Shown here piece after piece: positions 1 to 64,000 of a stretch of DNA of 64,000 bases. A program made the position numbers and the translations under genes. The notes under the pieces were generated by a model, which worked only from the letters and a program-made list of their open reading frames with translations, did not search any database and had not been told where the DNA came from. Position 1 is the first letter of the stretch. Every line of letters begins with the position of its first letter. The DNA is from Patescibacteria group bacterium (GTDB lineage Bacteria; Patescibacteriota; Gracilibacteria; UBA1369; PNNO01): contig JBHPIO010000004.1 of NCBI GenBank assembly GCA_042568575.1, forward strand, positions 26,522 to 90,521, in the 5' to 3' direction.

Positions 1-15
1 GGGTGAATATGTGAA

Positions 16-930
16 TTAACCCTCAGAGCGTAATTTGTGCATTATTTGGATTGTAGCCATAACACCATCGCCTCCAGAAGCTGCGACCTGTTTTACGGAT
101 CCCTGCCTTATATCTCCCGCAGCATAAATACGCGGATTCGAGGATTTCATAAAGTTATCAACAATTACCTCTCCCTTTTCAAGATCTACCTGTCCTTCAA
201 GTACTTTTGAATTTGGAAGATATCCAATAAACACAAATACTCCATCTATTGGCATTTCATGTTCTTTGTCCTCTTTATTGTCATATAAAAGAACTCTATC
301 AACTTTATCGTTACCACGAACCTCTTTCACTTCATTGTTCATTAAAAACTCGATTTTGTCGTTGTTTTTAGCCAATTCTATAAGATATGGCTCTGCCCGA
401 AATTCGTCTTTTCTGTGTACAATTGTCACTTTTTTAGCAAATTTTGTAAGAGCAATTCCTTCATCAAGCGCTGAATCTCCACCACCTACAATTATGCAAT
501 CTTTGTCTTTGAAAAATGCTCCATCGCAAGTTGCACAGTACGAAACACCTTTCCCCCTAAATTTATCTTCGCCTGGAACTCCTAGTTTTCTAGGATTAGA
601 ACCTACCGCCGCAAGAAGATATTTAGTTTTATAAACATTATTTTTTGTAGTAATCTCCACATGATCATCGTGAACTTTAATATTTTCTGCTCCTTCATAT
701 TGCATGTTTAAACCAAACTTCTGTGCATGCTGCATGAATTTCTGCGCAAGCTCAAAACCTTCAATATGCTCATATCCTGGATAGTTTTCAATATTGTCAG
801 TTAAAAGAAGTTGCCCTCCAGGTGCATCTTTTTCAAGCAACATCACGTTTATATCTCCGCGAGATGCATAGATTCCAGCACTTAGTCCGGCTGCTCCACC
901 TCCTAAAATAATCATATCGTACATGTCCAT
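16..930 (-). CDS. trxB: Thioredoxin-disulfide reductase
   Basis: GGGAAG FAD motif, SYCATCDG redox CxxC, VGGGDSA NADPH motif, AAGD near the C-terminus. Start trimmed from the ORF-track 1017 to ATG 930 (MDMYDMIILG). Confidence 0.95.
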   Translation of the reverse strand: MDMYDMIILGGGAAGLSAGIYASRGDINVMLLEKDAPGGQLLLTDNIENYPGYEHIEGFELAQKFMQHAQKFGLNMQYEGAENIKVHDDHVEITTKNNVYKTKYLLAAVGSNPRKLGVPGEDKFRGKGVSYCATCDGAFFKDKDCIIVGGGDSALDEGIALTKFAKKVTIVHRKDEFRAEPYLIELAKNNDKIEFLMNNEVKEVRGNDKVDRVLLYDNKEDKEHEMPIDGVFVFIGYLPNSKVLEGQVDLEKGEVIVDNFMKSSNPRIYAAGDIRQGSVKQVAASGGDGVMATIQIMHKLRSEG

Positions 931-1115
931 ATTTCTGTTGTTAAATTGCAAATGACATTCTAGCAAAATTAATACTGCAAAGAAACACATAAATTCGCCT
1001 ATACATTGACTATACAAATGACTAGCCGACGAGTACCCGCCTGACTACCCTGGACAACTTTTTTGATCTTTTGATTTGGCTTGATTTAGGGAAAACAATA
1101 TGAGAATATAATAAT

Positions 1116-2276
1116 ATGGATGAACTAATATTTCAGCTCAGCATTATCGTTATTGCAACAGCAGTACTCAGTATTATTCTGGAGTTGTCGAGGCAACCAC
1201 TTCTTATAGCTTTTATATTTTCGGGATTGATTATCGGTCCTCAAGGACTTGGGCTTATTACGAATAATCTCTTCTTTGAGGCAATCGGGCAGGTGGGTAT
1301 CATTCTACTTCTATACTTAATAGGGCTGGAATTAAAAGCAAAAATATTTTCAGGCACTTTTGGAAAAGGCACATTAATAACGTTAGTTGCGAGCATGGCC
1401 ATATTCGTATCCGGGCTTATCATAGGCTTTTTAACACAAGTTGGTATTACTGAAACTTTCTATCTGGCTATTGTACTGGTATTTAGTAGTACGGTAGTTG
1501 TGATGAAACTCTTAAACGAAGAGAAGAATCCAAATCCTTACGTAAGACAATATTGTATTGCTGCCCTAATAACTCAGGACGTTTTGGCAATCATGATGTT
1601 ACTTTTCATCTCAAGTTCGCGTGAAGTTGGATATCTTGGAATGTTTGAAGCAGTTAAATTCTTACTCGAAGGCGCATTTGTATTTTTGCTAGCATTTGTT
1701 TTACAGCGATATGTTCTAAAACATATCGCACGAAAAATATTCCACAAACCGGATATCATGTTTCTTTTGGGACTTGCGTGGTGCTTCTTGTTTGCTGAAA
1801 TAGCTGAGTTCTTTAATTTCTCAAGAGAGATCGGCGCGTTTATCGCAGGAATTTCATTAACATTCCTCCCAGCCTACAAACTAAGAATTATTGTTAAAAA
1901 ATCAGAAACAATAAGGGATTTCTTTATGATCCTGTTCTTTTTTGTATTAGGTGCAAAAGTGGAATTTCAAAACCTCCAGCCTTATTCCGCACTCATAATA
2001 ATCGGACTTATTTTTGTAATATTCATAAAACCTTTAATCTTCAAGTATGCCTTCAAATTATTCAAAGCGGTACCAAATGAGAGTGTGGAAATCAGTGTAA
2101 GACTAGGGCAATTAAGCGAATTTTCTGTTATCGCTATTTTGCTTGGGGCAAGTGTCGGCCACATCTCGGGAGACTTCGCCATGGCAGTTGAAGTAATTAT
2201 GTTCCTTTCAATAATAGTATCAACGTACTTTGTTAAATACATTCCTTTCTATAAATTTGGCAAAGAAAAAGATTAG
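1116..2276 (+). CDS. CPA2-family cation:proton antiporter (KefB-like, no KTN domain)
   Basis: Polytopic hydrophobic protein with GLIIGP, LYLIGLEL, FSSTVVVMK, QD and QLSEFS motifs. Confidence 0.85.
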   Translation: MDELIFQLSIIVIATAVLSIILELSRQPLLIAFIFSGLIIGPQGLGLITNNLFFEAIGQVGIILLLYLIGLELKAKIFSGTFGKGTLITLVASMAIFVSGLIIGFLTQVGITETFYLAIVLVFSSTVVVMKLLNEEKNPNPYVRQYCIAALITQDVLAIMMLLFISSSREVGYLGMFEAVKFLLEGAFVFLLAFVLQRYVLKHIARKIFHKPDIMFLLGLAWCFLFAEIAEFFNFSREIGAFIAGISLTFLPAYKLRIIVKKSETIRDFFMILFFFVLGAKVEFQNLQPYSALIIIGLIFVIFIKPLIFKYAFKLFKAVPNESVEISVRLGQLSEFSVIAILLGASVGHISGDFAMAVEVIMFLSIIVSTYFVKYIPFYKFGKEKD

Positions 2277-2279
2277 AGT

Positions 2280-3116
2280 CTAACGGTAAGTTTTCACAGA
2301 AGGGCACTCTTTCGGGATCTTTTTGAATAAGTACTTTTTGAAATAAACCCACGAATCTTTAATGTGGATTCTCATTGTTTTTTTGCGAAATACATCCATA
2401 ACCCCGCCTTCGGATAACCGTGCTTCATTATGCAAAGCTTTCGCTTCTCCAACAAAATGAACTTCGTATCCCTTTTCCCATGCATCACGGCAAATTACAA
2501 CGTCAGACATAAACAAAAAATAATCCTCTGAGTTTGGGCCCGCCTCATCCCAGCATTTTCTTGTAACAACCTGAAATGCACCAGTAAACCAATCAACAGG
2601 TTCGTTCTTTTCTGCATCTTTATCCCACATTAAATATCTGCCCATCCTTCTCTTCATCATTTTTCTTAAAAAAGGAATTCGCTTCACAATCAAATCAAAT
2701 GGTCTTGGGAAAACCCGATAATTATCCTGAACTTTCCCGCTTGGATAAATTAGTCGAGGCGCAACCACTCCAACTTTCGGATGATTTTTAAAATAACTTA
2801 AAAGCTTCGTAAACGTATCTTCATCAATCACAATATCTGGATTTACCATCGCTATATATTCTGCATCGGTCTTTTCGATTCCGAAGTTATTTCCCTGAGG
2901 AAAGCCTTTATTCGGTATATCAAAAAATCTTACATTTAATCCGTTGCGGCAAGATTCTGGAATTTGCCCATTCCCATTTTTCTCCCCATTATCAACAACA
3001 ACAATTTCCGTTCGTTCTGGGAGCTCAGCTTTTTGAAGTGCTTCAAGGTTCTCCGTAACTTCTTTCGGAGTGTTATGATGAAGGATAACTATTGCAAGTT
3101 CATTCTTTGGCAACAA
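2280..3116 (-). CDS. Glycosyltransferase family 2 (rhamnosyltransferase-like)
   Basis: VVVDN, N.GF..GNN.G, VNPD, VDWFTGA, YFLFMSD motifs; TTG start. Confidence 0.85.
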   Translation of the reverse strand: MLPKNELAIVILHHNTPKEVTENLEALQKAELPERTEIVVVDNGEKNGNGQIPESCRNGLNVRFFDIPNKGFPQGNNFGIEKTDAEYIAMVNPDIVIDEDTFTKLLSYFKNHPKVGVVAPRLIYPSGKVQDNYRVFPRPFDLIVKRIPFLRKMMKRRMGRYLMWDKDAEKNEPVDWFTGAFQVVTRKCWDEAGPNSEDYFLFMSDVVICRDAWEKGYEVHFVGEAKALHNEARLSEGGVMDVFRKKTMRIHIKDSWVYFKKYLFKKIPKECPSVKTYR

Positions 3117-3122
3117 GTGGCT

Positions 3123-4076
3123 TTAGGTTAAGAAATACGATTCCATTTCTTTGGGTGTGATTTTCATTTCGGGCTTTTCAAGATTTTTCATTTTTCTAAC
3201 TTTAAAATACTCTCCCGCAACCTCAGGTTTTGTAAGACGATAATAAAGGAATTTCGCCATTTCGTATACAAACACCGAGACTTTTGTCTTAAGCGAATAT
3301 TTTTTACTAAAATTATTTCGAAGCAGAATTCTGTGATTTTTATAACTCATCGTTGCTTCAAACAAGGATTTCTTTTTCCCTTTCCCAAGCGTCCTCGCAT
3401 GATAGCCTAGTACATTTTTCAAAAAAGAAATTTTCATTCCTTGCCACCTCATTCGATATGCAAGATCAACATCTTCCTTATACATAAAAATATTTTCATC
3501 AAAAATCGTATGCTGTGAACCATGAAGTTTAAAAATGCATGAACGCCTTATAAAAAAAGCTGCACCCGAAACTCCAAAAACATCATTAATTGTCGCATCA
3601 TACTGACCTTTATCCTTCTTCCCTTGCCCACGATCCCAAAAATGATGAGCCTTGCTTCCAACAACACCTAAAGTATCAATGATGTCGGTTTTTTTGTCGT
3701 TCTCAAAATCCCAATGATGCAATTTTGCAGCCACAACACAGGTTTCTTCGTCCTCATCAAGATGTTTCACGCAAGCTTCAAACCCTTCTTTTTCAATCAA
3801 GATGTCATTATTAACGCAAAAATAATAATCAGAAGCCGGAGACATTTCAACGATATAATTATGACCTTTCCCAAATCCGGTATTTCCATCTTTATGCCTT
3901 ATAAAGTCGATTTGAGGATATTCTTTTTCGATAAACTTTTTGATCTCGTCATTGCCAGCATTATCAAGAATAACAATATGGGTATTTTCAAAATCAACAA
4001 TCGTTGGCAGCATCTTTTCCAGATAATGCTTATCGTTAAATGAAATAATTCCAATAACTGTTTTTACTTTCTCCAC
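3123..4076 (-). CDS. Glycosyltransferase family 2
   Basis: ILDNA, NTGFGKGHN, VNND, GVSGAA, FDENIFMYKEDVDL motifs; GTG start. Confidence 0.85.
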   Translation of the reverse strand: MEKVKTVIGIISFNDKHYLEKMLPTIVDFENTHIVILDNAGNDEIKKFIEKEYPQIDFIRHKDGNTGFGKGHNYIVEMSPASDYYFCVNNDILIEKEGFEACVKHLDEDEETCVVAAKLHHWDFENDKKTDIIDTLGVVGSKAHHFWDRGQGKKDKGQYDATINDVFGVSGAAFFIRRSCIFKLHGSQHTIFDENIFMYKEDVDLAYRMRWQGMKISFLKNVLGYHARTLGKGKKKSLFEATMSYKNHRILLRNNFSKKYSLKTKVSVFVYEMAKFLYYRLTKPEVAGEYFKVRKMKNLEKPEMKITPKEMESYFLT

Positions 4077-4148
4077 ACTAAAAAGGTTAGGCGGCTTGTA
4101 CTATACCACCTTCAAAAACGTTTGACTATAGATCGTCAAGTCGTTTTT

Positions 4149-5357
4149 TTATGCGAACCTGTCCTTGATTTTTTTAGCCATTCTTCTTCTTTCGGCTTTA
4201 CCAGTTATATGTATTCCATCGTTTGATTTGCTTTTCGGCAAAGTAACCGTTCGTGCATTTCCAAAGTTTATATGCCTTTTTTGAGCCATAATCCAATGAT
4301 TAACATTTAACCAACGAGTATAACAAGCTTGCTCTGCAGCTTTATAATAGGCGATCGGATCATTGTTGTATCTTCTTTTGTACACTCTTGGAACCTTCTT
4401 CCAATATTTCGTCCTCCAATATGCAGCTTTTAGCCCGCTTAATCTGCGACGTTTTTCCCTATATTTTCTTGCAACATATCCACCCAACGGAGGTATGGTA
4501 CACAAATGAAGTCTGATTCCTTTTGCTTCAAGAAGTTTGCGTATTTCTTTATATTTTTTAACAGTCGGATCTTGCTCGACAGATCTTCTCACATAGGCCA
4601 GAGATGCAGTAGTCGACATATCGTTTGTTCCTATCATCAAGACAACATCAGTCACACCCTTCTCTATAAACTTTTTTATATTTTCTTTTACCCTATTTTT
4701 TGCCCATAGGGACCCCTTCCCACCTCCGACTATTTTTAATGTTGGCCTTTTGTTGATTGTATTTAGATGCCCTCCCACAAACCATTTTCCTCCATTTGAA
4801 TCTGCTATATAGGCAACACGTTTTGCTTTCCCTTTTATTTCAGGATGTCTTTTTTGAGTTTTTGGTAATTTTGCAACCGGCGGCACAACAACAGGAGCCT
4901 TTTTAACTAGTGGTTTTTTCACCGGAGCTGGTGGCAAACCGCTCTTTTTAGCAAATTTCTTTCTTTTATCTTTTTGATATTCGGGGAAAATTGCCTTAAG
5001 CTCCTTTCCTTTCTTGTGCTGAAGTAAATATTGAAGTGTATATGGTCCTAATTTTCCATCTTTATATTCTGCGTATCCATATGGCTCTGAGCGACTACCT
5101 TTTGGAATATCTGGAAATCCTAATATGTTCTGGATGCTGATTACATTCACCAATCTATCTTTAGAAGGCTTTATACCTAGCGCCTTACACGCTTTCACGA
5201 GAAAAGCATCTGGCTTAATAGAAGAAGGAAGTTTTTCTGTAAGAAAACTCTGAGTATATGAGTTGCGCGATTCTTTTGTTTCAGAAAGATCACGAATATA
5301 CCGCGCTTCCGCAGCTCCTTTTAATGTCTGTTTTTTCATTACCTCAAAACGGTTCAT
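4149..5357 (-). CDS. Highly basic SGNH/GDSL-hydrolase-like protein
   Basis: Block I YIADSNG (GDS variant), block III MIGTND, block V DGIH, after a Lys/Pro-rich linker. Confidence 0.6.
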   Translation of the reverse strand: MNRFEVMKKQTLKGAAEARYIRDLSETKESRNSYTQSFLTEKLPSSIKPDAFLVKACKALGIKPSKDRLVNVISIQNILGFPDIPKGSRSEPYGYAEYKDGKLGPYTLQYLLQHKKGKELKAIFPEYQKDKRKKFAKKSGLPPAPVKKPLVKKAPVVVPPVAKLPKTQKRHPEIKGKAKRVAYIADSNGGKWFVGGHLNTINKRPTLKIVGGGKGSLWAKNRVKENIKKFIEKGVTDVVLMIGTNDMSTTASLAYVRRSVEQDPTVKKYKEIRKLLEAKGIRLHLCTIPPLGGYVARKYREKRRRLSGLKAAYWRTKYWKKVPRVYKRRYNNDPIAYYKAAEQACYTRWLNVNHWIMAQKRHINFGNARTVTLPKSKSNDGIHITGKAERRRMAKKIKDRFA

Positions 5358-5431
5358 TTTTTTGTTTTAATTTTTCTTACTATTTTAGCATAAAAAAGCC
5401 ATTTTTTCAACAGCCAGAGCGCAATTTTTAT

Positions 5432-6421
5432 CTAAAAAGTGCTGTTTTGAATATGAACAAAAATCTCCTTAAAAGAGATCTCGCGATTGAAAAATTTCTC
5501 AACTGCTTCTTCGTTGGCCTGATTAAGCTTTTGCGGCAAATTTCCTTTTCGAGACAAGACGTCATAAGCAAATTGCAAAGAAGGAAATTTCTTTGCATCA
5601 GGTTCATAAAATTCAAGCTTCTGATTAGCCAAATCTATTCGTGGAAGTTCATTCTTTTTTGCATTTGGATAATAAAGGGCATATGAAATCGGCAAACTCA
5701 TGTCTGGATATCCCATGTGTGCAATATTACTTCCATCTTTAAAATAAACGATTGCATGAACAATACATTGCGGATGGATAAGCACTTCTATCTGCTCCGG
5801 ATCGAGATCAAAAAGATATTTAGCCTCAATAATTTCAAGCGATTTATTCATCAAAGTAGCTGAATCGACCGTTATTTTCTTGCCCATTTTCCATGTTGGA
5901 TGATCAAGCGCTTCTTCAAGCGTCACATCGTCTAGTTTTTCCCTGTTCCAAAAAGGACCACCTGAACAAGTTAAAACTACCTTTTCAATATCAGATTTAT
6001 TTCGACCTTGAAGGCACTGGAAAATTCCTGAGTGTTCGGAATCGACAGGAATAAAATCGGCGTTATTTTCGCGGACTGTTTTCATTATAGTCTCGCCGTG
6101 TTCAACTATCATTTCTTTGTTTCCCATGGCAATTTTTTTGCCAGCATTGATTGCAGCCAGTACAACAGGAGTCCAGTCTGCGCCTCTGCAAGCCACGACA
6201 ACAACATCTACATCTTTTTGAGTAACCATCTCTTCGGCTTCTTCACGAGTAAGCACTCCTCCATATTTTGGTTTAAATTCTGCAACCTGATCTTTAATTT
6301 TTTCATTCGAACGGGTGGCTAACCCAACAATTTCAAAATCATCTGGATTTGCTCGAATAACATCCAAAGTTTGTGTACCCATTGATCCGGTGGATCCTAA
6401 AATTATAATTTTCTTACGCAT
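5432..6421 (-). CDS. dxr: 1-deoxy-D-xylulose-5-phosphate reductoisomerase
   Basis: LGSTGSMG, GNKE, PVDSEHS, HPTWKMGKKITVDSATLMNK.LE, PDM.LPI. Confidence 0.95.
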   Translation of the reverse strand: MRKKIIILGSTGSMGTQTLDVIRANPDDFEIVGLATRSNEKIKDQVAEFKPKYGGVLTREEAEEMVTQKDVDVVVVACRGADWTPVVLAAINAGKKIAMGNKEMIVEHGETIMKTVRENNADFIPVDSEHSGIFQCLQGRNKSDIEKVVLTCSGGPFWNREKLDDVTLEEALDHPTWKMGKKITVDSATLMNKSLEIIEAKYLFDLDPEQIEVLIHPQCIVHAIVYFKDGSNIAHMGYPDMSLPISYALYYPNAKKNELPRIDLANQKLEFYEPDAKKFPSLQFAYDVLSRKGNLPQKLNQANEEAVEKFFNREISFKEIFVHIQNSTF

Positions 6422-7496
6422 GATCCTGTTTTATTAATGCCAAAAGTTCATCTAAAAGTTCGCTTTCTGGAACCGTTTTTACAAATTCACCTTTTCGATA
6501 TAATGCTCCATGTTTTCTTCCTCCGGCAATCCCATAATCTGCCTCGCGAGATTCTCCAGGCCCATTTACAACACAACCCATAACGGCAATTTTGACTGGT
6601 TTTTCAATATGGGCAGTTAGTTTTTCAACTTCGTAAGTTAAATTTTCGACATCAATTTCCGTGCGTGAACATGTAGGACAGGATTTAATAATCGGTTCCT
6701 TGTGATACATATCAAGCGACTTCAAAATTTCTTTTGCAGTTTTAATTTCTTGAACTGGATCTGCAGTTAATGAAACACGAATCGTATTTCCAATGCCTTC
6801 TTGCAAAAGAGTTCCGACTCCAACAGCATTTCTAACAATCCCTGGGATTAATGTCCCGGCCTCGGTAACGCCTATATGAAGCGGATATTCACAGTTGTCC
6901 GCAAACATTCGATGCGCCTGAATAAAATCCAAAACGTCTGTTGTTTTTAATGAAACAACAATGTCGTGAAATCCAAGTTTCTCACAAAATTTAATTCCAT
7001 TTTCCGCAGACTCAATTAGAGCCTCAGGTGTTGGATGGCCATATTTATCTAAAAGTTCTTTTTCTAATGATCCCGCATTAATTCCAATCCGAATAGTCGT
7101 CCCTGCTTTTTTGGCAGCATTAACAACCTCTTCGACTTTTTCTGGTGCACCAATATTCCCAGGATTTATTCGAATTTTATCAACACCATTTTTTATTGAT
7201 TCAACCGCAAGCCTATGATCAAAATGGATGTCAGCAACAAGCGGAATATTTGTATTCTCAATAATTTTCGGCAAAGCCTTTGCAGCTTCAAAATCCGGGA
7301 CTGCAACACGCACTATTTCACACTTTTCTTTTTCAAGAGCATGAATTTGTTCAACAGTCGTCTTCCAATCATGTGTCTTTGTGTTACACATCGACTGGAT
7401 AGCAACAGCATGTTTACCTCCAATAGTTAGAGCGCCTTTATTTGGCTTACCTATATGTATTTCACGCGTAATGCGCTTCATTTTTTGCACTGCCAT
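6414..7496 (-). CDS. ispG: HMBPP synthase
   Basis: QSMCNT, PLVADIHF, RINPGN, PLHIGVTEAG, SCPTCSR, MGCVVNGPGE. Start trimmed to ATG 7496. Confidence 0.95.
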   Translation of the reverse strand: MAVQKMKRITREIHIGKPNKGALTIGGKHAVAIQSMCNTKTHDWKTTVEQIHALEKEKCEIVRVAVPDFEAAKALPKIIENTNIPLVADIHFDHRLAVESIKNGVDKIRINPGNIGAPEKVEEVVNAAKKAGTTIRIGINAGSLEKELLDKYGHPTPEALIESAENGIKFCEKLGFHDIVVSLKTTDVLDFIQAHRMFADNCEYPLHIGVTEAGTLIPGIVRNAVGVGTLLQEGIGNTIRVSLTADPVQEIKTAKEILKSLDMYHKEPIIKSCPTCSRTEIDVENLTYEVEKLTAHIEKPVKIAVMGCVVNGPGESREADYGIAGGRKHGALYRKGEFVKTVPESELLDELLALIKQDHA

Positions 7497-7594
7497 AATT
7501 GTAAAGATTATGCTCAGCAAGCTTTTTGGGAGTTCACTCTATCATAAATGTTTGAAAATTTGCAATTTTGTATTTGGTTAAGCTGCTAAACTGC

Positions 7595-7624
7595 TTGACT
7601 TTTATGCGGCTTTTCTTCTATTAT
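7595..7624 (+). promoter_or_regulatory. sigma70 promoter of infC-rpmI-rplT
   Basis: TTGACT-18 bp-TATTAT, followed by a small AGCGCT/AGCGCT hairpin (7630-7648). Confidence 0.55.
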
Positions 7625-7674
7625 CCTTAAGCGCTCAGTTCAAGCGCTGGAAATCTAATCTTAACTCCTCCTAT

Positions 7675-8184
7675 ATAAGCAAGAAATTGAGGATTAATGA
7701 AGCCATCTCAACACCTACTGTTCGACTGATTGACGATCAGGGAGAACAGCTTGGGATAATGGCTACAGCCGATGCAAAAGCCAAGGCAAATGAGAAAGCG
7801 CTAGACATCGTAGAAGTGTCCCCAGAGGCAAATCCCCCTGTATGCAAACTGATGGACTATGGAAAACATCAGTATCGCCAAAAAAAGATAGATCAGAAGC
7901 ATCGAAAGATGCAGAAGCAGAGCGAAGTAAAGGGCGTAAGAATCGGATTTAGAACTGATGAACACGATCTGGAAGTAAAGAGAAAGCAAGCTGAAAAATT
8001 CTTGAAAGCACGCAACATTGTAAAAGTTGCACTCATATTTAAAGGTCGCGAACTAGCACATGTGGATAGGGCCAAAGATAAACTTATAAAATTCGCGGAA
8101 ACACTTGAAGGAATCGGAACTGTGGAAGAAGGCCCAAAAAGACAAGGAAATAACTTAATTATGATATTAACTCCATTAAAATAA
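7675..8184 (+). CDS. infC: Translation initiation factor IF-3 (non-AUG start, probably ATA)
   Basis: RINEAI..VRLID, PPVCKLMDYGK, FKGRE. No in-frame ATG at the N-terminus; ATA AGC AAG AAA TTG AGG gives the typical ISK..RIN start. Confidence 0.95.
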   Translation: MSKKLRINEAISTPTVRLIDDQGEQLGIMATADAKAKANEKALDIVEVSPEANPPVCKLMDYGKHQYRQKKIDQKHRKMQKQSEVKGVRIGFRTDEHDLEVKRKQAEKFLKARNIVKVALIFKGRELAHVDRAKDKLIKFAETLEGIGTVEEGPKRQGNNLIMILTPLK

Positions 8185-8191
8185 CATTATC

Positions 8192-8380
8192 ATGAAGAAA
8201 AAATCTCATAGTGGCGCAAAAAAACGTGTAAAAAAGACTGGAACTGGAAAGTTCGTTGTTCAAAAATCATGCAAAAACCACTTGCTTGTAAATAAATCGA
8301 AACGTCAAAAAAAGCTGTTTAAGAAAGGAAAAACAGCGGAAGATCCTCAACAGAAAATACTGGCTAAATTACTTGCATAA
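8192..8380 (+). CDS. rpmI: 50S ribosomal protein L35
   Basis: KSHSGAKKRVKKTGTGK...HLL..KSKRQK; operon position. Confidence 0.95.
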   Translation: MKKKSHSGAKKRVKKTGTGKFVVQKSCKNHLLVNKSKRQKKLFKKGKTAEDPQQKILAKLLA

Positions 8381-8404
8381 ACTATTTATTAATACTCACA
8401 TAGT

Positions 8405-8758
8405 ATGACGCGCATCAAAAGAGGCGTAATTGCCCACCGTAGGCACAGAAAAATTGTCAGCGCTGCCAAAGGTTATCGTGGTAAAAGAAGCACCACATTC
8501 AAGCAAGCGAAAAACGCAGTCATGAAAGCAGGAATCAATGCTTATCGTGATAGAAGGCTCAAGAAGAGAACCTTCAGACAAATGTGGATTACCCGAATCA
8601 ACGCAGCGTGTCGAGCAAACGGCATCACCTACAGCCGATTTATCAATGCTCTTCTAAGAGAAGATATCCAAATTGATAGAAAAATGCTCGCTGACCTAGC
8701 GGTACACAATGAGGAAGCCTTTAAAGCAATCACTGAAAGGGCAAAATCAGCCGCATAG
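8405..8758 (+). CDS. rplT: 50S ribosomal protein L20
   Basis: [36 protein letters not shown]. Confidence 0.97.
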
Positions 8759-8776
8759 ATTAAGGCAAAATTTGAG

Positions 8777-8812
8777 AATAGGCACTTCGCAAGATGTGCC
8801 TATTTTTCTTTT
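8777..8812 (+). terminator. Intrinsic terminator after rplT
   Basis: AATAGGCAC/GTGCCTATT stem followed by a T-rich tract. Confidence 0.8.
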
Positions 8813-8868
8813 AAAACTGCTTCTTTTGACATATAATGCTTTTGGCAAATTGCTTGCTTAAATTATAT

Positions 8869-10158
8869 ATGAAATCTCTCTTTAGAAAAATTGTTCTTAA
8901 AGTGCTTGAAGTACTTGCGCGAATCAAGCTTAAACGAATGGGCGCAAAGACGATTGGCATCACCGGAGCAGTAGGCAAAACATCTTGTAAAGAGGTTGTT
9001 TTTTCTGTCCTGGCAAAAAAATATAAAGTTCTTAGAAACGAGAAAAGTTTTAATAGCGAATTTGGACTTCCTTTGACAATTCTTCATCAAAAGTCGGGAT
9101 TTTCGTCACCTGTTCAGTGGCTGAAAATTCTTGTTAAAGGCTTTTTTCGAACATTCTTTGTGAAAGATAAATACGATTTTATTATTCTTGAAATGGGTGT
9201 CGATAAAGCAGGAGATATGGACTTTTTAACAAAGATCGCGCCGCCCGATATTGCTTTAATTACAGCAATTAAGCCGGTGCATATGGCGTCTGGTCAGTTC
9301 GCTACCGTTAACGAAATCTTTAATGAGAAAAAGAAAATTTTTGATTCTTTGAAAAACGACGGAATAGCTTTAATCGCAATCGACGATAAATTTGTTGGAT
9401 CGCTTGCGAATTCTGTTGAATGTAAAAAGTGCATCACATATGGTGTGTCAGGAAATGCGAAAGTGCATGCAAGAAATGTGACTCAAGCTGAAAAAGGCCT
9501 GACTTTCAGCGTTCACTATCAAAATAAAGAATATCAATTCAGAACGAATCTTTTTGGAGAGTATCAGCTTTCGATACTCATGCCAGCGATAATTCTTGGG
9601 CTAATTAACGACGTGCCAATCCAGGAAATTCAAGATGCTATTGCAAGCTTTAGATTGCCGCCAGGAAGACTAAGTTTAATAAAAGGCACCAAGGACACTT
9701 TGATTTTGGATAGTTCGTATAATGCTTCGCCTGAAGCTGTGATTGAATCGCTTAAGGTTCTCGACTTTTTCGGAAAAAAACGAAACAAAAGGCGAATATT
9801 TCTATTCGGAAACATGAATGAACTCGGACAAAATTCAAGAGAGCTTCATGAAAATGTTGGAAAACAAATTCCTGCTTCCACTGATATTCTAATTACGGTA
9901 GGTGAAGACGTTAAGTTTGCGGCTGATCAAGCCATTAAAGGCGGGCTTGCGGCAGAGAACATTCGAACGCTGAATTCCGCAAAAGAAGCTGCTGATTATT
10001 ACAAAAAAATCATGCAAGAAGGAGATATTATTTTGGCAAAAGGATCTCAAAATAAAGTACGTTTAGAAATTTTCGTTAAGGAATTGATGGCTAACCCAGA
10101 AGAGGCAAAAGAAAAGCTTGTCAGGCAAGGCAAAAACTGGGAGAATATAGCTCCATAA
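8869..10158 (+). CDS. murF: UDP-MurNAc-tripeptide D-Ala-D-Ala ligase
   Basis: GITGAVGKTS.KE, SFNSEFGLPLTI, LEMGVD..GDM, DSSYNASP, GNMNELG, AKGSQ. Start trimmed to ATG 8869. Confidence 0.9.
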   Translation: MKSLFRKIVLKVLEVLARIKLKRMGAKTIGITGAVGKTSCKEVVFSVLAKKYKVLRNEKSFNSEFGLPLTILHQKSGFSSPVQWLKILVKGFFRTFFVKDKYDFIILEMGVDKAGDMDFLTKIAPPDIALITAIKPVHMASGQFATVNEIFNEKKKIFDSLKNDGIALIAIDDKFVGSLANSVECKKCITYGVSGNAKVHARNVTQAEKGLTFSVHYQNKEYQFRTNLFGEYQLSILMPAIILGLINDVPIQEIQDAIASFRLPPGRLSLIKGTKDTLILDSSYNASPEAVIESLKVLDFFGKKRNKRRIFLFGNMNELGQNSRELHENVGKQIPASTDILITVGEDVKFAADQAIKGGLAAENIRTLNSAKEAADYYKKIMQEGDIILAKGSQNKVRLEIFVKELMANPEEAKEKLVRQGKNWENIAP

Positions 10159-10228
10159 TGTGCCAATGCCCTCATGATACGTTCGGCTACGCCTAAAGTA
10201 GCATCATTCGAACATCGCCACATTATGG
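10153..10228. repeat. Intergenic imperfect palindrome (REP/MITE-like)
   Basis: CCATAATGTG/CACATTATGG outer inverted repeat enclosing ATGAT/ATCAT, GTTCG/CGAAC and GCTAC/GTAGC. Confidence 0.4.
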
Positions 10229-10255
10229 CAGAGGGAAGAATTTGTAATCAAGCTT

Positions 10256-11188
10256 ATGTATAATTGGAAAATTATAGGGCACAAAAAACAGCTTGAACTT
10301 ATTGAGCATGATATTAAGTCGGACCGACTTACACATGCTTATCTTTTTACTGGCCCTTCTAGTATTGGAAAATTTTCGATTGCGAGAATGTTTGTGAATA
10401 TTTTGCAATGCCCAAATAATCTTTGCCATGAATGTCCAACGTGTATTCAGCTTGAAAAGGGAAGCCACCCAGACACGATTACTCTAAAAGCAGAAGATGG
10501 ATCTGAGTCCATAAAAATTGAGCAGGTTAGAGATATTATCGCAAAACTCAACATGACTAAGCAAAGCAAATACAAGGTTCTTCTCATAAAAAAAGCAGAG
10601 AGGTTCACTCCAGAAGCCGCAAACTGTCTTCTTAAAACACTTGAGGAGCCACCGCCACATACTGTCATTATTATGACGACCGATAATGTTCGTGAGCTTT
10701 TACCTACAATCATTTCAAGAGTTCGCTTAATCAAATTTAGTGCATATTCAAATAAATTTCTTAAAAGCAAAATGACCGAACTTTTTCCAGAAGCTAATGA
10801 AGAAACTCTCGAGCAGGTTTGTTCGCTTGCCTTAGGGAAAAGCGGGAAAGCGATTAAGCTACTCAAAAATGCAGACCTTTTAGCTTCTTACAGAACGATG
10901 TATACTATGCTCTGTGAGTTTTTAGAGCCAGCCCCTTTATATAAAAAATTCAAAGTCATAGAAGAAGTATTAGCAGAAGACAATAAAACTACGGAATTTC
11001 TTGATGTGTTTACGCATTTAGTAAGGAGCCGCTTGCATCAAGGCATTGAAAATAAAGAACTCACGACGTCCAAAAGACAGCATCTTCTCTCTTTGCTTTC
11101 TTTGATTGAGAACACACGACAGCTGTTAAAACGTAATATTAACGCCCGCCTTGCACTCGAAAATCTTGCCCTTAAAGCTTCTTTATGA
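10256..11188 (+). CDS. holB: DNA polymerase III delta' subunit
   Basis: HAYLFTGP..IGK, Zn cluster C..C..C..C, HPD, AANCLLKTLEEPP, LPTIISR. Confidence 0.9.
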   Translation: MYNWKIIGHKKQLELIEHDIKSDRLTHAYLFTGPSSIGKFSIARMFVNILQCPNNLCHECPTCIQLEKGSHPDTITLKAEDGSESIKIEQVRDIIAKLNMTKQSKYKVLLIKKAERFTPEAANCLLKTLEEPPPHTVIIMTTDNVRELLPTIISRVRLIKFSAYSNKFLKSKMTELFPEANEETLEQVCSLALGKSGKAIKLLKNADLLASYRTMYTMLCEFLEPAPLYKKFKVIEEVLAEDNKTTEFLDVFTHLVRSRLHQGIENKELTTSKRQHLLSLLSLIENTRQLLKRNINARLALENLALKASL

Positions 11189-12021
11189 AAGTAATGTGCG
11201 TATATGACCAGTTTACACGCAAAGAAATTTTAATTCCTCATCCAGATGGGGCTGAAGTGTCGCCGGGTGATTTTGCCGTATATCACGATGAAGAAAACCG
11301 TGAAAATATCGGACGGGTACATTTTGCAGACAGGGAAGAAAAGGATGAAGAAAAAATTCAGCTTAACCATTCATTTTTAAGAAAGGCAACGCCGCATGAT
11401 CAACAAAAAATGGACATGCAGAAAAGTAGTGCCGAAGAGGCTATGGAAACTTGTCGTAAAAAAGTTACAGAACATAAGTTGGATATGCAGCTTGTGTTTA
11501 CAGAATATTCGCTCGATGGAAATCGAATAAATTTTATTTTTACTGCTGATGATCGTGTTGATTTTAGAGAACTTGTGAAAGACCTTGCTAAGACTTTTCA
11601 AAAACAGATTCACTTGCAGCAAATTGGTCCGCGTGACAAAGCTCGTATGGTTACGGGAAGAGGAAAGTGCGGAAAAGGTCTTTGTTGCGGATGTTGGATG
11701 AAAAACCTTGAAAGTATAACTATGGAAATGGTTAGACTTCAATGTCTGGAGAGCAAAGGGAGCGCTAAGTTATCTGGGTGCTGTGGAAAATTGATGTGCT
11801 GCTTGAAATATGAGTCTGAGGAATATAAAAATCTTCGAAAGCAACTCCCGAAAGTTGGAAGTATTGTGAAGGTAAAAAAAGGTGAAGGAGAGGTAATTTC
11901 TCTTGATATTTTGAATCAAAAGGTTAAAGTGTTTTTCCCAGATAGAAGTTATGAATTTGTTGAGGCAAAAGACATTAAAAAAGTAATCTCAGAAAGCAAA
12001 CCTAGAATGGTTAACAAATAA
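11185..12021 (+). CDS. ricT: PSP1-domain protein RicT/YaaT
   Basis: FTADDRVDFRELVKDL, QIGPRD, G.CG..LCC, KLSGCCGKLMCCLKYE; ATGA-coupled to holB. Confidence 0.9.
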   Translation: MKVMCVYDQFTRKEILIPHPDGAEVSPGDFAVYHDEENRENIGRVHFADREEKDEEKIQLNHSFLRKATPHDQQKMDMQKSSAEEAMETCRKKVTEHKLDMQLVFTEYSLDGNRINFIFTADDRVDFRELVKDLAKTFQKQIHLQQIGPRDKARMVTGRGKCGKGLCCGCWMKNLESITMEMVRLQCLESKGSAKLSGCCGKLMCCLKYESEEYKNLRKQLPKVGSIVKVKKGEGEVISLDILNQKVKVFFPDRSYEFVEAKDIKKVISESKPRMVNK

Positions 12022-12027
12022 TTTTTT

Positions 12028-12735
12028 ATGGAAATCGTCCTACTCGTTATCGTGCTGATTCTCACTGGAATATTTGCAAGACGCTACTACCTTTCTTTTT
12101 CAAGACACGGATCAAAAAGGGAAAAACCCGCGCATAAGCAGGAAAAAATTGCTCCTCGAATTCAACAAGCACCCCGAACAACCGAGGCTAAAGTTCTTTT
12201 CAGCCAAGCAATGACTTATTTAGAAAGAGGTGAATTAGGCGAAGCAGAAACACGATTAGTAGAAGTTACAACAATAGAAAAAGACTTTAATGATGCAGGA
12301 CATAAACTCGGGCTCATCTATCTAAAAAAAGGTGAATTTGGAAAAGCAGAAGAAATATTTAAACAGTTAGTTTTAAAAGTAGAGGACGATGCAATTTATC
12401 ATAGCAATTTAGGAAGAGCACTTTATGAGCAAGAAAAATTTCAGGAAGCCCTTGGTTCATATCTAAAATCTATTGAGCTAGACGACTCAAGACCTGGAAG
12501 ATTTGTTAGTACTGCGGAAGTATATAGACTCCTGGGTGAGAAAGAAAAAGCGCAAGAAATGTACAAAAAAGCGCTTAATCTCGACCCTTCAAACATTGAA
12601 TATCTTCTAACTTTTGCACACTTCCTTATCGAAGACGAAAGATATGCAAAAGCAAGATTCTATCTCGAAAAAGTTCTCAAATTACAACCGGATAATAAAA
12701 TGGCACTTGAGATGATGAAGGAAATCAAAGACTAA
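12028..12735 (+). CDS. Membrane-anchored TPR protein
   Basis: N-terminal TM helix; repeated LG.IY...GE...A and ALNLDPSN TPR motifs. Confidence 0.8.
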   Translation: MEIVLLVIVLILTGIFARRYYLSFSRHGSKREKPAHKQEKIAPRIQQAPRTTEAKVLFSQAMTYLERGELGEAETRLVEVTTIEKDFNDAGHKLGLIYLKKGEFGKAEEIFKQLVLKVEDDAIYHSNLGRALYEQEKFQEALGSYLKSIELDDSRPGRFVSTAEVYRLLGEKEKAQEMYKKALNLDPSNIEYLLTFAHFLIEDERYAKARFYLEKVLKLQPDNKMALEMMKEIKD

Positions 12736-12736
12736 A

Positions 12737-14839
12737 TTATCCTCCTTCTTCACTAACACCCGGCCCTACAAGAACCTTTGCCGGGATGGCCTTGTAAGCA
12801 CTATAAATTGGCTCCTTAATTGTCTCTCCAGCTTTTGTTAAATGCCTATACCAAGTAGCATTAAATCCTGTGTGCCCATATTCAACTTGTCTCCTTTGCC
12901 CCGGAGCAAGCGATGATGATTCAATAATTGTAGCAGGTCCCGGATTATGATAATTCCCAAGATAAGGCCCTTCCATCTCCACACTTCGCCCATCATCTGT
13001 TCCGTAAAATTTAAAGTAGGCATTGGCTCCTTCTGTATAAGACTGAACCAAAATATGCCCAGGAGTATCATTTAAAAATTTGATGTCTCGTACGCCTGGA
13101 TAAATAGTTGCATCCAAGCCATAGCCGTATATCTGCGCATAGTACGAAACCGCATATGAATGTGGAGCTCTTTCAGTTATCGGCAGCCCCGACATTAACG
13201 CAGCGCGATACATTGTAGATGAAACCTGGCATAACCCCCCTCCATACTCTGGGATCGTTCCTTCGGCCTTTATAACAAGCTCTGGGCGATATCCTGTTGA
13301 GCCATCAACCGGTCCAAGATGTTCATTGAATGAGAATTCATCACCTGGTTTTACTAGCGCTCCATTAAACCTGTTCACTCCAACGCTTATGTTGTGTATA
13401 CGATTTGTCGGAGAGCCCGAGAAGGCGCTTCGTCCTGTTCCAATTAAAGTTTCTATCCCCAGTAGTTTTAAGTCATCAGAAATTTCAGCATGTGCTTTTT
13501 TAACAAACACGGGAATCGGCACTTCATCAAAATTATAATTTGCTGCCAGCTCAACCGCCGAAGCAAAATATTTTCTCTTAATTTCGCGTCCATTTTCCCC
13601 TTGTCCTTCAATAATAATCTCATCATTTTCGTCTTTATAAATATTTACATCCTGTGCCTCAACTTCAACAAGCGGGGCAATTTCCTCTTCCACATACGCA
13701 ATAAAAGGGCTGTATTTGATGTTTATCCAAAGCTTTTGCTCAATCGAAAGTGACTCTGGAAGTTCGCCTGCAGATTCTTCCAACAAATCTATCGGAGCAG
13801 ACAAGTCTTCTCCAACATGAAGTGTATTTTTATAATCAAAAGTAACCCAATCAACATGATCAATAAGACGAATATCAAATTCCCAATAATCATAAGTTAA
13901 AGCAATAGTTTCATATAAGGTTGCTGTGATTTCTTCAAATCTTTCTTCCAAAAGTGCTTGCGTAACTAAGGGTTTTCTATGAACTGTTTTCACCATAATC
14001 GGCTCAGACGAAAGTTGTCCTGCGCTTAGTTTGATATCTTGATAAAGCTGACGGATATCGATATCCTCCCCTTCTTTTTCGGCAACTATAATTAACTCCC
14101 CTTCTTCACCAAATGAAAGGTATGCATTCTTTGCTTTCTGGTCATCAAAATCAAAACGGCTTTCAATAGTCTCGGCAGCTTGATTCACGTCTACAGAAAC
14201 ATAGAATGGAATTTCTTGACCACCCCAAAGAGAAGTCAAAATCTTAAATAAATTAGTATTTTCAAATTTTACAAAATGCACCTCTTGTAGTGTGTGCCTC
14301 GGCAAAAGAGAAATCCCTAGTTCGGATGGCAAAAATTCCTGACTCTCGTCTCCAAGTGCAACTCGGATAGGAGTTTCTAAAAACGGCTGACCTTTTTCCA
14401 TTAATCTTTCCTGAATTTCATCCAAGGTAAGAGTTCCCACTTCAACTCCTGCAATTCTCGTCCCGGGAAGGGCTTTCCCAAGCAGCGAATATGTAATAAC
14501 CGCAGACGATAATTGATAAATAATAAACAGAGCCAGCGCCCCGGATACAACAATAATCGGCGTACGAAAATCTTTTGATAATTTCTTTTTAAAACTTTTT
14601 CGAACCTTTTTAAACCACTTTCGCCTTGGCGACTCTTTAATATGAAACAGTTTTGCCGGAGCTTTGGGCTGCTTCTTTTTAGGTTTACTTTTCTTTTTAG
14701 AAGAAGTTTTCGCAGCGCCTTTCGCAGGCTTCTTAGTCTTTTTTTGAGCATGCTGAGATTTAGCCGAAGCTTGCTTTTTCTTAGCAGATGCTTCCGCCTT
14801 ACCTTTTGGGTGAACCTTTTTCTTTTTCTTCTTAGCCAT
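12737..14839 (-). CDS. VanW-family protein with putative peptidoglycan-binding region
   Basis: Lys-rich N-terminus and TM, then NRIHNI, PG..FSFN, YGGGLCQVSSTMYRAAL..GL...ER.PHS, GLDATIY. Confidence 0.85.
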   Translation of the reverse strand: MAKKKKKKVHPKGKAEASAKKKQASAKSQHAQKKTKKPAKGAAKTSSKKKSKPKKKQPKAPAKLFHIKESPRRKWFKKVRKSFKKKLSKDFRTPIIVVSGALALFIIYQLSSAVITYSLLGKALPGTRIAGVEVGTLTLDEIQERLMEKGQPFLETPIRVALGDESQEFLPSELGISLLPRHTLQEVHFVKFENTNLFKILTSLWGGQEIPFYVSVDVNQAAETIESRFDFDDQKAKNAYLSFGEEGELIIVAEKEGEDIDIRQLYQDIKLSAGQLSSEPIMVKTVHRKPLVTQALLEERFEEITATLYETIALTYDYWEFDIRLIDHVDWVTFDYKNTLHVGEDLSAPIDLLEESAGELPESLSIEQKLWINIKYSPFIAYVEEEIAPLVEVEAQDVNIYKDENDEIIIEGQGENGREIKRKYFASAVELAANYNFDEVPIPVFVKKAHAEISDDLKLLGIETLIGTGRSAFSGSPTNRIHNISVGVNRFNGALVKPGDEFSFNEHLGPVDGSTGYRPELVIKAEGTIPEYGGGLCQVSSTMYRAALMSGLPITERAPHSYAVSYYAQIYGYGLDATIYPGVRDIKFLNDTPGHILVQSYTEGANAYFKFYGTDDGRSVEMEGPYLGNYHNPGPATIIESSSLAPGQRRQVEYGHTGFNATWYRHLTKAGETIKEPIYSAYKAIPAKVLVGPGVSEEGG

Positions 14840-14880
14840 AAAATGGAGGTAACCAAGAAAGCTAGCTCATTCTAACGTAA

Positions 14881-15147
14881 TTATCGATTCTTTTTAAGAG
14901 CTTTTTTAATATATTTCCAAACCTTACTACCTTGTTTTTTTGCTTCCTGTTTAGCATCTTCGATTTCACCTCCGTGTTTTTCGATAAATTTATTTTTTGC
15001 CTCAATAATATCTTGCCTGGTTTCTTTCCCAGATTTTGGAGCAACTGTAATTCCAACAACAGAACCAATGGCTCCACCAATAATCGCCCCCATAACCACT
15101 TTATCCACCATGCCTTTTTTCTTCTTTTCTTTCTTTTTTCCGAACAT
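14881..15147 (-). CDS. YtxH-domain protein
   Basis: GAIIGGAIGSVVGITVAPKSGKETRQDI. Confidence 0.8.
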   Translation of the reverse strand: MFGKKKEKKKKGMVDKVVMGAIIGGAIGSVVGITVAPKSGKETRQDIIEAKNKFIEKHGGEIEDAKQEAKKQGSKVWKYIKKALKKNR

Positions 15148-15167
15148 AAAGATGTAGTTAAATTAGT

Positions 15168-16697
15168 CTATTTGGCAAAGTCCACAGCACGAGTTCTTCG
15201 AATAACATTCACTTTGATTTTTCCTGGATAGCTTAATTTGTTTTCAATTTTTTCAGCAATTCCTTCTGCAAGGTCATCCATTTTTTCATCTGTAACTTCT
15301 TCAGGCGAAACCATAACACGCACTTCACGACCCGCTGATATTGCAAAAGTTTTCTGAACCCCTTCAAAAGAAGTGGCTATTTCTTCAAGACCACGCAAAC
15401 GCTCAAGATAGCGCTCTAGAGATTCTTGCCTTGCTCCTGGGCGTCCTGCCGAGATTGCATCCGCAGCCATCACAAGTCTTGCTTCCGGAGTTTCTGGAGT
15501 TGCAGCTTCATGGTGAGTCCACGCAGCATGTATTTCTGCTTCTGAAAATTTAAATTTAGTCATAATCTCACGTGTAAGCACGTCGTGAGAACCTTCCATA
15601 TGTTGATCAATCGCCTTTCCAATATCGTGGAAGAATGCGGCTATTTTTGCTGTTTCTACATCAAGTCCAAGTTCGCTCGCAAGCAACTCAGCCATGTATG
15701 CAACTTCAAATGAATGAAGAAGGATATTTTGACCATAACTCGTTCTATATTTAAGTCGTCCAATAATTTTCAATAAATCTGACGGGAATTTACGTTTGAA
15801 TCTCATCTTTTTAACAGCCTTTTCTCCAACACTCAAAAGATCCTGACTCAAAATTTTCTTTGCAGAATCAATCGAATCTCGAATCGCCTTTTCATCAACA
15901 CGTCTAAGTTTAACCAGCTTCTCAAGCGCAATTCGTGCCACATTTTTCTTAAGAAGATCAAAGGTCGAAACCACAATTGTATTTGGTTCGTCATTAAAAA
16001 TTACATCGACGTTCATAAGCTCCTCGAAAAGTAGAATGTTTTTCGCGTTTGGCCCTACGATTCGCGCTTTTGCATCATCGTGTTTTACAACTATTTTTGC
16101 CTCTTTTTTCTCTACAGATGTTCTATCGGTAAATTTTTGAAGTGCACCTTTGATGATATTTTTAGCAGATTTTTCTGCTTGTTCTTTTGCATGGTCGATT
16201 ATCTTTTTTGCCTGCTCTGCTGTGTCTTCTTTTAGCTCTCTTTCAAATTGGTCAACCAGCTTGTCGGTAATCTCTTTAATGGTTACCCCAACTCTTGAGG
16301 CAAGTCTTTGCTTAAGCAAACCCTCACGCTCTTGTTGCTTAAGGCCTGACTTGGAAACTTCTTCTTCAACCTGCTCAATAAATTCCCGATATTGCTTATT
16401 TTTGTTCTTTTTCTTTGCGTAAGTATCTTCTTTAAATTTAAGGTTTTTTTCGATCGTGTTGATAAGTGTTTTCATCTGCTTAAGCATGCCTTCTGTCGAC
16501 TCTTTAACATTAAAGGCATTTTCTTCCGCATCCTTGTTAATTTTCTCCGCCTCCTCTTTACTCTTTGCAAGCATTTTTTCGCTTTTCTCCTTAGTTTTAT
16601 CCAGATCGATAAATTTCAGTTTTCGAAAAACAGCTTGGCTCACAATGCCGCCAAGGAGCATAGCTCCCGCTATTATTAATATATTAGTTAAGGTCAT
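15168..16697 (-). CDS. rny: Ribonuclease Y
   Basis: N-terminal TM, coiled coil, KH-like region, YRTSYGQNILLHS.EVA, HDIGKA, ADAISAGRPGAR, AGREVRV. Confidence 0.92.
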   Translation of the reverse strand: MTLTNILIIAGAMLLGGIVSQAVFRKLKFIDLDKTKEKSEKMLAKSKEEAEKINKDAEENAFNVKESTEGMLKQMKTLINTIEKNLKFKEDTYAKKKNKNKQYREFIEQVEEEVSKSGLKQQEREGLLKQRLASRVGVTIKEITDKLVDQFERELKEDTAEQAKKIIDHAKEQAEKSAKNIIKGALQKFTDRTSVEKKEAKIVVKHDDAKARIVGPNAKNILLFEELMNVDVIFNDEPNTIVVSTFDLLKKNVARIALEKLVKLRRVDEKAIRDSIDSAKKILSQDLLSVGEKAVKKMRFKRKFPSDLLKIIGRLKYRTSYGQNILLHSFEVAYMAELLASELGLDVETAKIAAFFHDIGKAIDQHMEGSHDVLTREIMTKFKFSEAEIHAAWTHHEAATPETPEARLVMAADAISAGRPGARQESLERYLERLRGLEEIATSFEGVQKTFAISAGREVRVMVSPEEVTDEKMDDLAEGIAEKIENKLSYPGKIKVNVIRRTRAVDFAK

Positions 16698-16761
16698 AAT
16701 TATTATTAATTCGTCTGGATGATATTGTACATCAAGTAGGCAAAAGTATAAATCTTTTGTT

Positions 16762-17172
16762 TTATGTTATGTCGATTACTTCATATTCAACATAATCGCT
16801 TATTCCTTCAATGTCCGTTGATTCCTCTGCATCTTTCGCCCATTCTTCCAATTTTCTTCCTACTTCAACCCAAAGAGCATGGCCACGATAAGGCAATTGT
16901 AAGTCGAAATGCCCACCGGATTCCGAGTCAAATTCCGGCATATGCATAACTTCTCCGTCCGTCTCAAGATAAGCTCTTCCAAGGCATATGAAAATCGCAT
17001 CGACGATTTGCCTTTTTTTAACAGAGTAAGTGGCTATTTGTGATTCATCAACAACTCGCATAGCCTGTTCAAATTCTCTCGTAATTCCAAACAATTCTAG
17101 ACTAAGCATTGTAAGCTGCGTTCTAAATCTTGCATAATCAAATTTTTTCGGTTGTGGCTCTATCTCTGACAT
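16762..17172 (-). CDS. Hypothetical acidic protein
   Basis: ATG at 17172, downstream of a consensus promoter; no recognisable family. Confidence 0.6.
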   Translation of the reverse strand: MSEIEPQPKKFDYARFRTQLTMLSLELFGITREFEQAMRVVDESQIATYSVKKRQIVDAIFICLGRAYLETDGEVMHMPEFDSESGGHFDLQLPYRGHALWVEVGRKLEEWAKDAEESTDIEGISDYVEYEVIDIT

Positions 17173-17201
17173 CTTCAAATATTATATAAAACAAGGGCTT
17201 A

Positions 17202-17229
17202 ATTATAACGGTTATCCCACACCTGTCAA
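17202..17229 (-). promoter_or_regulatory. sigma70 promoter
   Basis: TTGACA-16 bp-TATAAT on the minus strand. Confidence 0.75.
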
Positions 17230-17298
17230 TTTACAGATGTACATATGCCCTGATATGCTTACGATGACTTTATTCTGCGTGTTTATCTCCTAACCCAT

Positions 17299-17688
17299 AT
17301 GTTCATGGAGACTACCCTCTTTATAGCTCAGATTCTTGCTGTAGCTTTGTTCGTACTTGGGGCTAGTGTGTTTTTTAACAGCCGGTATTACTCAAAAGTA
17401 TACGGCGACATAATGAAAAACACCGCTCTGCTTTTTGTTACAAGTCTTGTAATCCTAGTTGTTAGTACCGTAATTATCCTCGTTCATAATGTTTGGGAAT
17501 GGCAATGGTACGTGCTTATTACCATTGTTGGTTGGGGAGGCCTTGTTAAGGCGTTCTTGCTTCTTATTTTTCCAAAGCAGACAGTGAAAATGTTTGGCGG
17601 AATGGTTAAAAGCAAAATGTTACTCATGTTTGGCGGATTAGTTGCAGTTGTAATCGGTGTTATACTTGGATACTTTTCGTTTCTTTAA
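17299..17688 (+). CDS. Small 4-TM membrane protein (paralog of 18381-18764)
   Basis: Four hydrophobic helices; HNVWEWQWYVLITIVGW.GLVK..LLLIFPK. Confidence 0.75.
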   Translation: MFMETTLFIAQILAVALFVLGASVFFNSRYYSKVYGDIMKNTALLFVTSLVILVVSTVIILVHNVWEWQWYVLITIVGWGGLVKAFLLLIFPKQTVKMFGGMVKSKMLLMFGGLVAVVIGVILGYFSFL

Positions 17689-18306
17689 ATGAAATTTAAA
17701 ACAGCTCGTCAAAAAAAATTTGTGAATATTGCAAAATATTTAATCCTGATTTTGGCGGGCTGGTTTTTTGTTCATTCCACAATTATCATCATTGATGGCT
17801 TAAACGACAACATAAATCAAGCGGACACAATTGTAATTTTCGGAAATAAAGTTGAGACAAACGGACTTCCCTCTGCAAGGCTTCAAAGTAGATTGGTTAA
17901 GGGGATTGAATTATACGATCAAAATTATGCACCTATCATTATTGTTAGTGGCGGTTTTGGGAAAGAAGGGTTTGATGAGGCCACAGTTATGAAAGACTAT
18001 TTGTCGGATAATGGTGTTCCGGAAGAAAATATTATTGTAGATAGCGATGGAAACAACACTTATCAAACAGCAAAAAATGTAAAAAGAATAATGGAAACCC
18101 AAAATATGACCTCAGTAATTATAGTTACTCAGTATTACCATGTCGCGCGCGCAAGGTTGGCATTTAAAAAGTTTGGAATCGAAAATGTTTATTCGGCACA
18201 TGCGCTTATGCCTCCTGAGCTGCGGGATCCTTATTCGATTTTTAGAGAATTTGTAGGGTATTACGCTTATCTGTTTAAAAATTATGACGACACCACAGGA
18301 ACGTAG
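17689..18306 (+). CDS. YdcF/ElyC/SanA (DUF218) family protein
   Basis: IVIFG, RL..GIELY, IIVSGG, EATVMKDYL...GVP, NTYQTA, VTQYYHVARA, RE. Confidence 0.88.
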   Translation: MKFKTARQKKFVNIAKYLILILAGWFFVHSTIIIIDGLNDNINQADTIVIFGNKVETNGLPSARLQSRLVKGIELYDQNYAPIIIVSGGFGKEGFDEATVMKDYLSDNGVPEENIIVDSDGNNTYQTAKNVKRIMETQNMTSVIIVTQYYHVARARLAFKKFGIENVYSAHALMPPELRDPYSIFREFVGYYAYLFKNYDDTTGT

Positions 18307-18380
18307 GCTTCCTTCACAGAAAATAAAAGGTGTGATACCATTTAACAAATATACCAAGCCATATTATTAACCTTAATTAT

Positions 18381-18764
18381 ATGGAGCTTTCTATCCTCGT
18401 TGCCAAGCTTTACGGTGCTGTGTGTTTAGCGCTCGGTCTTGGTCTCCTTTTCAATGCGGGCTATTACAAAAAAGCCTTCGGCGACATGCTGAAAAGCAAA
18501 GCTTACGTCTTTATGGGCGGTGCTTTTGCGCTTGTAGTAGGTCTTTTACTCGTTATGTATCACAATGTCTGGGAATGGCAATGGTACGTTATTATCACCA
18601 TCATTGGTTGGATAGCACTTGTAAAAGGTGTTTTGCTTCTTGTTTTCCCAAAGTTCGCAAACATGTTTGACTCTTGGTTCAAAAACAACAGCTTCCTTAT
18701 GGTTATGGGAGTTGGATCGTTGATTCTGGGAGGCGTACTCACTTATTTCGGGTGGTTCGCGTAA
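18381..18764 (+). CDS. Small 4-TM membrane protein (paralog of 17299-17688)
   Basis: HNVWEWQWYVIITIIGWIALVKGVLLLVFPK. Confidence 0.78.
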   Translation: MELSILVAKLYGAVCLALGLGLLFNAGYYKKAFGDMLKSKAYVFMGGAFALVVGLLLVMYHNVWEWQWYVIITIIGWIALVKGVLLLVFPKFANMFDSWFKNNSFLMVMGVGSLILGGVLTYFGWFA

Positions 18765-18785
18765 ATTCTGATTGATATGAAAATC

Positions 18786-18822
18786 AAGCCGGCACTTCTT
18801 TCTAGAGGGGTGTCGGTTTTTT
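18786..18822 (+). terminator. Intrinsic terminator between convergent genes
   Basis: AAGCCGGCAC/GTGTCGGTTT stem followed by a T tract. Confidence 0.7.
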
Positions 18823-19555
18823 AGACAGCAATCTCATATTGTAGCTCTATAACTTTCTCAAAATCTTCAAAAGTTCCGGGTCTTGTACATACTTGTTCTA
18901 AGAATTCTGCAGCCTCTGGCTTAAAACCTATCGCTTCAAACACTTCTTTTCTCGCAATATTCGCCAGAGTTGAACACTCAACAATATCTTGTACCGCCAT
19001 TATTGCTCGCTGACCTTGCGCACCATCAAGTTCCTTCTTTAACCCTACCAACCTCTGAAATTCTACTGGATCGTCAACACCTAAAGCCGTTAAATCAATC
19101 TCGATTATCGGCAATTCCGGAAGCTCTCCAGATGAAGGCTGAATCAAAGCTGCCTGAGTTGTTTGTTCGAATATTTTCGCAGCAATAAGATTACTCAGAT
19201 GGCGTCCTGTTGCCTCGGGATATTTGTTGCGTCCTATGGTGACAATATCTCTGTCTTGAGGCCCATACATTTTTATGGCGCTATGAAAATTTTCTAGTAC
19301 CTCTATGTCACCGTCGCTTTCGATAAACTCTCGAGCTACTGCTTCAGCCAATTTGATGAGCTCCTGCTCGATCGCATAGTCAATTAACTCAGCCTCGCTC
19401 ATGTCCTCCGCCCCTGGCACTTCTTGATACTTCTCTCTCAAATCAGAAGCCTTTTCTCCAACATCCATACTTTTAATTTCTTCACAGCATGTGATTACTA
19501 ATTCTTCCAGTCTATCGCTTAATTCAATTACAGGCATTTGTTCAGTATCGCTCAT
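18821..19555 (-). CDS. Hypothetical acidic helical protein
   Basis: Long ORF, probable ATG 19555 (MSDTEQ), TTGACA at 19607-19612 upstream; no family recognised. Confidence 0.65.
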   Translation of the reverse strand: MSDTEQMPVIELSDRLEELVITCCEEIKSMDVGEKASDLREKYQEVPGAEDMSEAELIDYAIEQELIKLAEAVAREFIESDGDIEVLENFHSAIKMYGPQDRDIVTIGRNKYPEATGRHLSNLIAAKIFEQTTQAALIQPSSGELPELPIIEIDLTALGVDDPVEFQRLVGLKKELDGAQGQRAIMAVQDIVECSTLANIARKEVFEAIGFKPEAAEFLEQVCTRPGTFEDFEKVIELQYEIAV

Positions 19556-19635
19556 TTTTAAATTTGTTAAAAATAGGAAGCCATTATTACCATTTTTGTA
19601 AGTTTGTGTCAAAAATTTTGGAACATTAAAGAAAG

Positions 19636-20229
19636 CTATGCAGCCTTAGTGTATACTAGCTCGGTATCATTTTCTTGAAAACCTGCTGCAATTAACTCTT
19701 CTCGGAAATCAGGTGACGCATTCCAGGAAATTAAAAATTCTCCAGAAGCAACGACCCTATGCACAGCTAAACAAACAGCTTTTATAATTTTTTTTGGTTC
19801 CAAAGTTTTGTATGTGCGAATATTTTCACGACAAAAAAGCATGGCCTGTGCAACTATAGCGCTATCTGGGGCTTGTGATTTGAGAAATTGCAATGCGTCT
19901 TGCTTTATATATCTAACATTAGTATTTCCAATTTTCGTCTGATCAAAAGGAGGATCTTCAAATAAATCTACTCCAATATATTCTTTTGCTTGGCTGTCTA
20001 TACAATAATCACGAAAAAGCGTACATCTTCCTGATCCTAATTCTATTATCCGTTTGTCTTTAAGACGTGCTGGAATCCCTTCGTATTTCAAAAGATTTCT
20101 AACTGTACTCCATGTGTCCATTCTAGTTTTTCCATCCAAGGATAAAGCGTTTAATCCCCCTTCGTCGCTGTCATTATATTCCCACGCAAAACCTGGAGCT
20201 TCACCGCTATATGGATCACCATCTACCAT
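19636..20229 (-). CDS. Class I SAM-dependent methyltransferase-like protein
   Basis: IIELGSGR motif I, YIGVDL motif II, QDALQFL; probable ATG 20229. Confidence 0.6.
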   Translation of the reverse strand: MVDGDPYSGEAPGFAWEYNDSDEGGLNALSLDGKTRMDTWSTVRNLLKYEGIPARLKDKRIIELGSGRCTLFRDYCIDSQAKEYIGVDLFEDPPFDQTKIGNTNVRYIKQDALQFLKSQAPDSAIVAQAMLFCRENIRTYKTLEPKKIIKAVCLAVHRVVASGEFLISWNASPDFREELIAAGFQENDTELVYTKAA

Positions 20230-20312
20230 AAAACTTATATTAACAAAAAGGTTAATAATTTGCCACAAAAACCGCGCTGTGTCAAACGACTTCCTTAAGA
20301 GGTATGGGCTGC

Positions 20313-20426
20313 ATTGAATTATCAGCTCAAACAAGCCATTTGGTGGACCAAGGCCAAAATTTTTGGAACTCGTTTAATGAAGCGGTTGTTGAGTGGCTGC
20401 CTTTAGTGAGAAAACTTAACGAATAG
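20313..20426 (+). pseudogene. Possible C-terminal remnant of a tRNA/tmRNA-targeting recombinase
   Basis: Reads IELSAQTSHLVDQGQNFWNSFNEAVVEWLPLVRKLNE* and contains ATTTGGTGGA, a copy of the tmRNA 3' junction. The resemblance to recombinase tails is from recall, not a search. Confidence 0.35.
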
Positions 20427-20460
20427 TATTTAACCTTAGCAGTAAAAGATGGCGCAAGAG

Positions 20461-20489
20461 TTGACAAAGGCGCTTGGTTGCCGTATAGT
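20461..20489 (+). promoter_or_regulatory. sigma70 promoter of unit A
   Basis: TTGACA-17 bp-TATAGT. Confidence 0.75.
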
Positions 20490-20642
20490 TGCACTTCCGC
20501 CCCTTGAAAATTTAACGACTGTTAGTTGATGAACACAAACGCCTCATTCAAGGCTTTTCAGATATGTCTGAGAGAGCTGCGAGGGGCATTTGTTCCTCGT
20601 CTGCTAATAAGACACCAAAACGTTTAATCAAAGGAGAACGAA

Positions 20643-20774
20643 ATGTGGATCCTTGAGGTTATTTTCTCGACAATAATTGTTGCCCTCACGGTGGCCGCCA
20701 TAATTGTGGCGATCTGCGTCATAAGAGCCGACATGCGGATCCAACGACAATTGGCTCGAGGAGGTGGGCGATAA
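20643..20774 (+). CDS. 43-aa single-TM peptide (not in the ORF track)
   Basis: AAGGAG SD 6 nt before ATG; MWILEVIFSTIIVALTVAAIIVAICVIRADMRIQRQLARGGGR. Confidence 0.7.
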   Translation: MWILEVIFSTIIVALTVAAIIVAICVIRADMRIQRQLARGGGR

Positions 20775-20927
20775 CCTGTACAACTGACTGAACTGGCAGC
20801 AACTAGCTGCAGAAAGTGTTGGTGAGTATAGCTAAAGACGAGGAAATTGGAGCGGATAGATAACTAAAAAGATCTATCCCTCCTTTTCCCATATCTAAAT
20901 CTCGTTTTAAAACGAAAAGGGGTAATT

Positions 20928-21363
20928 TGGTGGAGATGCCGGGAGTCGAACCCGGGTGCAAAAACTTAAAACGAAGACGTCTACAATCGTAGTTCATTTT
21001 TGATTACGCTTCTTTAGAATAAAAAATGAACAAAAGCTCTAAAGGAGCGGTCGGTTTAAGTCTTTTGCGTTACTAAAACCGTATAGCAACACAGCAGCCT
21101 GATGTATGGCGCCCTAATAAAATATCAGACATCAGATATTAGGACGTGGGCTTAAAAGCCCAAGGTTGAGCTATGCAACAGTTGCAGCTAATGTAGGCTT
21201 TCCTCCGAAGAGTGAAGCGTAAAGAGCTTTCATACCGTTTGCTACTCGTTCTTTAGATTCAGCATCTAAAATGCGCTGGACGGATATGCGGGGAGACAGC
21301 GCGATCCCCGGATTGCAATCAAACATTTTAAAAATAGTTTCTGTCGAATACCAATACATCCCC
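20928..21363 (-). ncRNA. ssrA: tmRNA
   Basis: 5' GGGGATG..TTCGAC and 3' GGTTCGACTCCCGGCATCTCCACCA form an Ala-type acceptor stem with G3.U; internal tag ORF ends LAATVA*; smpB is in the window. Confidence 0.95.
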
Positions 21364-21516
21364 CAATTTTTAAAGATCAATTGATAACGTTGTCGTCGTA
21401 TATTAATTATAGCTTATTTTAGCTGAGAGGGTAGTAAGATTGTTGTGGCGTGGCGCAAGTATGCGCACTTGCCTATCCAATTTCCACCCACACAGCAATT
21501 CGTAATCCTTGGTTCG

Positions 21517-21708
21517 CTACTTCTTCCTTCCTTTCGTTCTGCCTTTGCCCCTACGTTTCGGGGTCTTGGCCTTGATCTTGAAACTGCCGCTGTTACGCCG
21601 AGCAGCCCGTGCAGACTTCAATGCCTCCAAGTACTCGTTCGGGTGAAGAAGTTGCTCGTGGTTATCCACCATCTCCCCGTCATATTCACAGAATCTGCAT
21701 TTTGCCAT
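21517..21708 (-). CDS. Small basic protein with CxxC...H....H motif (unit B ORF2)
   Basis: AAGGAG SD; MAKCRFCEY...HEQLLHP and an Arg/Lys-rich tail. Confidence 0.65.
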   Translation of the reverse strand: MAKCRFCEYDGEMVDNHEQLLHPNEYLEALKSARAARRNSGSFKIKAKTPKRRGKGRTKGRKK

Positions 21709-21722
21709 ACTGACTCCTTGAC

Positions 21723-21920
21723 TTACTGCCTGCGTGCTCCGCGACCCCTGGTCTTGAGAGCAACGGGTTGGGGAGTTGTGGTTTCGACGGACGCTTCAGT
21801 CGTCGACTCTCGAAGAGAAGTGGCGCTGTCAAGCGCCCTGTAGTGAACTTCGCGCCCTTCTATCGTATCAAAACCTTTGTGGGGTACGTCGCATCGTTCA
21901 CATTGGTATTGGTTGCACAC
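21723..21920 (-). CDS. Small Cys/His protein with basic tail (unit B ORF1)
   Basis: AGGAGG SD before GTG; CNQYQCERCDVPH; RGRGARRQ tail. Confidence 0.6.
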   Translation of the reverse strand: MCNQYQCERCDVPHKGFDTIEGREVHYRALDSATSLRESTTEASVETTTPQPVALKTRGRGARRQ

Positions 21921-22055
21921 GTGTGTCCCTCCTGCTGTGCTTGTGTGGTTCTTAACTTACTACCCTGGTTGTCAAACGAGAGCACCTGAACTTTTAGGCT
22001 TTGGCCGCTGAAAACAGCGAGCAACGCCATACAAGGTGTTCTCAAAACTAAAGTT

Positions 22056-22083
22056 ATTATAACAAGGTTTCGCCAAATGTCAA
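22056..22083 (-). promoter_or_regulatory. sigma70 promoter of unit B
   Basis: TTGACA-16 bp-TATAAT. Confidence 0.75.
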
Positions 22084-22205
22084 CCCTCGAAGTAAAATAA
22101 CTTTTACTTGTAGAACGGCTGCTAAATCAGATTGTTTCACTTCGTCGAACGGGCTCTACCCGCTCAATCAGTCGCCAAGGCTCCTTCTTCGCAGCTAGAT
22201 CTAGC

Positions 22206-25200
22206 TCACTTTCTAATCTTCTGTTGTAACTTCTTTACGCTCTCTTTGAGCGCATCAAACCAATGAAGACCTAAATCCTCGATATCAATCTTTAATTTTG
22301 TCCCACTAATAAGCCATTTTGCATTGTGTTCGAGCAACTTCATAATATTTTCCGGTCTCACCGTTTTCGACATCGTAAGTACAATTTGTTTGCCCTGTGC
22401 CATGTGTAAGTTTTCCGCCTTAATGTTTAAAAGTCCGGCTTTTTTCGCTTCAATTTTCAATTCAAGAACCCTGAACAGGCTGTTAACTTCGCGTGGCATT
22501 TTCCCATATTCCTGAACCATCTCTTCATATAAATCCTGAAGATAATTTTTGTTATCAGCAGATGAAAGTTTCTGGTATGCGTTAATCTTGTCTTTTGCGT
22601 TCACGATATATCCATCAGGAATAAACGCTGTCACTGGAAGCTCAATTGAAACTTCTCGAATTTCCTCGTCATCTTTTCCAGCCGCAGCTCTTCCGGCTTT
22701 CAAGTCTTCAACAGCCTTGTTTAACATTCGTATAAAATGACTAACACCAACAACGTTGATTACACCATGCTGGTTCGCACCCAAAATATCTCCCGCACCT
22801 CTAATCTCAAGATCCTTCATGGCAATTTGGAATCCACTTCCAAGGTCGGAAGCTTCAACAATCGCGCGTAGTCTTTTTTTCGCATCAAGTTTAAGACGTT
22901 GCCCTTGATACAAGAAATACGCATAAGCTTGCGCCTTTCCACGTCCAACACGTCCTCGCAGCTGATAAAGTTGCGCAAGTCCGAATCTTTCAGCGTTATT
23001 TACAATCAGGGTGTTTGCGTTTGATAGGTCGATTCCATTTTCAATAATTGTAGAACTCACAAGTACATCGAATCTGTGCTCTTTAAACGAGACAATTGTC
23101 TCTTCGAGATCTCCACTTCCAAGTTTTCCGTGAGCCACGCCAAATGTTGCTTCGGGTACTAATTTACGCAACTTGTCGGCCATTCCTTCGATTGTTTGAA
23201 CTCGATTATGCAGAAAATAAACCTGCCCACCTCGCTCTACTTCTTTCAAAATAGCATCTCTTACTAGTCCGTTCGAAAATCGACGAACCTCCGTAATAAC
23301 AGGAAGTCTTCCTGGCGGCGCAGTTGTGATCGTCGTGATATCTCTTAGTTTATTCAAACAAATGTTAAGCGTTCGTGGAATTGGCGTCGCTGTTAAAGTC
23401 AAAATGTCGACTTCGCTTTTGAGTTCTTTTAAGCGCTCTTTTTGCTTTACGCCAAATCGTTGCTCCTCGTCAACAATAACAAGCCCGAGATTTTTAAAAT
23501 CAACGTCCGGCTGCAAAAGTCTGTGCGTTCCAATAACAATATCCACCTCTCCTTTTGCAAGTCGTCCCAAAATTTCCTTCTGCTGTTTTTGTGTTTTAAA
23601 TCGACTAAGCATCTCTATTCGAACATTAAACTCATCCATTCTTTTGGTAAATGATCGGAAATGCTGATCCGTCAAAATTGTAATTGGTGAAACAAGTGCA
23701 ACTTGTTTTTTACTCTGTACGGCTTTAAACGCAGCACGCATCGCAACTTCTGTTTTACCAAAACCAACATCTCCACACACCAACCTGTCCATAGGAGTAC
23801 CCTTTTCCATGTCCTCCTTGACGTCGTTAATAGCCTTTAGCTGCCCCGGAGTCTCTTCGTAAGGGAATGTATCCTCGAAACGCGATTGAAGATCGTTATC
23901 CTCGTTAAATGTCATTCCTTTTGCGTTCTTGCGTTTCGCATATAACATCAAAAGTTCTTTCGCAATAATTTCGGTTTCTTTTTTGACCCGACTCGTTAGG
24001 GTTGACCACTCGGCAGACCCTAGCCGCGTTAATTTCGGGGGCTGTTCGTCGGCTCCAATATATTTGTTAACTTTTTCCGCCTGATCAATTGGAACAAACA
24101 GTTTGTCATTTTCCGCGTAACCAAGTTTCAAATATTCGCGTGTAATTTCGTCGATTGTTTTTTTGTCGAGACCCATAAATCGCGCAATTCCATGGTCTGC
24201 ATGTACAACGTAATCATTCGGCTTTAGACCCGTAAGGAAGTCCAAATAAACCTTTTGATTAAACGTCTTTTTTCCTTCATCCCTTAATGAAGAAATGTCT
24301 TTGTCTGTCAGGACGACGAGTTTCAACTCTGGATTTTGGAAGGCTCTTGGGAAAACACCCTCTTTGTCTACATCAACAACAAATAAAAAGTGGTCGCTTT
24401 TGTTGGCGTTTTTAAGCTCCTTGAGGTCTTCGCTATGTTTAACGTTATATTCGGCCAACATATTTTTGAGCTCTTTCATTTTTTTCGTGAAGAAAACAAC
24501 GTTCCAGTTATTCCTTTGTTTTTCTCTAAGGTCGCTCATAAAGTCGTAAACACCCCTGTATTGCAAAACTGTTAAGTAGTGAAGGTGTTCGTGGTTGTCT
24601 ACATCTTCATTAAAGGTTGTAAAAGTAATAGACCCTGTTTTTTGATAAGCCTCGTCAACAATCATGTTCCACGCCTCAAAGTATTCGTCGATAACATCGA
24701 TTTCATCCTCGATAAGCAGGGTGTCTTTTTCAAGGTAATCAAAAAGAATTCCGGTATCTTGTTCAAAAACAAGTGGATATATTTCGGCTTTTTTAACTTT
24801 TTTGATGGATTTCTTTCCATTCTCTTGTTCAAAAAAGTCCATTGATTCAATTTTGTCGAATGCCACTTCTATTCGAAGTGGGTAGTCAGAATTTGCCGGG
24901 AAAATTGTTAGGATTTCGCCCTTCTGATAATACATTCCCTGCTCGAGAAAGTCGCCAGGCGCAACCTCGTAATCTTTCGCAACAAAGTCCTCAATAAGTT
25001 CTATGTTTGAAATTTCCTGACCTACTTCAAGCTCGATTTTCTGTCTATCAACCTCGCGTTTCGACGGAACATTTTCTAGCAATGTTTGATATGCTGTAAC
25101 AACAATCTTTTTCTTTTTATCACTAAGATTGCTTATCGTCCGGAGCGTTTCCATAAGGTGGCCTCTTTCGGAAAGGTCGTCAAGATCGTAAGAATGAAGG

Positions 25201-25445
25201 TCGGTGTCACTCCACGCAGCAAGAGTATTAATTAAATTCTCCTGTTGCCCAGGATCGTTTACAACCCATAAAATTTTCTTATATTCTTTAAATTTACTTA
25301 AAAGCTCAAATATAATGAGTGCTTTTGACGAGGCGGTTCCTGCCCCAGACAGAGAGATCTTTTTGTGTTTATGAAAAAGATCCAAAACTCTAATATTCTG
25401 GTCATTAGGAAAAAGGTCGCAGAATTTTCTTTCTTTCACAGCCAA
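22206..25445 (-). CDS. mfd: Transcription-repair coupling factor
   Basis: YVVH.DHGI RID, GDVGFGKTEVAMRA, DEEQRFGV, TATPIPRTL, QLRGRVGR, TRG DLEIRGAG. Confidence 0.97.
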   Translation of the reverse strand: MAVKERKFCDLFPNDQNIRVLDLFHKHKKISLSGAGTASSKALIIFELLSKFKEYKKILWVVNDPGQQENLINTLAAWSDTDLHSYDLDDLSERGHLMETLRTISNLSDKKKKIVVTAYQTLLENVPSKREVDRQKIELEVGQEISNIELIEDFVAKDYEVAPGDFLEQGMYYQKGEILTIFPANSDYPLRIEVAFDKIESMDFFEQENGKKSIKKVKKAEIYPLVFEQDTGILFDYLEKDTLLIEDEIDVIDEYFEAWNMIVDEAYQKTGSITFTTFNEDVDNHEHLHYLTVLQYRGVYDFMSDLREKQRNNWNVVFFTKKMKELKNMLAEYNVKHSEDLKELKNANKSDHFLFVVDVDKEGVFPRAFQNPELKLVVLTDKDISSLRDEGKKTFNQKVYLDFLTGLKPNDYVVHADHGIARFMGLDKKTIDEITREYLKLGYAENDKLFVPIDQAEKVNKYIGADEQPPKLTRLGSAEWSTLTSRVKKETEIIAKELLMLYAKRKNAKGMTFNEDNDLQSRFEDTFPYEETPGQLKAINDVKEDMEKGTPMDRLVCGDVGFGKTEVAMRAAFKAVQSKKQVALVSPITILTDQHFRSFTKRMDEFNVRIEMLSRFKTQKQQKEILGRLAKGEVDIVIGTHRLLQPDVDFKNLGLVIVDEEQRFGVKQKERLKELKSEVDILTLTATPIPRTLNICLNKLRDITTITTAPPGRLPVITEVRRFSNGLVRDAILKEVERGGQVYFLHNRVQTIEGMADKLRKLVPEATFGVAHGKLGSGDLEETIVSFKEHRFDVLVSSTIIENGIDLSNANTLIVNNAERFGLAQLYQLRGRVGRGKAQAYAYFLYQGQRLKLDAKKRLRAIVEASDLGSGFQIAMKDLEIRGAGDILGANQHGVINVVGVSHFIRMLNKAVEDLKAGRAAAGKDDEEIREVSIELPVTAFIPDGYIVNAKDKINAYQKLSSADNKNYLQDLYEEMVQEYGKMPREVNSLFRVLELKIEAKKAGLLNIKAENLHMAQGKQIVLTMSKTVRPENIMKLLEHNAKWLISGTKLKIDIEDLGLHWFDALKESVKKLQQKIRK

Positions 25446-25484
25446 AACTTTATGTTTGATTAATCGGCGCTGCCGTAAATACTA

Positions 25485-26591
25485 TTAAACTTTCAGTGGC
25501 ATGATAATATACACATAGCCCTCCTCCTTGCAAGGTTTAATTACTGCCGGCGACAAATCGTCGTTTAACTCAACACAAACCTTGTCGGTATCTAGATACG
25601 AAAGTACATCCAGAAGATATTGTGAATTTAGGGCTATTTTGTTGTTATCTCCATTTATTGTGATTGGGAGTTGTGCTTTTTCTTCACCAACCTTTGTCTC
25701 GTCGGTTGATAGGTTTAAAACACCGTCGTTCGTTGCAGAGAGCTTAATGTTGTTGTTGTTTTCCCTGGCAAACAACGAAACTCTCTTTACTGTTTGCATT
25801 AAATCTTCCTCTAAAACTTCAATTTTTGTTTTGTTGGTTTTTGGGAAGATTTTTTCGTATGCAGGAAATTTTCCTTCTATAAGCCTTGATGTAATTTCAA
25901 CATCTCCAACTTTAAACAAAATTTGGCTAGGCGAAAATTCGATTTCAACCTCCTTGTGGCCATCTTTTCCTAAAACTTTACCAAGCTCCTGGATTGTTTT
26001 TGCCGGAACGATTGATTGTACTGGGCTTTCAGATCTCGTCTCCAGATTAACTTTCTGCTCTGCAAGCCTATAACTATCTGTTGCAACAACTTTTAAAACA
26101 TCTTTATCAACAAAAAGTGCAACTCCAGATAAAACTGGCTTTGCTGTATTTTGAGATGCCGCAAATACGGTCCTTAGAATAGCTTGGCTTAAAGCTTCTG
26201 TTGCAACTTTAACTGTTTGTGGGCTTTCAATCTTTGGAATAAGTGGGAATTCATCTGCATTAATACCTTTAATTTTAGTTTCAGACTCTTTTGATTTAAT
26301 GCTTAGAGAGAGTCCTTCTGTAAGCTGCATTTCAATCTTCTCGTTTTTCAACAAAGAAACATAGTTTGTAATAAGCCGTGCCGGTATTGTTATTGATCCT
26401 TCGTTCCTAACATCTGCATCTATAAAAAGGCTAATCGCCAACTCTAGGTTTGTCGCTGATAAAAACAGCTTTTTTCCTTCCGCTTTAAGTAAGATGTTAT
26501 TTAAAACGGGAAGTGTGTTGTTTGGACTTATAGCCTTGTTAACTGTATTTAAGGCGTTTGCTAAATCCTTCTGATCGCAAAAAAGTTTCAT
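25485..26591 (-). CDS. dnaN: DNA polymerase III beta sliding clamp
   Basis: LPVLNNILL, ATNLE, ATDSYRL, SRLIEGKFPAYE, YIIMPLK. Confidence 0.97.
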   Translation of the reverse strand: MKLFCDQKDLANALNTVNKAISPNNTLPVLNNILLKAEGKKLFLSATNLELAISLFIDADVRNEGSITIPARLITNYVSLLKNEKIEMQLTEGLSLSIKSKESETKIKGINADEFPLIPKIESPQTVKVATEALSQAILRTVFAASQNTAKPVLSGVALFVDKDVLKVVATDSYRLAEQKVNLETRSESPVQSIVPAKTIQELGKVLGKDGHKEVEIEFSPSQILFKVGDVEITSRLIEGKFPAYEKIFPKTNKTKIEVLEEDLMQTVKRVSLFARENNNNIKLSATNDGVLNLSTDETKVGEEKAQLPITINGDNNKIALNSQYLLDVLSYLDTDKVCVELNDDLSPAVIKPCKEEGYVYIIMPLKV

Positions 26592-27010
26592 AAGACGTTT
26601 AAATTAATATCCCTATGTCGAAAATATTATACTAAAAAGAATTTTTATCACAATAGATAGACTTAAAAAGTTTTTGACACTAAAGCTCAACTCTTCTCTA
26701 AACAATAGATTAATTATATACATAATTTAGTAGTTGACGCAGTTGCAAGTTTTCTAAAACTACGCAAAACAACAAAACTAATTATAATTAAGAAGATTAA
26801 CCCTTTGATAACAAAAGCTGTCATCCGCGAACACAAAAAGCAATCAATAGGGTTAAAATTAAAAACCGCACCAGAAAAAGACAAACCAACTAAAACGACC
26901 CTTTTGAACGATTGTTCAAAACTAACCAACAAACTATAAACAACTACCAATATATGAACGAAAAATGTATATTGGTTTGGCAATATTAACATCATATAAA
27001 CACCGACAAA

Positions 27011-27481
27011 ATGAATAAAAAAGTAAGGAAAATTTTATATATAGTTACATTCTTTTTTCTTGTAAACATAGGGTTTTCTGTTTACTTGGCATACGAATTT
27101 TACTATCCAGACGAAAGCTCGGTTTGCTCCATAAACGCCATATTTGACTGTATAAGCGTTGCAAAATCAGGATATGCGGTTCTTTTTGGCATACCAATTG
27201 CAATACTGGGCGTGCTGTTTTATGTTGGCCTTTTTGCGCTAACCGTAGCGCTGCTTGCGGGCTTTCCTTTTAACAAAATACACAAAAAATTCACAAAATC
27301 ACTTGTGTACATGGCGCTTCGGTTTCTAGTATACTTCGGCGTTTTATTCTCACTTGCGCTAACCTACATTGAAGCCTTTGTTATTCATGTTTATTGCCCA
27401 TTCTGTGTTGCGCAACAAATCATAATAATCATTGTTGCCGGCCTACTTATTTCGGCAAAGAAGGCTATGCAAAGAGGTTAA
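27011..27481 (+). CDS. Vitamin K epoxide reductase (VKOR) family disulfide-formation protein
   Basis: CSINAIFDC.SV..S.YA..FGIPIA.LG and YCPFC within TM segments. Confidence 0.88.
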   Translation: MNKKVRKILYIVTFFFLVNIGFSVYLAYEFYYPDESSVCSINAIFDCISVAKSGYAVLFGIPIAILGVLFYVGLFALTVALLAGFPFNKIHKKFTKSLVYMALRFLVYFGVLFSLALTYIEAFVIHVYCPFCVAQQIIIIIVAGLLISAKKAMQRG

Positions 27482-27575
27482 ATCGTGGTACAATATACAA
27501 ACAGAACGCGACTGTTTATAAAATGTTTATAAATCACGTTTTGAACAATGTATGTTAATAACGCTACGAAACGGC

Positions 27576-28511
27576 ATGAACAACGACAAAAACAAAAAAA
27601 ACAACAAGGTTTCAATTGGACTTGCTCTTGGCTCTGGTGGCGCGAAAGGACTTGCCCATTTTGGTGTTTTAAAGGTTCTTGAAAAAAATGGAATAAAACC
27701 AGACATGATAACGGGATCAAGTATGGGGGCTGTTATTGGTGCGGCATATGCACTGGGAATGCCATTAAAAGAATTAGAAGAAAAAGCATACAAGTTTTTT
27801 TCATCTAGCCATATCTTTAAAGTAAGAAACTTTCACTTTTTTCACGAAAGCTTAATTCGCGCTGACGATATCCGAAAAGGATTTTATGAGTTTGTGGGAG
27901 ACCACACCTTCAAAGACTGCAAAATTCCATTTATGGCGCTTGGATTAGACTTGGAGTCGGGGGAAGAGGTTCGTATAACTTCGGGAAAACTTATAGATGC
28001 AATTGAGGCTGCATCTGCAATTCCTGGAATTTTCCCTCCCGTATTTTTTAACGGGAGATACCTCGTAGATGGCGGGCTGGTTAATCCAACGCCCGTAGAC
28101 TATCTACGCGAAAAGAATGTGGACATCATTATTGGGATTCATATGACAAATATAACATCAAAGCAATTTATTTCTGCAATGGTATGGGACAAATTTTATA
28201 AGAAGCCGGGTAAACTAAAAAAGCAAAAGCACGGAATGTTGGAACAGGCAAAGCTAAACATGACCCTTATGGTTCACATATTACTCCGAACAATTGAAAT
28301 TGCACGAAAGCTTAATGCGAAAATTGCATTTTTAACTGCGCATCCAGACGTCGTTGTGCAACCGTACACGATGGACATCGGGATGCTTGAATTCGAGAGA
28401 ATAGGAGAGGCTATTAGGTATGGAGAAGAGGCAATGGAAAGAGAAATGCCCAAGCTTCTCAAAATGATTGAAGAGAGAAAGAAAGACAAACAAGAAAGAG
28501 CCTCCGAGTAG
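27576..28511 (+). CDS. Patatin-like phospholipase (RssA/NTE-like)
   Basis: LALGSGGAKGLAH, GSSMG, A.AIPGIF.P, DGG. Confidence 0.9.
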   Translation: MNNDKNKKNNKVSIGLALGSGGAKGLAHFGVLKVLEKNGIKPDMITGSSMGAVIGAAYALGMPLKELEEKAYKFFSSSHIFKVRNFHFFHESLIRADDIRKGFYEFVGDHTFKDCKIPFMALGLDLESGEEVRITSGKLIDAIEAASAIPGIFPPVFFNGRYLVDGGLVNPTPVDYLREKNVDIIIGIHMTNITSKQFISAMVWDKFYKKPGKLKKQKHGMLEQAKLNMTLMVHILLRTIEIARKLNAKIAFLTAHPDVVVQPYTMDIGMLEFERIGEAIRYGEEAMEREMPKLLKMIEERKKDKQERASE

Positions 28512-28568
28512 TTGAAAACTGTTTGATTTTATGGTACTTTCATAACAAGTCTTATTAAACAAACAACC

Positions 28569-29174
28569 ATGAAAAAACTCGCAAGCGTTTTTGTTCTGTT
28601 AAGCCTTTTCGCCTTGAGCGGATGCGGCGATAGCTATCCCCAAGAACTGAGCGTGTACTCTTTTGACACGGCAATAATACAATACGAAATCGGGGGAATT
28701 TCACAAGGAGACGAAACAGTATATATGCGTGGAGACCAAAAGTCCTCACATCGTTTTGTGACAACAGGAGCACAGGAAGAAAACACTCTTCAGTTGGATC
28801 TTGGAAACGACAGATACGTTGCGGATCTAAATAAAATGACTGCAACCAAAGTAAAAAATAACGATTACGAAAAGCTTATTTCTATGAGTAAAGAGGAGCA
28901 AGAAAAATATCTTGTACGAAAAGCGCTTGGACTTAAAGATAGCGTTGAGGTTCCCGAACCACTCACAACTGCAATGGTTGCGGGGCAAAAATGTAAGCTA
29001 TACGAAATTGAGAATATCGGAGTTGCATGTATTTGGGAGGGAGTAGTTTTGAAGAAAGAGATAAGTATACTGGGGAATAGTAGTACGAAGACAGCAGTTT
29101 CAGCAGAAGTAAATGTTGATATAGCGAAAGAGCGATTCGAGCTTCCTGCAGGGGTTATTCTTACTAACGAGTAA
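28569..29174 (+). CDS. Lipoprotein of unknown function
   Basis: Lipobox LSGC after a hydrophobic signal; beta-rich body ending FELPAG. Confidence 0.75.
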   Translation: MKKLASVFVLLSLFALSGCGDSYPQELSVYSFDTAIIQYEIGGISQGDETVYMRGDQKSSHRFVTTGAQEENTLQLDLGNDRYVADLNKMTATKVKNNDYEKLISMSKEEQEKYLVRKALGLKDSVEVPEPLTTAMVAGQKCKLYEIENIGVACIWEGVVLKKEISILGNSSTKTAVSAEVNVDIAKERFELPAGVILTNE

Positions 29175-29200
29175 TCGCCCAAATCACTAAAAAGTATAAG

Positions 29201-29235
29201 TAAAAAGGCCTTCCTTTATAGGGAAGGTCTTTTTA
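29201..29235. terminator. Bidirectional intrinsic terminator
   Basis: TAAAAAGGCCTTCC/GGAAGGTCTTTTTA stem between the lipoprotein (+) and the 6S candidate (-). Confidence 0.8.
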
Positions 29236-29384
29236 GACTCCAAATTGCCGTTCCACAGTTTCATGCAGAAACCTGATCACTCAGGTGGGTGCCCGCATTT
29301 ATCAACCACGGTCGACAAAAATTAGGATACCCTTAGCATAAAGATGGGTTTACATGTAATTGCTTACACGAACAATTCAGAGAT
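29236..29384 (-). ncRNA. ssrS: 6S RNA candidate (compact, about 150 nt)
   Basis: 5' CTCTGAATTGTTCGT pairs with 3' ACGGCAATTTGGAG; carries GGGCACCCACCTG..CAGGTT as recalled for Firmicutes-type 6S; own promoter TTGAAA-17-TAACCT with extended TG; terminator follows. Confidence 0.7.
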
Positions 29385-29672
29385 GTAACAAGGTTATCAA
29401 AATTCGTTTTAAATTTCAAATTCCAATAATGCGAAAACACAAAATATTGTGTGCGGCATCACGAAAACCACAACCGGTTGCGACAAATTCACTCGACAAA
29501 ATAAGTGAAAAGATTTTTGGTTGCGTCGATCTGACAAAAAAGAAAGTAATTCAACATCGCTATCAAATTTGCTGCCTTTTTGCTGTATATTTTGATAGCG
29601 AATAAAAAGTCCCCCTCCAAACCTTCCTTCAAGGGGAGGCTTAAAGAAATGCTCACTTGCGCTCGTGTCTGC

Positions 29673-29762
29673 TGGCGGAGAGGAGGGGATTCGAACCCCT
29701 GGTACGATTTCTCGCACACTCGCGTTCCAGGCGAGCCCGTTCGACCACTCTGGCACCTCTCC
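29673..29762 (-). tRNA. tRNA-Ser(GGA)
   Basis: GGAGAGG/CCTCTCC acceptor stem, CTCGC-CTGGAAC-GCGAG anticodon arm, long variable arm, GGTTCGAATCC, encoded CCA. Confidence 0.96.
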
Positions 29763-29811
29763 CCGAAGTATTTGTATGGTATACTCATAGTCGCAAGTAA
29801 CACAACATATA

Positions 29812-30444
29812 ATGACTTCATTTGGTGACTTAATATATTTTCTCGTAGCGCTGATAGTAGCGATTTCTGTACATGAGGCGGCACATGCTTTTGTCGCATA
29901 TAAACTCGGTGATCCAACGGCAAAGCATCAAGGAAGGCTTACTTTAAACCCTTTAAAGCACCTAGATCCACTTGGAACTTTGATGATTTTCATTGCAAGA
30001 TTTGGCTGGGGAAAACCAGTTCCTGTAAATCCATACAACTTCAAAAATCCGGTTCGCGACTCGGCAATAGTTTCTTTGGCAGGGCCGATGTCTAACTTTG
30101 CAGTGGCGCTAATATGCTCAATCCCCCTTAAATATTTTCCGGAAGTAATACCAGTAGAAGGGCTCAACCTTCTGTGGATAACACTCAATTTAAACATCCT
30201 ACTTGGAGTATTTAACTTACTTCCATTTCCTCCGCTAGACGGTTCAAAAATCTTCGCAGTCTTTGTTCCCAAAAAGCACCAGGAAGGATATTTTCGCTTT
30301 CTCAAAAGAGCGCAACCATACTTTTTCGCCTTTATCTTAATAGATCTTTTCTTGTTAAGGCGTTACCTTGGTTTTTCGATTTTGTGGAAAGTGCTTGGCA
30401 CGCTCTTCGACGCCGTGAGCGTGTTGATCTTTTTAGGTGGCTAA
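29812..30444 (+). CDS. Site-2 protease (M50)
   Basis: HEAAH, GDPT, LAGP.SN, FNLLPFPPLDG. Confidence 0.93.
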   Translation: MTSFGDLIYFLVALIVAISVHEAAHAFVAYKLGDPTAKHQGRLTLNPLKHLDPLGTLMIFIARFGWGKPVPVNPYNFKNPVRDSAIVSLAGPMSNFAVALICSIPLKYFPEVIPVEGLNLLWITLNLNILLGVFNLLPFPPLDGSKIFAVFVPKKHQEGYFRFLKRAQPYFFAFILIDLFLLRRYLGFSILWKVLGTLFDAVSVLIFLGG

Positions 30445-30459
30445 AAAGAGTACCGGGCA

Positions 30460-33400
30460 CTACTTTTTCTTCCCTTTCGCTTTTCGCTTAAGGTAGATTC
30501 CAGTAAAGATTAGTCCGATACCAACGATGAAGATTAGAAGCCATACGTATCCTGGGAAGATTAGTTCTTCGCCAAGAGCGATTCCGTGTAGAACTTGAGC
30601 AAGTGGTTCTTTAACTACGAAGTTTACGACAACTAGTTTACTCATCGCTCCGTCGGAAGGACGAACCGCGTAAACTGAAACTTTGTGTTCACCTTTACCT
30701 AGAGACTTAGGAGCTTGTAGTCGGAACTCACCAGTAGTAAGATCAGATACGATTCCAGAAGCACCAATCACACTTTCCCAGATTCCAGACACTTCATAGT
30801 TTGGACCAGTCTTACCAAGAAGCATTGGCTGGTCGTCTTTAATTATAACCTCAAGTCCTTCAAGAACGATTTCGTCTGTAATAGTTTCTGTAGAAAGTCT
30901 TTCCGGCTTTGGCTCTTGAACGCTTAGTGAAGAATCAAGCGATACAGAGATTAGCGGTGATTCAAGAACCTGTCTATTGTCAGGGTCAAGCATCTTCGCA
31001 AGAACGTAGAATTCACCATCCAGAAGCTCTTCTTCAACCTGTAGAGTGAAGACGTTGTTGTCGTCTACAGCAGTTGTTCCAATAAGCACTTCGTGACCAA
31101 ATTCATTTCTTAAGTAGATTTTAATTTCAGCACCAGGTATTGAACCAAATCCTTGGAAGAACGGTTTAAGCTCAGTAAGGATTGTTCCGTCTTTAATATT
31201 AGTGAATCGAACACCTGCATCATTAAGGTTTGTATCTGCATTCGGATCGGTTCTATATACAAGCACTTCTTCTCCATCCAATAATCCATCACCATCGGTG
31301 TCAGGGTTTGTAGGGTCTGTGTTGTGTCTGTATTCAAGTAGGTTTGAAAGACCATCGCCATCGAAGTCATCAGAACCATTTTGAGTGCTTATTCCATATT
31401 GAAGTTCCCAAGCATCGTCAATTCCATTTCCATTTGCATCTTGTGGGAAATCAGCAGCATCTGTTGGGTCGCTACCAAGGGCAATTTCAACTCCGTCTGT
31501 AAAGCTATCACCATCAGTATCAGATTTTGTAGGATCTGTACCATATGTATTTACCTCATCACCATCGCTAATATTATCGTAATCAGTATCAGTTAATAAA
31601 GGATTAGAATTATAAAGGGTCAGCTCATCACCATCGTTAAGATCATCGTTGTCGGTATCTTCAGATTCTGGATTAGTTAAGAAGATGAAGCTTTCATCTC
31701 TATCTATAATTGTATCGTTATCAGTATCTTCAAATCCTGTGTCGCCAAGGTTTTTGTAATACGCATAGTATTCAGCCATAGTATTGTTTAACCACGTAGG
31801 GTTACAAACCTCAGCAGGCCTTTGTTTAACAGCCGGATCACAAGCCAGCACACCAATTTCGCATGCTAAATTATAATACGGAGGTTCCCACCATTCGTTT
31901 AGATCTGCTGCACTCTTAGCTACATTATCAAGATTTTGTTCTCCACCAATTTTTGCCACGTATTCATCGTAATATTCCCATTCTTGACCAAGCACAGACC
32001 AGTTCAACATTTTAATTACTTCTCTACGACGAGTGTTTTGATTTGGTTTAAATGGACTTCCTGCTTCTTCATAATAACCTTGCACCATTCTTGAACGAGT
32101 CGCGAACAAAATTCCGTCTTCATGATTTTGAGAAACAGCAGCTTCACCTTCTAAAAGAGGGCCGCTTGTTGTTGTAAACACATCGGGATAATAACTGCTT
32201 GAGTTTGCATTGTGACTTGAGTGAATCTTAAATGGAAGCATACAGTTGTCCCAATTTTCTAGACAAGCCTTGTCTTTTGCTGCAAATCTTTCTTCTAATT
32301 CAAATTTATCAATTATTGACGCAACAACTTCTTTACGAGTACATCCTGGAATGGGTTCTTCTGGAATTTCTGCTGCTTCGTGAAGTTCTACAACCTCTTC
32401 TTCTTCTTCGTATACACATTCAGGACATGGCTCTGGCTCAGGACATTCAAGTGGTTCCGCCGGAGGTGTAGGCTCTGTTGGTTCAGATGGTGGAGCTTCC
32501 CATAAACATAAAGAACTACATCCATCGCCGTCGGTAGTATTTCCGTCATCACATTGTTCACCAACGCTATATGTTGGGATTCCATCTCCACAAACAGGGT
32601 CTGGTGGCGGTGGCTCATAAGTTCTAAAGCTACCATTTCGAGTAGTACAATTTGGTCCAGGGTTTGTGTTAGCATCACAAATAGTTACTCTAACTGAAAC
32701 ATTTTCTCCTTCTGCAAAATTTGCCACAGGATCTGTTTCTACTCTATAAACACCGCTTGATTCATCTACTGTTGTTTGAGATGAAGTGTTTGTGTACCCA
32801 ACGCCTTTAATTGTATAAGTTAAACTGTTGATATCAACTCCCGCACGATCGTCTGTTAGAGAGAAAACAACGTTTGTATCTACTGGATTTCCTCCTGATC
32901 CGTTTGGAGGGAGAATAAAGTTAACTGTTGGAGGAGTTGTATCTGGATTACAGAAACCAACACCATCAACCTCTTTGTTATATCTTTCATTAATTGAGAA
33001 AGTTTTGTTTGATGTAGAAGTAAGAATGTCTGTAAGAGTAGCTGCATCCACTATTAGATTGTCATTTGGGGCAGTTCCAAAAGTTAAAGTCATTCCTGTT
33101 TCTCCCATTTTTGGCTCAAGATCGATTGTTCCAAATGTTCCAATGCCGGTAAATCCTCCGGTTCCTCCAAAACGCGATCCGCTAAGCTGGAGCATCGTTC
33201 CAATAATATTATTAAAAGTTTCCATTGGAAGCGGAGATCCTACAGACATGCTATTGAAGGTAATTTCGCTACTATTAAAATTAATTGTTGTATCCGCAGC
33301 AAAAACACCTTTGCCTTCCGTATCCATCATAATTTCAACAGTTCCGTCGCAACCTTCAATTAGACCACTGTTGTCCTTAAAGTACAAAGTAGCTGCTAAA

Positions 33401-33486
33401 GCCTCTGGCATAATCATAGTAAATCCCATGATTAAGAACAGGAGGTGCGCGCTAATACGTTTTGTGAGGGATATATTTGATTTCAT
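30460..33486 (-). CDS. Membrane-anchored scaffold: cohesin-like, Ig, Cys-rich (DUF4215-like) repeat, SLH-like, TSP3-like Ca-binding repeats, Ig, C-terminal TM
   Basis: Signal peptide; V.I..DT....AAD..I.F cohesin pattern; [21 protein letters not shown]; VQGY....PFKP.Q..RR.E; DTDxDGLxDGxE repeats; TM plus KRKAKGKKK. Confidence 0.7.
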   Translation of the reverse strand: MKSNISLTKRISAHLLFLIMGFTMIMPEALAATLYFKDNSGLIEGCDGTVEIMMDTEGKGVFAADTTINFNSSEITFNSMSVGSPLPMETFNNIIGTMLQLSGSRFGGTGGFTGIGTFGTIDLEPKMGETGMTLTFGTAPNDNLIVDAATLTDILTSTSNKTFSINERYNKEVDGVGFCNPDTTPPTVNFILPPNGSGGNPVDTNVVFSLTDDRAGVDINSLTYTIKGVGYTNTSSQTTVDESSGVYRVETDPVANFAEGENVSVRVTICDANTNPGPNCTTRNGSFRTYEPPPPDPVCGDGIPTYSVGEQCDDGNTTDGDGCSSLCLWEAPPSEPTEPTPPAEPLECPEPEPCPECVYEEEEEVVELHEAAEIPEEPIPGCTRKEVVASIIDKFELEERFAAKDKACLENWDNCMLPFKIHSSHNANSSSYYPDVFTTTSGPLLEGEAAVSQNHEDGILFATRSRMVQGYYEEAGSPFKPNQNTRRREVIKMLNWSVLGQEWEYYDEYVAKIGGEQNLDNVAKSAADLNEWWEPPYYNLACEIGVLACDPAVKQRPAEVCNPTWLNNTMAEYYAYYKNLGDTGFEDTDNDTIIDRDESFIFLTNPESEDTDNDDLNDGDELTLYNSNPLLTDTDYDNISDGDEVNTYGTDPTKSDTDGDSFTDGVEIALGSDPTDAADFPQDANGNGIDDAWELQYGISTQNGSDDFDGDGLSNLLEYRHNTDPTNPDTDGDGLLDGEEVLVYRTDPNADTNLNDAGVRFTNIKDGTILTELKPFFQGFGSIPGAEIKIYLRNEFGHEVLIGTTAVDDNNVFTLQVEEELLDGEFYVLAKMLDPDNRQVLESPLISVSLDSSLSVQEPKPERLSTETITDEIVLEGLEVIIKDDQPMLLGKTGPNYEVSGIWESVIGASGIVSDLTTGEFRLQAPKSLGKGEHKVSVYAVRPSDGAMSKLVVVNFVVKEPLAQVLHGIALGEELIFPGYVWLLIFIVGIGLIFTGIYLKRKAKGKKK

Positions 33487-33531
33487 TTTTATTTTAATTT
33501 GTCTAAATATTATATCATAAAACGACGGCTT

Positions 33532-35076
33532 TTAAAAGGCCTGAGAGGCAAAATATTCACCTTCTTCTCGGTAGTTCCAAAGTAGCACTGCAATATCGAG
33601 AGCATTTACGATTTCTTCTTTTGTTAAATCGCTAACATTTGTACCTTCTTCTCGGTATGAATTAAGCATTCTTGCTATGTCCAAGGCGTTTACGTAGTTG
33701 TCATCATATATATCACCTGCTGTTAATTCGAAGACGTCAGCAAATGTGAAGTCGAGTTCTACACGCTCTGTTGTTTCAAGAATTATCACATCCCTAACGA
33801 TTTTTGTATTATGAGCCTCACCATTTAGGGCGATATCGTAAGTTCCCGTCATCAATTCTCTTTGGTGCTCCTTAAGACCATATGAATCTAACGTGATAAG
33901 GTCTGTTTCTAGAGTTCCGGCACCATGTTTAAAAAAAGTTAACTGAGAATTAAGTCCTAAATTTGGTGTAGAATCGATAATTGTACGATATTCAGGTTTT
34001 CCTTTAATATCGAAAATAACCTCTACAAGAAGTTCTTCTTCACATAAAGAGCTACAACCATCGCCGTCAATTAAGTTTCCGTCGTCACATGCTTCGCCAG
34101 CATCAAGGATTCCGTCTCCACATTCAGGAAGCTCTTCTTCACAAGCAGCACTACATCCGTCGCCGTTTATGGTGTTTCCGTCATCACATTCCTCTCCAGG
34201 CTCTCTCAAGTTATTTCCGCATACTGGATCTGTGCCACCGCCACCTCCAGCTGGGGGAGGGTCAGGGTCGCCGCCACCTCCGGTATCTTCAAACTGAGTT
34301 GAGAACACAACGTCTGAATACGGACTTAATCCTTCGTTATTTAATGGATCCGGATCGTTATCCTGACTTTGAACGTCATAAAAATATGTTTCGCCTATAG
34401 TTAGGCTATTAAAAGTATGTGAATAAGTTTGTGCAGGATTGCTGCAGTCATTCCATCCGCTTTCTGCAACTGTTGCTGCTGCTGGATCTAATGCAAGGTT
34501 TTCAAGGCTTGCTCGCACGTTACAAGTTAGGTTTATTGCATCTACTCCGTCTACTACCCCGTTGTTGTCAAAGAAGATCGTATTACTAGTTCCTTCGGTG
34601 ACACCAGGTTCTGCTTGAATGTTTGGTGCGGGAAGGTTTGAGGAAGGGGTGCAGGTGGTAACTACTCCTGAGCTCTGCAAAACTCCTGCTTCTGAAGTGA
34701 GGGTGAAAATATAGGTCCAACCAATAACAAGATCGGTTATATTTGTATTAGGAGGATAAAATGAAATATCATCAGGCGTAGTGGATCCTGGAAAAGGATT
34801 AAGATCTCTTAGCGTCAAACTTACACCAGGCCCTTGAGGACCGTCGATAACTAGCGCTTGATTATCTATATTTGGGGTAACACTAGTTGTCCAGTTTAAA
34901 CCACATTCCCCCGACCCTCCTCCTATATCTGTAGCGACGAAACCCGTCGCATCTGCAGGGAGTACGGTTACTGAAACTGGAACATCGCCAACGTCTGCTT
35001 TAACTTGCAAAGCAGGCCCCAAAACGAAGGACAAAACTATTATAATGGCAATTTCGCACAAAACCCGTTTAAACAT
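33532..35076 (-). CDS. Secreted adaptor: pilin-like N-terminal strand, FN3-like domains, Cys-rich repeats, C-terminal dockerin
   Basis: Mature N-terminus [11 protein letters not shown]; duplicated dockerin loops [18 protein letters not shown] and [18 protein letters not shown]. Confidence 0.75.
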
Positions 35077-35108
35077 ATTTTATTTTGTTTTTATTCTCTA
35101 TCTCTTAT

Positions 35109-35137
35109 ATTTTACAACATTTTGAGGGAAATATCAA
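35109..35137 (-). promoter_or_regulatory. sigma70 promoter of the dockerin-cohesin pair
   Basis: TTGATA-17 bp-TAAAAT. Confidence 0.55.
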
Positions 35138-35159
35138 CCCTCTTTGGCCTATATTTCAA

Positions 35160-35189
35160 TAAAAGCCAGAAGTTAATCTCTGGCTTTTA
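35160..35189. terminator. Intrinsic terminator
   Basis: AAAAGCCAGA/TCTGGCTTTT. Confidence 0.7.
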
Positions 35190-35208
35190 TCTCTAAATTT
35201 GTACTAAT

Positions 35209-36540
35209 TTACTCCTCCATTTTTTCTAATTTCTTTTTCATTTTCGCGTATTTCGAAGCTCCCTTGTAAATACCAAAAATCACAAGACCCAAGATAATAA
35301 CGATGATTATTAATTGCCACCAACTAATTACCCAAAATGCAATACTCTGTGTTGTAGAACTTGCACCGTCATTAAATGTGAAAGTTAAATCCGCAGAATA
35401 ATAACCTAGGGCAAGTCCAGAATCCCAGACTGCTCTTTCTCCAAGGTTCATTGATCCTGCTGGCAAAAGCTTGTATCCGTCTGGATAAAGATTTACTGTT
35501 TCTTTCGGCATACCGAAGGCATTTTTGATCTCGATTGTTGCGCTTCCTGAAATCAAATTCGAACTATTGTTTATAAGGTTTCCTTCAAATTCTACCGGTA
35601 AGCTGGAATGGAATGACGAAGTGCTAAAATTCTCAATTATTACTTCTTCTGTAATTTCAAACTCTGCTTCTTCTTCGAAATTAGTAGTTTCGCCATTGAC
35701 AGCATAATAGGCTGCTAATTTAGCTTTATATTTGCCTGGTTTAATATTAAGACCACCAACTTTAGTTTTTATCTCTTTCGATATATTTGGATAGGCAGAA
35801 GACAGAGACGGGTTGAAAGGAACAACATCTTTAAAGCCTTTCGTTATAGTCTCTTCACCTACTTCCTCAGTAATTCTTATGATGTTTTCAACTTGTTCGT
35901 CGTTCTCATCATAAATTGTAATATTCCCCATAGGGGCTATAGCTATATTTCCTTCATTTGTAAATTTGGCTACAAATGACAAAACCCCGTTTTTCAACAA
36001 CTCTTCATCTGCAAAAAACTCTTCTAATTCAAGAGAAGCATTTACATCTCCTAAAACATTCACTTCAACAAGAAGAAACACTCTTCCCGAAACGCCAACA
36101 CCAACGGGTTCACCTGTATCTGTCGTTGGAACATGTTTTGTCAAAGACACTGCGGCCAGGTGTGTTCCGGGTGATGCGTCTGCAGGGATATCAAAGCCCA
36201 TCGTAACCTCTATTTGATCATTGGCTGGAACAGAAAGCGGCAAGGTTGCTCCAATTTTTACCCAAGATTCTGCACTGTAAGGAGGCTTAGGATCCTCAGG
36301 AGCTAGGAAAGTTTGATTCCCATCTTCTCTAAGAATATAACTCATTGGCACAAAATCGTACTTTTCCGGCTTTTCAGTCGGGTTGATTACGTTGATAGTT
36401 CTCTCTATAGTTTCTCCTGGATTACCCTCTACCACAACTTTTCCTGGCATTAAACCAAGAGCTGCAGCACTATTTACTAAAGTTACCCACAAAATAATTG
36501 GGAGGGCTACAACTAACATTTTTTGAAAAACTTTCATCAT
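35209..36540 (-). CDS. Membrane-anchored DUF916/PapD-like chaperone
   Basis: Signal peptide, G..P......PGE.....I.V.N, SW, IPADASPGTH.A.V, N.GN....P.G, C-terminal TM and basic tail. Confidence 0.65.
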   Translation of the reverse strand: MMKVFQKMLVVALPIILWVTLVNSAAALGLMPGKVVVEGNPGETIERTINVINPTEKPEKYDFVPMSYILREDGNQTFLAPEDPKPPYSAESWVKIGATLPLSVPANDQIEVTMGFDIPADASPGTHLAAVSLTKHVPTTDTGEPVGVGVSGRVFLLVEVNVLGDVNASLELEEFFADEELLKNGVLSFVAKFTNEGNIAIAPMGNITIYDENDEQVENIIRITEEVGEETITKGFKDVVPFNPSLSSAYPNISKEIKTKVGGLNIKPGKYKAKLAAYYAVNGETTNFEEEAEFEITEEVIIENFSTSSFHSSLPVEFEGNLINNSSNLISGSATIEIKNAFGMPKETVNLYPDGYKLLPAGSMNLGERAVWDSGLALGYYSADLTFTFNDGASSTTQSIAFWVISWWQLIIIVIILGLVIFGIYKGASKYAKMKKKLEKMEE

Positions 36541-36605
36541 TTTCGGCAGGTTAAATTATGTAATTCACAACTGATATTATACCTAACTCTATTACAAAAA
36601 TCCAT

Positions 36606-36644
36606 AAAAAAACAAGGGCGGCATATAGAGCTACCCTTGTTTTT
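36606..36644 (-). terminator. Intrinsic terminator after the major subunit gene
   Basis: AAACAAGGG/CCCTTGTTT stem with a T tract on the minus strand. Confidence 0.75.
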
Positions 36645-36661
36645 AATTTAGATTCAAAAGA

Positions 36662-37261
36662 CTATGATCCAACGATCAAGTTAAGAACCCAAGTATCAGA
36701 ATATGCTTCAGAAACCTGATCAGTATTAGTTGATACAGCCATACCTAATGTGAAATTGTCTAAGTCGTTTACATTAGTTTCGTCATCAATTGGACGACCA
36801 GTTTCAGTTGCTTGTGCTGCACAAACAGAAGTTGTACCAGTACAAGTAGCAACTGTATCACCAGCAGCAGTACTCATGTAGTATCCTACTTCAGCAGTTC
36901 CAGCAGCTGGATCTTGTCCAGTAAATACTGATCCTGGGAAATCGTCTACACCTTCAACAAAGTCAGTTGGACCGGCAATACAACCAGTTTGTGTACAACC
37001 TTCAGTACCATCATTGGTATCTGTTACGTAAACATCATGAGTACCATTAGCACTTACGATGAAGTTACAAGATGCACTAGTTTCTGCGTTTGCTCCAAGA
37101 GAAGCAACGATAAGTCCACCTGGAGTATCACACGCATCCATGTCAAGGATAACACCTGCATCTACAGTTACTGAAACAGGAACGTCTCCTGTAGCAGCGA
37201 AAGCTACAGATGAGATAGCAACCATTGCAACAAGTGCACCTAAAGCGATAAGCTTTTTCAT
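36662..37261 (-). CDS. Putative major fibre subunit (WxL/CS1-like pilin)
   Basis: Signal peptide ending AFA; N-terminal strand [11 protein letters not shown]; C-terminal AYSDTWVLNL; own promoter and terminator. Confidence 0.65.
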   Translation of the reverse strand: MKKLIALGALVAMVAISSVAFAATGDVPVSVTVDAGVILDMDACDTPGGLIVASLGANAETSASCNFIVSANGTHDVYVTDTNDGTEGCTQTGCIAGPTDFVEGVDDFPGSVFTGQDPAAGTAEVGYYMSTAAGDTVATCTGTTSVCAAQATETGRPIDDETNVNDLDNFTLGMAVSTNTDQVSEAYSDTWVLNLIVGS

Positions 37262-37387
37262 TTTTGTTTTGGTTAATTATAAAGCTTTACAATTATCCCC
37301 TTTCCCCCGTGTCCCTTTTGTTCCGCCTCGACCAGTACGGCAACATTATAGAAATTTAGTCGTATTTTTATTTTGTGTTCATGTAAT

Positions 37388-37416
37388 ATTATATAACATC
37401 GGGCAGACAAAGTCAA
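37388..37416 (-). promoter_or_regulatory. sigma70 promoter of the major subunit
   Basis: TTGACT-17 bp-TATAAT. Confidence 0.75.
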
Positions 37417-37419
37417 ACA

Positions 37420-38493
37420 TTAAATTTTCTTTGATTTGCCCTTTTTACTGCCCCTTTTTGGCTTATACCACCAAAAATGACAATCTCTTTTATTTCCTGC
37501 ACATATTATTCCGCATTTTACAAAATACGCAAAGAATAAGGCAAAAAGGAAAATTGCCAGTACACTAGCAACAGCTTGATATGTTTGTGTTGTTTTAATA
37601 GCAGCTCCTCGCAGAGCATCTATATCAAGATTTTCTATATCATCTTCATGTAGAATTACTTCTTTATCTTTGGTGATTTCTAAAACAGCTTTTGTTTGAA
37701 ACGCTTTTCCTTGTTCGGTATTTCCAGATAATGCAACATAATAAGTTCCAGCAGGGAAGTTTTCAAAAGGACATTTTGCAACAAAAGTTTTTTGATGTTG
37801 TGGAAGCACTGAATCATTTCCTTCGTTGAGAGTCATTATATGCATTAATTCGCCTTGCTCGCTAAATAATTCAACAGATCCAGAAGGGGTACTATGTACA
37901 TTCCCATCGTTATACATAACCACTTGAAGCTCCAATGATTTATCATTTTCTTGAACTACAACATCTCTTAAGGAAATGTTCTCAAACAGACTTCCTTCTA
38001 CCCCCAAAAGTACTAAATGAGCTAATTTTAAACTCAAACTTCCACTAATTGAACTTTCTGATCCAGACGTGTTTCTAATTGGCAACGATTCAATGAAGAG
38101 TGCGCCATAATACCCTCTAGATTCAACTCCTTCAGGGATAGAGATTTCATAAGGAATAATCTTTCTTTCTTTAGCGTCAACATAAATTGGTCCCTGTGGA
38201 AGGTTGATCCACTCTGTAAAACTATTGCCTAAATCTTCCGATTTGCTGTACACGATATCTTCAGTATCGTCATTATAGTTAAAGTCGTTTTTCTTTAAAT
38301 ATATGAGCCTTGGCCCATCTGCGGAATTATATATAGAGACTTGTCCTTTCAAAACATCTCCAGGAATACCGCTATATTCAACTTGCATTGGAGATGTACC
38401 AGTAGCGAGAACGCCTACAGCCATATGGGCGGTTGCAATTATTAGTATCGTAATCTGAAGTATTGCCTTTTTGTAACTAAATAATACTTTCAT
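37420..38493 (-). CDS. Membrane-anchored DUF916/PapD-like chaperone
   Basis: GTSP....PGD, EWI, ISIPE..ESRGYYGALF, LAHLVLL.VEG, N.GNVH.TP.G, TM and Lys tail; paralog of the N-half of 38504-40360. Confidence 0.65.
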   Translation of the reverse strand: MKVLFSYKKAILQITILIIATAHMAVGVLATGTSPMQVEYSGIPGDVLKGQVSIYNSADGPRLIYLKKNDFNYNDDTEDIVYSKSEDLGNSFTEWINLPQGPIYVDAKERKIIPYEISIPEGVESRGYYGALFIESLPIRNTSGSESSISGSLSLKLAHLVLLGVEGSLFENISLRDVVVQENDKSLELQVVMYNDGNVHSTPSGSVELFSEQGELMHIMTLNEGNDSVLPQHQKTFVAKCPFENFPAGTYYVALSGNTEQGKAFQTKAVLEITKDKEVILHEDDIENLDIDALRGAAIKTTQTYQAVASVLAIFLFALFFAYFVKCGIICAGNKRDCHFWWYKPKRGSKKGKSKKI

Positions 38494-38503
38494 CTACCCA
38501 AAG

Positions 38504-40360
38504 TTAAGGCGTTGTGTTTAAGGTAAAAGTAACAGTCATACTATAAGTTCCTGAAGTTACAGAGAAGTCATCACCCATTCCAAATCGCACTTCAAACGTT
38601 TCATTGGTAATATTTGTTCCTGCGGGAACGTCGAATATTGTTTGTGGGGTGCCGCTAGGTGGAATTAAGTGGTAGCAAGGACGATCGGTGTCTGCTCCAC
38701 AAGTAGTGTCATCGTATGTTCGTTGCGTGCTATAAGTTGTCCCTCCCGCCGTTCCATCATCCGTTGCGGGATCTAATGTAACTGTAGATGTATTTAGGAT
38801 GAAAAATCCGTGTTCTCCGTCGGTTGCAGGGTATTCGTCATTTGGGCTACCTGTTGGATCAGGATCTTCATTTTCTAAATTATAATCAAACCCCGCACCG
38901 CTAGACCCAGCCATATCAGGAACAGTGTTTGCTCCACTCAAGAAATTTGTACCATGTAAAGTTATGTCATATGCAGACCAGCCTGAAGCAGTAACTTGCA
39001 GCTGACAATCATTGTATCCGAAGGCATTGTTAGTGGTGGGGGAGAGATTTCCATAAGGGTCTCCGCCAACAGTATCGTAAAATGTATAAGGATCTCCGCC
39101 CACGCCCGCTTCTCTATCTGAAGGCTGGAGTAGTGGAGCGGTTGTATCTGTATATCCCCAGCTGTCTCCACCTGCGTCTTCCCAGCAACCATTTAAATCA
39201 ATGGCTTCCACCTGCGGCTCCGCCACAGTCATATTAACTGAAATATCGTCTGAATCTTGCGCTGCAACGGAAGGAATGAAAGTCATTCCGCATAGAAGCA
39301 TCATTGTGAATAGTCCTAAGAATCGTTTTTTCTTTTTGCCGTGTTTCCCGTGTTTCTTATGTTTTTTTCTACCTGGCAAACAACCACATTTCGAAACGCT
39401 CACTACAACGATTGTTGCACCTAATAGCACCGCAAGTATTGCTAAAGGCAGAACTAATCCGCCATTTTTTTTCTGACCAATTACATCGTCGTAGCTTTTG
39501 TGAAGTTCGGTTCCGAGCATTACTGGCTCGCCGTCTCCTGTTATTTCAAACGCCATTTCTGCGCTGAATGATTGGTTTTCTTTTGTCTTTCCGTCGATAT
39601 ATGCGAAGTATTTTCCGCCGGCTCGCTCTGAATAGTCCCATCTACTTACTAGCGTTTTTTGTCGACTAGGCAAGTTGTTAAAAAGGTCTTCGTTAAGCGG
39701 GAATTCGTCGACTACTTCGTGTCCGGAATCGGTGATAATCATGCGTCCTTCCGGAGCGGTGTGTGTGTTTCCGCTATTGAATAGCTTTGTTTCGAACCGG
39801 ATTTCTTTTACTCCTTCTTCGACTGCTTCGTTTTTCATCATTTCAAAACCCTGAAGCTCTACATTTGCATGCAGGCTTCCTTCTACTTCTAGCAAAATTA
39901 AGTGTGCAATGTTTGTTGATACTCCGATTCCACTCTCTTCTCCTACTTCTCCAACTGCTTTTCCTCCTACAAATATTACTCCGTAATAACTTTGAGACTC
40001 TGCGTCTTCCGGGATTGTTACTGAGTATTTCATTTCTACTCTTCCCCCTGGCTCTAAAGGCAAGTTGTTATCCTGAATCTCAATCCATTCCTGCATACTC
40101 CACTCATTTTCTTCATCGACTTCCATTAAAAACTGCATTGCTTCATTTTCACGAACTCTGAAATCTCCTTTTGTTAGGACCGCTTCTTGAGCTTCGCCTG
40201 CAGTGTTTTGCACTATAATATATCCTTCAACTGTTTCTCCTGGGGCTGCTTTAAGATTAGCACGAAGAGGTGCTGCACCTATTGCTGCTGCCGTTGGGGC
40301 TAACATCGTGAAGAGCATGAATAATGCAAAAATTGAAATGTAAGTTTGTAGTTTTTTCAT
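38504..40360 (-). CDS. Chaperone-pilin polyprotein
   Basis: DUF916-like domains, TM, KKHKKHGKHGKKKKR linker, second signal peptide ending SVAA, then QDSDDISVNMTV...SGTYSMTVTFTLNTTP. Confidence 0.65.
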   Translation of the reverse strand: MKKLQTYISIFALFMLFTMLAPTAAAIGAAPLRANLKAAPGETVEGYIIVQNTAGEAQEAVLTKGDFRVRENEAMQFLMEVDEENEWSMQEWIEIQDNNLPLEPGGRVEMKYSVTIPEDAESQSYYGVIFVGGKAVGEVGEESGIGVSTNIAHLILLEVEGSLHANVELQGFEMMKNEAVEEGVKEIRFETKLFNSGNTHTAPEGRMIITDSGHEVVDEFPLNEDLFNNLPSRQKTLVSRWDYSERAGGKYFAYIDGKTKENQSFSAEMAFEITGDGEPVMLGTELHKSYDDVIGQKKNGGLVLPLAILAVLLGATIVVVSVSKCGCLPGRKKHKKHGKHGKKKKRFLGLFTMMLLCGMTFIPSVAAQDSDDISVNMTVAEPQVEAIDLNGCWEDAGGDSWGYTDTTAPLLQPSDREAGVGGDPYTFYDTVGGDPYGNLSPTTNNAFGYNDCQLQVTASGWSAYDITLHGTNFLSGANTVPDMAGSSGAGFDYNLENEDPDPTGSPNDEYPATDGEHGFFILNTSTVTLDPATDDGTAGGTTYSTQRTYDDTTCGADTDRPCYHLIPPSGTPQTIFDVPAGTNITNETFEVRFGMGDDFSVTSGTYSMTVTFTLNTTP

Positions 40361-40364
40361 ATTA

Positions 40365-43300
40365 TTAAGGGTTTGTTGTTATGATTGCGCTTACGCCAAG
40401 TGCGTAATCTGTTACCTCGGTACTAGAGTTTACATGAGAGTGCATGTTCAATGTAAAGACTTCTCCTGTTGCGGTATTGTTGTCATCTACTCTAATAATT
40501 TCGTCTTCACTTCCACTATCCTCTACATCAAATACATTACTGTCGTCTGCACCTGTTTGAGACCAACTGTTATAAGCTGCACTACATTCTGCATCTGTTT
40601 CTACATGGTTGTTAATTACAGTTGAAGCTGATGAGAAGTTAAATCCATATTCCTCTTCTGTTCCAGTACCATGTGTGTGAATGCTGCAATCCGCACCTGC
40701 GTTATCTATTGGATCGATATTGTATGCAGTTGTTGCGTCATCAAATACTGTTTCGCCTGATTGTTTTCCGAATAATACACTCCAGTATCCATATGTACTG
40801 TTTACTGTTATCGCACATTCTCCGTTTCCGTATCTGTCATCATCTACGTCTCTTACGCTTCCTCCGTCACCATCTGGGTAGTCATCGTAAATGTTTAATG
40901 TCGATGAACATCCGTCAGTGATTGTCATGCTTCCGTCTATATCGAAGTTATAGTGACTTCCAATATCCACATGACTCCAAAGACCTTGATTTGTGTCTGT
41001 TGTATCTTCAAATGCCATTCGGACATAATATGTTGTTGATGCGCTTAATGCGGTTCCTGCATACTCAATTCCTTCTGTTCTTTGTCCATCTGTTACTGCT
41101 GTATCAAGTGTAACTGGAGTACTTGAAGTATCCCATAATAACGGAACTGAGAACGTTGGTTCGTTGTCTACCTGGATGATTACTTGATCAACCGAGCTTG
41201 CTGTGTCTTCCGGGTTTCTGTAAATTGCGCTGAACGAAGGGGTAAGATCGTATAGTCCACTTATTGGAGTTCCAACGAATGGCTCTGCACCTGTCTGCGC
41301 TTCATCTATTGAATCGTTTACGTAAAGTGTATCCGGCTTATCTGGATTTGCTGCACATGTTGGACCTGAAACAGTACTTCCGTTGTCATTGTCATAACAT
41401 GAAATTGGAGCTGTTGTTGGATTTGTCGCGTAGCTAATATCAGCCGCATCTCTAGCTTCTACACGAGCAAATTCAATATTGCCGGAATTTGGGATTTCTG
41501 TTTCTTCTCCTCCTGTTGTGGCGTTTCCTTCCTGGTCAACAATTAAAGTTCCGTATACAGTGCTTCCTGAATCATCGTTATTTGCGTCACCAAGATATAC
41601 GATTGTACCTGCCGCACCATAACTTGCACCGGTACCTCCACTTGCTTTTATTGATCCTGTGTATTGGTAATGAGGAGCAGATGAATTGTCGTCATCTGGA
41701 TCGTCAAGCAATGGAGATGTAATTACGATTCTTCCTCCACCACCTGCGTCAGCTCCACCGCTTCCATCACCACCTGAGGCGCTGATTATTGCCGTTGCAT
41801 TACTTGTAAATGTTTCATTATCTGTTAATGGGTCTTGTACGATTATTACTGTTCCTCCAGCTCCGGCACCACCGCCTGAAGTTGCTGAATCCGCACCGTC
41901 CGCACTGATTGTAGTGTTTGTTCCGTCACCAGTTAGGCTAATAGAACCAGTTGCGTACACTCGTGCACCACCACCACCGTTTGCATCCAATGCTCCGTCC
42001 GATCCTCCTTCACCATAAACTGGAGCATCGTTTTCATCTAATTTAGCGTCTCCGTACGTGATTCCTCCGCCTGATCTTCCTTCACCTTCACCACCGTAAC
42101 TTCCTGATCCTGCAGTACCTGCAGCGGTTGTACTTACTCCATCAGAAGCAATTCTACCTCCACTGGCTATAGTTAAATCATGAGTTAAAATTTCAAATGC
42201 TGTTGATGATCCTGCCCCAGAAGAAATGCTTCCAGTAGCCGAGACTGTTACGCTGTCGCCTTCTCCGGTTCCACTGTCCAGCAGTCCATCAAGTTCCATT
42301 GCGCTGTCTACAACTGTTGACGAGCCGGTTACATAAACTTTACCTGTAATGCCTACGTCAACGTTTCCATCGTCTTCAGCCCAGAATAAGGTGTCACACC
42401 TGAAGGTTCCATCAATATTTGCTATACCGTCGATATGCGCTTCTCCACCATCCCCAGTGGTTGATGGGTTTCCATCAACATCAACTTGTCCGTAGTGAGT
42501 ACCGTTGAAGTAATCCATGTCTAAAGTTCCTCCTGCATCAACATCGAAGACACCTGGAGAATTATTTAATAATGTTCCGTGAACGTTTGCGTTTGCCAGA
42601 AGGTTTAATACTCCTCCTGTGTAACCTAAATTTCCACCAATTTTAACTGCCGAATCTACGGATGCGAGATCGCTTATTACGATATCTCCATAACCATTAA
42701 ATGTTGTTGGCCCATTAAATGCTCCGCCTCCAAGCTCAAGTGCGCAAGATTCAGCCCCATAATTACAAGGATGATAATCAACCAAGTTAAGAGTTGCGCC
42801 TGTTGTGGTTGTTCCCAAATCAAGAGTCGAAGCGTCAGCCATGAAGATACTACCAATGTTGTATGTGGTTCCAGTAAGACTTACCGTTGCACCGTCTTGG
42901 ACATTCATTTCTCCCGAGTTGTTTTCTCCAGTATCCTGAATGTTCATCAAGTCGCTTGAACTAAACGTTGTCCCGGCATCGTATATAAATACGTCGCTAT
43001 TGTTTGTTACTTCTAGAAGTCCGTCAGTATGTGTAAATGTCGTTGTTTGTGAGCCTGTGTTTGACGAGATGTTCATAGGTCCTTGAACCTCCATGTCGTT
43101 AGCAACATCTGTGTAAGATGTATCGTTTGTGCTATTAGGATCGGCATCAAAATTTGCGTCTAGAACAACGCTTCCTCCCGAGGTGCCACATGATCCTGAC
43201 GGATAAGTTCCTGTGTATTCCCCGATACAAAGATATCCAAATTCGTTTTCAATATTTCTTCCTGTTACTGTTCCAGCTAATTCCACCCATCCTGGGAAAG

Positions 43301-46300
43301 CGTCTCCGGCATTATCAATAATTACCATCCCTATATTACCTGGGAAGTGGAAACTTGAAGTACTGCTTGAATTTACAGTTCCACCGGTAACACGGAAATT
43401 ATTACTGCCCGTATCAACCATCACTAATGATCCATCATTAGTTAATGTTCCATATAATGAAAATACGCTATTTACTGTTAAGGTTGCCTGCGATGTAAGG
43501 GTTATTGAACTATCGATGAGTTTTGTTGCATCGGTGTAGACCAGCGTCTGGTTTCCTACTCCTATCGTAGGAAGAACCACAGCCGAAGTACCATTGTTTG
43601 TTTCGAATATTCCACCTACAGCCGAACTGTTCGTTTGTAAGTTGGACGTAATGTAAGTTTTATCATAAATGGTAATTCGCCCATTATCCATAACCGACAT
43701 CGCGCCGCCTACAGTTGTTTTTGTTACTGCGGCTTGGCCGTCCGAACCTTCTTCTTGAAGATATTGTCCTTCTGAATAACTACCATTTTCCCCGACAGCA
43801 ATACTATCTCCGGTATTAACTATTCCATCTGCTTTGTTTGTGAAAGTCGAATCTCTATTTATGTCTATATCGTCTCCAGTTGTAAGGGTTCCATAGTTGT
43901 TAATAGCAGCTCCACGATACATGACTATATCTGAGGTCGCAGTTACAAGATCCAGGGTTGCTGTGTCTACGACCGCGCTACCATTATTAAAGGTTCCTCC
44001 ATCGTTGGAAGTGCTCCCGTTGTTGAAAGTGGTACGGATGTCTACGTCTCCTAAATTGTTGAAAACGTGATTAGCATGCCATATATTTAAATAGCCAGTT
44101 ATTATATCTCCGGTTGTTGAATTAGAAATAGTAATTCCAGTTCCACCAATGTCGTAGTTGTACATCGACATTGTTCCGGCATATAAATCAAGAGTTCCAT
44201 CATTTGTAATTGAGGCTCCATTATATAAATACATAGTAGTAGATGTGGTTGACGGCGTTGTGCCATCTCGTGCAATCAAGCCACCACTTTGGATTATAAT
44301 ATCGCCACCGTAAGTCCCGGTAGATCCGGCATAAAGGCCTGCAGCTCCTGCAAGGATTGCCCCGGAAGCAACATCTATTGCTCCTTTATCTGTTGCGGTA
44401 GCATAAATATAAGTAGTTCGATTCTCTGCGTCCCATGTTCCTCCATTAAGATCCAGGAAACCATACTCATAAATGTATGAATTACCTCCTATATGAGCCG
44501 GTCCAGAGCTATCAATTTCTGATATATCTGTATTCAAATTGTTATCAAGGTAAAAGCCTCCAGCTACATCTAAGTCGGTTGCAGCTGCATCGTTGTATAA
44601 ATATCCACCACCGTAAATTACAAGAGCGCTTGTTCCTGTATAGGTTATATTTAAGTCTCCACCACTTTGATTATTAAATGTACCACCTGCGTATGTCCCA
44701 ACATCTCCAAGATACATGCGATTTGCATTGAAAGTTCCATAGTTGTCTACTTGTGTACCAGCTCCGTACAAATATACATACGTACTAACGGAACCTGTTA
44801 CATCGAATGTCGCTCCTGTTTGGTTTGTGATTGATGCAGTATCGTATACATACAAATAACTTCCAGTACCTGTTAAGTTGAATGTTGCCGCAGCACCAGT
44901 GTCGTCGTTGGTAACACTTGAAGAGCTGCTCATTAACATGTCATCTGGAACAACAAAAGCTCCGGCGTTCTCAATTGACGCACTAGCGCCCATTGATAAA
45001 TCATAACTAGAGCCGACGATAGTAAATGTTGCCGTGCTTCCATTATCAAGCAGTACATCAAATCCAAGAGTTACAGTGCCCGAGGCAATGAAATCTCCAG
45101 TGTTAACGATGTCTGCATTGTTGGCCCCGATACTTATGGGGGTTGTATTGTTAGCTGTTAAATCTCCACTATTTGTTAAAAGAGAATACGCACCAAATGA
45201 AATTGTTCCTTCTACGATAAATGCGTTTGCCGCAGTGCTGTCGTTATTTACAGAACTTAATGCGCTGGTTGTATTGCTACCATTAATTAATATTCCACCT
45301 GCCGGATCAAACACACCTCCGGTTTCATTTGTTATTTTTCCACCTTCATAAGCTCTTGTTGCACTTGCGCTTACGCTATTAACATTAAGCGTTCCCGAAT
45401 TATTTACAATTCCACCGTAAACTGATCCAAGTGTACCCAGATATAACGTATCGGTAGTGAAAATAGAGTTATTATCTAGCGTACTTCTATCTGTATAATT
45501 AGGCCCTGTTCCTACCTGGGAATATACATAAGTTGTTTGTGCAACATCAACATCAGCCGTGTCGTTATTGTTAAAAGTTGATTCATCGTACATGTACAAA
45601 ATGTCTGCCATAACGCTTCCGGTAGAACTGTTTGTTAATGTTCCAGTGTCATTTAGGGTTATATAGTTTGAAACTTCAAGCGTTCCGGTATTGTTAAATG
45701 TTGTATCTCTTGCAACATTTAAGTAATCGGTTCCACCGAAAATATTGAACGTTCCACTATTTGTTATAGAAGCTGTGTCTCCACTGTCAACACCGATATA
45801 TACAATTCCTGCAGTAAAAGTCCCGCCGCTTGTATCAATCGTAGAAGTGTCTCTCATTTGTATTTGAGCGGAAACTTCGAAGCTAGCATCGTTGTTTAAA
45901 TGACCTGTGTCATACATCCAAAGAGTAGTATCAACAGTCATTTTCCCGTCATAGTTGTTGAATGTTCCATAAATCGTCATAAAGTCACTTGACCCAGCCA
46001 CTGAATCATCATAATTTTCCAATGTTCCAGCCGAACCACTTTGGCCAACAAAGATATGATCGTCAATTGCTAAATAGTTATCTTCATTTGTGTTTGATGT
46101 AATTGTAACTTTTCCACCGCCGTTAATAATTAAATCTTGCCCACTTGCAGCTTGAGTTGCCATGTAAGCATAGTTAACTGGATTTCCCGGGTACCCAATT
46201 TCAGCAGTTCCACCAATTGTAATTGTTCCTGAAGCTGTAAAGTCTGTGTCGTCGCCATCTGTTCCTACAATTAATCTTCCACCACCAAGACCTGCATCGG

Positions 46301-46529
46301 CAGCTACATTAACACTTACCGCTGTACGTCCAGGTCCATAGACATGGCAGATGTCGCCATCTGGAACGGTAAGGTTCGAAGCCCACGGAGTCCCTGACCA
46401 CTGACAACCTGTGTCTACATCTGCCGTTAGGGCGATGTCCACAATATCCTGAGCCTGCACTAGCGGAATTGCCAGCCATCCGGCCAGAAGTATTATAGGA
46501 ATCGATATGTAAAATAAGAATTTTTTCAT
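40365..46529 (-). CDS. Giant secreted adhesin-like protein (beta-helix-like repeats, Gly-rich region, FN3-like, C-terminal pilin-like module)
   Basis: Signal peptide ending VQA; mature QDIVDIALTADV; N.GT repeats; GGGGRIVI; ends DYALGVSAIITTNP. Confidence 0.7.
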   Translation of the reverse strand: MKKFLFYISIPIILLAGWLAIPLVQAQDIVDIALTADVDTGCQWSGTPWASNLTVPDGDICHVYGPGRTAVSVNVAADAGLGGGRLIVGTDGDDTDFTASGTITIGGTAEIGYPGNPVNYAYMATQAASGQDLIINGGGKVTITSNTNEDNYLAIDDHIFVGQSGSAGTLENYDDSVAGSSDFMTIYGTFNNYDGKMTVDTTLWMYDTGHLNNDASFEVSAQIQMRDTSTIDTSGGTFTAGIVYIGVDSGDTASITNSGTFNIFGGTDYLNVARDTTFNNTGTLEVSNYITLNDTGTLTNSSTGSVMADILYMYDESTFNNNDTADVDVAQTTYVYSQVGTGPNYTDRSTLDNNSIFTTDTLYLGTLGSVYGGIVNNSGTLNVNSVSASATRAYEGGKITNETGGVFDPAGGILINGSNTTSALSSVNNDSTAANAFIVEGTISFGAYSLLTNSGDLTANNTTPISIGANNADIVNTGDFIASGTVTLGFDVLLDNGSTATFTIVGSSYDLSMGASASIENAGAFVVPDDMLMSSSSSVTNDDTGAAATFNLTGTGSYLYVYDTASITNQTGATFDVTGSVSTYVYLYGAGTQVDNYGTFNANRMYLGDVGTYAGGTFNNQSGGDLNITYTGTSALVIYGGGYLYNDAAATDLDVAGGFYLDNNLNTDISEIDSSGPAHIGGNSYIYEYGFLDLNGGTWDAENRTTYIYATATDKGAIDVASGAILAGAAGLYAGSTGTYGGDIIIQSGGLIARDGTTPSTTSTTMYLYNGASITNDGTLDLYAGTMSMYNYDIGGTGITISNSTTGDIITGYLNIWHANHVFNNLGDVDIRTTFNNGSTSNDGGTFNNGSAVVDTATLDLVTATSDIVMYRGAAINNYGTLTTGDDIDINRDSTFTNKADGIVNTGDSIAVGENGSYSEGQYLQEEGSDGQAAVTKTTVGGAMSVMDNGRITIYDKTYITSNLQTNSSAVGGIFETNNGTSAVVLPTIGVGNQTLVYTDATKLIDSSITLTSQATLTVNSVFSLYGTLTNDGSLVMVDTGSNNFRVTGGTVNSSSTSSFHFPGNIGMVIIDNAGDAFPGWVELAGTVTGRNIENEFGYLCIGEYTGTYPSGSCGTSGGSVVLDANFDADPNSTNDTSYTDVANDMEVQGPMNISSNTGSQTTTFTHTDGLLEVTNNSDVFIYDAGTTFSSSDLMNIQDTGENNSGEMNVQDGATVSLTGTTYNIGSIFMADASTLDLGTTTTGATLNLVDYHPCNYGAESCALELGGGAFNGPTTFNGYGDIVISDLASVDSAVKIGGNLGYTGGVLNLLANANVHGTLLNNSPGVFDVDAGGTLDMDYFNGTHYGQVDVDGNPSTTGDGGEAHIDGIANIDGTFRCDTLFWAEDDGNVDVGITGKVYVTGSSTVVDSAMELDGLLDSGTGEGDSVTVSATGSISSGAGSSTAFEILTHDLTIASGGRIASDGVSTTAAGTAGSGSYGGEGEGRSGGGITYGDAKLDENDAPVYGEGGSDGALDANGGGGARVYATGSISLTGDGTNTTISADGADSATSGGGAGAGGTVIIVQDPLTDNETFTSNATAIISASGGDGSGGADAGGGGRIVITSPLLDDPDDDNSSAPHYQYTGSIKASGGTGASYGAAGTIVYLGDANNDDSGSTVYGTLIVDQEGNATTGGEETEIPNSGNIEFARVEARDAADISYATNPTTAPISCYDNDNGSTVSGPTCAANPDKPDTLYVNDSIDEAQTGAEPFVGTPISGLYDLTPSFSAIYRNPEDTASSVDQVIIQVDNEPTFSVPLLWDTSSTPVTLDTAVTDGQRTEGIEYAGTALSASTTYYVRMAFEDTTDTNQGLWSHVDIGSHYNFDIDGSMTITDGCSSTLNIYDDYPDGDGGSVRDVDDDRYGNGECAITVNSTYGYWSVLFGKQSGETVFDDATTAYNIDPIDNAGADCSIHTHGTGTEEEYGFNFSSASTVINNHVETDAECSAAYNSWSQTGADDSNVFDVEDSGSEDEIIRVDDNNTATGEVFTLNMHSHVNSSTEVTDYALGVSAIITTNP

Positions 46530-46536
46530 GTTTATT

Positions 46537-49500
46537 TTACGGGTTGGTTGTGATTATAAGACGTGTGTCCAGATCGTAAGTAACCGGAAGTGTATAAGTA
46601 TTAACAGATGCATGAGTTTCTACATCGAAAGTTTTGCTTACAAGCGATGTAGCTGCTGTAAGAATTTGATCTTCACTTCCACTTAGCTCTAAATCGTGAA
46701 GATATTGATATTCCCCATCTGAAATTACTGCCCACGAATCAAATGGTTGAGTGCTACATTCGGTATCATTAGGAACCGTAAAGCTGGCATTAACATTGTT
46801 TAGGACAAATCCATATTCTTCATCTGAAGCTGGAGGGCTTGTTCCATCAGTGTCAATAGTACAGTCTGCAACAGGGTCAAATATGTATGTTCCATCTGTG
46901 AAAGCATTTTCATTTGGAGCCATTCCATACAAGACTTGAGATGCGGTCAGCGTACTATCAACAGTTATGGTACAAGCGTCGAATCCATATCTGTCTCCAT
47001 CTGTATCTTTTAAGTTATTACCTGCAGCTCTTCCTGCAGCGTTTGTATCGTTGATATCCATTAAGCTACTACATCCATCTGTAATAGACATGTAGTCAGT
47101 GATTTCGAAATTATAATGGTTACCCATATCTTTGTGAGACCATAGCCCAGAATTACCACTTGAATCTTCGAATCTAGCTCTTACATAATAAGGAGTTGCA
47201 GTTGTTAATGCCGAACCAGTACTGTCTTCGTTATAAACAATATCTCTTATGCGATCATCCGGCACAACAGTAGAGCCGTCTGATTGTTCGATTCCACCTG
47301 CGGTTGTGTAGTCCCAGATTGTCGAAGTAAAGTCCGAAGTATCATCGACCTGGATTTGAAGCTTATCAATTGCAGAAGCATCCTCTGGATTTACATAAAT
47401 TATACTAAAGTTTGGTGTTATATCTTGTGGGTCTACAGGTCCAGCTACATATGGCTCTGTTCCAGATCCAGCACCTGTATATGAATTGTTTATGAATAAA
47501 ATGTGCGGTTTGTCTGCAAAAGGAGCACAAGAAGTTAGTCCAGTAACAGTTGCACTCGATAATTCATAACATGAAGTTGGTTCAACTGTAGGAGTAGTTT
47601 CGTACTCAACTCGAGCATTTCCGGAAGCTTCTAATCTATCAGCTTCATAATCGTCACTTGTAAGAGTGTCGGGGATAAATGTTTGAGGAAGGATAGCCCC
47701 AGTTGGCACGTTTCCTCCTTGCTTAATTAATAGAGACCCTTCGGTATTATTATCGTCACCTAGGAACATGATAGTTCCGGCAGCAGCGTAATAACTGCTT
47801 GTCGTGTTGCTTCCTCCGAATGCCTGTATTCTCGATTCAGGGAATAAATATGAAGGAGCGGTAACTCCTCCGTCATCAGGATAATCCAAAAGAATCGAAT
47901 CAATCGAAATTCTTCCACCGCCACCAGGATATTCTCCCGCGGTCGTAGTAGTTCCTCCGTTCGCAGTGATGTATCCATCTCCTGTGAAGGTTACGCCTGT
48001 ATCTGTATGAGTAATATTGTGATCAATAATAATTGTTCCTCCGGCACCACACGCATAATCTAAGCTTCCACATGCTCCATCTGCTCTTATGTCTCCGTCG
48101 ATATCAATATTTCCATCAACTACCATTCTAACTCCACCACCACCGTAACTATCACATTTTGGATCTGCATTATTAGAAGCTTCTCCATATTTTGGATAAT
48201 CTGCGCTTGTAAGCTTCGTTTTGTCGTAAGTGTATCCTCCCGTTATTGCACCTCTGTTTGCACCTTCTCCACCGTGACTTCCGGCTCCAACATAAGTAGC
48301 ACAATGATACTGACTTTCTGCTTGTGTAGTATCGTTTCCGATCATACCACCTGTATTTACAGTTACACTGTCAGCATTAATTAAGAAGTATGATCCGTCA
48401 TTACCTGCAAGGGTATTTCCTTCTCCGGAGTGAATGCGTCCACCGCTGTATACTGTTAAATCGCCTGCATTTAAAGTTCCGTCTAATATGAGTTCTCCAT
48501 ATATATCAGTTGTGCTTCCAAGTACTGTTATAGTTCCTGTATCAACGGTCCAATTTCCATCAACAAGAACTGCATCGGCACCTACTGCGTTAGCGGAAAT
48601 CCTTAGTAGGGTATCACAGATAAAGTTTCCAACAATCTTTGCTTCGCCATCGAAAGTTGCTGTTCCCCATAGAGTCACTGTTCCCACACCATTACCTAAC
48701 AAGTCACTGCCGACTTCTAGATATGCTCCATTTTCATGATCGTAATTATCCGTACTTCTTAAGTGTGCCTGGGCGTCTGCGTTAACAATAATTGACCCAC
48801 CATTTTTATTAAGAATGTCTCCGTTATTTATCCACATGGTTGCTGTTAAATCTACATCTCCATATACGCTCATGTCTCCCATTACGTCTATATCTGAAGC
48901 GCCACTGTCGGCTGCGGTAAGTTTACCATCAGTTGTAACACCGGATAGAATTGTTAATCCATCCGTAGCTGAAGCACCTTCGACAGTTTGCGGACATGCA
49001 AGGCTCTCCGTATTTGTTTGGAATACGCCTCCATCAAGTACATAAACCTGTCCGTTATCACCAATCACCGTACAATAATCTACGAAGACTTGTCCGACTC
49101 CAGACCCAGCTAGTACCATTCCACCATCACCTATAAGAAGTGGCTGAAAAATATCTGCGGTACCATTTGCGGTGATGTATCCGTCTACTCTTACTCGAGA
49201 AGTTGAAGCGTCTTCCCCTAATCTTGCATATCCAGAGGCGTCAACTTCTATTCCTCCCCATTCTCCAAGAACAACATCGCCTGTTGCATCTTCGGTTCTA
49301 AATAGTCCGTCTGCGTTTACATCAATTTTTGCGGAACGCGCTATGCTCGGATCGTCAGTTCCTATTTCAAGAGAACAAGTATAAGATCCGCATGTTCGGC
49401 TTGAGGTTACACGCACATCTGCATTTGCATTTACATCAATAAAAGTATATTGCCCAATAAGCCCACTTAGAGGGGGCTGCATCTCAATAGTACCCAGGGT

Positions 49501-52500
49501 GTTGTAATACCCAACAGAACTGTCTGGATTGTAGAAGTAAATCGAACTCTTGTCGTCCATATAGACATCTCCTGCATTTATAATTCGTCCATTGACGATA
49601 ATGCTTGATGAACTCGTAGTAGAGATGTCTCCGCCTTCAAGATCCAATAATGAATAAACTCCAGCGGTTGTAGTGTCGTAAATAGTTATAACTCCCGAGT
49701 AAGTACCTATAAGGGTGTTATTTGTTGTTGAGGTTTCAAAATCAATACTACTGTATATATGTACGTTTGTCCCTGGATCGTCAGACCATATATGCCCTGG
49801 ACTTCCAACTCTACCAATAGAATGAGTTGGCGTAGATCCTGCGTAACTGTCGCTTCCAAAGGTTGTTGTTCCCGTGTCGTTTGTTTCTACCGATATTCCG
49901 TCAACATGATACATGAAGCTTGCCGTTCCTCTATTATCAAAATTGTCAAAGAAGAATTGCGAGTCGTATGGACTTCCGGCATTATCTCCGCGCACAACAC
50001 CACCGTTATAACTAAACATATTACCAGTTGTATAAGTTCCGTTCACTATTCCCGCTTCGTTTTCTAATAGTCCTCCATTTTCTGTAAAAATTGTTCCGCT
50101 AACATCAAGAGTAGATCCGGCACTATCTAGGTTTACATCTCCAGAATTCCACAAATTGGCATTAATGTCTGTAGCTCCTGATTGTGATAATATTCCACCC
50201 ATTTGCATTATCCCACCGGCTTGAACTTCAACATCCATTTCAATATCTGCTAATGGTTGAGGAGCTATAGCCGCATTCACATTTAATAGCCCCTCATACT
50301 CAATGTACATTCTTCCTGCAGTTTCATTTACGTCGAGGAGACCATCTGTAAGTATGTTAATTGTAGCGACCCCGGAACTTATACCCGTATAGCTAAGAAC
50401 TATATTTGCATTGTTTGCAGTATCGGCTACATCAATTTCACCATATATATTTATGTTTGAATCAAAGGTTATAGAATGTCCCGTATTTACTTCGATTGAA
50501 CAGTAATCTACGCCAACGTCATCACAGTATGGAGATTGGGTGGTTGCTAACGCAGAATGAGCACCGGTTAAGTTTAAAGTTACACTGCTATGAATATACA
50601 AATCTGGTGAAGCTGTGTATCCCTGCATTTCCAAACTTAAAAATCGTGTACCGTTTGATCCCGAGTTAAGATCAACATCTCCACCACTATAAATGCTTAA
50701 AGTCCCATAGGTTGTATGTACTCCATCATCTCTATTGACCGGGTATGTAGCCAGGAGGTGGGCATTGTCACCCGAAGCAATAAAGTCTCCAGCTACCCAC
50801 AAATCTCCGCGAACATCCATTAGTCCTTCAGAACCTATATTTGCGTATCCATCGACGTCTACGTCACTAAGAGTGTTGTAAATATATAGTTTACCGTTAT
50901 CGTCTCCGGTTGTTCCACTTACGCCTAAATTTCCTCCAATGTCAAAGAATGCGTATTGACGAGCCAAGAGTTGACCGCCGCTTACCTGTACATTTCCTGT
51001 AACGGTTGTTGTTGCCAGGGATGAAGAATACGAGTCAAATTTTGCATATTGTTCAAGAATTAAGTTTCCGAAACTAACAGTGTTTCCACCTGCATCTGTT
51101 CTGTAATTATTAAACCAAGAGGTGTTTGTTGTCCAGTCTGCTGAGCCTCTAAATGTTGCAGTTCCCGCAACATCGAAGTCGTTTACGGTGTCACTTGCAT
51201 ATGTGTATATAGCTAATCCGGCATCGTATGCTTCAAAAGCATCGGTTCCGGTATCAATCACATCAACATCTGCTTCAGTAGACATAATAAAACTTCCTCC
51301 GTCGTTGTAGTCTACCGCACTGTTATAGTAGCCGACGTGCAGTTTGTCTGTTTCGAAATTACTTTCATCGTAAGTTGCAGTAACAGGATCACTATTAACG
51401 GCCACAAGAGCAGAGTCATAGACATTAACGGTCCCGTCTACTCTGAAAGTTGTAGTTGTTGCGGATCCGGATTCGTCCGAAGTATAAATTCTACTACTGT
51501 CATTCATCGTTATATAGGCATCTGAGCTAACAAGGTCATCAACCGTGAACAATCCGCTCATGTTGTCGATCCTTGAAGTTCCGCTCATGACTATGCTGTC
51601 ATATACATAGAAATTTCCAGCGCTATCATTATGAATACGCGAAGAACCATCTGTTACGAGATCGTGGCGTACTGTAAATTGACTAGTGTTATTTACCGTG
51701 TTTGCAAAGGATCCGTCAGTTGTATTCAGCCGAAGATCGTCGTACATGACACATGTTCCGCTGTTATCAATATGCCCATAATTTCCAACGTACGCATATC
51801 CGTCTACGGTACATAAAGTACTATCATTATTTAAGAAGGCGTCATCACTTGAAGTTACACCACCTGTGATATTCATTCGTCCGTCTACGTCCAGTCTTGC
51901 TCCGCTATCGTTATTAAATGTTCCTTCAATAAATATTTGGAATGGGTAAAAGCTTGTTCCGCTGTAATCAACATTCACAGTTGCAGCGTTATTATTTTCA
52001 AAGACCGAATTAAAACTAGAGCCCGAATTTGCGAACCCTACTTGTAGTGAGGCCGTATTTACAGTTCCGGAATTATTAAAGACAGGAGTATTTGAAGTAG
52101 TCGCACTATTTGAATGAAGTAATATTACCCCGTCAGTTGATGACGTGGAAGTATTGTGTACGTTTACTATTCCTGTGGATTGATTAGTAAAGGTCGTATT
52201 GAAATAAACGAAGAGGAAGTTACTGGTGCTTCCGTTGACCGTTATGGTTGCATAATTATCAACCGAAGCAGTATCCCCACTTGAGTCTCCTAAATATAAA
52301 TCGTCATACACTTGGAAATCGCCACCGACATAGTTAGTCAAAACTGCGGTATCAAATATATTCACAGTGCCATTTGCATCAAATAGATCAGCATTTCTTA
52401 ATGTTGAAGAACCGCTGGCGGTAACAAGTCCTGTAACAGTTGTACTATTGTAGTTTATAAAATCTGAATAATTTTGCATCAGAAACTGGCCTGCTACTTG

Positions 52501-55500
52501 AATGACTCCGGCAGAGCCGTTGTAGAGCTCGGGTCTAACAGAGCTACTGCTTCCATATCGACTATGGAAGTAGCCGTCTATATCCAAGGTTCCATAATTA
52601 TCTAAATCACAATCGTCATTTAAGTTGACGTAACCAGAAGCATAATCCTGATTAAGTTCGGCTCCGGCTGCGATGTTTACATTACCTCCATTATAAACAC
52701 GTAAATAATTTGTCAAACTGTTAAGTCCTGCGGTATCGATGTTTAGATATCCCAAATTGTATACATCGATAATGTTGTAAACATTCATGTATCCATCGTT
52801 TTCGAAATTTCCACCTTCGTCTACACTGTCTCCCATGTATAAATTATTTGTGTAAAAGGCTGAGCCGGAATTATTATCCCAGTCTCCTTCGCTCACATTT
52901 GCGTTGTAATAAAGATAAGTAGTTCCTGCTACATAAATGTAATCACTGTTTTCCACATGCCCACCTGTTGGTGCGCCATCCGTATCACCTATGTACCAGT
53001 TCCCGGAAATAGTTAAACTTCCGCTAGTGGCACTTACTGTAGTGTTTCCACCATCAAATAAATATGCGCTTCCAACAACATCCAGGTCTCCCTGAACCAA
53101 AACGTATCCTCCCAGAGGAGATCCGTCTGCATCTCCCTGATACAAAGTAGTTACGTCAAGAAGCCCTCCTGCATCAACATCCAGCGTGGCCCCGTTATCA
53201 ACATACATTGTGTTGTTAACATCCACACTTCCTGTATCACGCACGTTAAGACTTCCACCACTTCTGATATCTACGATACCGGAGAAAGTACTTTGTCCTC
53301 TTCCATCAAAATATGGAGTTCCTGTTGAATATACGTTCATTGCTGCGCCGTAGATTCTGGCGTAGCCGGAGGCATAATACCAAGTTCGTACACTTCCGTA
53401 GGCATAGAGTGTTCCATATATGTTTACGGTCCCACCATCAGAGCCGGATCCTACTTGGAATACTCCGGTATTATATACATAAGTTGATGAATCATGCCTT
53501 GATGATGCATCTTGATAAGTGTAATGATACGCACCATCCCATATAATGTATGTACTTTGTGTTCTCATATACGAGGTGCCTCTATTATAAACTCTCCCTC
53601 CGTTGTAAACATTCACCCCGCTTGTAAATGTGACGCTTGCTGAACTCTGAAGAGTCAAAGTTCCATAAATATCACCACTGCTATATGTGTAAGTTCCTCC
53701 TGTAATTGTACAAGTGTTTCCTGCCGAAATGTTAAGTGCGCCACTTCCTCCGTCACAATCTCCGGAAAGCGCTCCATAAAGAGGGTCTTCTTCTCCCTCA
53801 GGGTAAGCTTCTTCAAGTAATTTTGACCATTCTTCAGGGTCTATTGGGAGCCCATTAAAGTTTGCAACCCCGGGTCCGATTCCATGGTTTTCAAATGCCT
53901 GGATTATTTCAATTATGTGAGGAGTTCCATCTGTAAAATCTTCATTGTCGTCATCTTCAATAATCATTCCATACATGAATGTTTCGAAATGTAATCTGTC
54001 TTGGTAAAGCGTGTTGAGTACAAGACGGTCAGTTTCCGCTGCTCCAATTTCTTCACGTAAATCCCAAAGTGCACCTGAGAAAATGCGACCATCAGAGTGC
54101 GCGTTCCCGGTCATGTCAGTTTGGTAATTTAGTGTATTATCAAGATTTCTGGTTCTGTTTGGAGCTACAACATCTCCCCAAACCGAATCATTGTTTATTG
54201 AGGCTGCGAAGTAGTCCGCAAGCCCTTCACTAATTGCCGCAGATTCCGCCCCCGTAATATTTGGAAGGTGAGTAATATCTTCTACGATAAAGTGGGCATA
54301 TTCATGATATACAATGTCGCTTGAAAGCGCGTAATTTAATTCGTCCGGACAAAGAGACGTTGTTCCACGTCCTATCTCAATTGTTTTTTCTGTGTTGTTA
54401 AACCATGCTCCACATCCGTGAAGGTATTGATCAACAAGTTCTGAGTTAACAGTAATCGGGATGTTGTCGTTCATTTCGAATTGATGAACATCCGCAAAAT
54501 ATTTTCTGATTTTATTCGCGTGATAGAAAGCGTTGATAGCTTCTAGGCTTGCACTGTTTTCATCCCACGTGAAAGGATCTTCAGGGGTTTTATCTTTAAT
54601 TTCAACATTTGAAGTTGCGTCATCATCGTGGACAGTTACGTAAGGGCCGTCCAGGAATAGGCTGTACCATTTTCTATTTGGATTTTCAAAATATCCTTGA
54701 TCGTCTGTGAGAACTTGTGTTGTATCTATATAAACATATTCATCCGGGATTGGTTCTATAATCGGAGTATCGTTTGGTGTTTTTGGGAAAATCTTACCAA
54801 GCACTTGGCTGAAGAAAGTATTTATAACAACGATCTCAGGTTCTTCTGTAGCTGACAGGTCTGCTGTTGCAGCAAAGTCGGCAAGCAGTTCCGTTACAAC
54901 TTCTGGAGAAGCTGGGCTGCTTTCTTCTGGTGCTATTGGTGCTGGGACAGGTGCTGGAGCAGGGGCAGGAACTTCTTCAACCGCAAGGGCGGTAGGTTCT
55001 GCAACGGCTTCTTCTAGCAATACTTCTTCCAGCGTAATTTCATCTTCTAGTGAAACTTCTTCCGGAATTGGCACATTTGGTGATGGCTCTGGAGGAGTCT
55101 CCCCCAAATTAAATTCTGGAAGAGGCGCGTCTGTATCAGGCAAGATTAACGGTGTTGCACCAGGATTATATGGCTGAGGAATACCTTCTTCGTTGTATTC
55201 AATAACGTAGTCTTCTGGATAATCTTCCAGCGGATTTGTTGGCAAAGTATCCTGCAAGCGAATGTCTCCGTATAAATTTACGATTCCGCCATCCATTCCA
55301 CTTACAAGAACTTCCCAATCTCCGAGAGGATTGTGAACGTTTGTGTCGATTCTGTATGTTGGTTTTTTCTTGTAGTAACCCTTGTCAATAAATTCAATTT
55401 TGTCGATATCATCATTCCACTCAAACGCTTCTTTTGCTTTTGTTTGAGCTGTTGCTTCGGACAGCGTAAATTCTATGTTATCAGGGATGTCGTACTTTAG

Positions 55501-56313
55501 ATTGTCGCTAAGAACTAGTAGCTTCTTTTTTTCAGTGAAGACCAGCTTCATTGTTCCATCGAATACTGGAAGTCCATTTTCGTATTGCTGGAAAGTAACG
55601 TACCATTTATTTGCATGGTGTTTGATTTCCGATAAAACTATTTGGATTTTTTTCTTCGATTGTTTTAGCTTGCTTGTGTCTTTGTAGACCGCGATTTTAT
55701 CTTTATTTGGAATGGCCTGTATGTATTTATTTACCATGTTTCGAGAGACACTGTTTGCATCTTCTTCTTTCTTGACTTCTCTTGGGCCAAAATCAACGCC
55801 TACGTTTTCCATTACTAAAATTTCTTCTTCAAATCCTTCGACTTCTCTCTTGATCGATTTAATTTCAATGTCTTGTCTGTTGAATGATTTTTCAAGCTGA
55901 TTTTTTTTGCCCAACTCTATTTCTTCCTCGACTGCATCTGTTACTTCTTCGGGTCCCTCCGTCAGTTCTGCGAGGTCTGCTTTTACGTTTTCATCATGTA
56001 GTTCGATGTTTAAATCTACGTCGCCGCTTTCAAATTCTTCTCTGATTTTGTCTTCTTTTGTTTTCTTGGTTGGGAACTCGATTGGCTTTTTGCTAATCTT
56101 AACTTCTGGCGTTGCTGGAGTTGTTGTTTGAATAACCTGCGCGCCAAACCGTTCTGAAACTAGTTGCGCACTTGGTTCCGCGCATACACTAAAATAAACA
56201 AGAGGCCCAATAATAAGAGCAGCTATGAGACCACCACCGAAGATTTTTTGTATTTTAGCTAGGAGAGCTTTGTGCCTTTCTCGAGCCTTAAGCCAGCCAT
56301 TAAGGTTCCCCAT
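46537..56313 (-). CDS. Giant secreted protein with FTP/PepSY-like propeptide, M4/M36-like Zn metalloprotease, beta-helix-like repeats and C-terminal pilin-like module
   Basis: FQQYENGLPVF; HEYAH (54292-54306), SEGLADYF, H..G.IFSGALWDLR; ends TYDLDTRLIITTNP. Confidence 0.72.
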   Translation of the reverse strand: MGNLNGWLKARERHKALLAKIQKIFGGGLIAALIIGPLVYFSVCAEPSAQLVSERFGAQVIQTTTPATPEVKISKKPIEFPTKKTKEDKIREEFESGDVDLNIELHDENVKADLAELTEGPEEVTDAVEEEIELGKKNQLEKSFNRQDIEIKSIKREVEGFEEEILVMENVGVDFGPREVKKEEDANSVSRNMVNKYIQAIPNKDKIAVYKDTSKLKQSKKKIQIVLSEIKHHANKWYVTFQQYENGLPVFDGTMKLVFTEKKKLLVLSDNLKYDIPDNIEFTLSEATAQTKAKEAFEWNDDIDKIEFIDKGYYKKKPTYRIDTNVHNPLGDWEVLVSGMDGGIVNLYGDIRLQDTLPTNPLEDYPEDYVIEYNEEGIPQPYNPGATPLILPDTDAPLPEFNLGETPPEPSPNVPIPEEVSLEDEITLEEVLLEEAVAEPTALAVEEVPAPAPAPVPAPIAPEESSPASPEVVTELLADFAATADLSATEEPEIVVINTFFSQVLGKIFPKTPNDTPIIEPIPDEYVYIDTTQVLTDDQGYFENPNRKWYSLFLDGPYVTVHDDDATSNVEIKDKTPEDPFTWDENSASLEAINAFYHANKIRKYFADVHQFEMNDNIPITVNSELVDQYLHGCGAWFNNTEKTIEIGRGTTSLCPDELNYALSSDIVYHEYAHFIVEDITHLPNITGAESAAISEGLADYFAASINNDSVWGDVVAPNRTRNLDNTLNYQTDMTGNAHSDGRIFSGALWDLREEIGAAETDRLVLNTLYQDRLHFETFMYGMIIEDDDNEDFTDGTPHIIEIIQAFENHGIGPGVANFNGLPIDPEEWSKLLEEAYPEGEEDPLYGALSGDCDGGSGALNISAGNTCTITGGTYTYSSGDIYGTLTLQSSASVTFTSGVNVYNGGRVYNRGTSYMRTQSTYIIWDGAYHYTYQDASSRHDSSTYVYNTGVFQVGSGSDGGTVNIYGTLYAYGSVRTWYYASGYARIYGAAMNVYSTGTPYFDGRGQSTFSGIVDIRSGGSLNVRDTGSVDVNNTMYVDNGATLDVDAGGLLDVTTLYQGDADGSPLGGYVLVQGDLDVVGSAYLFDGGNTTVSATSGSLTISGNWYIGDTDGAPTGGHVENSDYIYVAGTTYLYYNANVSEGDWDNNSGSAFYTNNLYMGDSVDEGGNFENDGYMNVYNIIDVYNLGYLNIDTAGLNSLTNYLRVYNGGNVNIAAGAELNQDYASGYVNLNDDCDLDNYGTLDIDGYFHSRYGSSSSVRPELYNGSAGVIQVAGQFLMQNYSDFINYNSTTVTGLVTASGSSTLRNADLFDANGTVNIFDTAVLTNYVGGDFQVYDDLYLGDSSGDTASVDNYATITVNGSTSNFLFVYFNTTFTNQSTGIVNVHNTSTSSTDGVILLHSNSATTSNTPVFNNSGTVNTASLQVGFANSGSSFNSVFENNNAATVNVDYSGTSFYPFQIFIEGTFNNDSGARLDVDGRMNITGGVTSSDDAFLNNDSTLCTVDGYAYVGNYGHIDNSGTCVMYDDLRLNTTDGSFANTVNNTSQFTVRHDLVTDGSSRIHNDSAGNFYVYDSIVMSGTSRIDNMSGLFTVDDLVSSDAYITMNDSSRIYTSDESGSATTTTFRVDGTVNVYDSALVAVNSDPVTATYDESNFETDKLHVGYYNSAVDYNDGGSFIMSTEADVDVIDTGTDAFEAYDAGLAIYTYASDTVNDFDVAGTATFRGSADWTTNTSWFNNYRTDAGGNTVSFGNLILEQYAKFDSYSSSLATTTVTGNVQVSGGQLLARQYAFFDIGGNLGVSGTTGDDNGKLYIYNTLSDVDVDGYANIGSEGLMDVRGDLWVAGDFIASGDNAHLLATYPVNRDDGVHTTYGTLSIYSGGDVDLNSGSNGTRFLSLEMQGYTASPDLYIHSSVTLNLTGAHSALATTQSPYCDDVGVDYCSIEVNTGHSITFDSNINIYGEIDVADTANNANIVLSYTGISSGVATINILTDGLLDVNETAGRMYIEYEGLLNVNAAIAPQPLADIEMDVEVQAGGIMQMGGILSQSGATDINANLWNSGDVNLDSAGSTLDVSGTIFTENGGLLENEAGIVNGTYTTGNMFSYNGGVVRGDNAGSPYDSQFFFDNFDNRGTASFMYHVDGISVETNDTGTTTFGSDSYAGSTPTHSIGRVGSPGHIWSDDPGTNVHIYSSIDFETSTTNNTLIGTYSGVITIYDTTTAGVYSLLDLEGGDISTTSSSSIIVNGRIINAGDVYMDDKSSIYFYNPDSSVGYYNTLGTIEMQPPLSGLIGQYTFIDVNANADVRVTSSRTCGSYTCSLEIGTDDPSIARSAKIDVNADGLFRTEDATGDVVLGEWGGIEVDASGYARLGEDASTSRVRVDGYITANGTADIFQPLLIGDGGMVLAGSGVGQVFVDYCTVIGDNGQVYVLDGGVFQTNTESLACPQTVEGASATDGLTILSGVTTDGKLTAADSGASDIDVMGDMSVYGDVDLTATMWINNGDILNKNGGSIIVNADAQAHLRSTDNYDHENGAYLEVGSDLLGNGVGTVTLWGTATFDGEAKIVGNFICDTLLRISANAVGADAVLVDGNWTVDTGTITVLGSTTDIYGELILDGTLNAGDLTVYSGGRIHSGEGNTLAGNDGSYFLINADSVTVNTGGMIGNDTTQAESQYHCATYVGAGSHGGEGANRGAITGGYTYDKTKLTSADYPKYGEASNNADPKCDSYGGGGVRMVVDGNIDIDGDIRADGACGSLDYACGAGGTIIIDHNITHTDTGVTFTGDGYITANGGTTTTAGEYPGGGGRISIDSILLDYPDDGGVTAPSYLFPESRIQAFGGSNTTSSYYAAAGTIMFLGDDNNTEGSLLIKQGGNVPTGAILPQTFIPDTLTSDDYEADRLEASGNARVEYETTPTVEPTSCYELSSATVTGLTSCAPFADKPHILFINNSYTGAGSGTEPYVAGPVDPQDITPNFSIIYVNPEDASAIDKLQIQVDDTSDFTSTIWDYTTAGGIEQSDGSTVVPDDRIRDIVYNEDSTGSALTTATPYYVRARFEDSSGNSGLWSHKDMGNHYNFEITDYMSITDGCSSLMDINDTNAAGRAAGNNLKDTDGDRYGFDACTITVDSTLTASQVLYGMAPNENAFTDGTYIFDPVADCTIDTDGTSPPASDEEYGFVLNNVNASFTVPNDTECSTQPFDSWAVISDGEYQYLHDLELSGSEDQILTAATSLVSKTFDVETHASVNTYTLPVTYDLDTRLIITTNP

Positions 56314-56355
56314 TGATTTTTTTATTTTAAATTTTTGGTCTTTTTATACGTAAAT

Positions 56356-56384
56356 ATTATACCAGTTTTTTCTTCTAGGGTCAA
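56356..56384 (-). promoter_or_regulatory. sigma70 promoter of the giant-protein operon
   Basis: TTGACC-17 bp-TATAAT. Confidence 0.7.
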
Positions 56385-56396
56385 AGGAAATCGGGC

Positions 56397-56440
56397 AAAA
56401 AAATTACCCGATCAAGTCGTGAGACGGCTTGTCGGGTAAT
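56397..56440 (-). terminator. Intrinsic terminator of unit D
   Basis: ATTACCCGA/TCGGGTAAT stem followed by a T run on the minus strand. Confidence 0.75.
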
Positions 56441-56578
56441 CGGGGGATTTTTGGCTTGCTACTGCGTGTTTCCTGTTTTTGGGCAGGTGCGCGTATACAG
56501 AGCCGAAGGTTGGAGGCTTTCAAGAGCAGCCCTTGAAGGGGTTGCCTTAAAGCCTTTTGGCGTGATTTCTAAGCGCTT

Positions 56579-59122
56579 CTAGCGGCGCCGTCGGCGAATG
56601 CCGAGGCCCACTAGGGTGATTAAAAGCACGATGGGGATTGTGCCGGGCATTGAATTACCCGACGTGGAGCAGCCTTCGGAGGAGGTTTTGAGCTTCCATT
56701 CGAATTCGACGAGGCCATGGAGAGGAATGGGCTGCCTGGAACCGTCGCCCGAGATGGTCATGCACTTCTCTTCGTTGTCCTCTTCTCCGGTGAGGCAGAA
56801 ATCTGCCAAGCCTTTGAGGCCGGCTACGATGAGCCAGTCTCCTTGTTGGCCTTTCCACTCGCTGAGAATCTCGGTAGCGCGAATGAAGTTCTCCTGTTCG
56901 ATTTCGGTTACCTGCCTGTTGCCGTGGAAAATTTGCATGCCACGGTTGTTGACCAGGCTGGCTCCCTGCTCGATGACGAACTCTCCTGCCTGCGTGATTC
57001 GCATGCGCGGGAGGGTTCCTTCTTCGGTCGGGAAGAGGTGAATCCAGGCGCCGCCGTCCCTTGTCTTCTGGAGCGTACTTGCGCCGTAGTTGCAGTACGA
57101 GCCTTCCGGTACGGTGACGACGAGGTCGCCTTCGACGATCTGCGCATTGCTGCAATCTTCAGTGAGGGTTTCAGTGTTGAGGGCATAGAGATCTGCGGCT
57201 TGCGGGTCGTTTAGGTCATCGGCGGTCGGATCCGCGTTGGGATCCAGGCTGGCGCCTTCTGGGGCGTAGCCGGGATCACAATATGTCTCGTCAAACCGGC
57301 AGCTTGAAGTGCATAGCAACGTCCCACCTCCCAGGTTCCCCCTGCTTTCGCAGGTTGCACCGTTGAGGTCTTCCGGAATGCTTCCTCCGTCTCCGGGGTC
57401 GCACTCTTCGCCGACGTCGATTTGTCCGTTGCCACAGTCCGCGGTTTCGGTGTAGCAGTTCTCGTCGCAACCGTCGCCGTTGATTCGATTGCCGTCGTCA
57501 CAGTCCTCTCCGGCGTCCACGTTGTTGTCGCCGCATTGCGGCTCGACCGTGGTACAGCTCTGGGTGTTGATAATGCAGTTCTGGTAGCACGAAAGCGTGC
57601 CCGATCCGAGTCCGAGACTCGTACAAGTCGAGCCGCCCATGTCGCTGCCGTCACACTCTTCGTGCGGAAGGTCCGCTACGCCGTCGCCGCAGGTTGCGCA
57701 CTCGTCCTCGATAAACGCATCGCAGGTCGTGTTACACGCAAGCTGGCCGCCGTTGTAGCTCCCGATGGTTTGGCAGATCTCGCCGTTGAGATTTTGGGGA
57801 ATTGAGCTCCCGTCTCCTGGGTCACAGGTCTCGCCGGGATCGATCTGGCCGTTGCCACAGTTGGTGCAGCTCGTGGTGACGAAGCCGTCGCAGGAGGCGT
57901 TACACGCGAGTGTTCCGCCGGCGAAGCCCTCGTCCTGACACGTGCGACCTTTGACGTCGTTGCCGTCGCAGAGCTCTGTTGGGGCGGCGATGCCGTTCCC
58001 GCAGAAGTAGCTGCAGTTGGACGTGTCCACGTTGCATGAACCGTCGCAGGTGAGAGTTCCGAGATCGAAGTCGTACGTCGTGCAGTCCGCGTGATCCAGG
58101 TTCGTTCCGTCACACGTTTCACCGTCCTGCGTTTCCACGATGGTGTTTCCGCAGAATCCTTGTTGGGTCGGGGCCATGTAGCTTACGCCCTCGATGGTCC
58201 CAAAGTTGGCGGCGGTGTACGAGAACAGGTAGTCTCCTGTTTCCGGATCGTAGCCTACGACTTCCGGGTCAGCTCCGCTGTCATCGACAACACAAAGCTG
58301 GTTCTCGGAAAGCGCATTCTCGAGCGGGGCACCTACGTTGATGGTTTGGATGACGGATTGTGCCGCCGTGTCCACCACGTAGAGGTCGGTTCCGGTCGAA
58401 GACAAGGCCACGTAGCTCTCCGAATTGGACATGAAGTCCGTGCTACTGGGGAGAGCCAGGAAGAGCGTTGGTGCAAAGAGCCAGGGTGCCTGCGTTTGAT
58501 ACAGGCTGTTGCCGTCGTTTATCAACAGCATCCCCAGCGTCTCGCTCCAAACCAAACTCTTGGGAGTGGAAAGACTGGCGGGATGTTGTATCGCACCTCC
58601 GGAAGACATGAAGACCGCGAAATTCCACATGTCGTCGAATCCCGCGATAATCGAGTCAGATGTTTCCACTATCATAGAGTATGCAATACCTCCGCTGATA
58701 CCGGAAACCGGATTTGTACAATCTCTTTCGAAGCCGATGAGATACCCGCTTCCCGGACAGATGACGTAAACGATCTCGTCATACGGGGGGAACACGTCGG
58801 TGAAGATGCCGGGTCGGCACACTTCTCCGACGTTGAGGGAGCACTGCGCTCCGCCGTTCGCGAAATCGGTGACGTACACGTTGTTGTCGCCGACACGTGT
58901 TGCGATCGCCATGCTGTTCGAGCACTTGGCCCAGCCGGGGCCGGTACCCATGTTGTCGAGGAACCCCTTCTCGTACCCGTTTCGAACGACGTAAACGCCG
59001 CTCTGATTGGGCATACAGAAGCAGTTCTCCTGGGTTAGGCAGTCCTGCGGGTTTTCGCCCTTGGCCTGCGTCGACACTGACATGATCAGCGCCACCACTG
59101 CAATCGTTGCGAAATTTCTCAC
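56579..59122 (-). CDS. GC-rich secreted protein with Myxococcus-type Cys-rich repeats and a MYXO-CTERM-like sorting signal (unit D)
   Basis: AAGGAG SD and GTG; signal peptide; tandem CG(N/D)G..E.CDG..L.G.TC...G...GTL.C...C repeats; C-terminal SEGCSTSG...IVLLITLVGLGIRRRR. Confidence 0.8.
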   Translation of the reverse strand: MRNFATIAVVALIMSVSTQAKGENPQDCLTQENCFCMPNQSGVYVVRNGYEKGFLDNMGTGPGWAKCSNSMAIATRVGDNNVYVTDFANGGAQCSLNVGEVCRPGIFTDVFPPYDEIVYVICPGSGYLIGFERDCTNPVSGISGGIAYSMIVETSDSIIAGFDDMWNFAVFMSSGGAIQHPASLSTPKSLVWSETLGMLLINDGNSLYQTQAPWLFAPTLFLALPSSTDFMSNSESYVALSSTGTDLYVVDTAAQSVIQTINVGAPLENALSENQLCVVDDSGADPEVVGYDPETGDYLFSYTAANFGTIEGVSYMAPTQQGFCGNTIVETQDGETCDGTNLDHADCTTYDFDLGTLTCDGSCNVDTSNCSYFCGNGIAAPTELCDGNDVKGRTCQDEGFAGGTLACNASCDGFVTTSCTNCGNGQIDPGETCDPGDGSSIPQNLNGEICQTIGSYNGGQLACNTTCDAFIEDECATCGDGVADLPHEECDGSDMGGSTCTSLGLGSGTLSCYQNCIINTQSCTTVEPQCGDNNVDAGEDCDDGNRINGDGCDENCYTETADCGNGQIDVGEECDPGDGGSIPEDLNGATCESRGNLGGGTLLCTSSCRFDETYCDPGYAPEGASLDPNADPTADDLNDPQAADLYALNTETLTEDCSNAQIVEGDLVVTVPEGSYCNYGASTLQKTRDGGAWIHLFPTEEGTLPRMRITQAGEFVIEQGASLVNNRGMQIFHGNRQVTEIEQENFIRATEILSEWKGQQGDWLIVAGLKGLADFCLTGEEDNEEKCMTISGDGSRQPIPLHGLVEFEWKLKTSSEGCSTSGNSMPGTIPIVLLITLVGLGIRRRRR

Positions 59123-59331
59123 GGTCTTGCTCCTTCCGTTTTCCTCCGTCTCGCCATCGAGACATTAAAATTTGCGTTTCCTCTGTTTCGGATATCTTGA
59201 ATCGGGGTTTTCCTCCGTTAAAACCGAATGAATGTTTGCTCCACTTTATCAATGAGCTATCATTTACTCATTTTTTTGCTTGAAATTCTTATATTGCAAA
59301 CAAAAAATAAGCAAATCGTCTGGGGCTTCTT

Positions 59332-59359
59332 ATTATGCATCATTTTCCCAGTTTTGCAA
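59332..59359 (-). promoter_or_regulatory. sigma70 promoter of unit D
   Basis: TTGCAA-16 bp-CATAAT. Confidence 0.55.
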
Positions 59360-59385
59360 CCACATCTGAGGAAAAAACTAGAATC

Positions 59386-59421
59386 AAAAAGAGAACCCGG
59401 CAAGGAGGCGTTTGCCGGGTT
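59386..59421 (-). terminator. Intrinsic terminator of unit C
   Basis: AACCCGGCAA/TTGCCGGGTT followed by CTCTTTTT. Confidence 0.75.
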
Positions 59422-59730
59422 TTGTAACTATTTGTCAGACATATAGCCTGAACGTACAAGGAAGGTCAATGGTCACCACGCTCCCTGAGCGGGAGAAAGA
59501 ACACTGGCGCCAGAAGGACCATAGCATTCATCTGTGAATGGTGCGCCGGCGAATTGCCTTTAGATAGCGCGTTCACAGACAAGAGATTGAAGAGCTGAAA
59601 GGTTGAGCTGTTGAGTTGTGCTCCTGTCCCGTTGCGGGACTTTCCGCCTAAAGATCTACAGGAGTAGATTGAGCAAAGACGGATAATTGAGCTTTGGATC
59701 TATTCAGTTTTTCTGTCTTGCAGAGGTAGC

Positions 59731-60009
59731 TTACGGCTCATCTGCGAAGTAATATGTCATGCCGCTGGTACGGTCTTTCCAGAGATGACCTTTTCCTCGG
59801 CACGTGTCACAGGTGTGAGATTTCCAGCCAGGTTGCACGCAGCCTGGGGGGCTGCAATTTTGCTGAGCCGCGGAGACTCTGCTAACATGGTGGCGTATAA
59901 CGCCCCGTCCGCGACAACCATGGCAAGATACCTTGCGGTACTTTTTTCGAAATCTTTTTTTAGCTGCTTTTTCACGTTTCGCTATCAGCTTCAGATCGTA
60001 TGCAGACAT
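59731..60009 (-). CDS. Small basic DnaJ-type zinc-finger protein (unit C)
   Basis: GGAGG SD before ATG 60009; CHGCRGRG and CDTCRGKG (CxxCxGxG) motifs. Confidence 0.7.
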   Translation of the reverse strand: MSAYDLKLIAKREKAAKKRFRKKYRKVSCHGCRGRGVIRHHVSRVSAAQQNCSPPGCVQPGWKSHTCDTCRGKGHLWKDRTSGMTYYFADEP

Positions 60010-60182
60010 GTGTTGCCTCCAAAAAATAGAACATGTCATTCAACCGTGATTCCCGAAAATTCCTCCTTTTGACTTCGGGAAGTTAAAGCCCTACGTGTAA
60101 ATGAGCGACCATTCGCTCATTTTGTTGTCTACCAATCCGACTATCCGCAAACAATAAAACAAGCAAATGGTATTGGAAGCGC

Positions 60183-60211
60183 ATTATGCTCCAAATATCT
60201 TGTTTTGTAAA
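60183..60211 (-). promoter_or_regulatory. sigma70 promoter of unit C
   Basis: TTTACA-17 bp-CATAAT. Confidence 0.55.
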
Positions 60212-60293
60212 TTGAAACGTTGCGCGAAATCCTCTTGCTGAAAAAGAAGAACTTATGTCTAATGGAAAAGGACATTAATCAAGCTAATTAGAC

Positions 60294-60752
60294 ATGGCAG
60301 TCACTTCTCTCACAAAGAACAAAAAGGCCTTCGCAGACTATGAAATTCTTGAGACTTTTGAGGCGGGAATTCAGCTTCTTGGTCCCGAGGTTAAATCAAT
60401 TAGGGCCCGAAACATAAACCTTAAGGGTAGCTTTGTTGATATAGATAGCCAGGGTGAAGTTTGGGCAAATGAAATCCATATCTCTCCTTACAAATTTGCC
60501 CGTGATCAAAATCTAGCTCCAACACGAAAGCGCAAACTGCTTCTTCGTCAAAAAGAAATCGACAAAATTTTGAAGGTTCTTAATGAGCAGGGAGTTACGT
60601 GTGTTCCGCTAGAGGTATATTTGAAAGGTGGTCTTATCAAAATGAAAATAGGCCTTGTAAAAGGGAAAAAGAAATATGACAGACGTGCTGAGCTCAAGAA
60701 AAGATCGCAAAATCTTGAGGTTGCAAGAGCGCTTAAAAAACGCGTACAATAA
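60294..60752 (+). CDS. smpB: SsrA-binding protein
   Basis: NKKAFADY, EAGIQLLGPEVKSIR, RKRKLLL, KGKKKYDRR. Confidence 0.97.
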   Translation: MAVTSLTKNKKAFADYEILETFEAGIQLLGPEVKSIRARNINLKGSFVDIDSQGEVWANEIHISPYKFARDQNLAPTRKRKLLLRQKEIDKILKVLNEQGVTCVPLEVYLKGGLIKMKIGLVKGKKKYDRRAELKKRSQNLEVARALKKRVQ

Positions 60753-60773
60753 GTCGCGCAATAACTTACTTAA

Positions 60774-61526
60774 ATGGGTAACGCAGCTATCTACAAAAAA
60801 CTTACGGACGGATTAACTGAATACTCAAATCAGTGTGGAATTAAAAAAGGAGTTTTGGGATTAAGTGGTGGACTTGATTCTGCTACGACTTTAAAAGTTG
60901 CCGTGGATGCACTTGGCGCTGAAAATGTTGCGGCAATTATCATGCCGGAAACTGGATTAACCAAAGCTGAAAATACGGCTCATGCAAAAGGTCTTTGCGA
61001 ATTTTTAAAAGTAGAATATCACCTCCTTCCTATAAATCCTTTCGTACTTAACTATGCTTCACTTCCATGGAAGCAGAACGAAATTGCTTTCATAAACAAC
61101 AAGCCGCGAGTGCGCGCAACTGCTCTATATAATTATGCAAACACTTTTAGTGCACTTGTTCTGGGCACTTCTAATAAGAGCGAACTCCTTCTTGGTTATG
61201 GGACAAAGTATGGTGACCTGGCTTCAGACATAATGGTGATTGGCGATCTTTACAAAAGTGAAATATTTGAACTTGCGGAATACCTTGGGCTTCCTCAAGA
61301 ACTTATCGACAAAGAGCCGAGCGCCGAACTTTTCGAGGGTCAGACAGATGAACAAGAACTCGGTGGTACATACAAAGATATCGACACGATTTTAAAGCAG
61401 CGTGATGTTGGCGAAGAAACTTTAATTGAAAAAGGTATGAATCCGATGCTTGTGCGCAGCCTTTTCCAGCGTATGCGGGCAAACCAGCATAAATTAGAAA
61501 CACCACCAATTATTCAAGTAACTTAA
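60774..61526 (+). CDS. nadE: NH3-dependent NAD+ synthetase
   Basis: GLSGGLDS, GTSNKSE...GY.TKYGD, PSAEL..GQTDE; no glutaminase domain. Confidence 0.95.
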   Translation: MGNAAIYKKLTDGLTEYSNQCGIKKGVLGLSGGLDSATTLKVAVDALGAENVAAIIMPETGLTKAENTAHAKGLCEFLKVEYHLLPINPFVLNYASLPWKQNEIAFINNKPRVRATALYNYANTFSALVLGTSNKSELLLGYGTKYGDLASDIMVIGDLYKSEIFELAEYLGLPQELIDKEPSAELFEGQTDEQELGGTYKDIDTILKQRDVGEETLIEKGMNPMLVRSLFQRMRANQHKLETPPIIQVT

Positions 61527-61532
61527 TTTCAA

Positions 61533-62039
61533 ATGAAACAAGCGCTTTTTGTAGGACGATTCCAACCATTTCATCTTGGACATTTGTCGGTGATAAAAAA
61601 CATACTGCAAAGCGAAGATCGAGTGATCATAGTAACCGGAAGCGCCGAAGAAAACCACAAACCTGAAAATCCTTTCACGGCAGGTGAACGCTTCCAAATG
61701 ATAGAAACTGCTCTTCTCGCTGAAGGCATCAAGCACGATCAATTTACAATTATTCCGATTCGAAACGTCGAAAACTTTATCTTATGGACTGCTCATGTCG
61801 ACCAATATATTCCTCCAGTTTACAAAGTCTATACAGGCTCGCAAATCGTCAAAGAGCTGTACTTAAGTTACGGAAAATACGAAATCCAAGACATCGAAAT
61901 GGTTAGCGGAATTTCTGGCTCTCGTATCCGCGAAAAAATGCTCAAAAGCGATTCTTCCTGGGGAGAATGGGTACATCCAGAGGTCGTGAAGCTCATTAAA
62001 GAATGGAAAGGCGAGGAGCGCATGCAGATGGTTTCGTAG
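61533..62039 (+). CDS. Nicotinamide-nucleotide adenylyltransferase (NadM-type)
   Basis: GRFQPFHLGH, GSAE....NPFTAGER, ISGSRIR. Confidence 0.9.
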   Translation: MKQALFVGRFQPFHLGHLSVIKNILQSEDRVIIVTGSAEENHKPENPFTAGERFQMIETALLAEGIKHDQFTIIPIRNVENFILWTAHVDQYIPPVYKVYTGSQIVKELYLSYGKYEIQDIEMVSGISGSRIREKMLKSDSSWGEWVHPEVVKLIKEWKGEERMQMVS

Positions 62040-62135
62040 GGTTACTCGGTAACCATTGTCGGCGCAACCGCTTCCTGCTACAATAGTGCCACTTTCGGAA
62101 AGCAAAGTTATTTTTGATCTGTAATATTAAATAGT

Positions 62136-63539
62136 ATGACTGTTAATCCTCTTATTTTTCGCGCGTATGATATTCGTGGAATCGCGCAGGCAACTGAAAA
62201 GTTCCCAAACGTTGACCTTACTCCTGAAACTGTAAAGTTGATTGGAAAAGGAACCGGGACTTATCTTCAAAAAATCTCTGGCCCAAATGTTGTTGTTGGG
62301 CGAGATAACCGGCTTCACTCTCCAGACTTGCAAAAAGCTTTTATTGAAGGGCTTGTTGAGACAGGATGCAATGTGACTAATATTGGCATTTCGCCATCAC
62401 CGATGGTTTACTACGCGGTTTGTAAGTATGGATTCGATGGTGGAATTAATATCACGGCTAGTCACAACCCAAAGGAATATAATGGAATTAAAATAGTTGC
62501 AAAAAATGCTCACAGCATTTGTGGAGATGAACTTCAAGAAATCCTAAAGCTTATTCAGAATAATGAGTTTAAAGAAGGCGAAGGAAGCTATGAGGATAAA
62601 GAAGTTTTTGAAGATTATAAAAATGACATCGCAGCTCTTGTAACTTTGCCGAAACCTTTAAAGGTAGTTGTTGATGCGGGAAATGGGACGGCTGGAGAGT
62701 ATGCGCCCGACCTTTTACGGACACTTGGGTGTGAAGTTGTTGAGCTTTATTGTGAGCTTGATGGCAATTTCCCGAATCACGAAGCAAACCCAGAAGAGCT
62801 TGAAAACATGCTCGACTTAATTGAAAAAGTTAAAGAAACAAATGCGGATATTGGAATTGGTTTTGATGGAGATAGTGATCGTGTAGGAATTGTGGATGAA
62901 ACTGGCCACCATTATTCGGCTGATTACTTATTACTCCTGCTCGCTCGCGACCTTCTCTCGCGCATGCCAGGATCAAAAATCGTATTCGACGTAAAAGTCA
63001 CACAAACCCTAATCGCAGACATCAAAAAGCACGGCGGCGAGCCAGTAATGTCCAAAACCGGTCACTCATTCATCGAGTCAAAAATGAAAGAAATCGGCGC
63101 TCCGCTCGCAGGTGAAGTGAGTGGGCATCTCTTCTTCGCAGAAAATTACTATGGCTTTGATGATGCATTCCTAGGTGCTGCAAAGCTTCTTGAGATCCTT
63201 TCAAAATCAGACAAACCTTTCTCAAAACTTTTCGATGACGTACCGCACACATTCACAACTCCAGAATTCAAGGCACATTGCCCTGATAACAAAAAATTCG
63301 AAATCGTAGACAAACTCAGCAAACATTTTACCGAAAACTACGATTGCCTAGCCATCGATGGAGTGCGAATAAACTTTAGTCCATCAGCATGGGGAGCTGT
63401 TAGGTGCTCAAATACGAGCCCAAATTTAACACTCCGGTTCGAAGCAGAATCAGAAGAAAAGCTGAAAGAAATTCAGGCAATTATGGTTGAACAACTTAAA
63501 CAATATCCAGAAGTTAGTCTGGATTGGTATAAATATTAA
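62136..63539 (+). CDS. Phosphomannomutase/phosphoglucomutase
   Basis: FRAYDIRG, TASHNP, FDGDSDR, GEVSGH, R.SNT.P. Confidence 0.95.
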   Translation: MTVNPLIFRAYDIRGIAQATEKFPNVDLTPETVKLIGKGTGTYLQKISGPNVVVGRDNRLHSPDLQKAFIEGLVETGCNVTNIGISPSPMVYYAVCKYGFDGGINITASHNPKEYNGIKIVAKNAHSICGDELQEILKLIQNNEFKEGEGSYEDKEVFEDYKNDIAALVTLPKPLKVVVDAGNGTAGEYAPDLLRTLGCEVVELYCELDGNFPNHEANPEELENMLDLIEKVKETNADIGIGFDGDSDRVGIVDETGHHYSADYLLLLLARDLLSRMPGSKIVFDVKVTQTLIADIKKHGGEPVMSKTGHSFIESKMKEIGAPLAGEVSGHLFFAENYYGFDDAFLGAAKLLEILSKSDKPFSKLFDDVPHTFTTPEFKAHCPDNKKFEIVDKLSKHFTENYDCLAIDGVRINFSPSAWGAVRCSNTSPNLTLRFEAESEEKLKEIQAIMVEQLKQYPEVSLDWYKY

Positions 63540-63546
63540 ACGATAT

Positions 63547-64000
63547 ATGCAAGAGGCATCAGCCGACAAATGGTATGCTAAAATTGGCAACGCACTCGAA
63601 ATAGAAAACCCGCGCGCGCGCAGATTCTATAGAGCTATGGAAATGCTCCCGGGCATTCTTTCGTGGGGAACTATTTTTGGAATGCTCATACTTTCGTATT
63701 ACGTTCCGGTTTTTATAGCAATTTTCATTATCATTTTTGATGTTTATTGGTTTTCTAAAAGTGTGCTTTTCTCTATCCATCTTATTTCGAGTTATCGGGA
63801 GATAAAAAAGAGAATCCGCAAAAACTGGCTTAAAAAAGTCGAAAAGAAGTACGGCGATGTCTACAAAGAATACAGGCACCTTATCATTTTGCCGACTTTC
63901 AACGAGCCATACGAACTAATTCAAAAAACTTTTGAAGCAATCGTGAAATCAAATTATCCACTAGACACATTTATAGTAGCACTTGCAACTGAGGAGGCGG
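63547..64000 (+). CDS. Membrane glycosyltransferase family 2 (partial, runs off the window)
   Basis: Open frame MQEAS...EMLPGILSW..TM..DVYW...HLIILPTFNEPYE....SNYP; absent from the ORF track because it is truncated. Confidence 0.75.
   Translation, partial: MQEASADKWYAKIGNALEIENPRARRFYRAMEMLPGILSWGTIFGMLILSYYVPVFIAIFIIIFDVYWFSKSVLFSIHLISSYREIKKRIRKNWLKKVEKKYGDVYKEYRHLIILPTFNEPYELIQKTFEAIVKSNYPLDTFIVALATEEA

Follow-up and report, generated by a model that had tools for sequence, protein, structure and literature searches.

The four transcription units A to D, located in the 64,000-nt stretch of DNA analysed here (the window), are probably unrelated accessory genes with classical SD-dependent initiation by the cell's own ribosomes in a mostly SD-less CPR genome, a reading that we consider somewhat better than an even bet. 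The units would look alike since all belong to a minority of SD-using genes. Most genes of the lineage would have AT-rich, SD-less leaders, and genes with GC-rich coding regions and a structured leader would retain a strong SD together with a near-consensus promoter, a 5'-proximal hairpin and an intrinsic terminator. The SD may be needed because leaders and ORFs are structured, and the 5' hairpins and the panhandle of unit B may stabilise the mRNA or gate translation. The first-pass annotation had described the units as stabilised, SD-dependent mRNAs, possibly directed to the ribosomes of a host; this is a fair description if the mRNAs are read by the cell's own ribosomes, and the host part did not stand (see below). 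CPR bacteria are uncultured, and their control of gene expression and their gene exchange are almost unknown.

The genome that contains the window (G000) is a Peribacteria/Peregrinibacteria (CPR) genome of 1.2 Mb with ~38% GC and 82% completeness; the lineage is based on the SmpB relatives, which are MAGs of Patescibacteria, Peribacteria and Peregrinibacteria. The scarcity of SDs, suggested by a few housekeeping genes, extends across the genome: GGAG at a spacing of 5–9 precedes 15 of 923 crude ORF starts (first ATG, ORFs of at least 120 aa), compared with ~8.6 expected from the upstream background. The strong SDs ascribed to the units are present as AGGAG or GGAGG, 6–8 nt before the start, in 5/5 ORFs of the 4 units. 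The genome's own 16S rRNA, the tail of which was to be checked, terminates in canonical CCTCC. No bS21 (PF01165) was detected in the genome, an absence that is unproven in an assembly 82% complete. Because the 16S rRNA retains its anti-SD and bS21 is undetected, a host ribosome is not needed. Section 21 of PMC10783764 lists 7% SD for Ca. Peribacter riflensis, and an excerpt of PMC9297842 describes Peregrinibacteria as frequently without bS21. According to excerpts of PMC9976891, PMC7797042 and PMC13000453, Bacteroidia (Flavobacterium johnsoniae rpsU) similarly combine a nearly SD-free genome, a CCUCC kept in the 16S rRNA and a few strong-SD genes. In the Bacteroidia of these excerpts, the anti-SD is hidden by bS21 and the SD-led gene is rpsU itself, whereas in G000 bS21 is undetected and the SDs belong to accessory genes and to genes for surface proteins. 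If our reading is true, two modes of initiation coexist in a single small genome, an SD-less one for core genes and one led by strong SDs for surface and accessory genes. The link between GC richness and SD is loose, because an SD-like motif 4–11 nt upstream was read by eye in just 4 of 8 other GC-rich ORFs. The genome contains 76 stretches of at least 0.50 GC, among them beta-oxidation-like genes at 57–60% GC.

The near-consensus promoters were found at the annotated places and scored 12/12 (with TG) for B, 11/12 for A, 10/12 for C and 9/12 for D over 12 positions; the region totals of promoter-like sites were 5 and 6, compared with 2.6 and 2.0 in shuffles. The ORFs are indeed GC-richer than most of the window (0.36–0.42), with 0.44–0.48 in A, 0.53–0.54 in the B ORFs, up to 0.525 in the C ORF and 0.56–0.625 in D. 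The leaders of C and D, unlike their ORFs, have a GC of merely 0.37–0.44. The GC excess of unit A (0.44–0.48) is modest. The gene context was also correctly described: A and B flank the tmRNA gene, and C adjoins smpB. Folding against shuffles, the check proposed with the annotation, gave z-scores of −4.06 for A (0/100), −4.24 for B (0/20) and −5.93 for C (0/20), and the controls gave +0.13 (smpB), +1.75 (nadE) and −0.97 (D interior). UTR folds had z-scores of −4.44, −4.07, −2.22 and −4.53. A low z is not specific to the four units, because the interior of a GC-rich enzyme gene gives z −3.61. The proposed pairing of 5' and 3' UTRs around the ORF was recovered for B alone; it formed in A only in 5'-truncated RNA, did not form in C, and in D, which was folded in parts, has its 5' arm in a local hairpin. 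The units are heterogeneous, with enclosure in 1 of 4, and one shared closed-mRNA design is not supported. An Rfam scan returned only tmRNA, 6S and tRNA at the gathering score, and relaxed scans (E up to 1) of both regions gave nothing credible. Prophage debris, another possibility raised earlier, found no support: a blastn search with B and C returned no match among 50,697 phage records.

Unit A is evidently a single-gene cassette in an array at the tmRNA 3' end and has been exchanged between genera in recent times. The features of this locus are as follows:
20339..20934, + strand: cassette A, 596 nt, the block from one TTGGTGGA core to the next (tmRNA 3' end)
20339..20425, + strand: module of ~80 nt that opens each cassette, composed of the tmRNA-3'-end core and an element arm
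20461..20489, + strand: promoter-like site of unit A, TTGACA-17-TATAGT (promoter scan)
20643..20774, + strand: unit A ORF, 43 aa, with AGGAG at 20632-20636
20593-20602 and 20836-20845, + strand: 10-bp inverted repeat flanking the unit A ORF (sequence reading)
20928..21363, − strand: ssrA, the tmRNA gene (113.7 bits)
19594..20338, − strand: next cassette of the array, with an orphan 232-aa ORF (19636-20334) and a partial module copy near 19610

Cassette A is 100% identical to a block in G010:C2, a genome of another genus whose tmRNA is only 69% identical, and both ends of the identity block fall exactly at the TTGGTGGA core. The core stands at 20339 and 20927, the displaced tmRNA 3' end being the direct repeat at the far boundary. 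We considered an assembly chimera for A in G010 and rejected it: both junctions depart from G000 right at the core, whose 8-11 nt would not suffice for a k-mer join. The cassette abuts the tmRNA 3' end at 20928, with a like arrangement in G010 and G002. The module bears a degenerate resemblance to the 3' region of the tmRNA. Of 13 family genomes, 3 contain it, with 4 full copies in 3 genera (G000, G010 ×2, G002 ×2; 87–100%), all adjoining the tmRNA 3' end, and with partial copies as well. In metagenomes, the module was seen on one contig, a close relative of the G002 locus. Within the order, 2 of 205 genomes carry the A cargo; the sister species G001 has neither this cargo nor the module. By reading, the A peptide consists of ~25 consecutive hydrophobic residues (one helix) followed by a basic tail; it matched no Pfam or NCBIfam family, with Atlas scores of at most 0.84 and nothing at or above 0.9. 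The 232-aa ORF of the neighbouring cassette is likewise without a Pfam family. No integrase lies beside ssrA: PF00589 was found only on contigs C2, C6 and C12 and not on C26, and the 4 tyrosine recombinases of the genome are all on contigs other than that of ssrA. Cassette A may move through site-specific recombination at the TTGGTGGA core by a recombinase encoded elsewhere. The earlier suggestion of a cassette class moved via paired ends holds in that A is a mobile cassette and fails in that the tmRNA 3' end, repeated in direct orientation, bounds it in place of paired ends.

Islands integrated at the tmRNA gene are reportedly the subject of 'Traffic at the tmRNA gene' by Williams. Genomic islands in tRNA and tmRNA genes, tandem arrays at ssrA among them, are described in an excerpt on the Islander database (PMC4383910). 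The A array resembles such islands in its site at the tmRNA 3' end, its bounding by a repeat of the 3' terminus, its tandem arrangement, its presence or absence among relatives and its orphan cargo. It differs from them in that (i) its cassettes, only 0.6–1.1 kb long, contain one gene each and do not encode an integrase themselves; (ii) the exact repeat is only 8-9 nt; and (iii) the ~80-nt module opening each cassette shows stronger conservation across genera than the tmRNA gene does. With integrons, it shares arrays of single-gene cassettes, a recurring ~80-nt site and a recombinase outside the cassette. It departs from integrons in being anchored at the tmRNA gene, without an observed IntI/attI platform; cassette A at least brings its own promoter, and the module has no attC-like hairpin, DNA folds of 3 copies (one on both strands) having z-scores of 0.02, −0.05, 1.50 and −1.17. 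This tmRNA-linked array of mini-cassettes, one of them identical in two genera, represents a small, concrete system of mobile DNA in CPR.

The 10-bp arms reported to close the A transcript exist, but their helix is absent from the MFE and centroid structures of the full transcript and enters both only when the first ~90 nt of the structured, 147-nt leader are omitted. The predicted conformers are mutually exclusive, with the leader hairpin in full-length RNA and the 10-bp panhandle in 5'-truncated RNA. On the minus strand within A, the scan found no promoter, with just one weak candidate by eye, and a terminator-like hairpin is present at 20554..20541.

Unit B, on the other side of the tmRNA gene, appears to be a genus-specific operon of small zinc-finger proteins with an mRNA that is predicted to be closed by two conserved helices. 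Its features are as follows:
22056..22083, − strand: promoter-like site TTGACA-16-TATAAT with TG (scan), conserved in G001
21428..21966, − strand: panhandle of an 11-bp helix (21956-21966/21428-21438) and an 8-bp helix (~21933-21940/21490-21497)
21723..21920, − strand: B1 ORF, 65 aa, GTG start, with GGAGG at 21928-21932
21517..21708, − strand: B2 ORF, 63 aa, with a C2H2-like zinc finger, a Lys/Arg tail and AGGAG at 21714-21718

The end pairing claimed for this unit was confirmed: the 11-bp repeat is exact and is part of the MFE structure. In the sister species G001 this repeat is again present, and the MFE and centroid structures contain both helices (z −5.05), which are conserved without compensatory change between the only 2 sequences compared. 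Unit B stands beside the tmRNA gene in G001 at ~79% DNA identity, as does the tmRNA gene itself. B2 is 67% identical to its G001 orthologue, with mostly synonymous changes and an in-frame indel, and within the order it is limited to 2 of 205 genomes; B1, a diverged paralogue of B2 (30% identity), is absent from G001. A profile search with B2 against 1.84 billion representatives yielded 5 weak matches (best E 1.8e-9), 4 of which are C2H2 zinc-finger proteins, and no relative was found in a word search of 5.8-billion clusters, in JGI metagenome contigs or in viral contigs. A match to the B leader at two G001 contig ends was considered as a repeated element and set aside; the 132 nt in common probably reflect contigs that adjoin and overlap in the assembly.

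Units C and D lie in tandem next to smpB. By all appearances, D is a vertically inherited, family-specific gene for a Cys-rich surface protein with a conserved SD, promoter type and leader palindrome, and C has been inserted between smpB and D, with a promoter and leader that are a diverged copy of those of D. The features are as follows:
60294..60752, + strand: smpB, without SD, conserved neighbour of D in G006 and G008
60090..60217, − strand: promoter and leader of unit C; 27-bp 5' hairpin at 60108-60171, palindrome at 60100-60121
60211..60183, − strand: unit C promoter-like site (10/12)
59731..60009, − strand: unit C ORF, 92 aa from ATG 60009 (preceded by GGAGG at 60016-20) or 102 aa from 60039, with two CXXCXGXG motifs
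59386..59730, − strand: structured 3' UTR of unit C (z −4.07, 0/100), with a terminator at 59421..59394
59123..59365, − strand: unit D promoter and leader, with TTGCAA-16-CATAAT, a 5' hairpin (~59262-59316), a palindrome (59251-59272) and AAGGAG 7 nt before GTG
59359..59332, − strand: unit D promoter-like site (9/12)
56579..59122, − strand: unit D ORF, 847 aa, with a signal peptide, Cys-rich acidic repeats and a GC...RRRRR C-terminal tail
56397..56578, − strand: unit D 3' UTR, three hairpins including the terminator (z −4.53, 0/200)

The four units had been said to lack primary-sequence similarity, which is wrong for C and D: their promoters and leaders align with 79 identical positions in 132 columns, and the palindrome of the two leaders occurs only at these loci in 13 family genomes. 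Unit C is absent from the corresponding site in G006 and G008. Its ORF matched Pfam DnaJ_CXXCXGXG at E 2.5e-4, below the cut-off; no homologue was found by word search, in viral contigs or in the other relatives searched, and Atlas scores were at most 0.88. In both units, the 5' arms proposed for end pairing are taken up by local structure. The arm of C lies inside the long local 5' hairpin, and that of D, an RNA of 2.96 kb folded in parts, also belongs to a long local 5' hairpin, the D helices being short and AU-rich by reading.

Relatives of D were found in 12/12 family genomes, and outside the family, among 400 class genomes, there was only 1 match, confined to the repeats. The order smpB, D and a giant-protein gene is retained in G006 and G008, as are the leader palindrome and SD in the orthologue leaders; the SD is kept in 6/6 D-family genes examined from 3 genera. 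The protein scored 31 bits against TIGR02232 (cut-off 20.8), 22 bits against TIGR03382 (cut-off 15.85) and 15.3 against TIGR03901, below its cut-off of 20. The C-terminus has the MYXO-CTERM layout, in which Gly-Cys is followed by a transmembrane helix and an Arg cluster. A search of the whole genome for TIGR03382, a short model, was uninformative, since the controls gave no match either, and the N-terminal domain matched no family. The signal peptide and the C-terminal sorting tail indicate that D is made and exported by the bacterium. D resembles MYXO-CTERM proteins with Cys-rich acidic repeats in its signal peptide, TIGR02232 repeats and GC...RRR tail above the TIGR03382 cut-off, and is unlike them in being a ~58% GC gene in a 38% GC genome. 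In an excerpt of PMC4736985, large Cys-rich exported proteins with weak similarity to Myxococcus repeats are described in Ca. Peribacter riflensis. The D orthologue in G006 has 51–62% GC between flanks of 33–40%. Despite vertical descent, D stays at ~58% GC in genomes of 35–40% GC, a persistence that initiation by the cell's own ribosomes does not account for. The composition of these Cys-rich surface-protein genes bears on how surface variation arises in episymbionts.

Several other explanations were weighed against SD-dependent initiation by the cell's own ribosomes. All four units could be recent imports from GC-rich, SD-using donors, the SDs, GC and structured UTRs being a carry-over without a role here. 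The identity of A across genera, the restriction of B2 to 2 of 205 genomes, the lack of relatives of C in the searches made and the 76 GC-rich stretches with their beta-oxidation-like genes would all fit. However, D occurs throughout the family in conserved synteny and has its SD in other genera too, the promoters and leaders of C and D are AT-rich like the host genome and locus-specific, B is kept beside the tmRNA gene in the sister species, and no phage, viral or metagenome relative was found; we regard wholesale import as rather unlikely. Type I toxins such as hok are encoded by fold-back mRNAs with 5'-3' pairing. On this model, the full-length mRNA of A, and perhaps of B, would be locked by fold-back and become translatable after processing, with a product that harms or protects the cell and so stabilises the cassette. 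A and B do have the look of fold-back mRNAs, which the first-pass annotation gave as an alternative, and share with hok-type mRNAs a long structured leader, a small ORF and long-range pairing of the leader with the 3' UTR. The product of A, from a mobile cassette, is a peptide of 43 aa with a single hydrophobic helix; the A leader of 147 nt is structured, the A transcript folds at z −4.06 and has two exclusive conformers, and the conserved panhandle of B adjoins its SD. Yet no known toxin family was matched, the scan found no antisense promoter within A beyond the weak candidate read by eye, no antisense RNA was found, A has no variant copies for covariation, and the products of B are basic zinc-finger proteins, not membrane peptides. 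A toxin role for A or B is putative and, in our estimate, decidedly unlikely.

A reading of B, C and the UTRs as structured RNAs without coding function, their ORFs being there by chance, is very improbable: the z-scores of −4 to −6 and the lack of protein homologues of B2 and C by word search would suit such RNAs, and they are opposed by the mostly synonymous changes and in-frame indel of B2 relative to G001, its profile matches to C2H2 zinc fingers, the two CXXCXGXG motifs of C and the lack of an Rfam family even at E up to 1. The original proposal, closed mRNAs exported to a host and translated by its SD-dependent ribosomes as RNA effectors, draws only on the difference in SD use between the units and the core genes and on the episymbiotic lifestyle proposed for Peribacteria (excerpt of PMC4736985). 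It is hardly credible given that the genome's own 16S rRNA has the anti-SD, D bears a bacterial signal peptide and sorting tail, the SD is conserved along with the gene in relatives, the promoters are of ordinary sigma-70 type with intrinsic terminators, and enclosure by end pairing is limited to B. That the idea of a host-directed RNA effector is unnecessary is useful in itself.

A broader version of the reading by the cell's own ribosomes can be put forward tentatively, as possible though somewhat unlikely. Peribacteria would possess integron-like, tmRNA-anchored single-gene mini-cassettes that bear promoters and are moved between genera by a trans-acting recombinase whose target would be an 8-nt core and a ~80-nt arm, together with a separate SD-led, GC3-rich translational tier whose GC would be actively maintained and not a donor's legacy. 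In this SD-scarce, bS21-less CPR lineage, the tier may take in the family's fast-evolving Cys-rich surface proteins. GC3 of D was counted by hand over its first 41 codons.

The signals of the four units are real and non-random. According to the first-pass annotation, units A and B (flanking the tmRNA gene, ssrA), C (adjoining smpB) and D shared one design: a promoter, a strong Shine–Dalgarno (SD) site, GC-richer ORFs, and an mRNA closed by a panhandle, that is, a helix pairing the leader with the 3′ UTR around the ORF(s). Promoter-like sites were found at the positions claimed, scoring 12/12 in B (with an extended −10), 11/12 in A, 10/12 in C, and 9/12 in D. All 5 ORFs (A, C, D, and the two small ORFs of unit B, B1 and B2) carry AGGAG or GGAGG 6–8 nt upstream of the start, taken as ATG at 60009 for C and GTG at 59122 for D. 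GC was raised in all units but unevenly: 0.56–0.625 in D, 0.53–0.54 in the B ORFs, up to 0.525 in the C ORF, and just 0.44–0.48 in A. The leaders of C and D are AT-rich like the host (0.37–0.44). The scarcity of SDs elsewhere in this genome was also borne out: GGAG at spacing 5–9 preceded 15 of 923 crude ORF starts (a rough count that takes each ORF of at least 120 aa from its first ATG), compared with approximately 8.6 expected from positions further upstream, which is consistent with the 7% SD listed for Ca. Peribacter riflensis in Table 4 of PMC10783764. Read by eye, smpB, nadE, and the gene of a 3258-aa protein next to D have no SD. On contig C31 (L005:1056–1081), a perfect SD (AGGAGGTG) precedes a mini-ORF of 3 codons that lies approximately 50 nt upstream of an SMP-30-like ORF without its own SD; the mini-ORF may be a leader peptide or serve translational coupling.

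End pairing around the ORF was recovered in unit B but not in the full transcript of A, in C, or for the 5′ arm of D: (i) the 11-bp inverted repeat of unit B is exact and lies in the minimum-energy fold (MFE), together with a second helix of 8 bp that links the sequence immediately 5′ of the SD to that immediately 3′ of the stop codon; (ii) the 10-bp arms of unit A exist, but the full transcript folds to a local leader hairpin, and the panhandle enters the MFE and centroid only after removal of the first ~90 nt; (iii) the proposed 5′ arm of C (60139–60154) forms the inner portion of a 27-bp hairpin spanning transcript nt 6–69; and (iv) that of D (59296–59317) lies inside a long AU-rich 5′ hairpin similar to that of C, and the other proposed helix of D, read by eye, consists of 5 + 4 AU-rich pairs with a bulge. 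Stronger folding than in shuffles was confirmed for whole A, B, and C (z −4.06, −4.24, and −5.93). Whole unit D is beyond the foldable length, and its folds cover the UTRs and the interior (5′ UTR −2.22, 3′ UTR −4.53, interior −0.97; the C UTRs gave −4.44 and −4.07, respectively). Native control genes were unstructured (smpB +0.13, nadE +1.75). The interior of another GC-rich gene reached −3.61, and a low z is therefore not peculiar to the proposed design. The common “closed mRNA” architecture is not general.

The panhandle of unit B is worth keeping. The sister species (G001) carries the unit next to its own tmRNA gene, with promoter, leader, SD, and 3′ UTR all retained and a B2 orthologue of 67% identity, but B1 is missing there. 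The differences between the two B2 genes are mainly synonymous, with one in-frame indel, and B2 is therefore protein-coding; B1 is a paralogue of B2 (30% identical). No base differs between the two species in the arms of the 11-bp and 8-bp helices, at an overall DNA identity of ~79%, and the predicted G001 fold includes both helices in MFE as well as centroid (z −5.05, 0/100). Searched as a profile, the two B2 proteins gave 5 matches in 1.84 billion proteins, 4 of which are C2H2 zinc-finger proteins, and the remaining 203 genomes of the order yielded no B2. Unit B is a genus-specific operon whose panhandle is conserved.

Unit D encodes an 847-aa protein with a signal peptide, acidic repeats rich in Cys (TIGR02232 at 31 bits, above the cut-off of 20.8), and a tail of the form Gly-Cys...Arg-cluster (TIGR03382 at 22 bits, above the cut-off of 15.85). 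All 12 other family genomes contain relatives. In the order sample, genomes of other families gave only weak repeat-only matches, in 5 of 28. Of 400 genomes sampled from the class, those passing E 1e-25 belonged to the family (2 of its 5 in the sample), apart from a single repeat-only hit. In a complete genome of another genus (G006), the D orthologue (51–62% GC, against 33–40% in its flanks) has smpB on one side and the giant-protein orthologue on the other, an order identical to that here, and a further family genome (G008) has the same smpB–D junction. An SD is present in all 6 D-family genes examined: besides D itself, these are two paralogues from the same genome and one gene each from G006, G008, and G005. 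Family-wide, syntenic, and with its SD kept, D is native to the lineage rather than recently imported. For Ca. P. riflensis, whose genome GC is given as 58.5%, numerous large Cys-rich exported proteins weakly similar to the Myxococcus repeats are described (PMC4736985). The GC3 of D stays near 75% amid AT-rich genomes (a hand count of 41 codons only). The lasting GC richness and presumed SD dependence of these surface-protein genes are worth keeping. Two other genes of the window touch on D:

46537–56313 (−), directly downstream of D: the 3258-aa secreted protein, with a thermolysin-like HEYAH motif (read by eye); G006 and G008 share both its N-terminus and its position beside D
33532–35076 (−): a 514-aa exported protein in which D matches two Cys-rich acidic repeats, with only mild GC enrichment (0.457 per kb)

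The four units had been described as lacking obvious primary-sequence similarity, which fails for C and D: their promoters and leaders align over ~130 nt (79 identical positions in 132 columns), with a common −35, a GCATAAT −10, a 5′ hairpin arm, and the palindrome AATGAGY-N8-RCTCATT. Among 13 family genomes, this palindrome is confined to the leaders of C and D here and of the G006 and G008 orthologues, its inner stem pair varying among A–T, G–C, and G–T. Unit C is absent between smpB and D in G006 and G008, and no DNA match to it was found in 12 family genomes. Two CXXCXGXG motifs in its product match the Pfam DnaJ central domain below the cut-off (E 2.5e-4), and no relatives were found in the searches made. 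Unit C is an insertion that copied the promoter and leader of D.

Unit A belongs to a tmRNA-linked cassette array that is worth keeping, one cassette being identical across genera. Window positions 20339–20934 recur at 100% identity in G010, a genome from another genus whose tmRNA is 69% identical; the block starts and ends at TTGGTGGA, the final bases of the tmRNA gene, and beyond it the two sequences are unrelated. Its first ~80 nt constitute a module that recurs in 2–3 copies in G010, in two in a third genus (G002), and partially near 19610 here, always 3′ of the tmRNA gene and spaced 0.6–1.1 kb, each interval containing a single orphan ORF that matches no Pfam family. The sister species has neither module nor cargo, and a putative dxr-type gene (read by eye) comes next after its tmRNA gene. 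Unit A is a mobile mini-cassette, and the pattern bears the signature of tandem integration at tDNA. The tDNA islands in Islander (PMC4383910) likewise involve tandem integration at a gene 3′ end, but the units here are miniature and integrase-less, and, unlike integron attC sites, the module does not fold in the attC manner. The genome has four tyrosine recombinases, all on contigs other than that of the cassette; two of these genes, ~1.2 kb apart on opposite strands (C2:13193–15370), are candidates for acting on the cassettes. The cargo comprises a promoter with a 147-nt leader, the ORF of a 43-aa single-helix peptide, and a terminator. It is reminiscent of a type I toxin, a likeness backed by neither antisense RNA nor a family match. 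The adjacent tmRNA (20928–21363, −) has an unusually long ARAGORN tag of 30 residues (27 in G010), and the resume codon may be misplaced in this prediction.

The first-pass annotation had further speculated that these mRNAs were built for SD-dependent ribosomes, possibly those of a host. The organism belongs to the CPR, within the Peribacteria/Peregrinibacteria group, as the nearest named relatives of its SmpB are MAGs labelled Patescibacteria group (90% identity), Candidatus Peribacteria (69%), and Candidatus Peregrinibacteria (53–58%). Its 16S rRNA gene ends in GGATCACCTCCTTTCT, and a canonical anti-SD is therefore present. Protein bS21, which masks the anti-SD in Bacteroidia (PMC7797042, PMC9976891) and is frequently absent from Peregrinibacteria (PMC9297842), was not found in this genome (82% complete). 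With an anti-SD on its own ribosomes and bS21 not found, the host RNA-effector idea is unsupported, and translation in another cell is neither required nor hinted at by any finding. Instead, most genes may start translation on open, AT-rich leaders, whereas genes with structured leaders and GC-rich starts would rely on SD pairing kept by selection. The 5′-end hairpins of C, D, and B, together with terminators, could shield the mRNAs, and the unit B panhandle would also link both mRNA ends and may gate the SD.

The assembly (1.20 Mb, 31 contigs, 36–41% GC; window at C26:26522–90521) is strongly mosaic in composition, with 76 stretches of at least 0.50 GC in 300-nt windows, including an OPT-type transporter (L006) and a Pro-rich 605-aa protein (L007). 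Two islands of 57–60% GC (L003, C4:19003–21668; L005, C31:24186–27895) encode, as read from translations, putative beta-oxidation-type enzymes (enoyl-CoA hydratase-like, Zn-dependent dehydrogenase-like, a 3-hydroxyacyl-CoA dehydrogenase/hydratase fusion, and a thiolase), an odd set for a CPR genome. The window also contains a 6S RNA (29233–29386, −; 51.7 bits, gathering score 46.4) near tRNA-Ser(GGA) (29673–29762, −).
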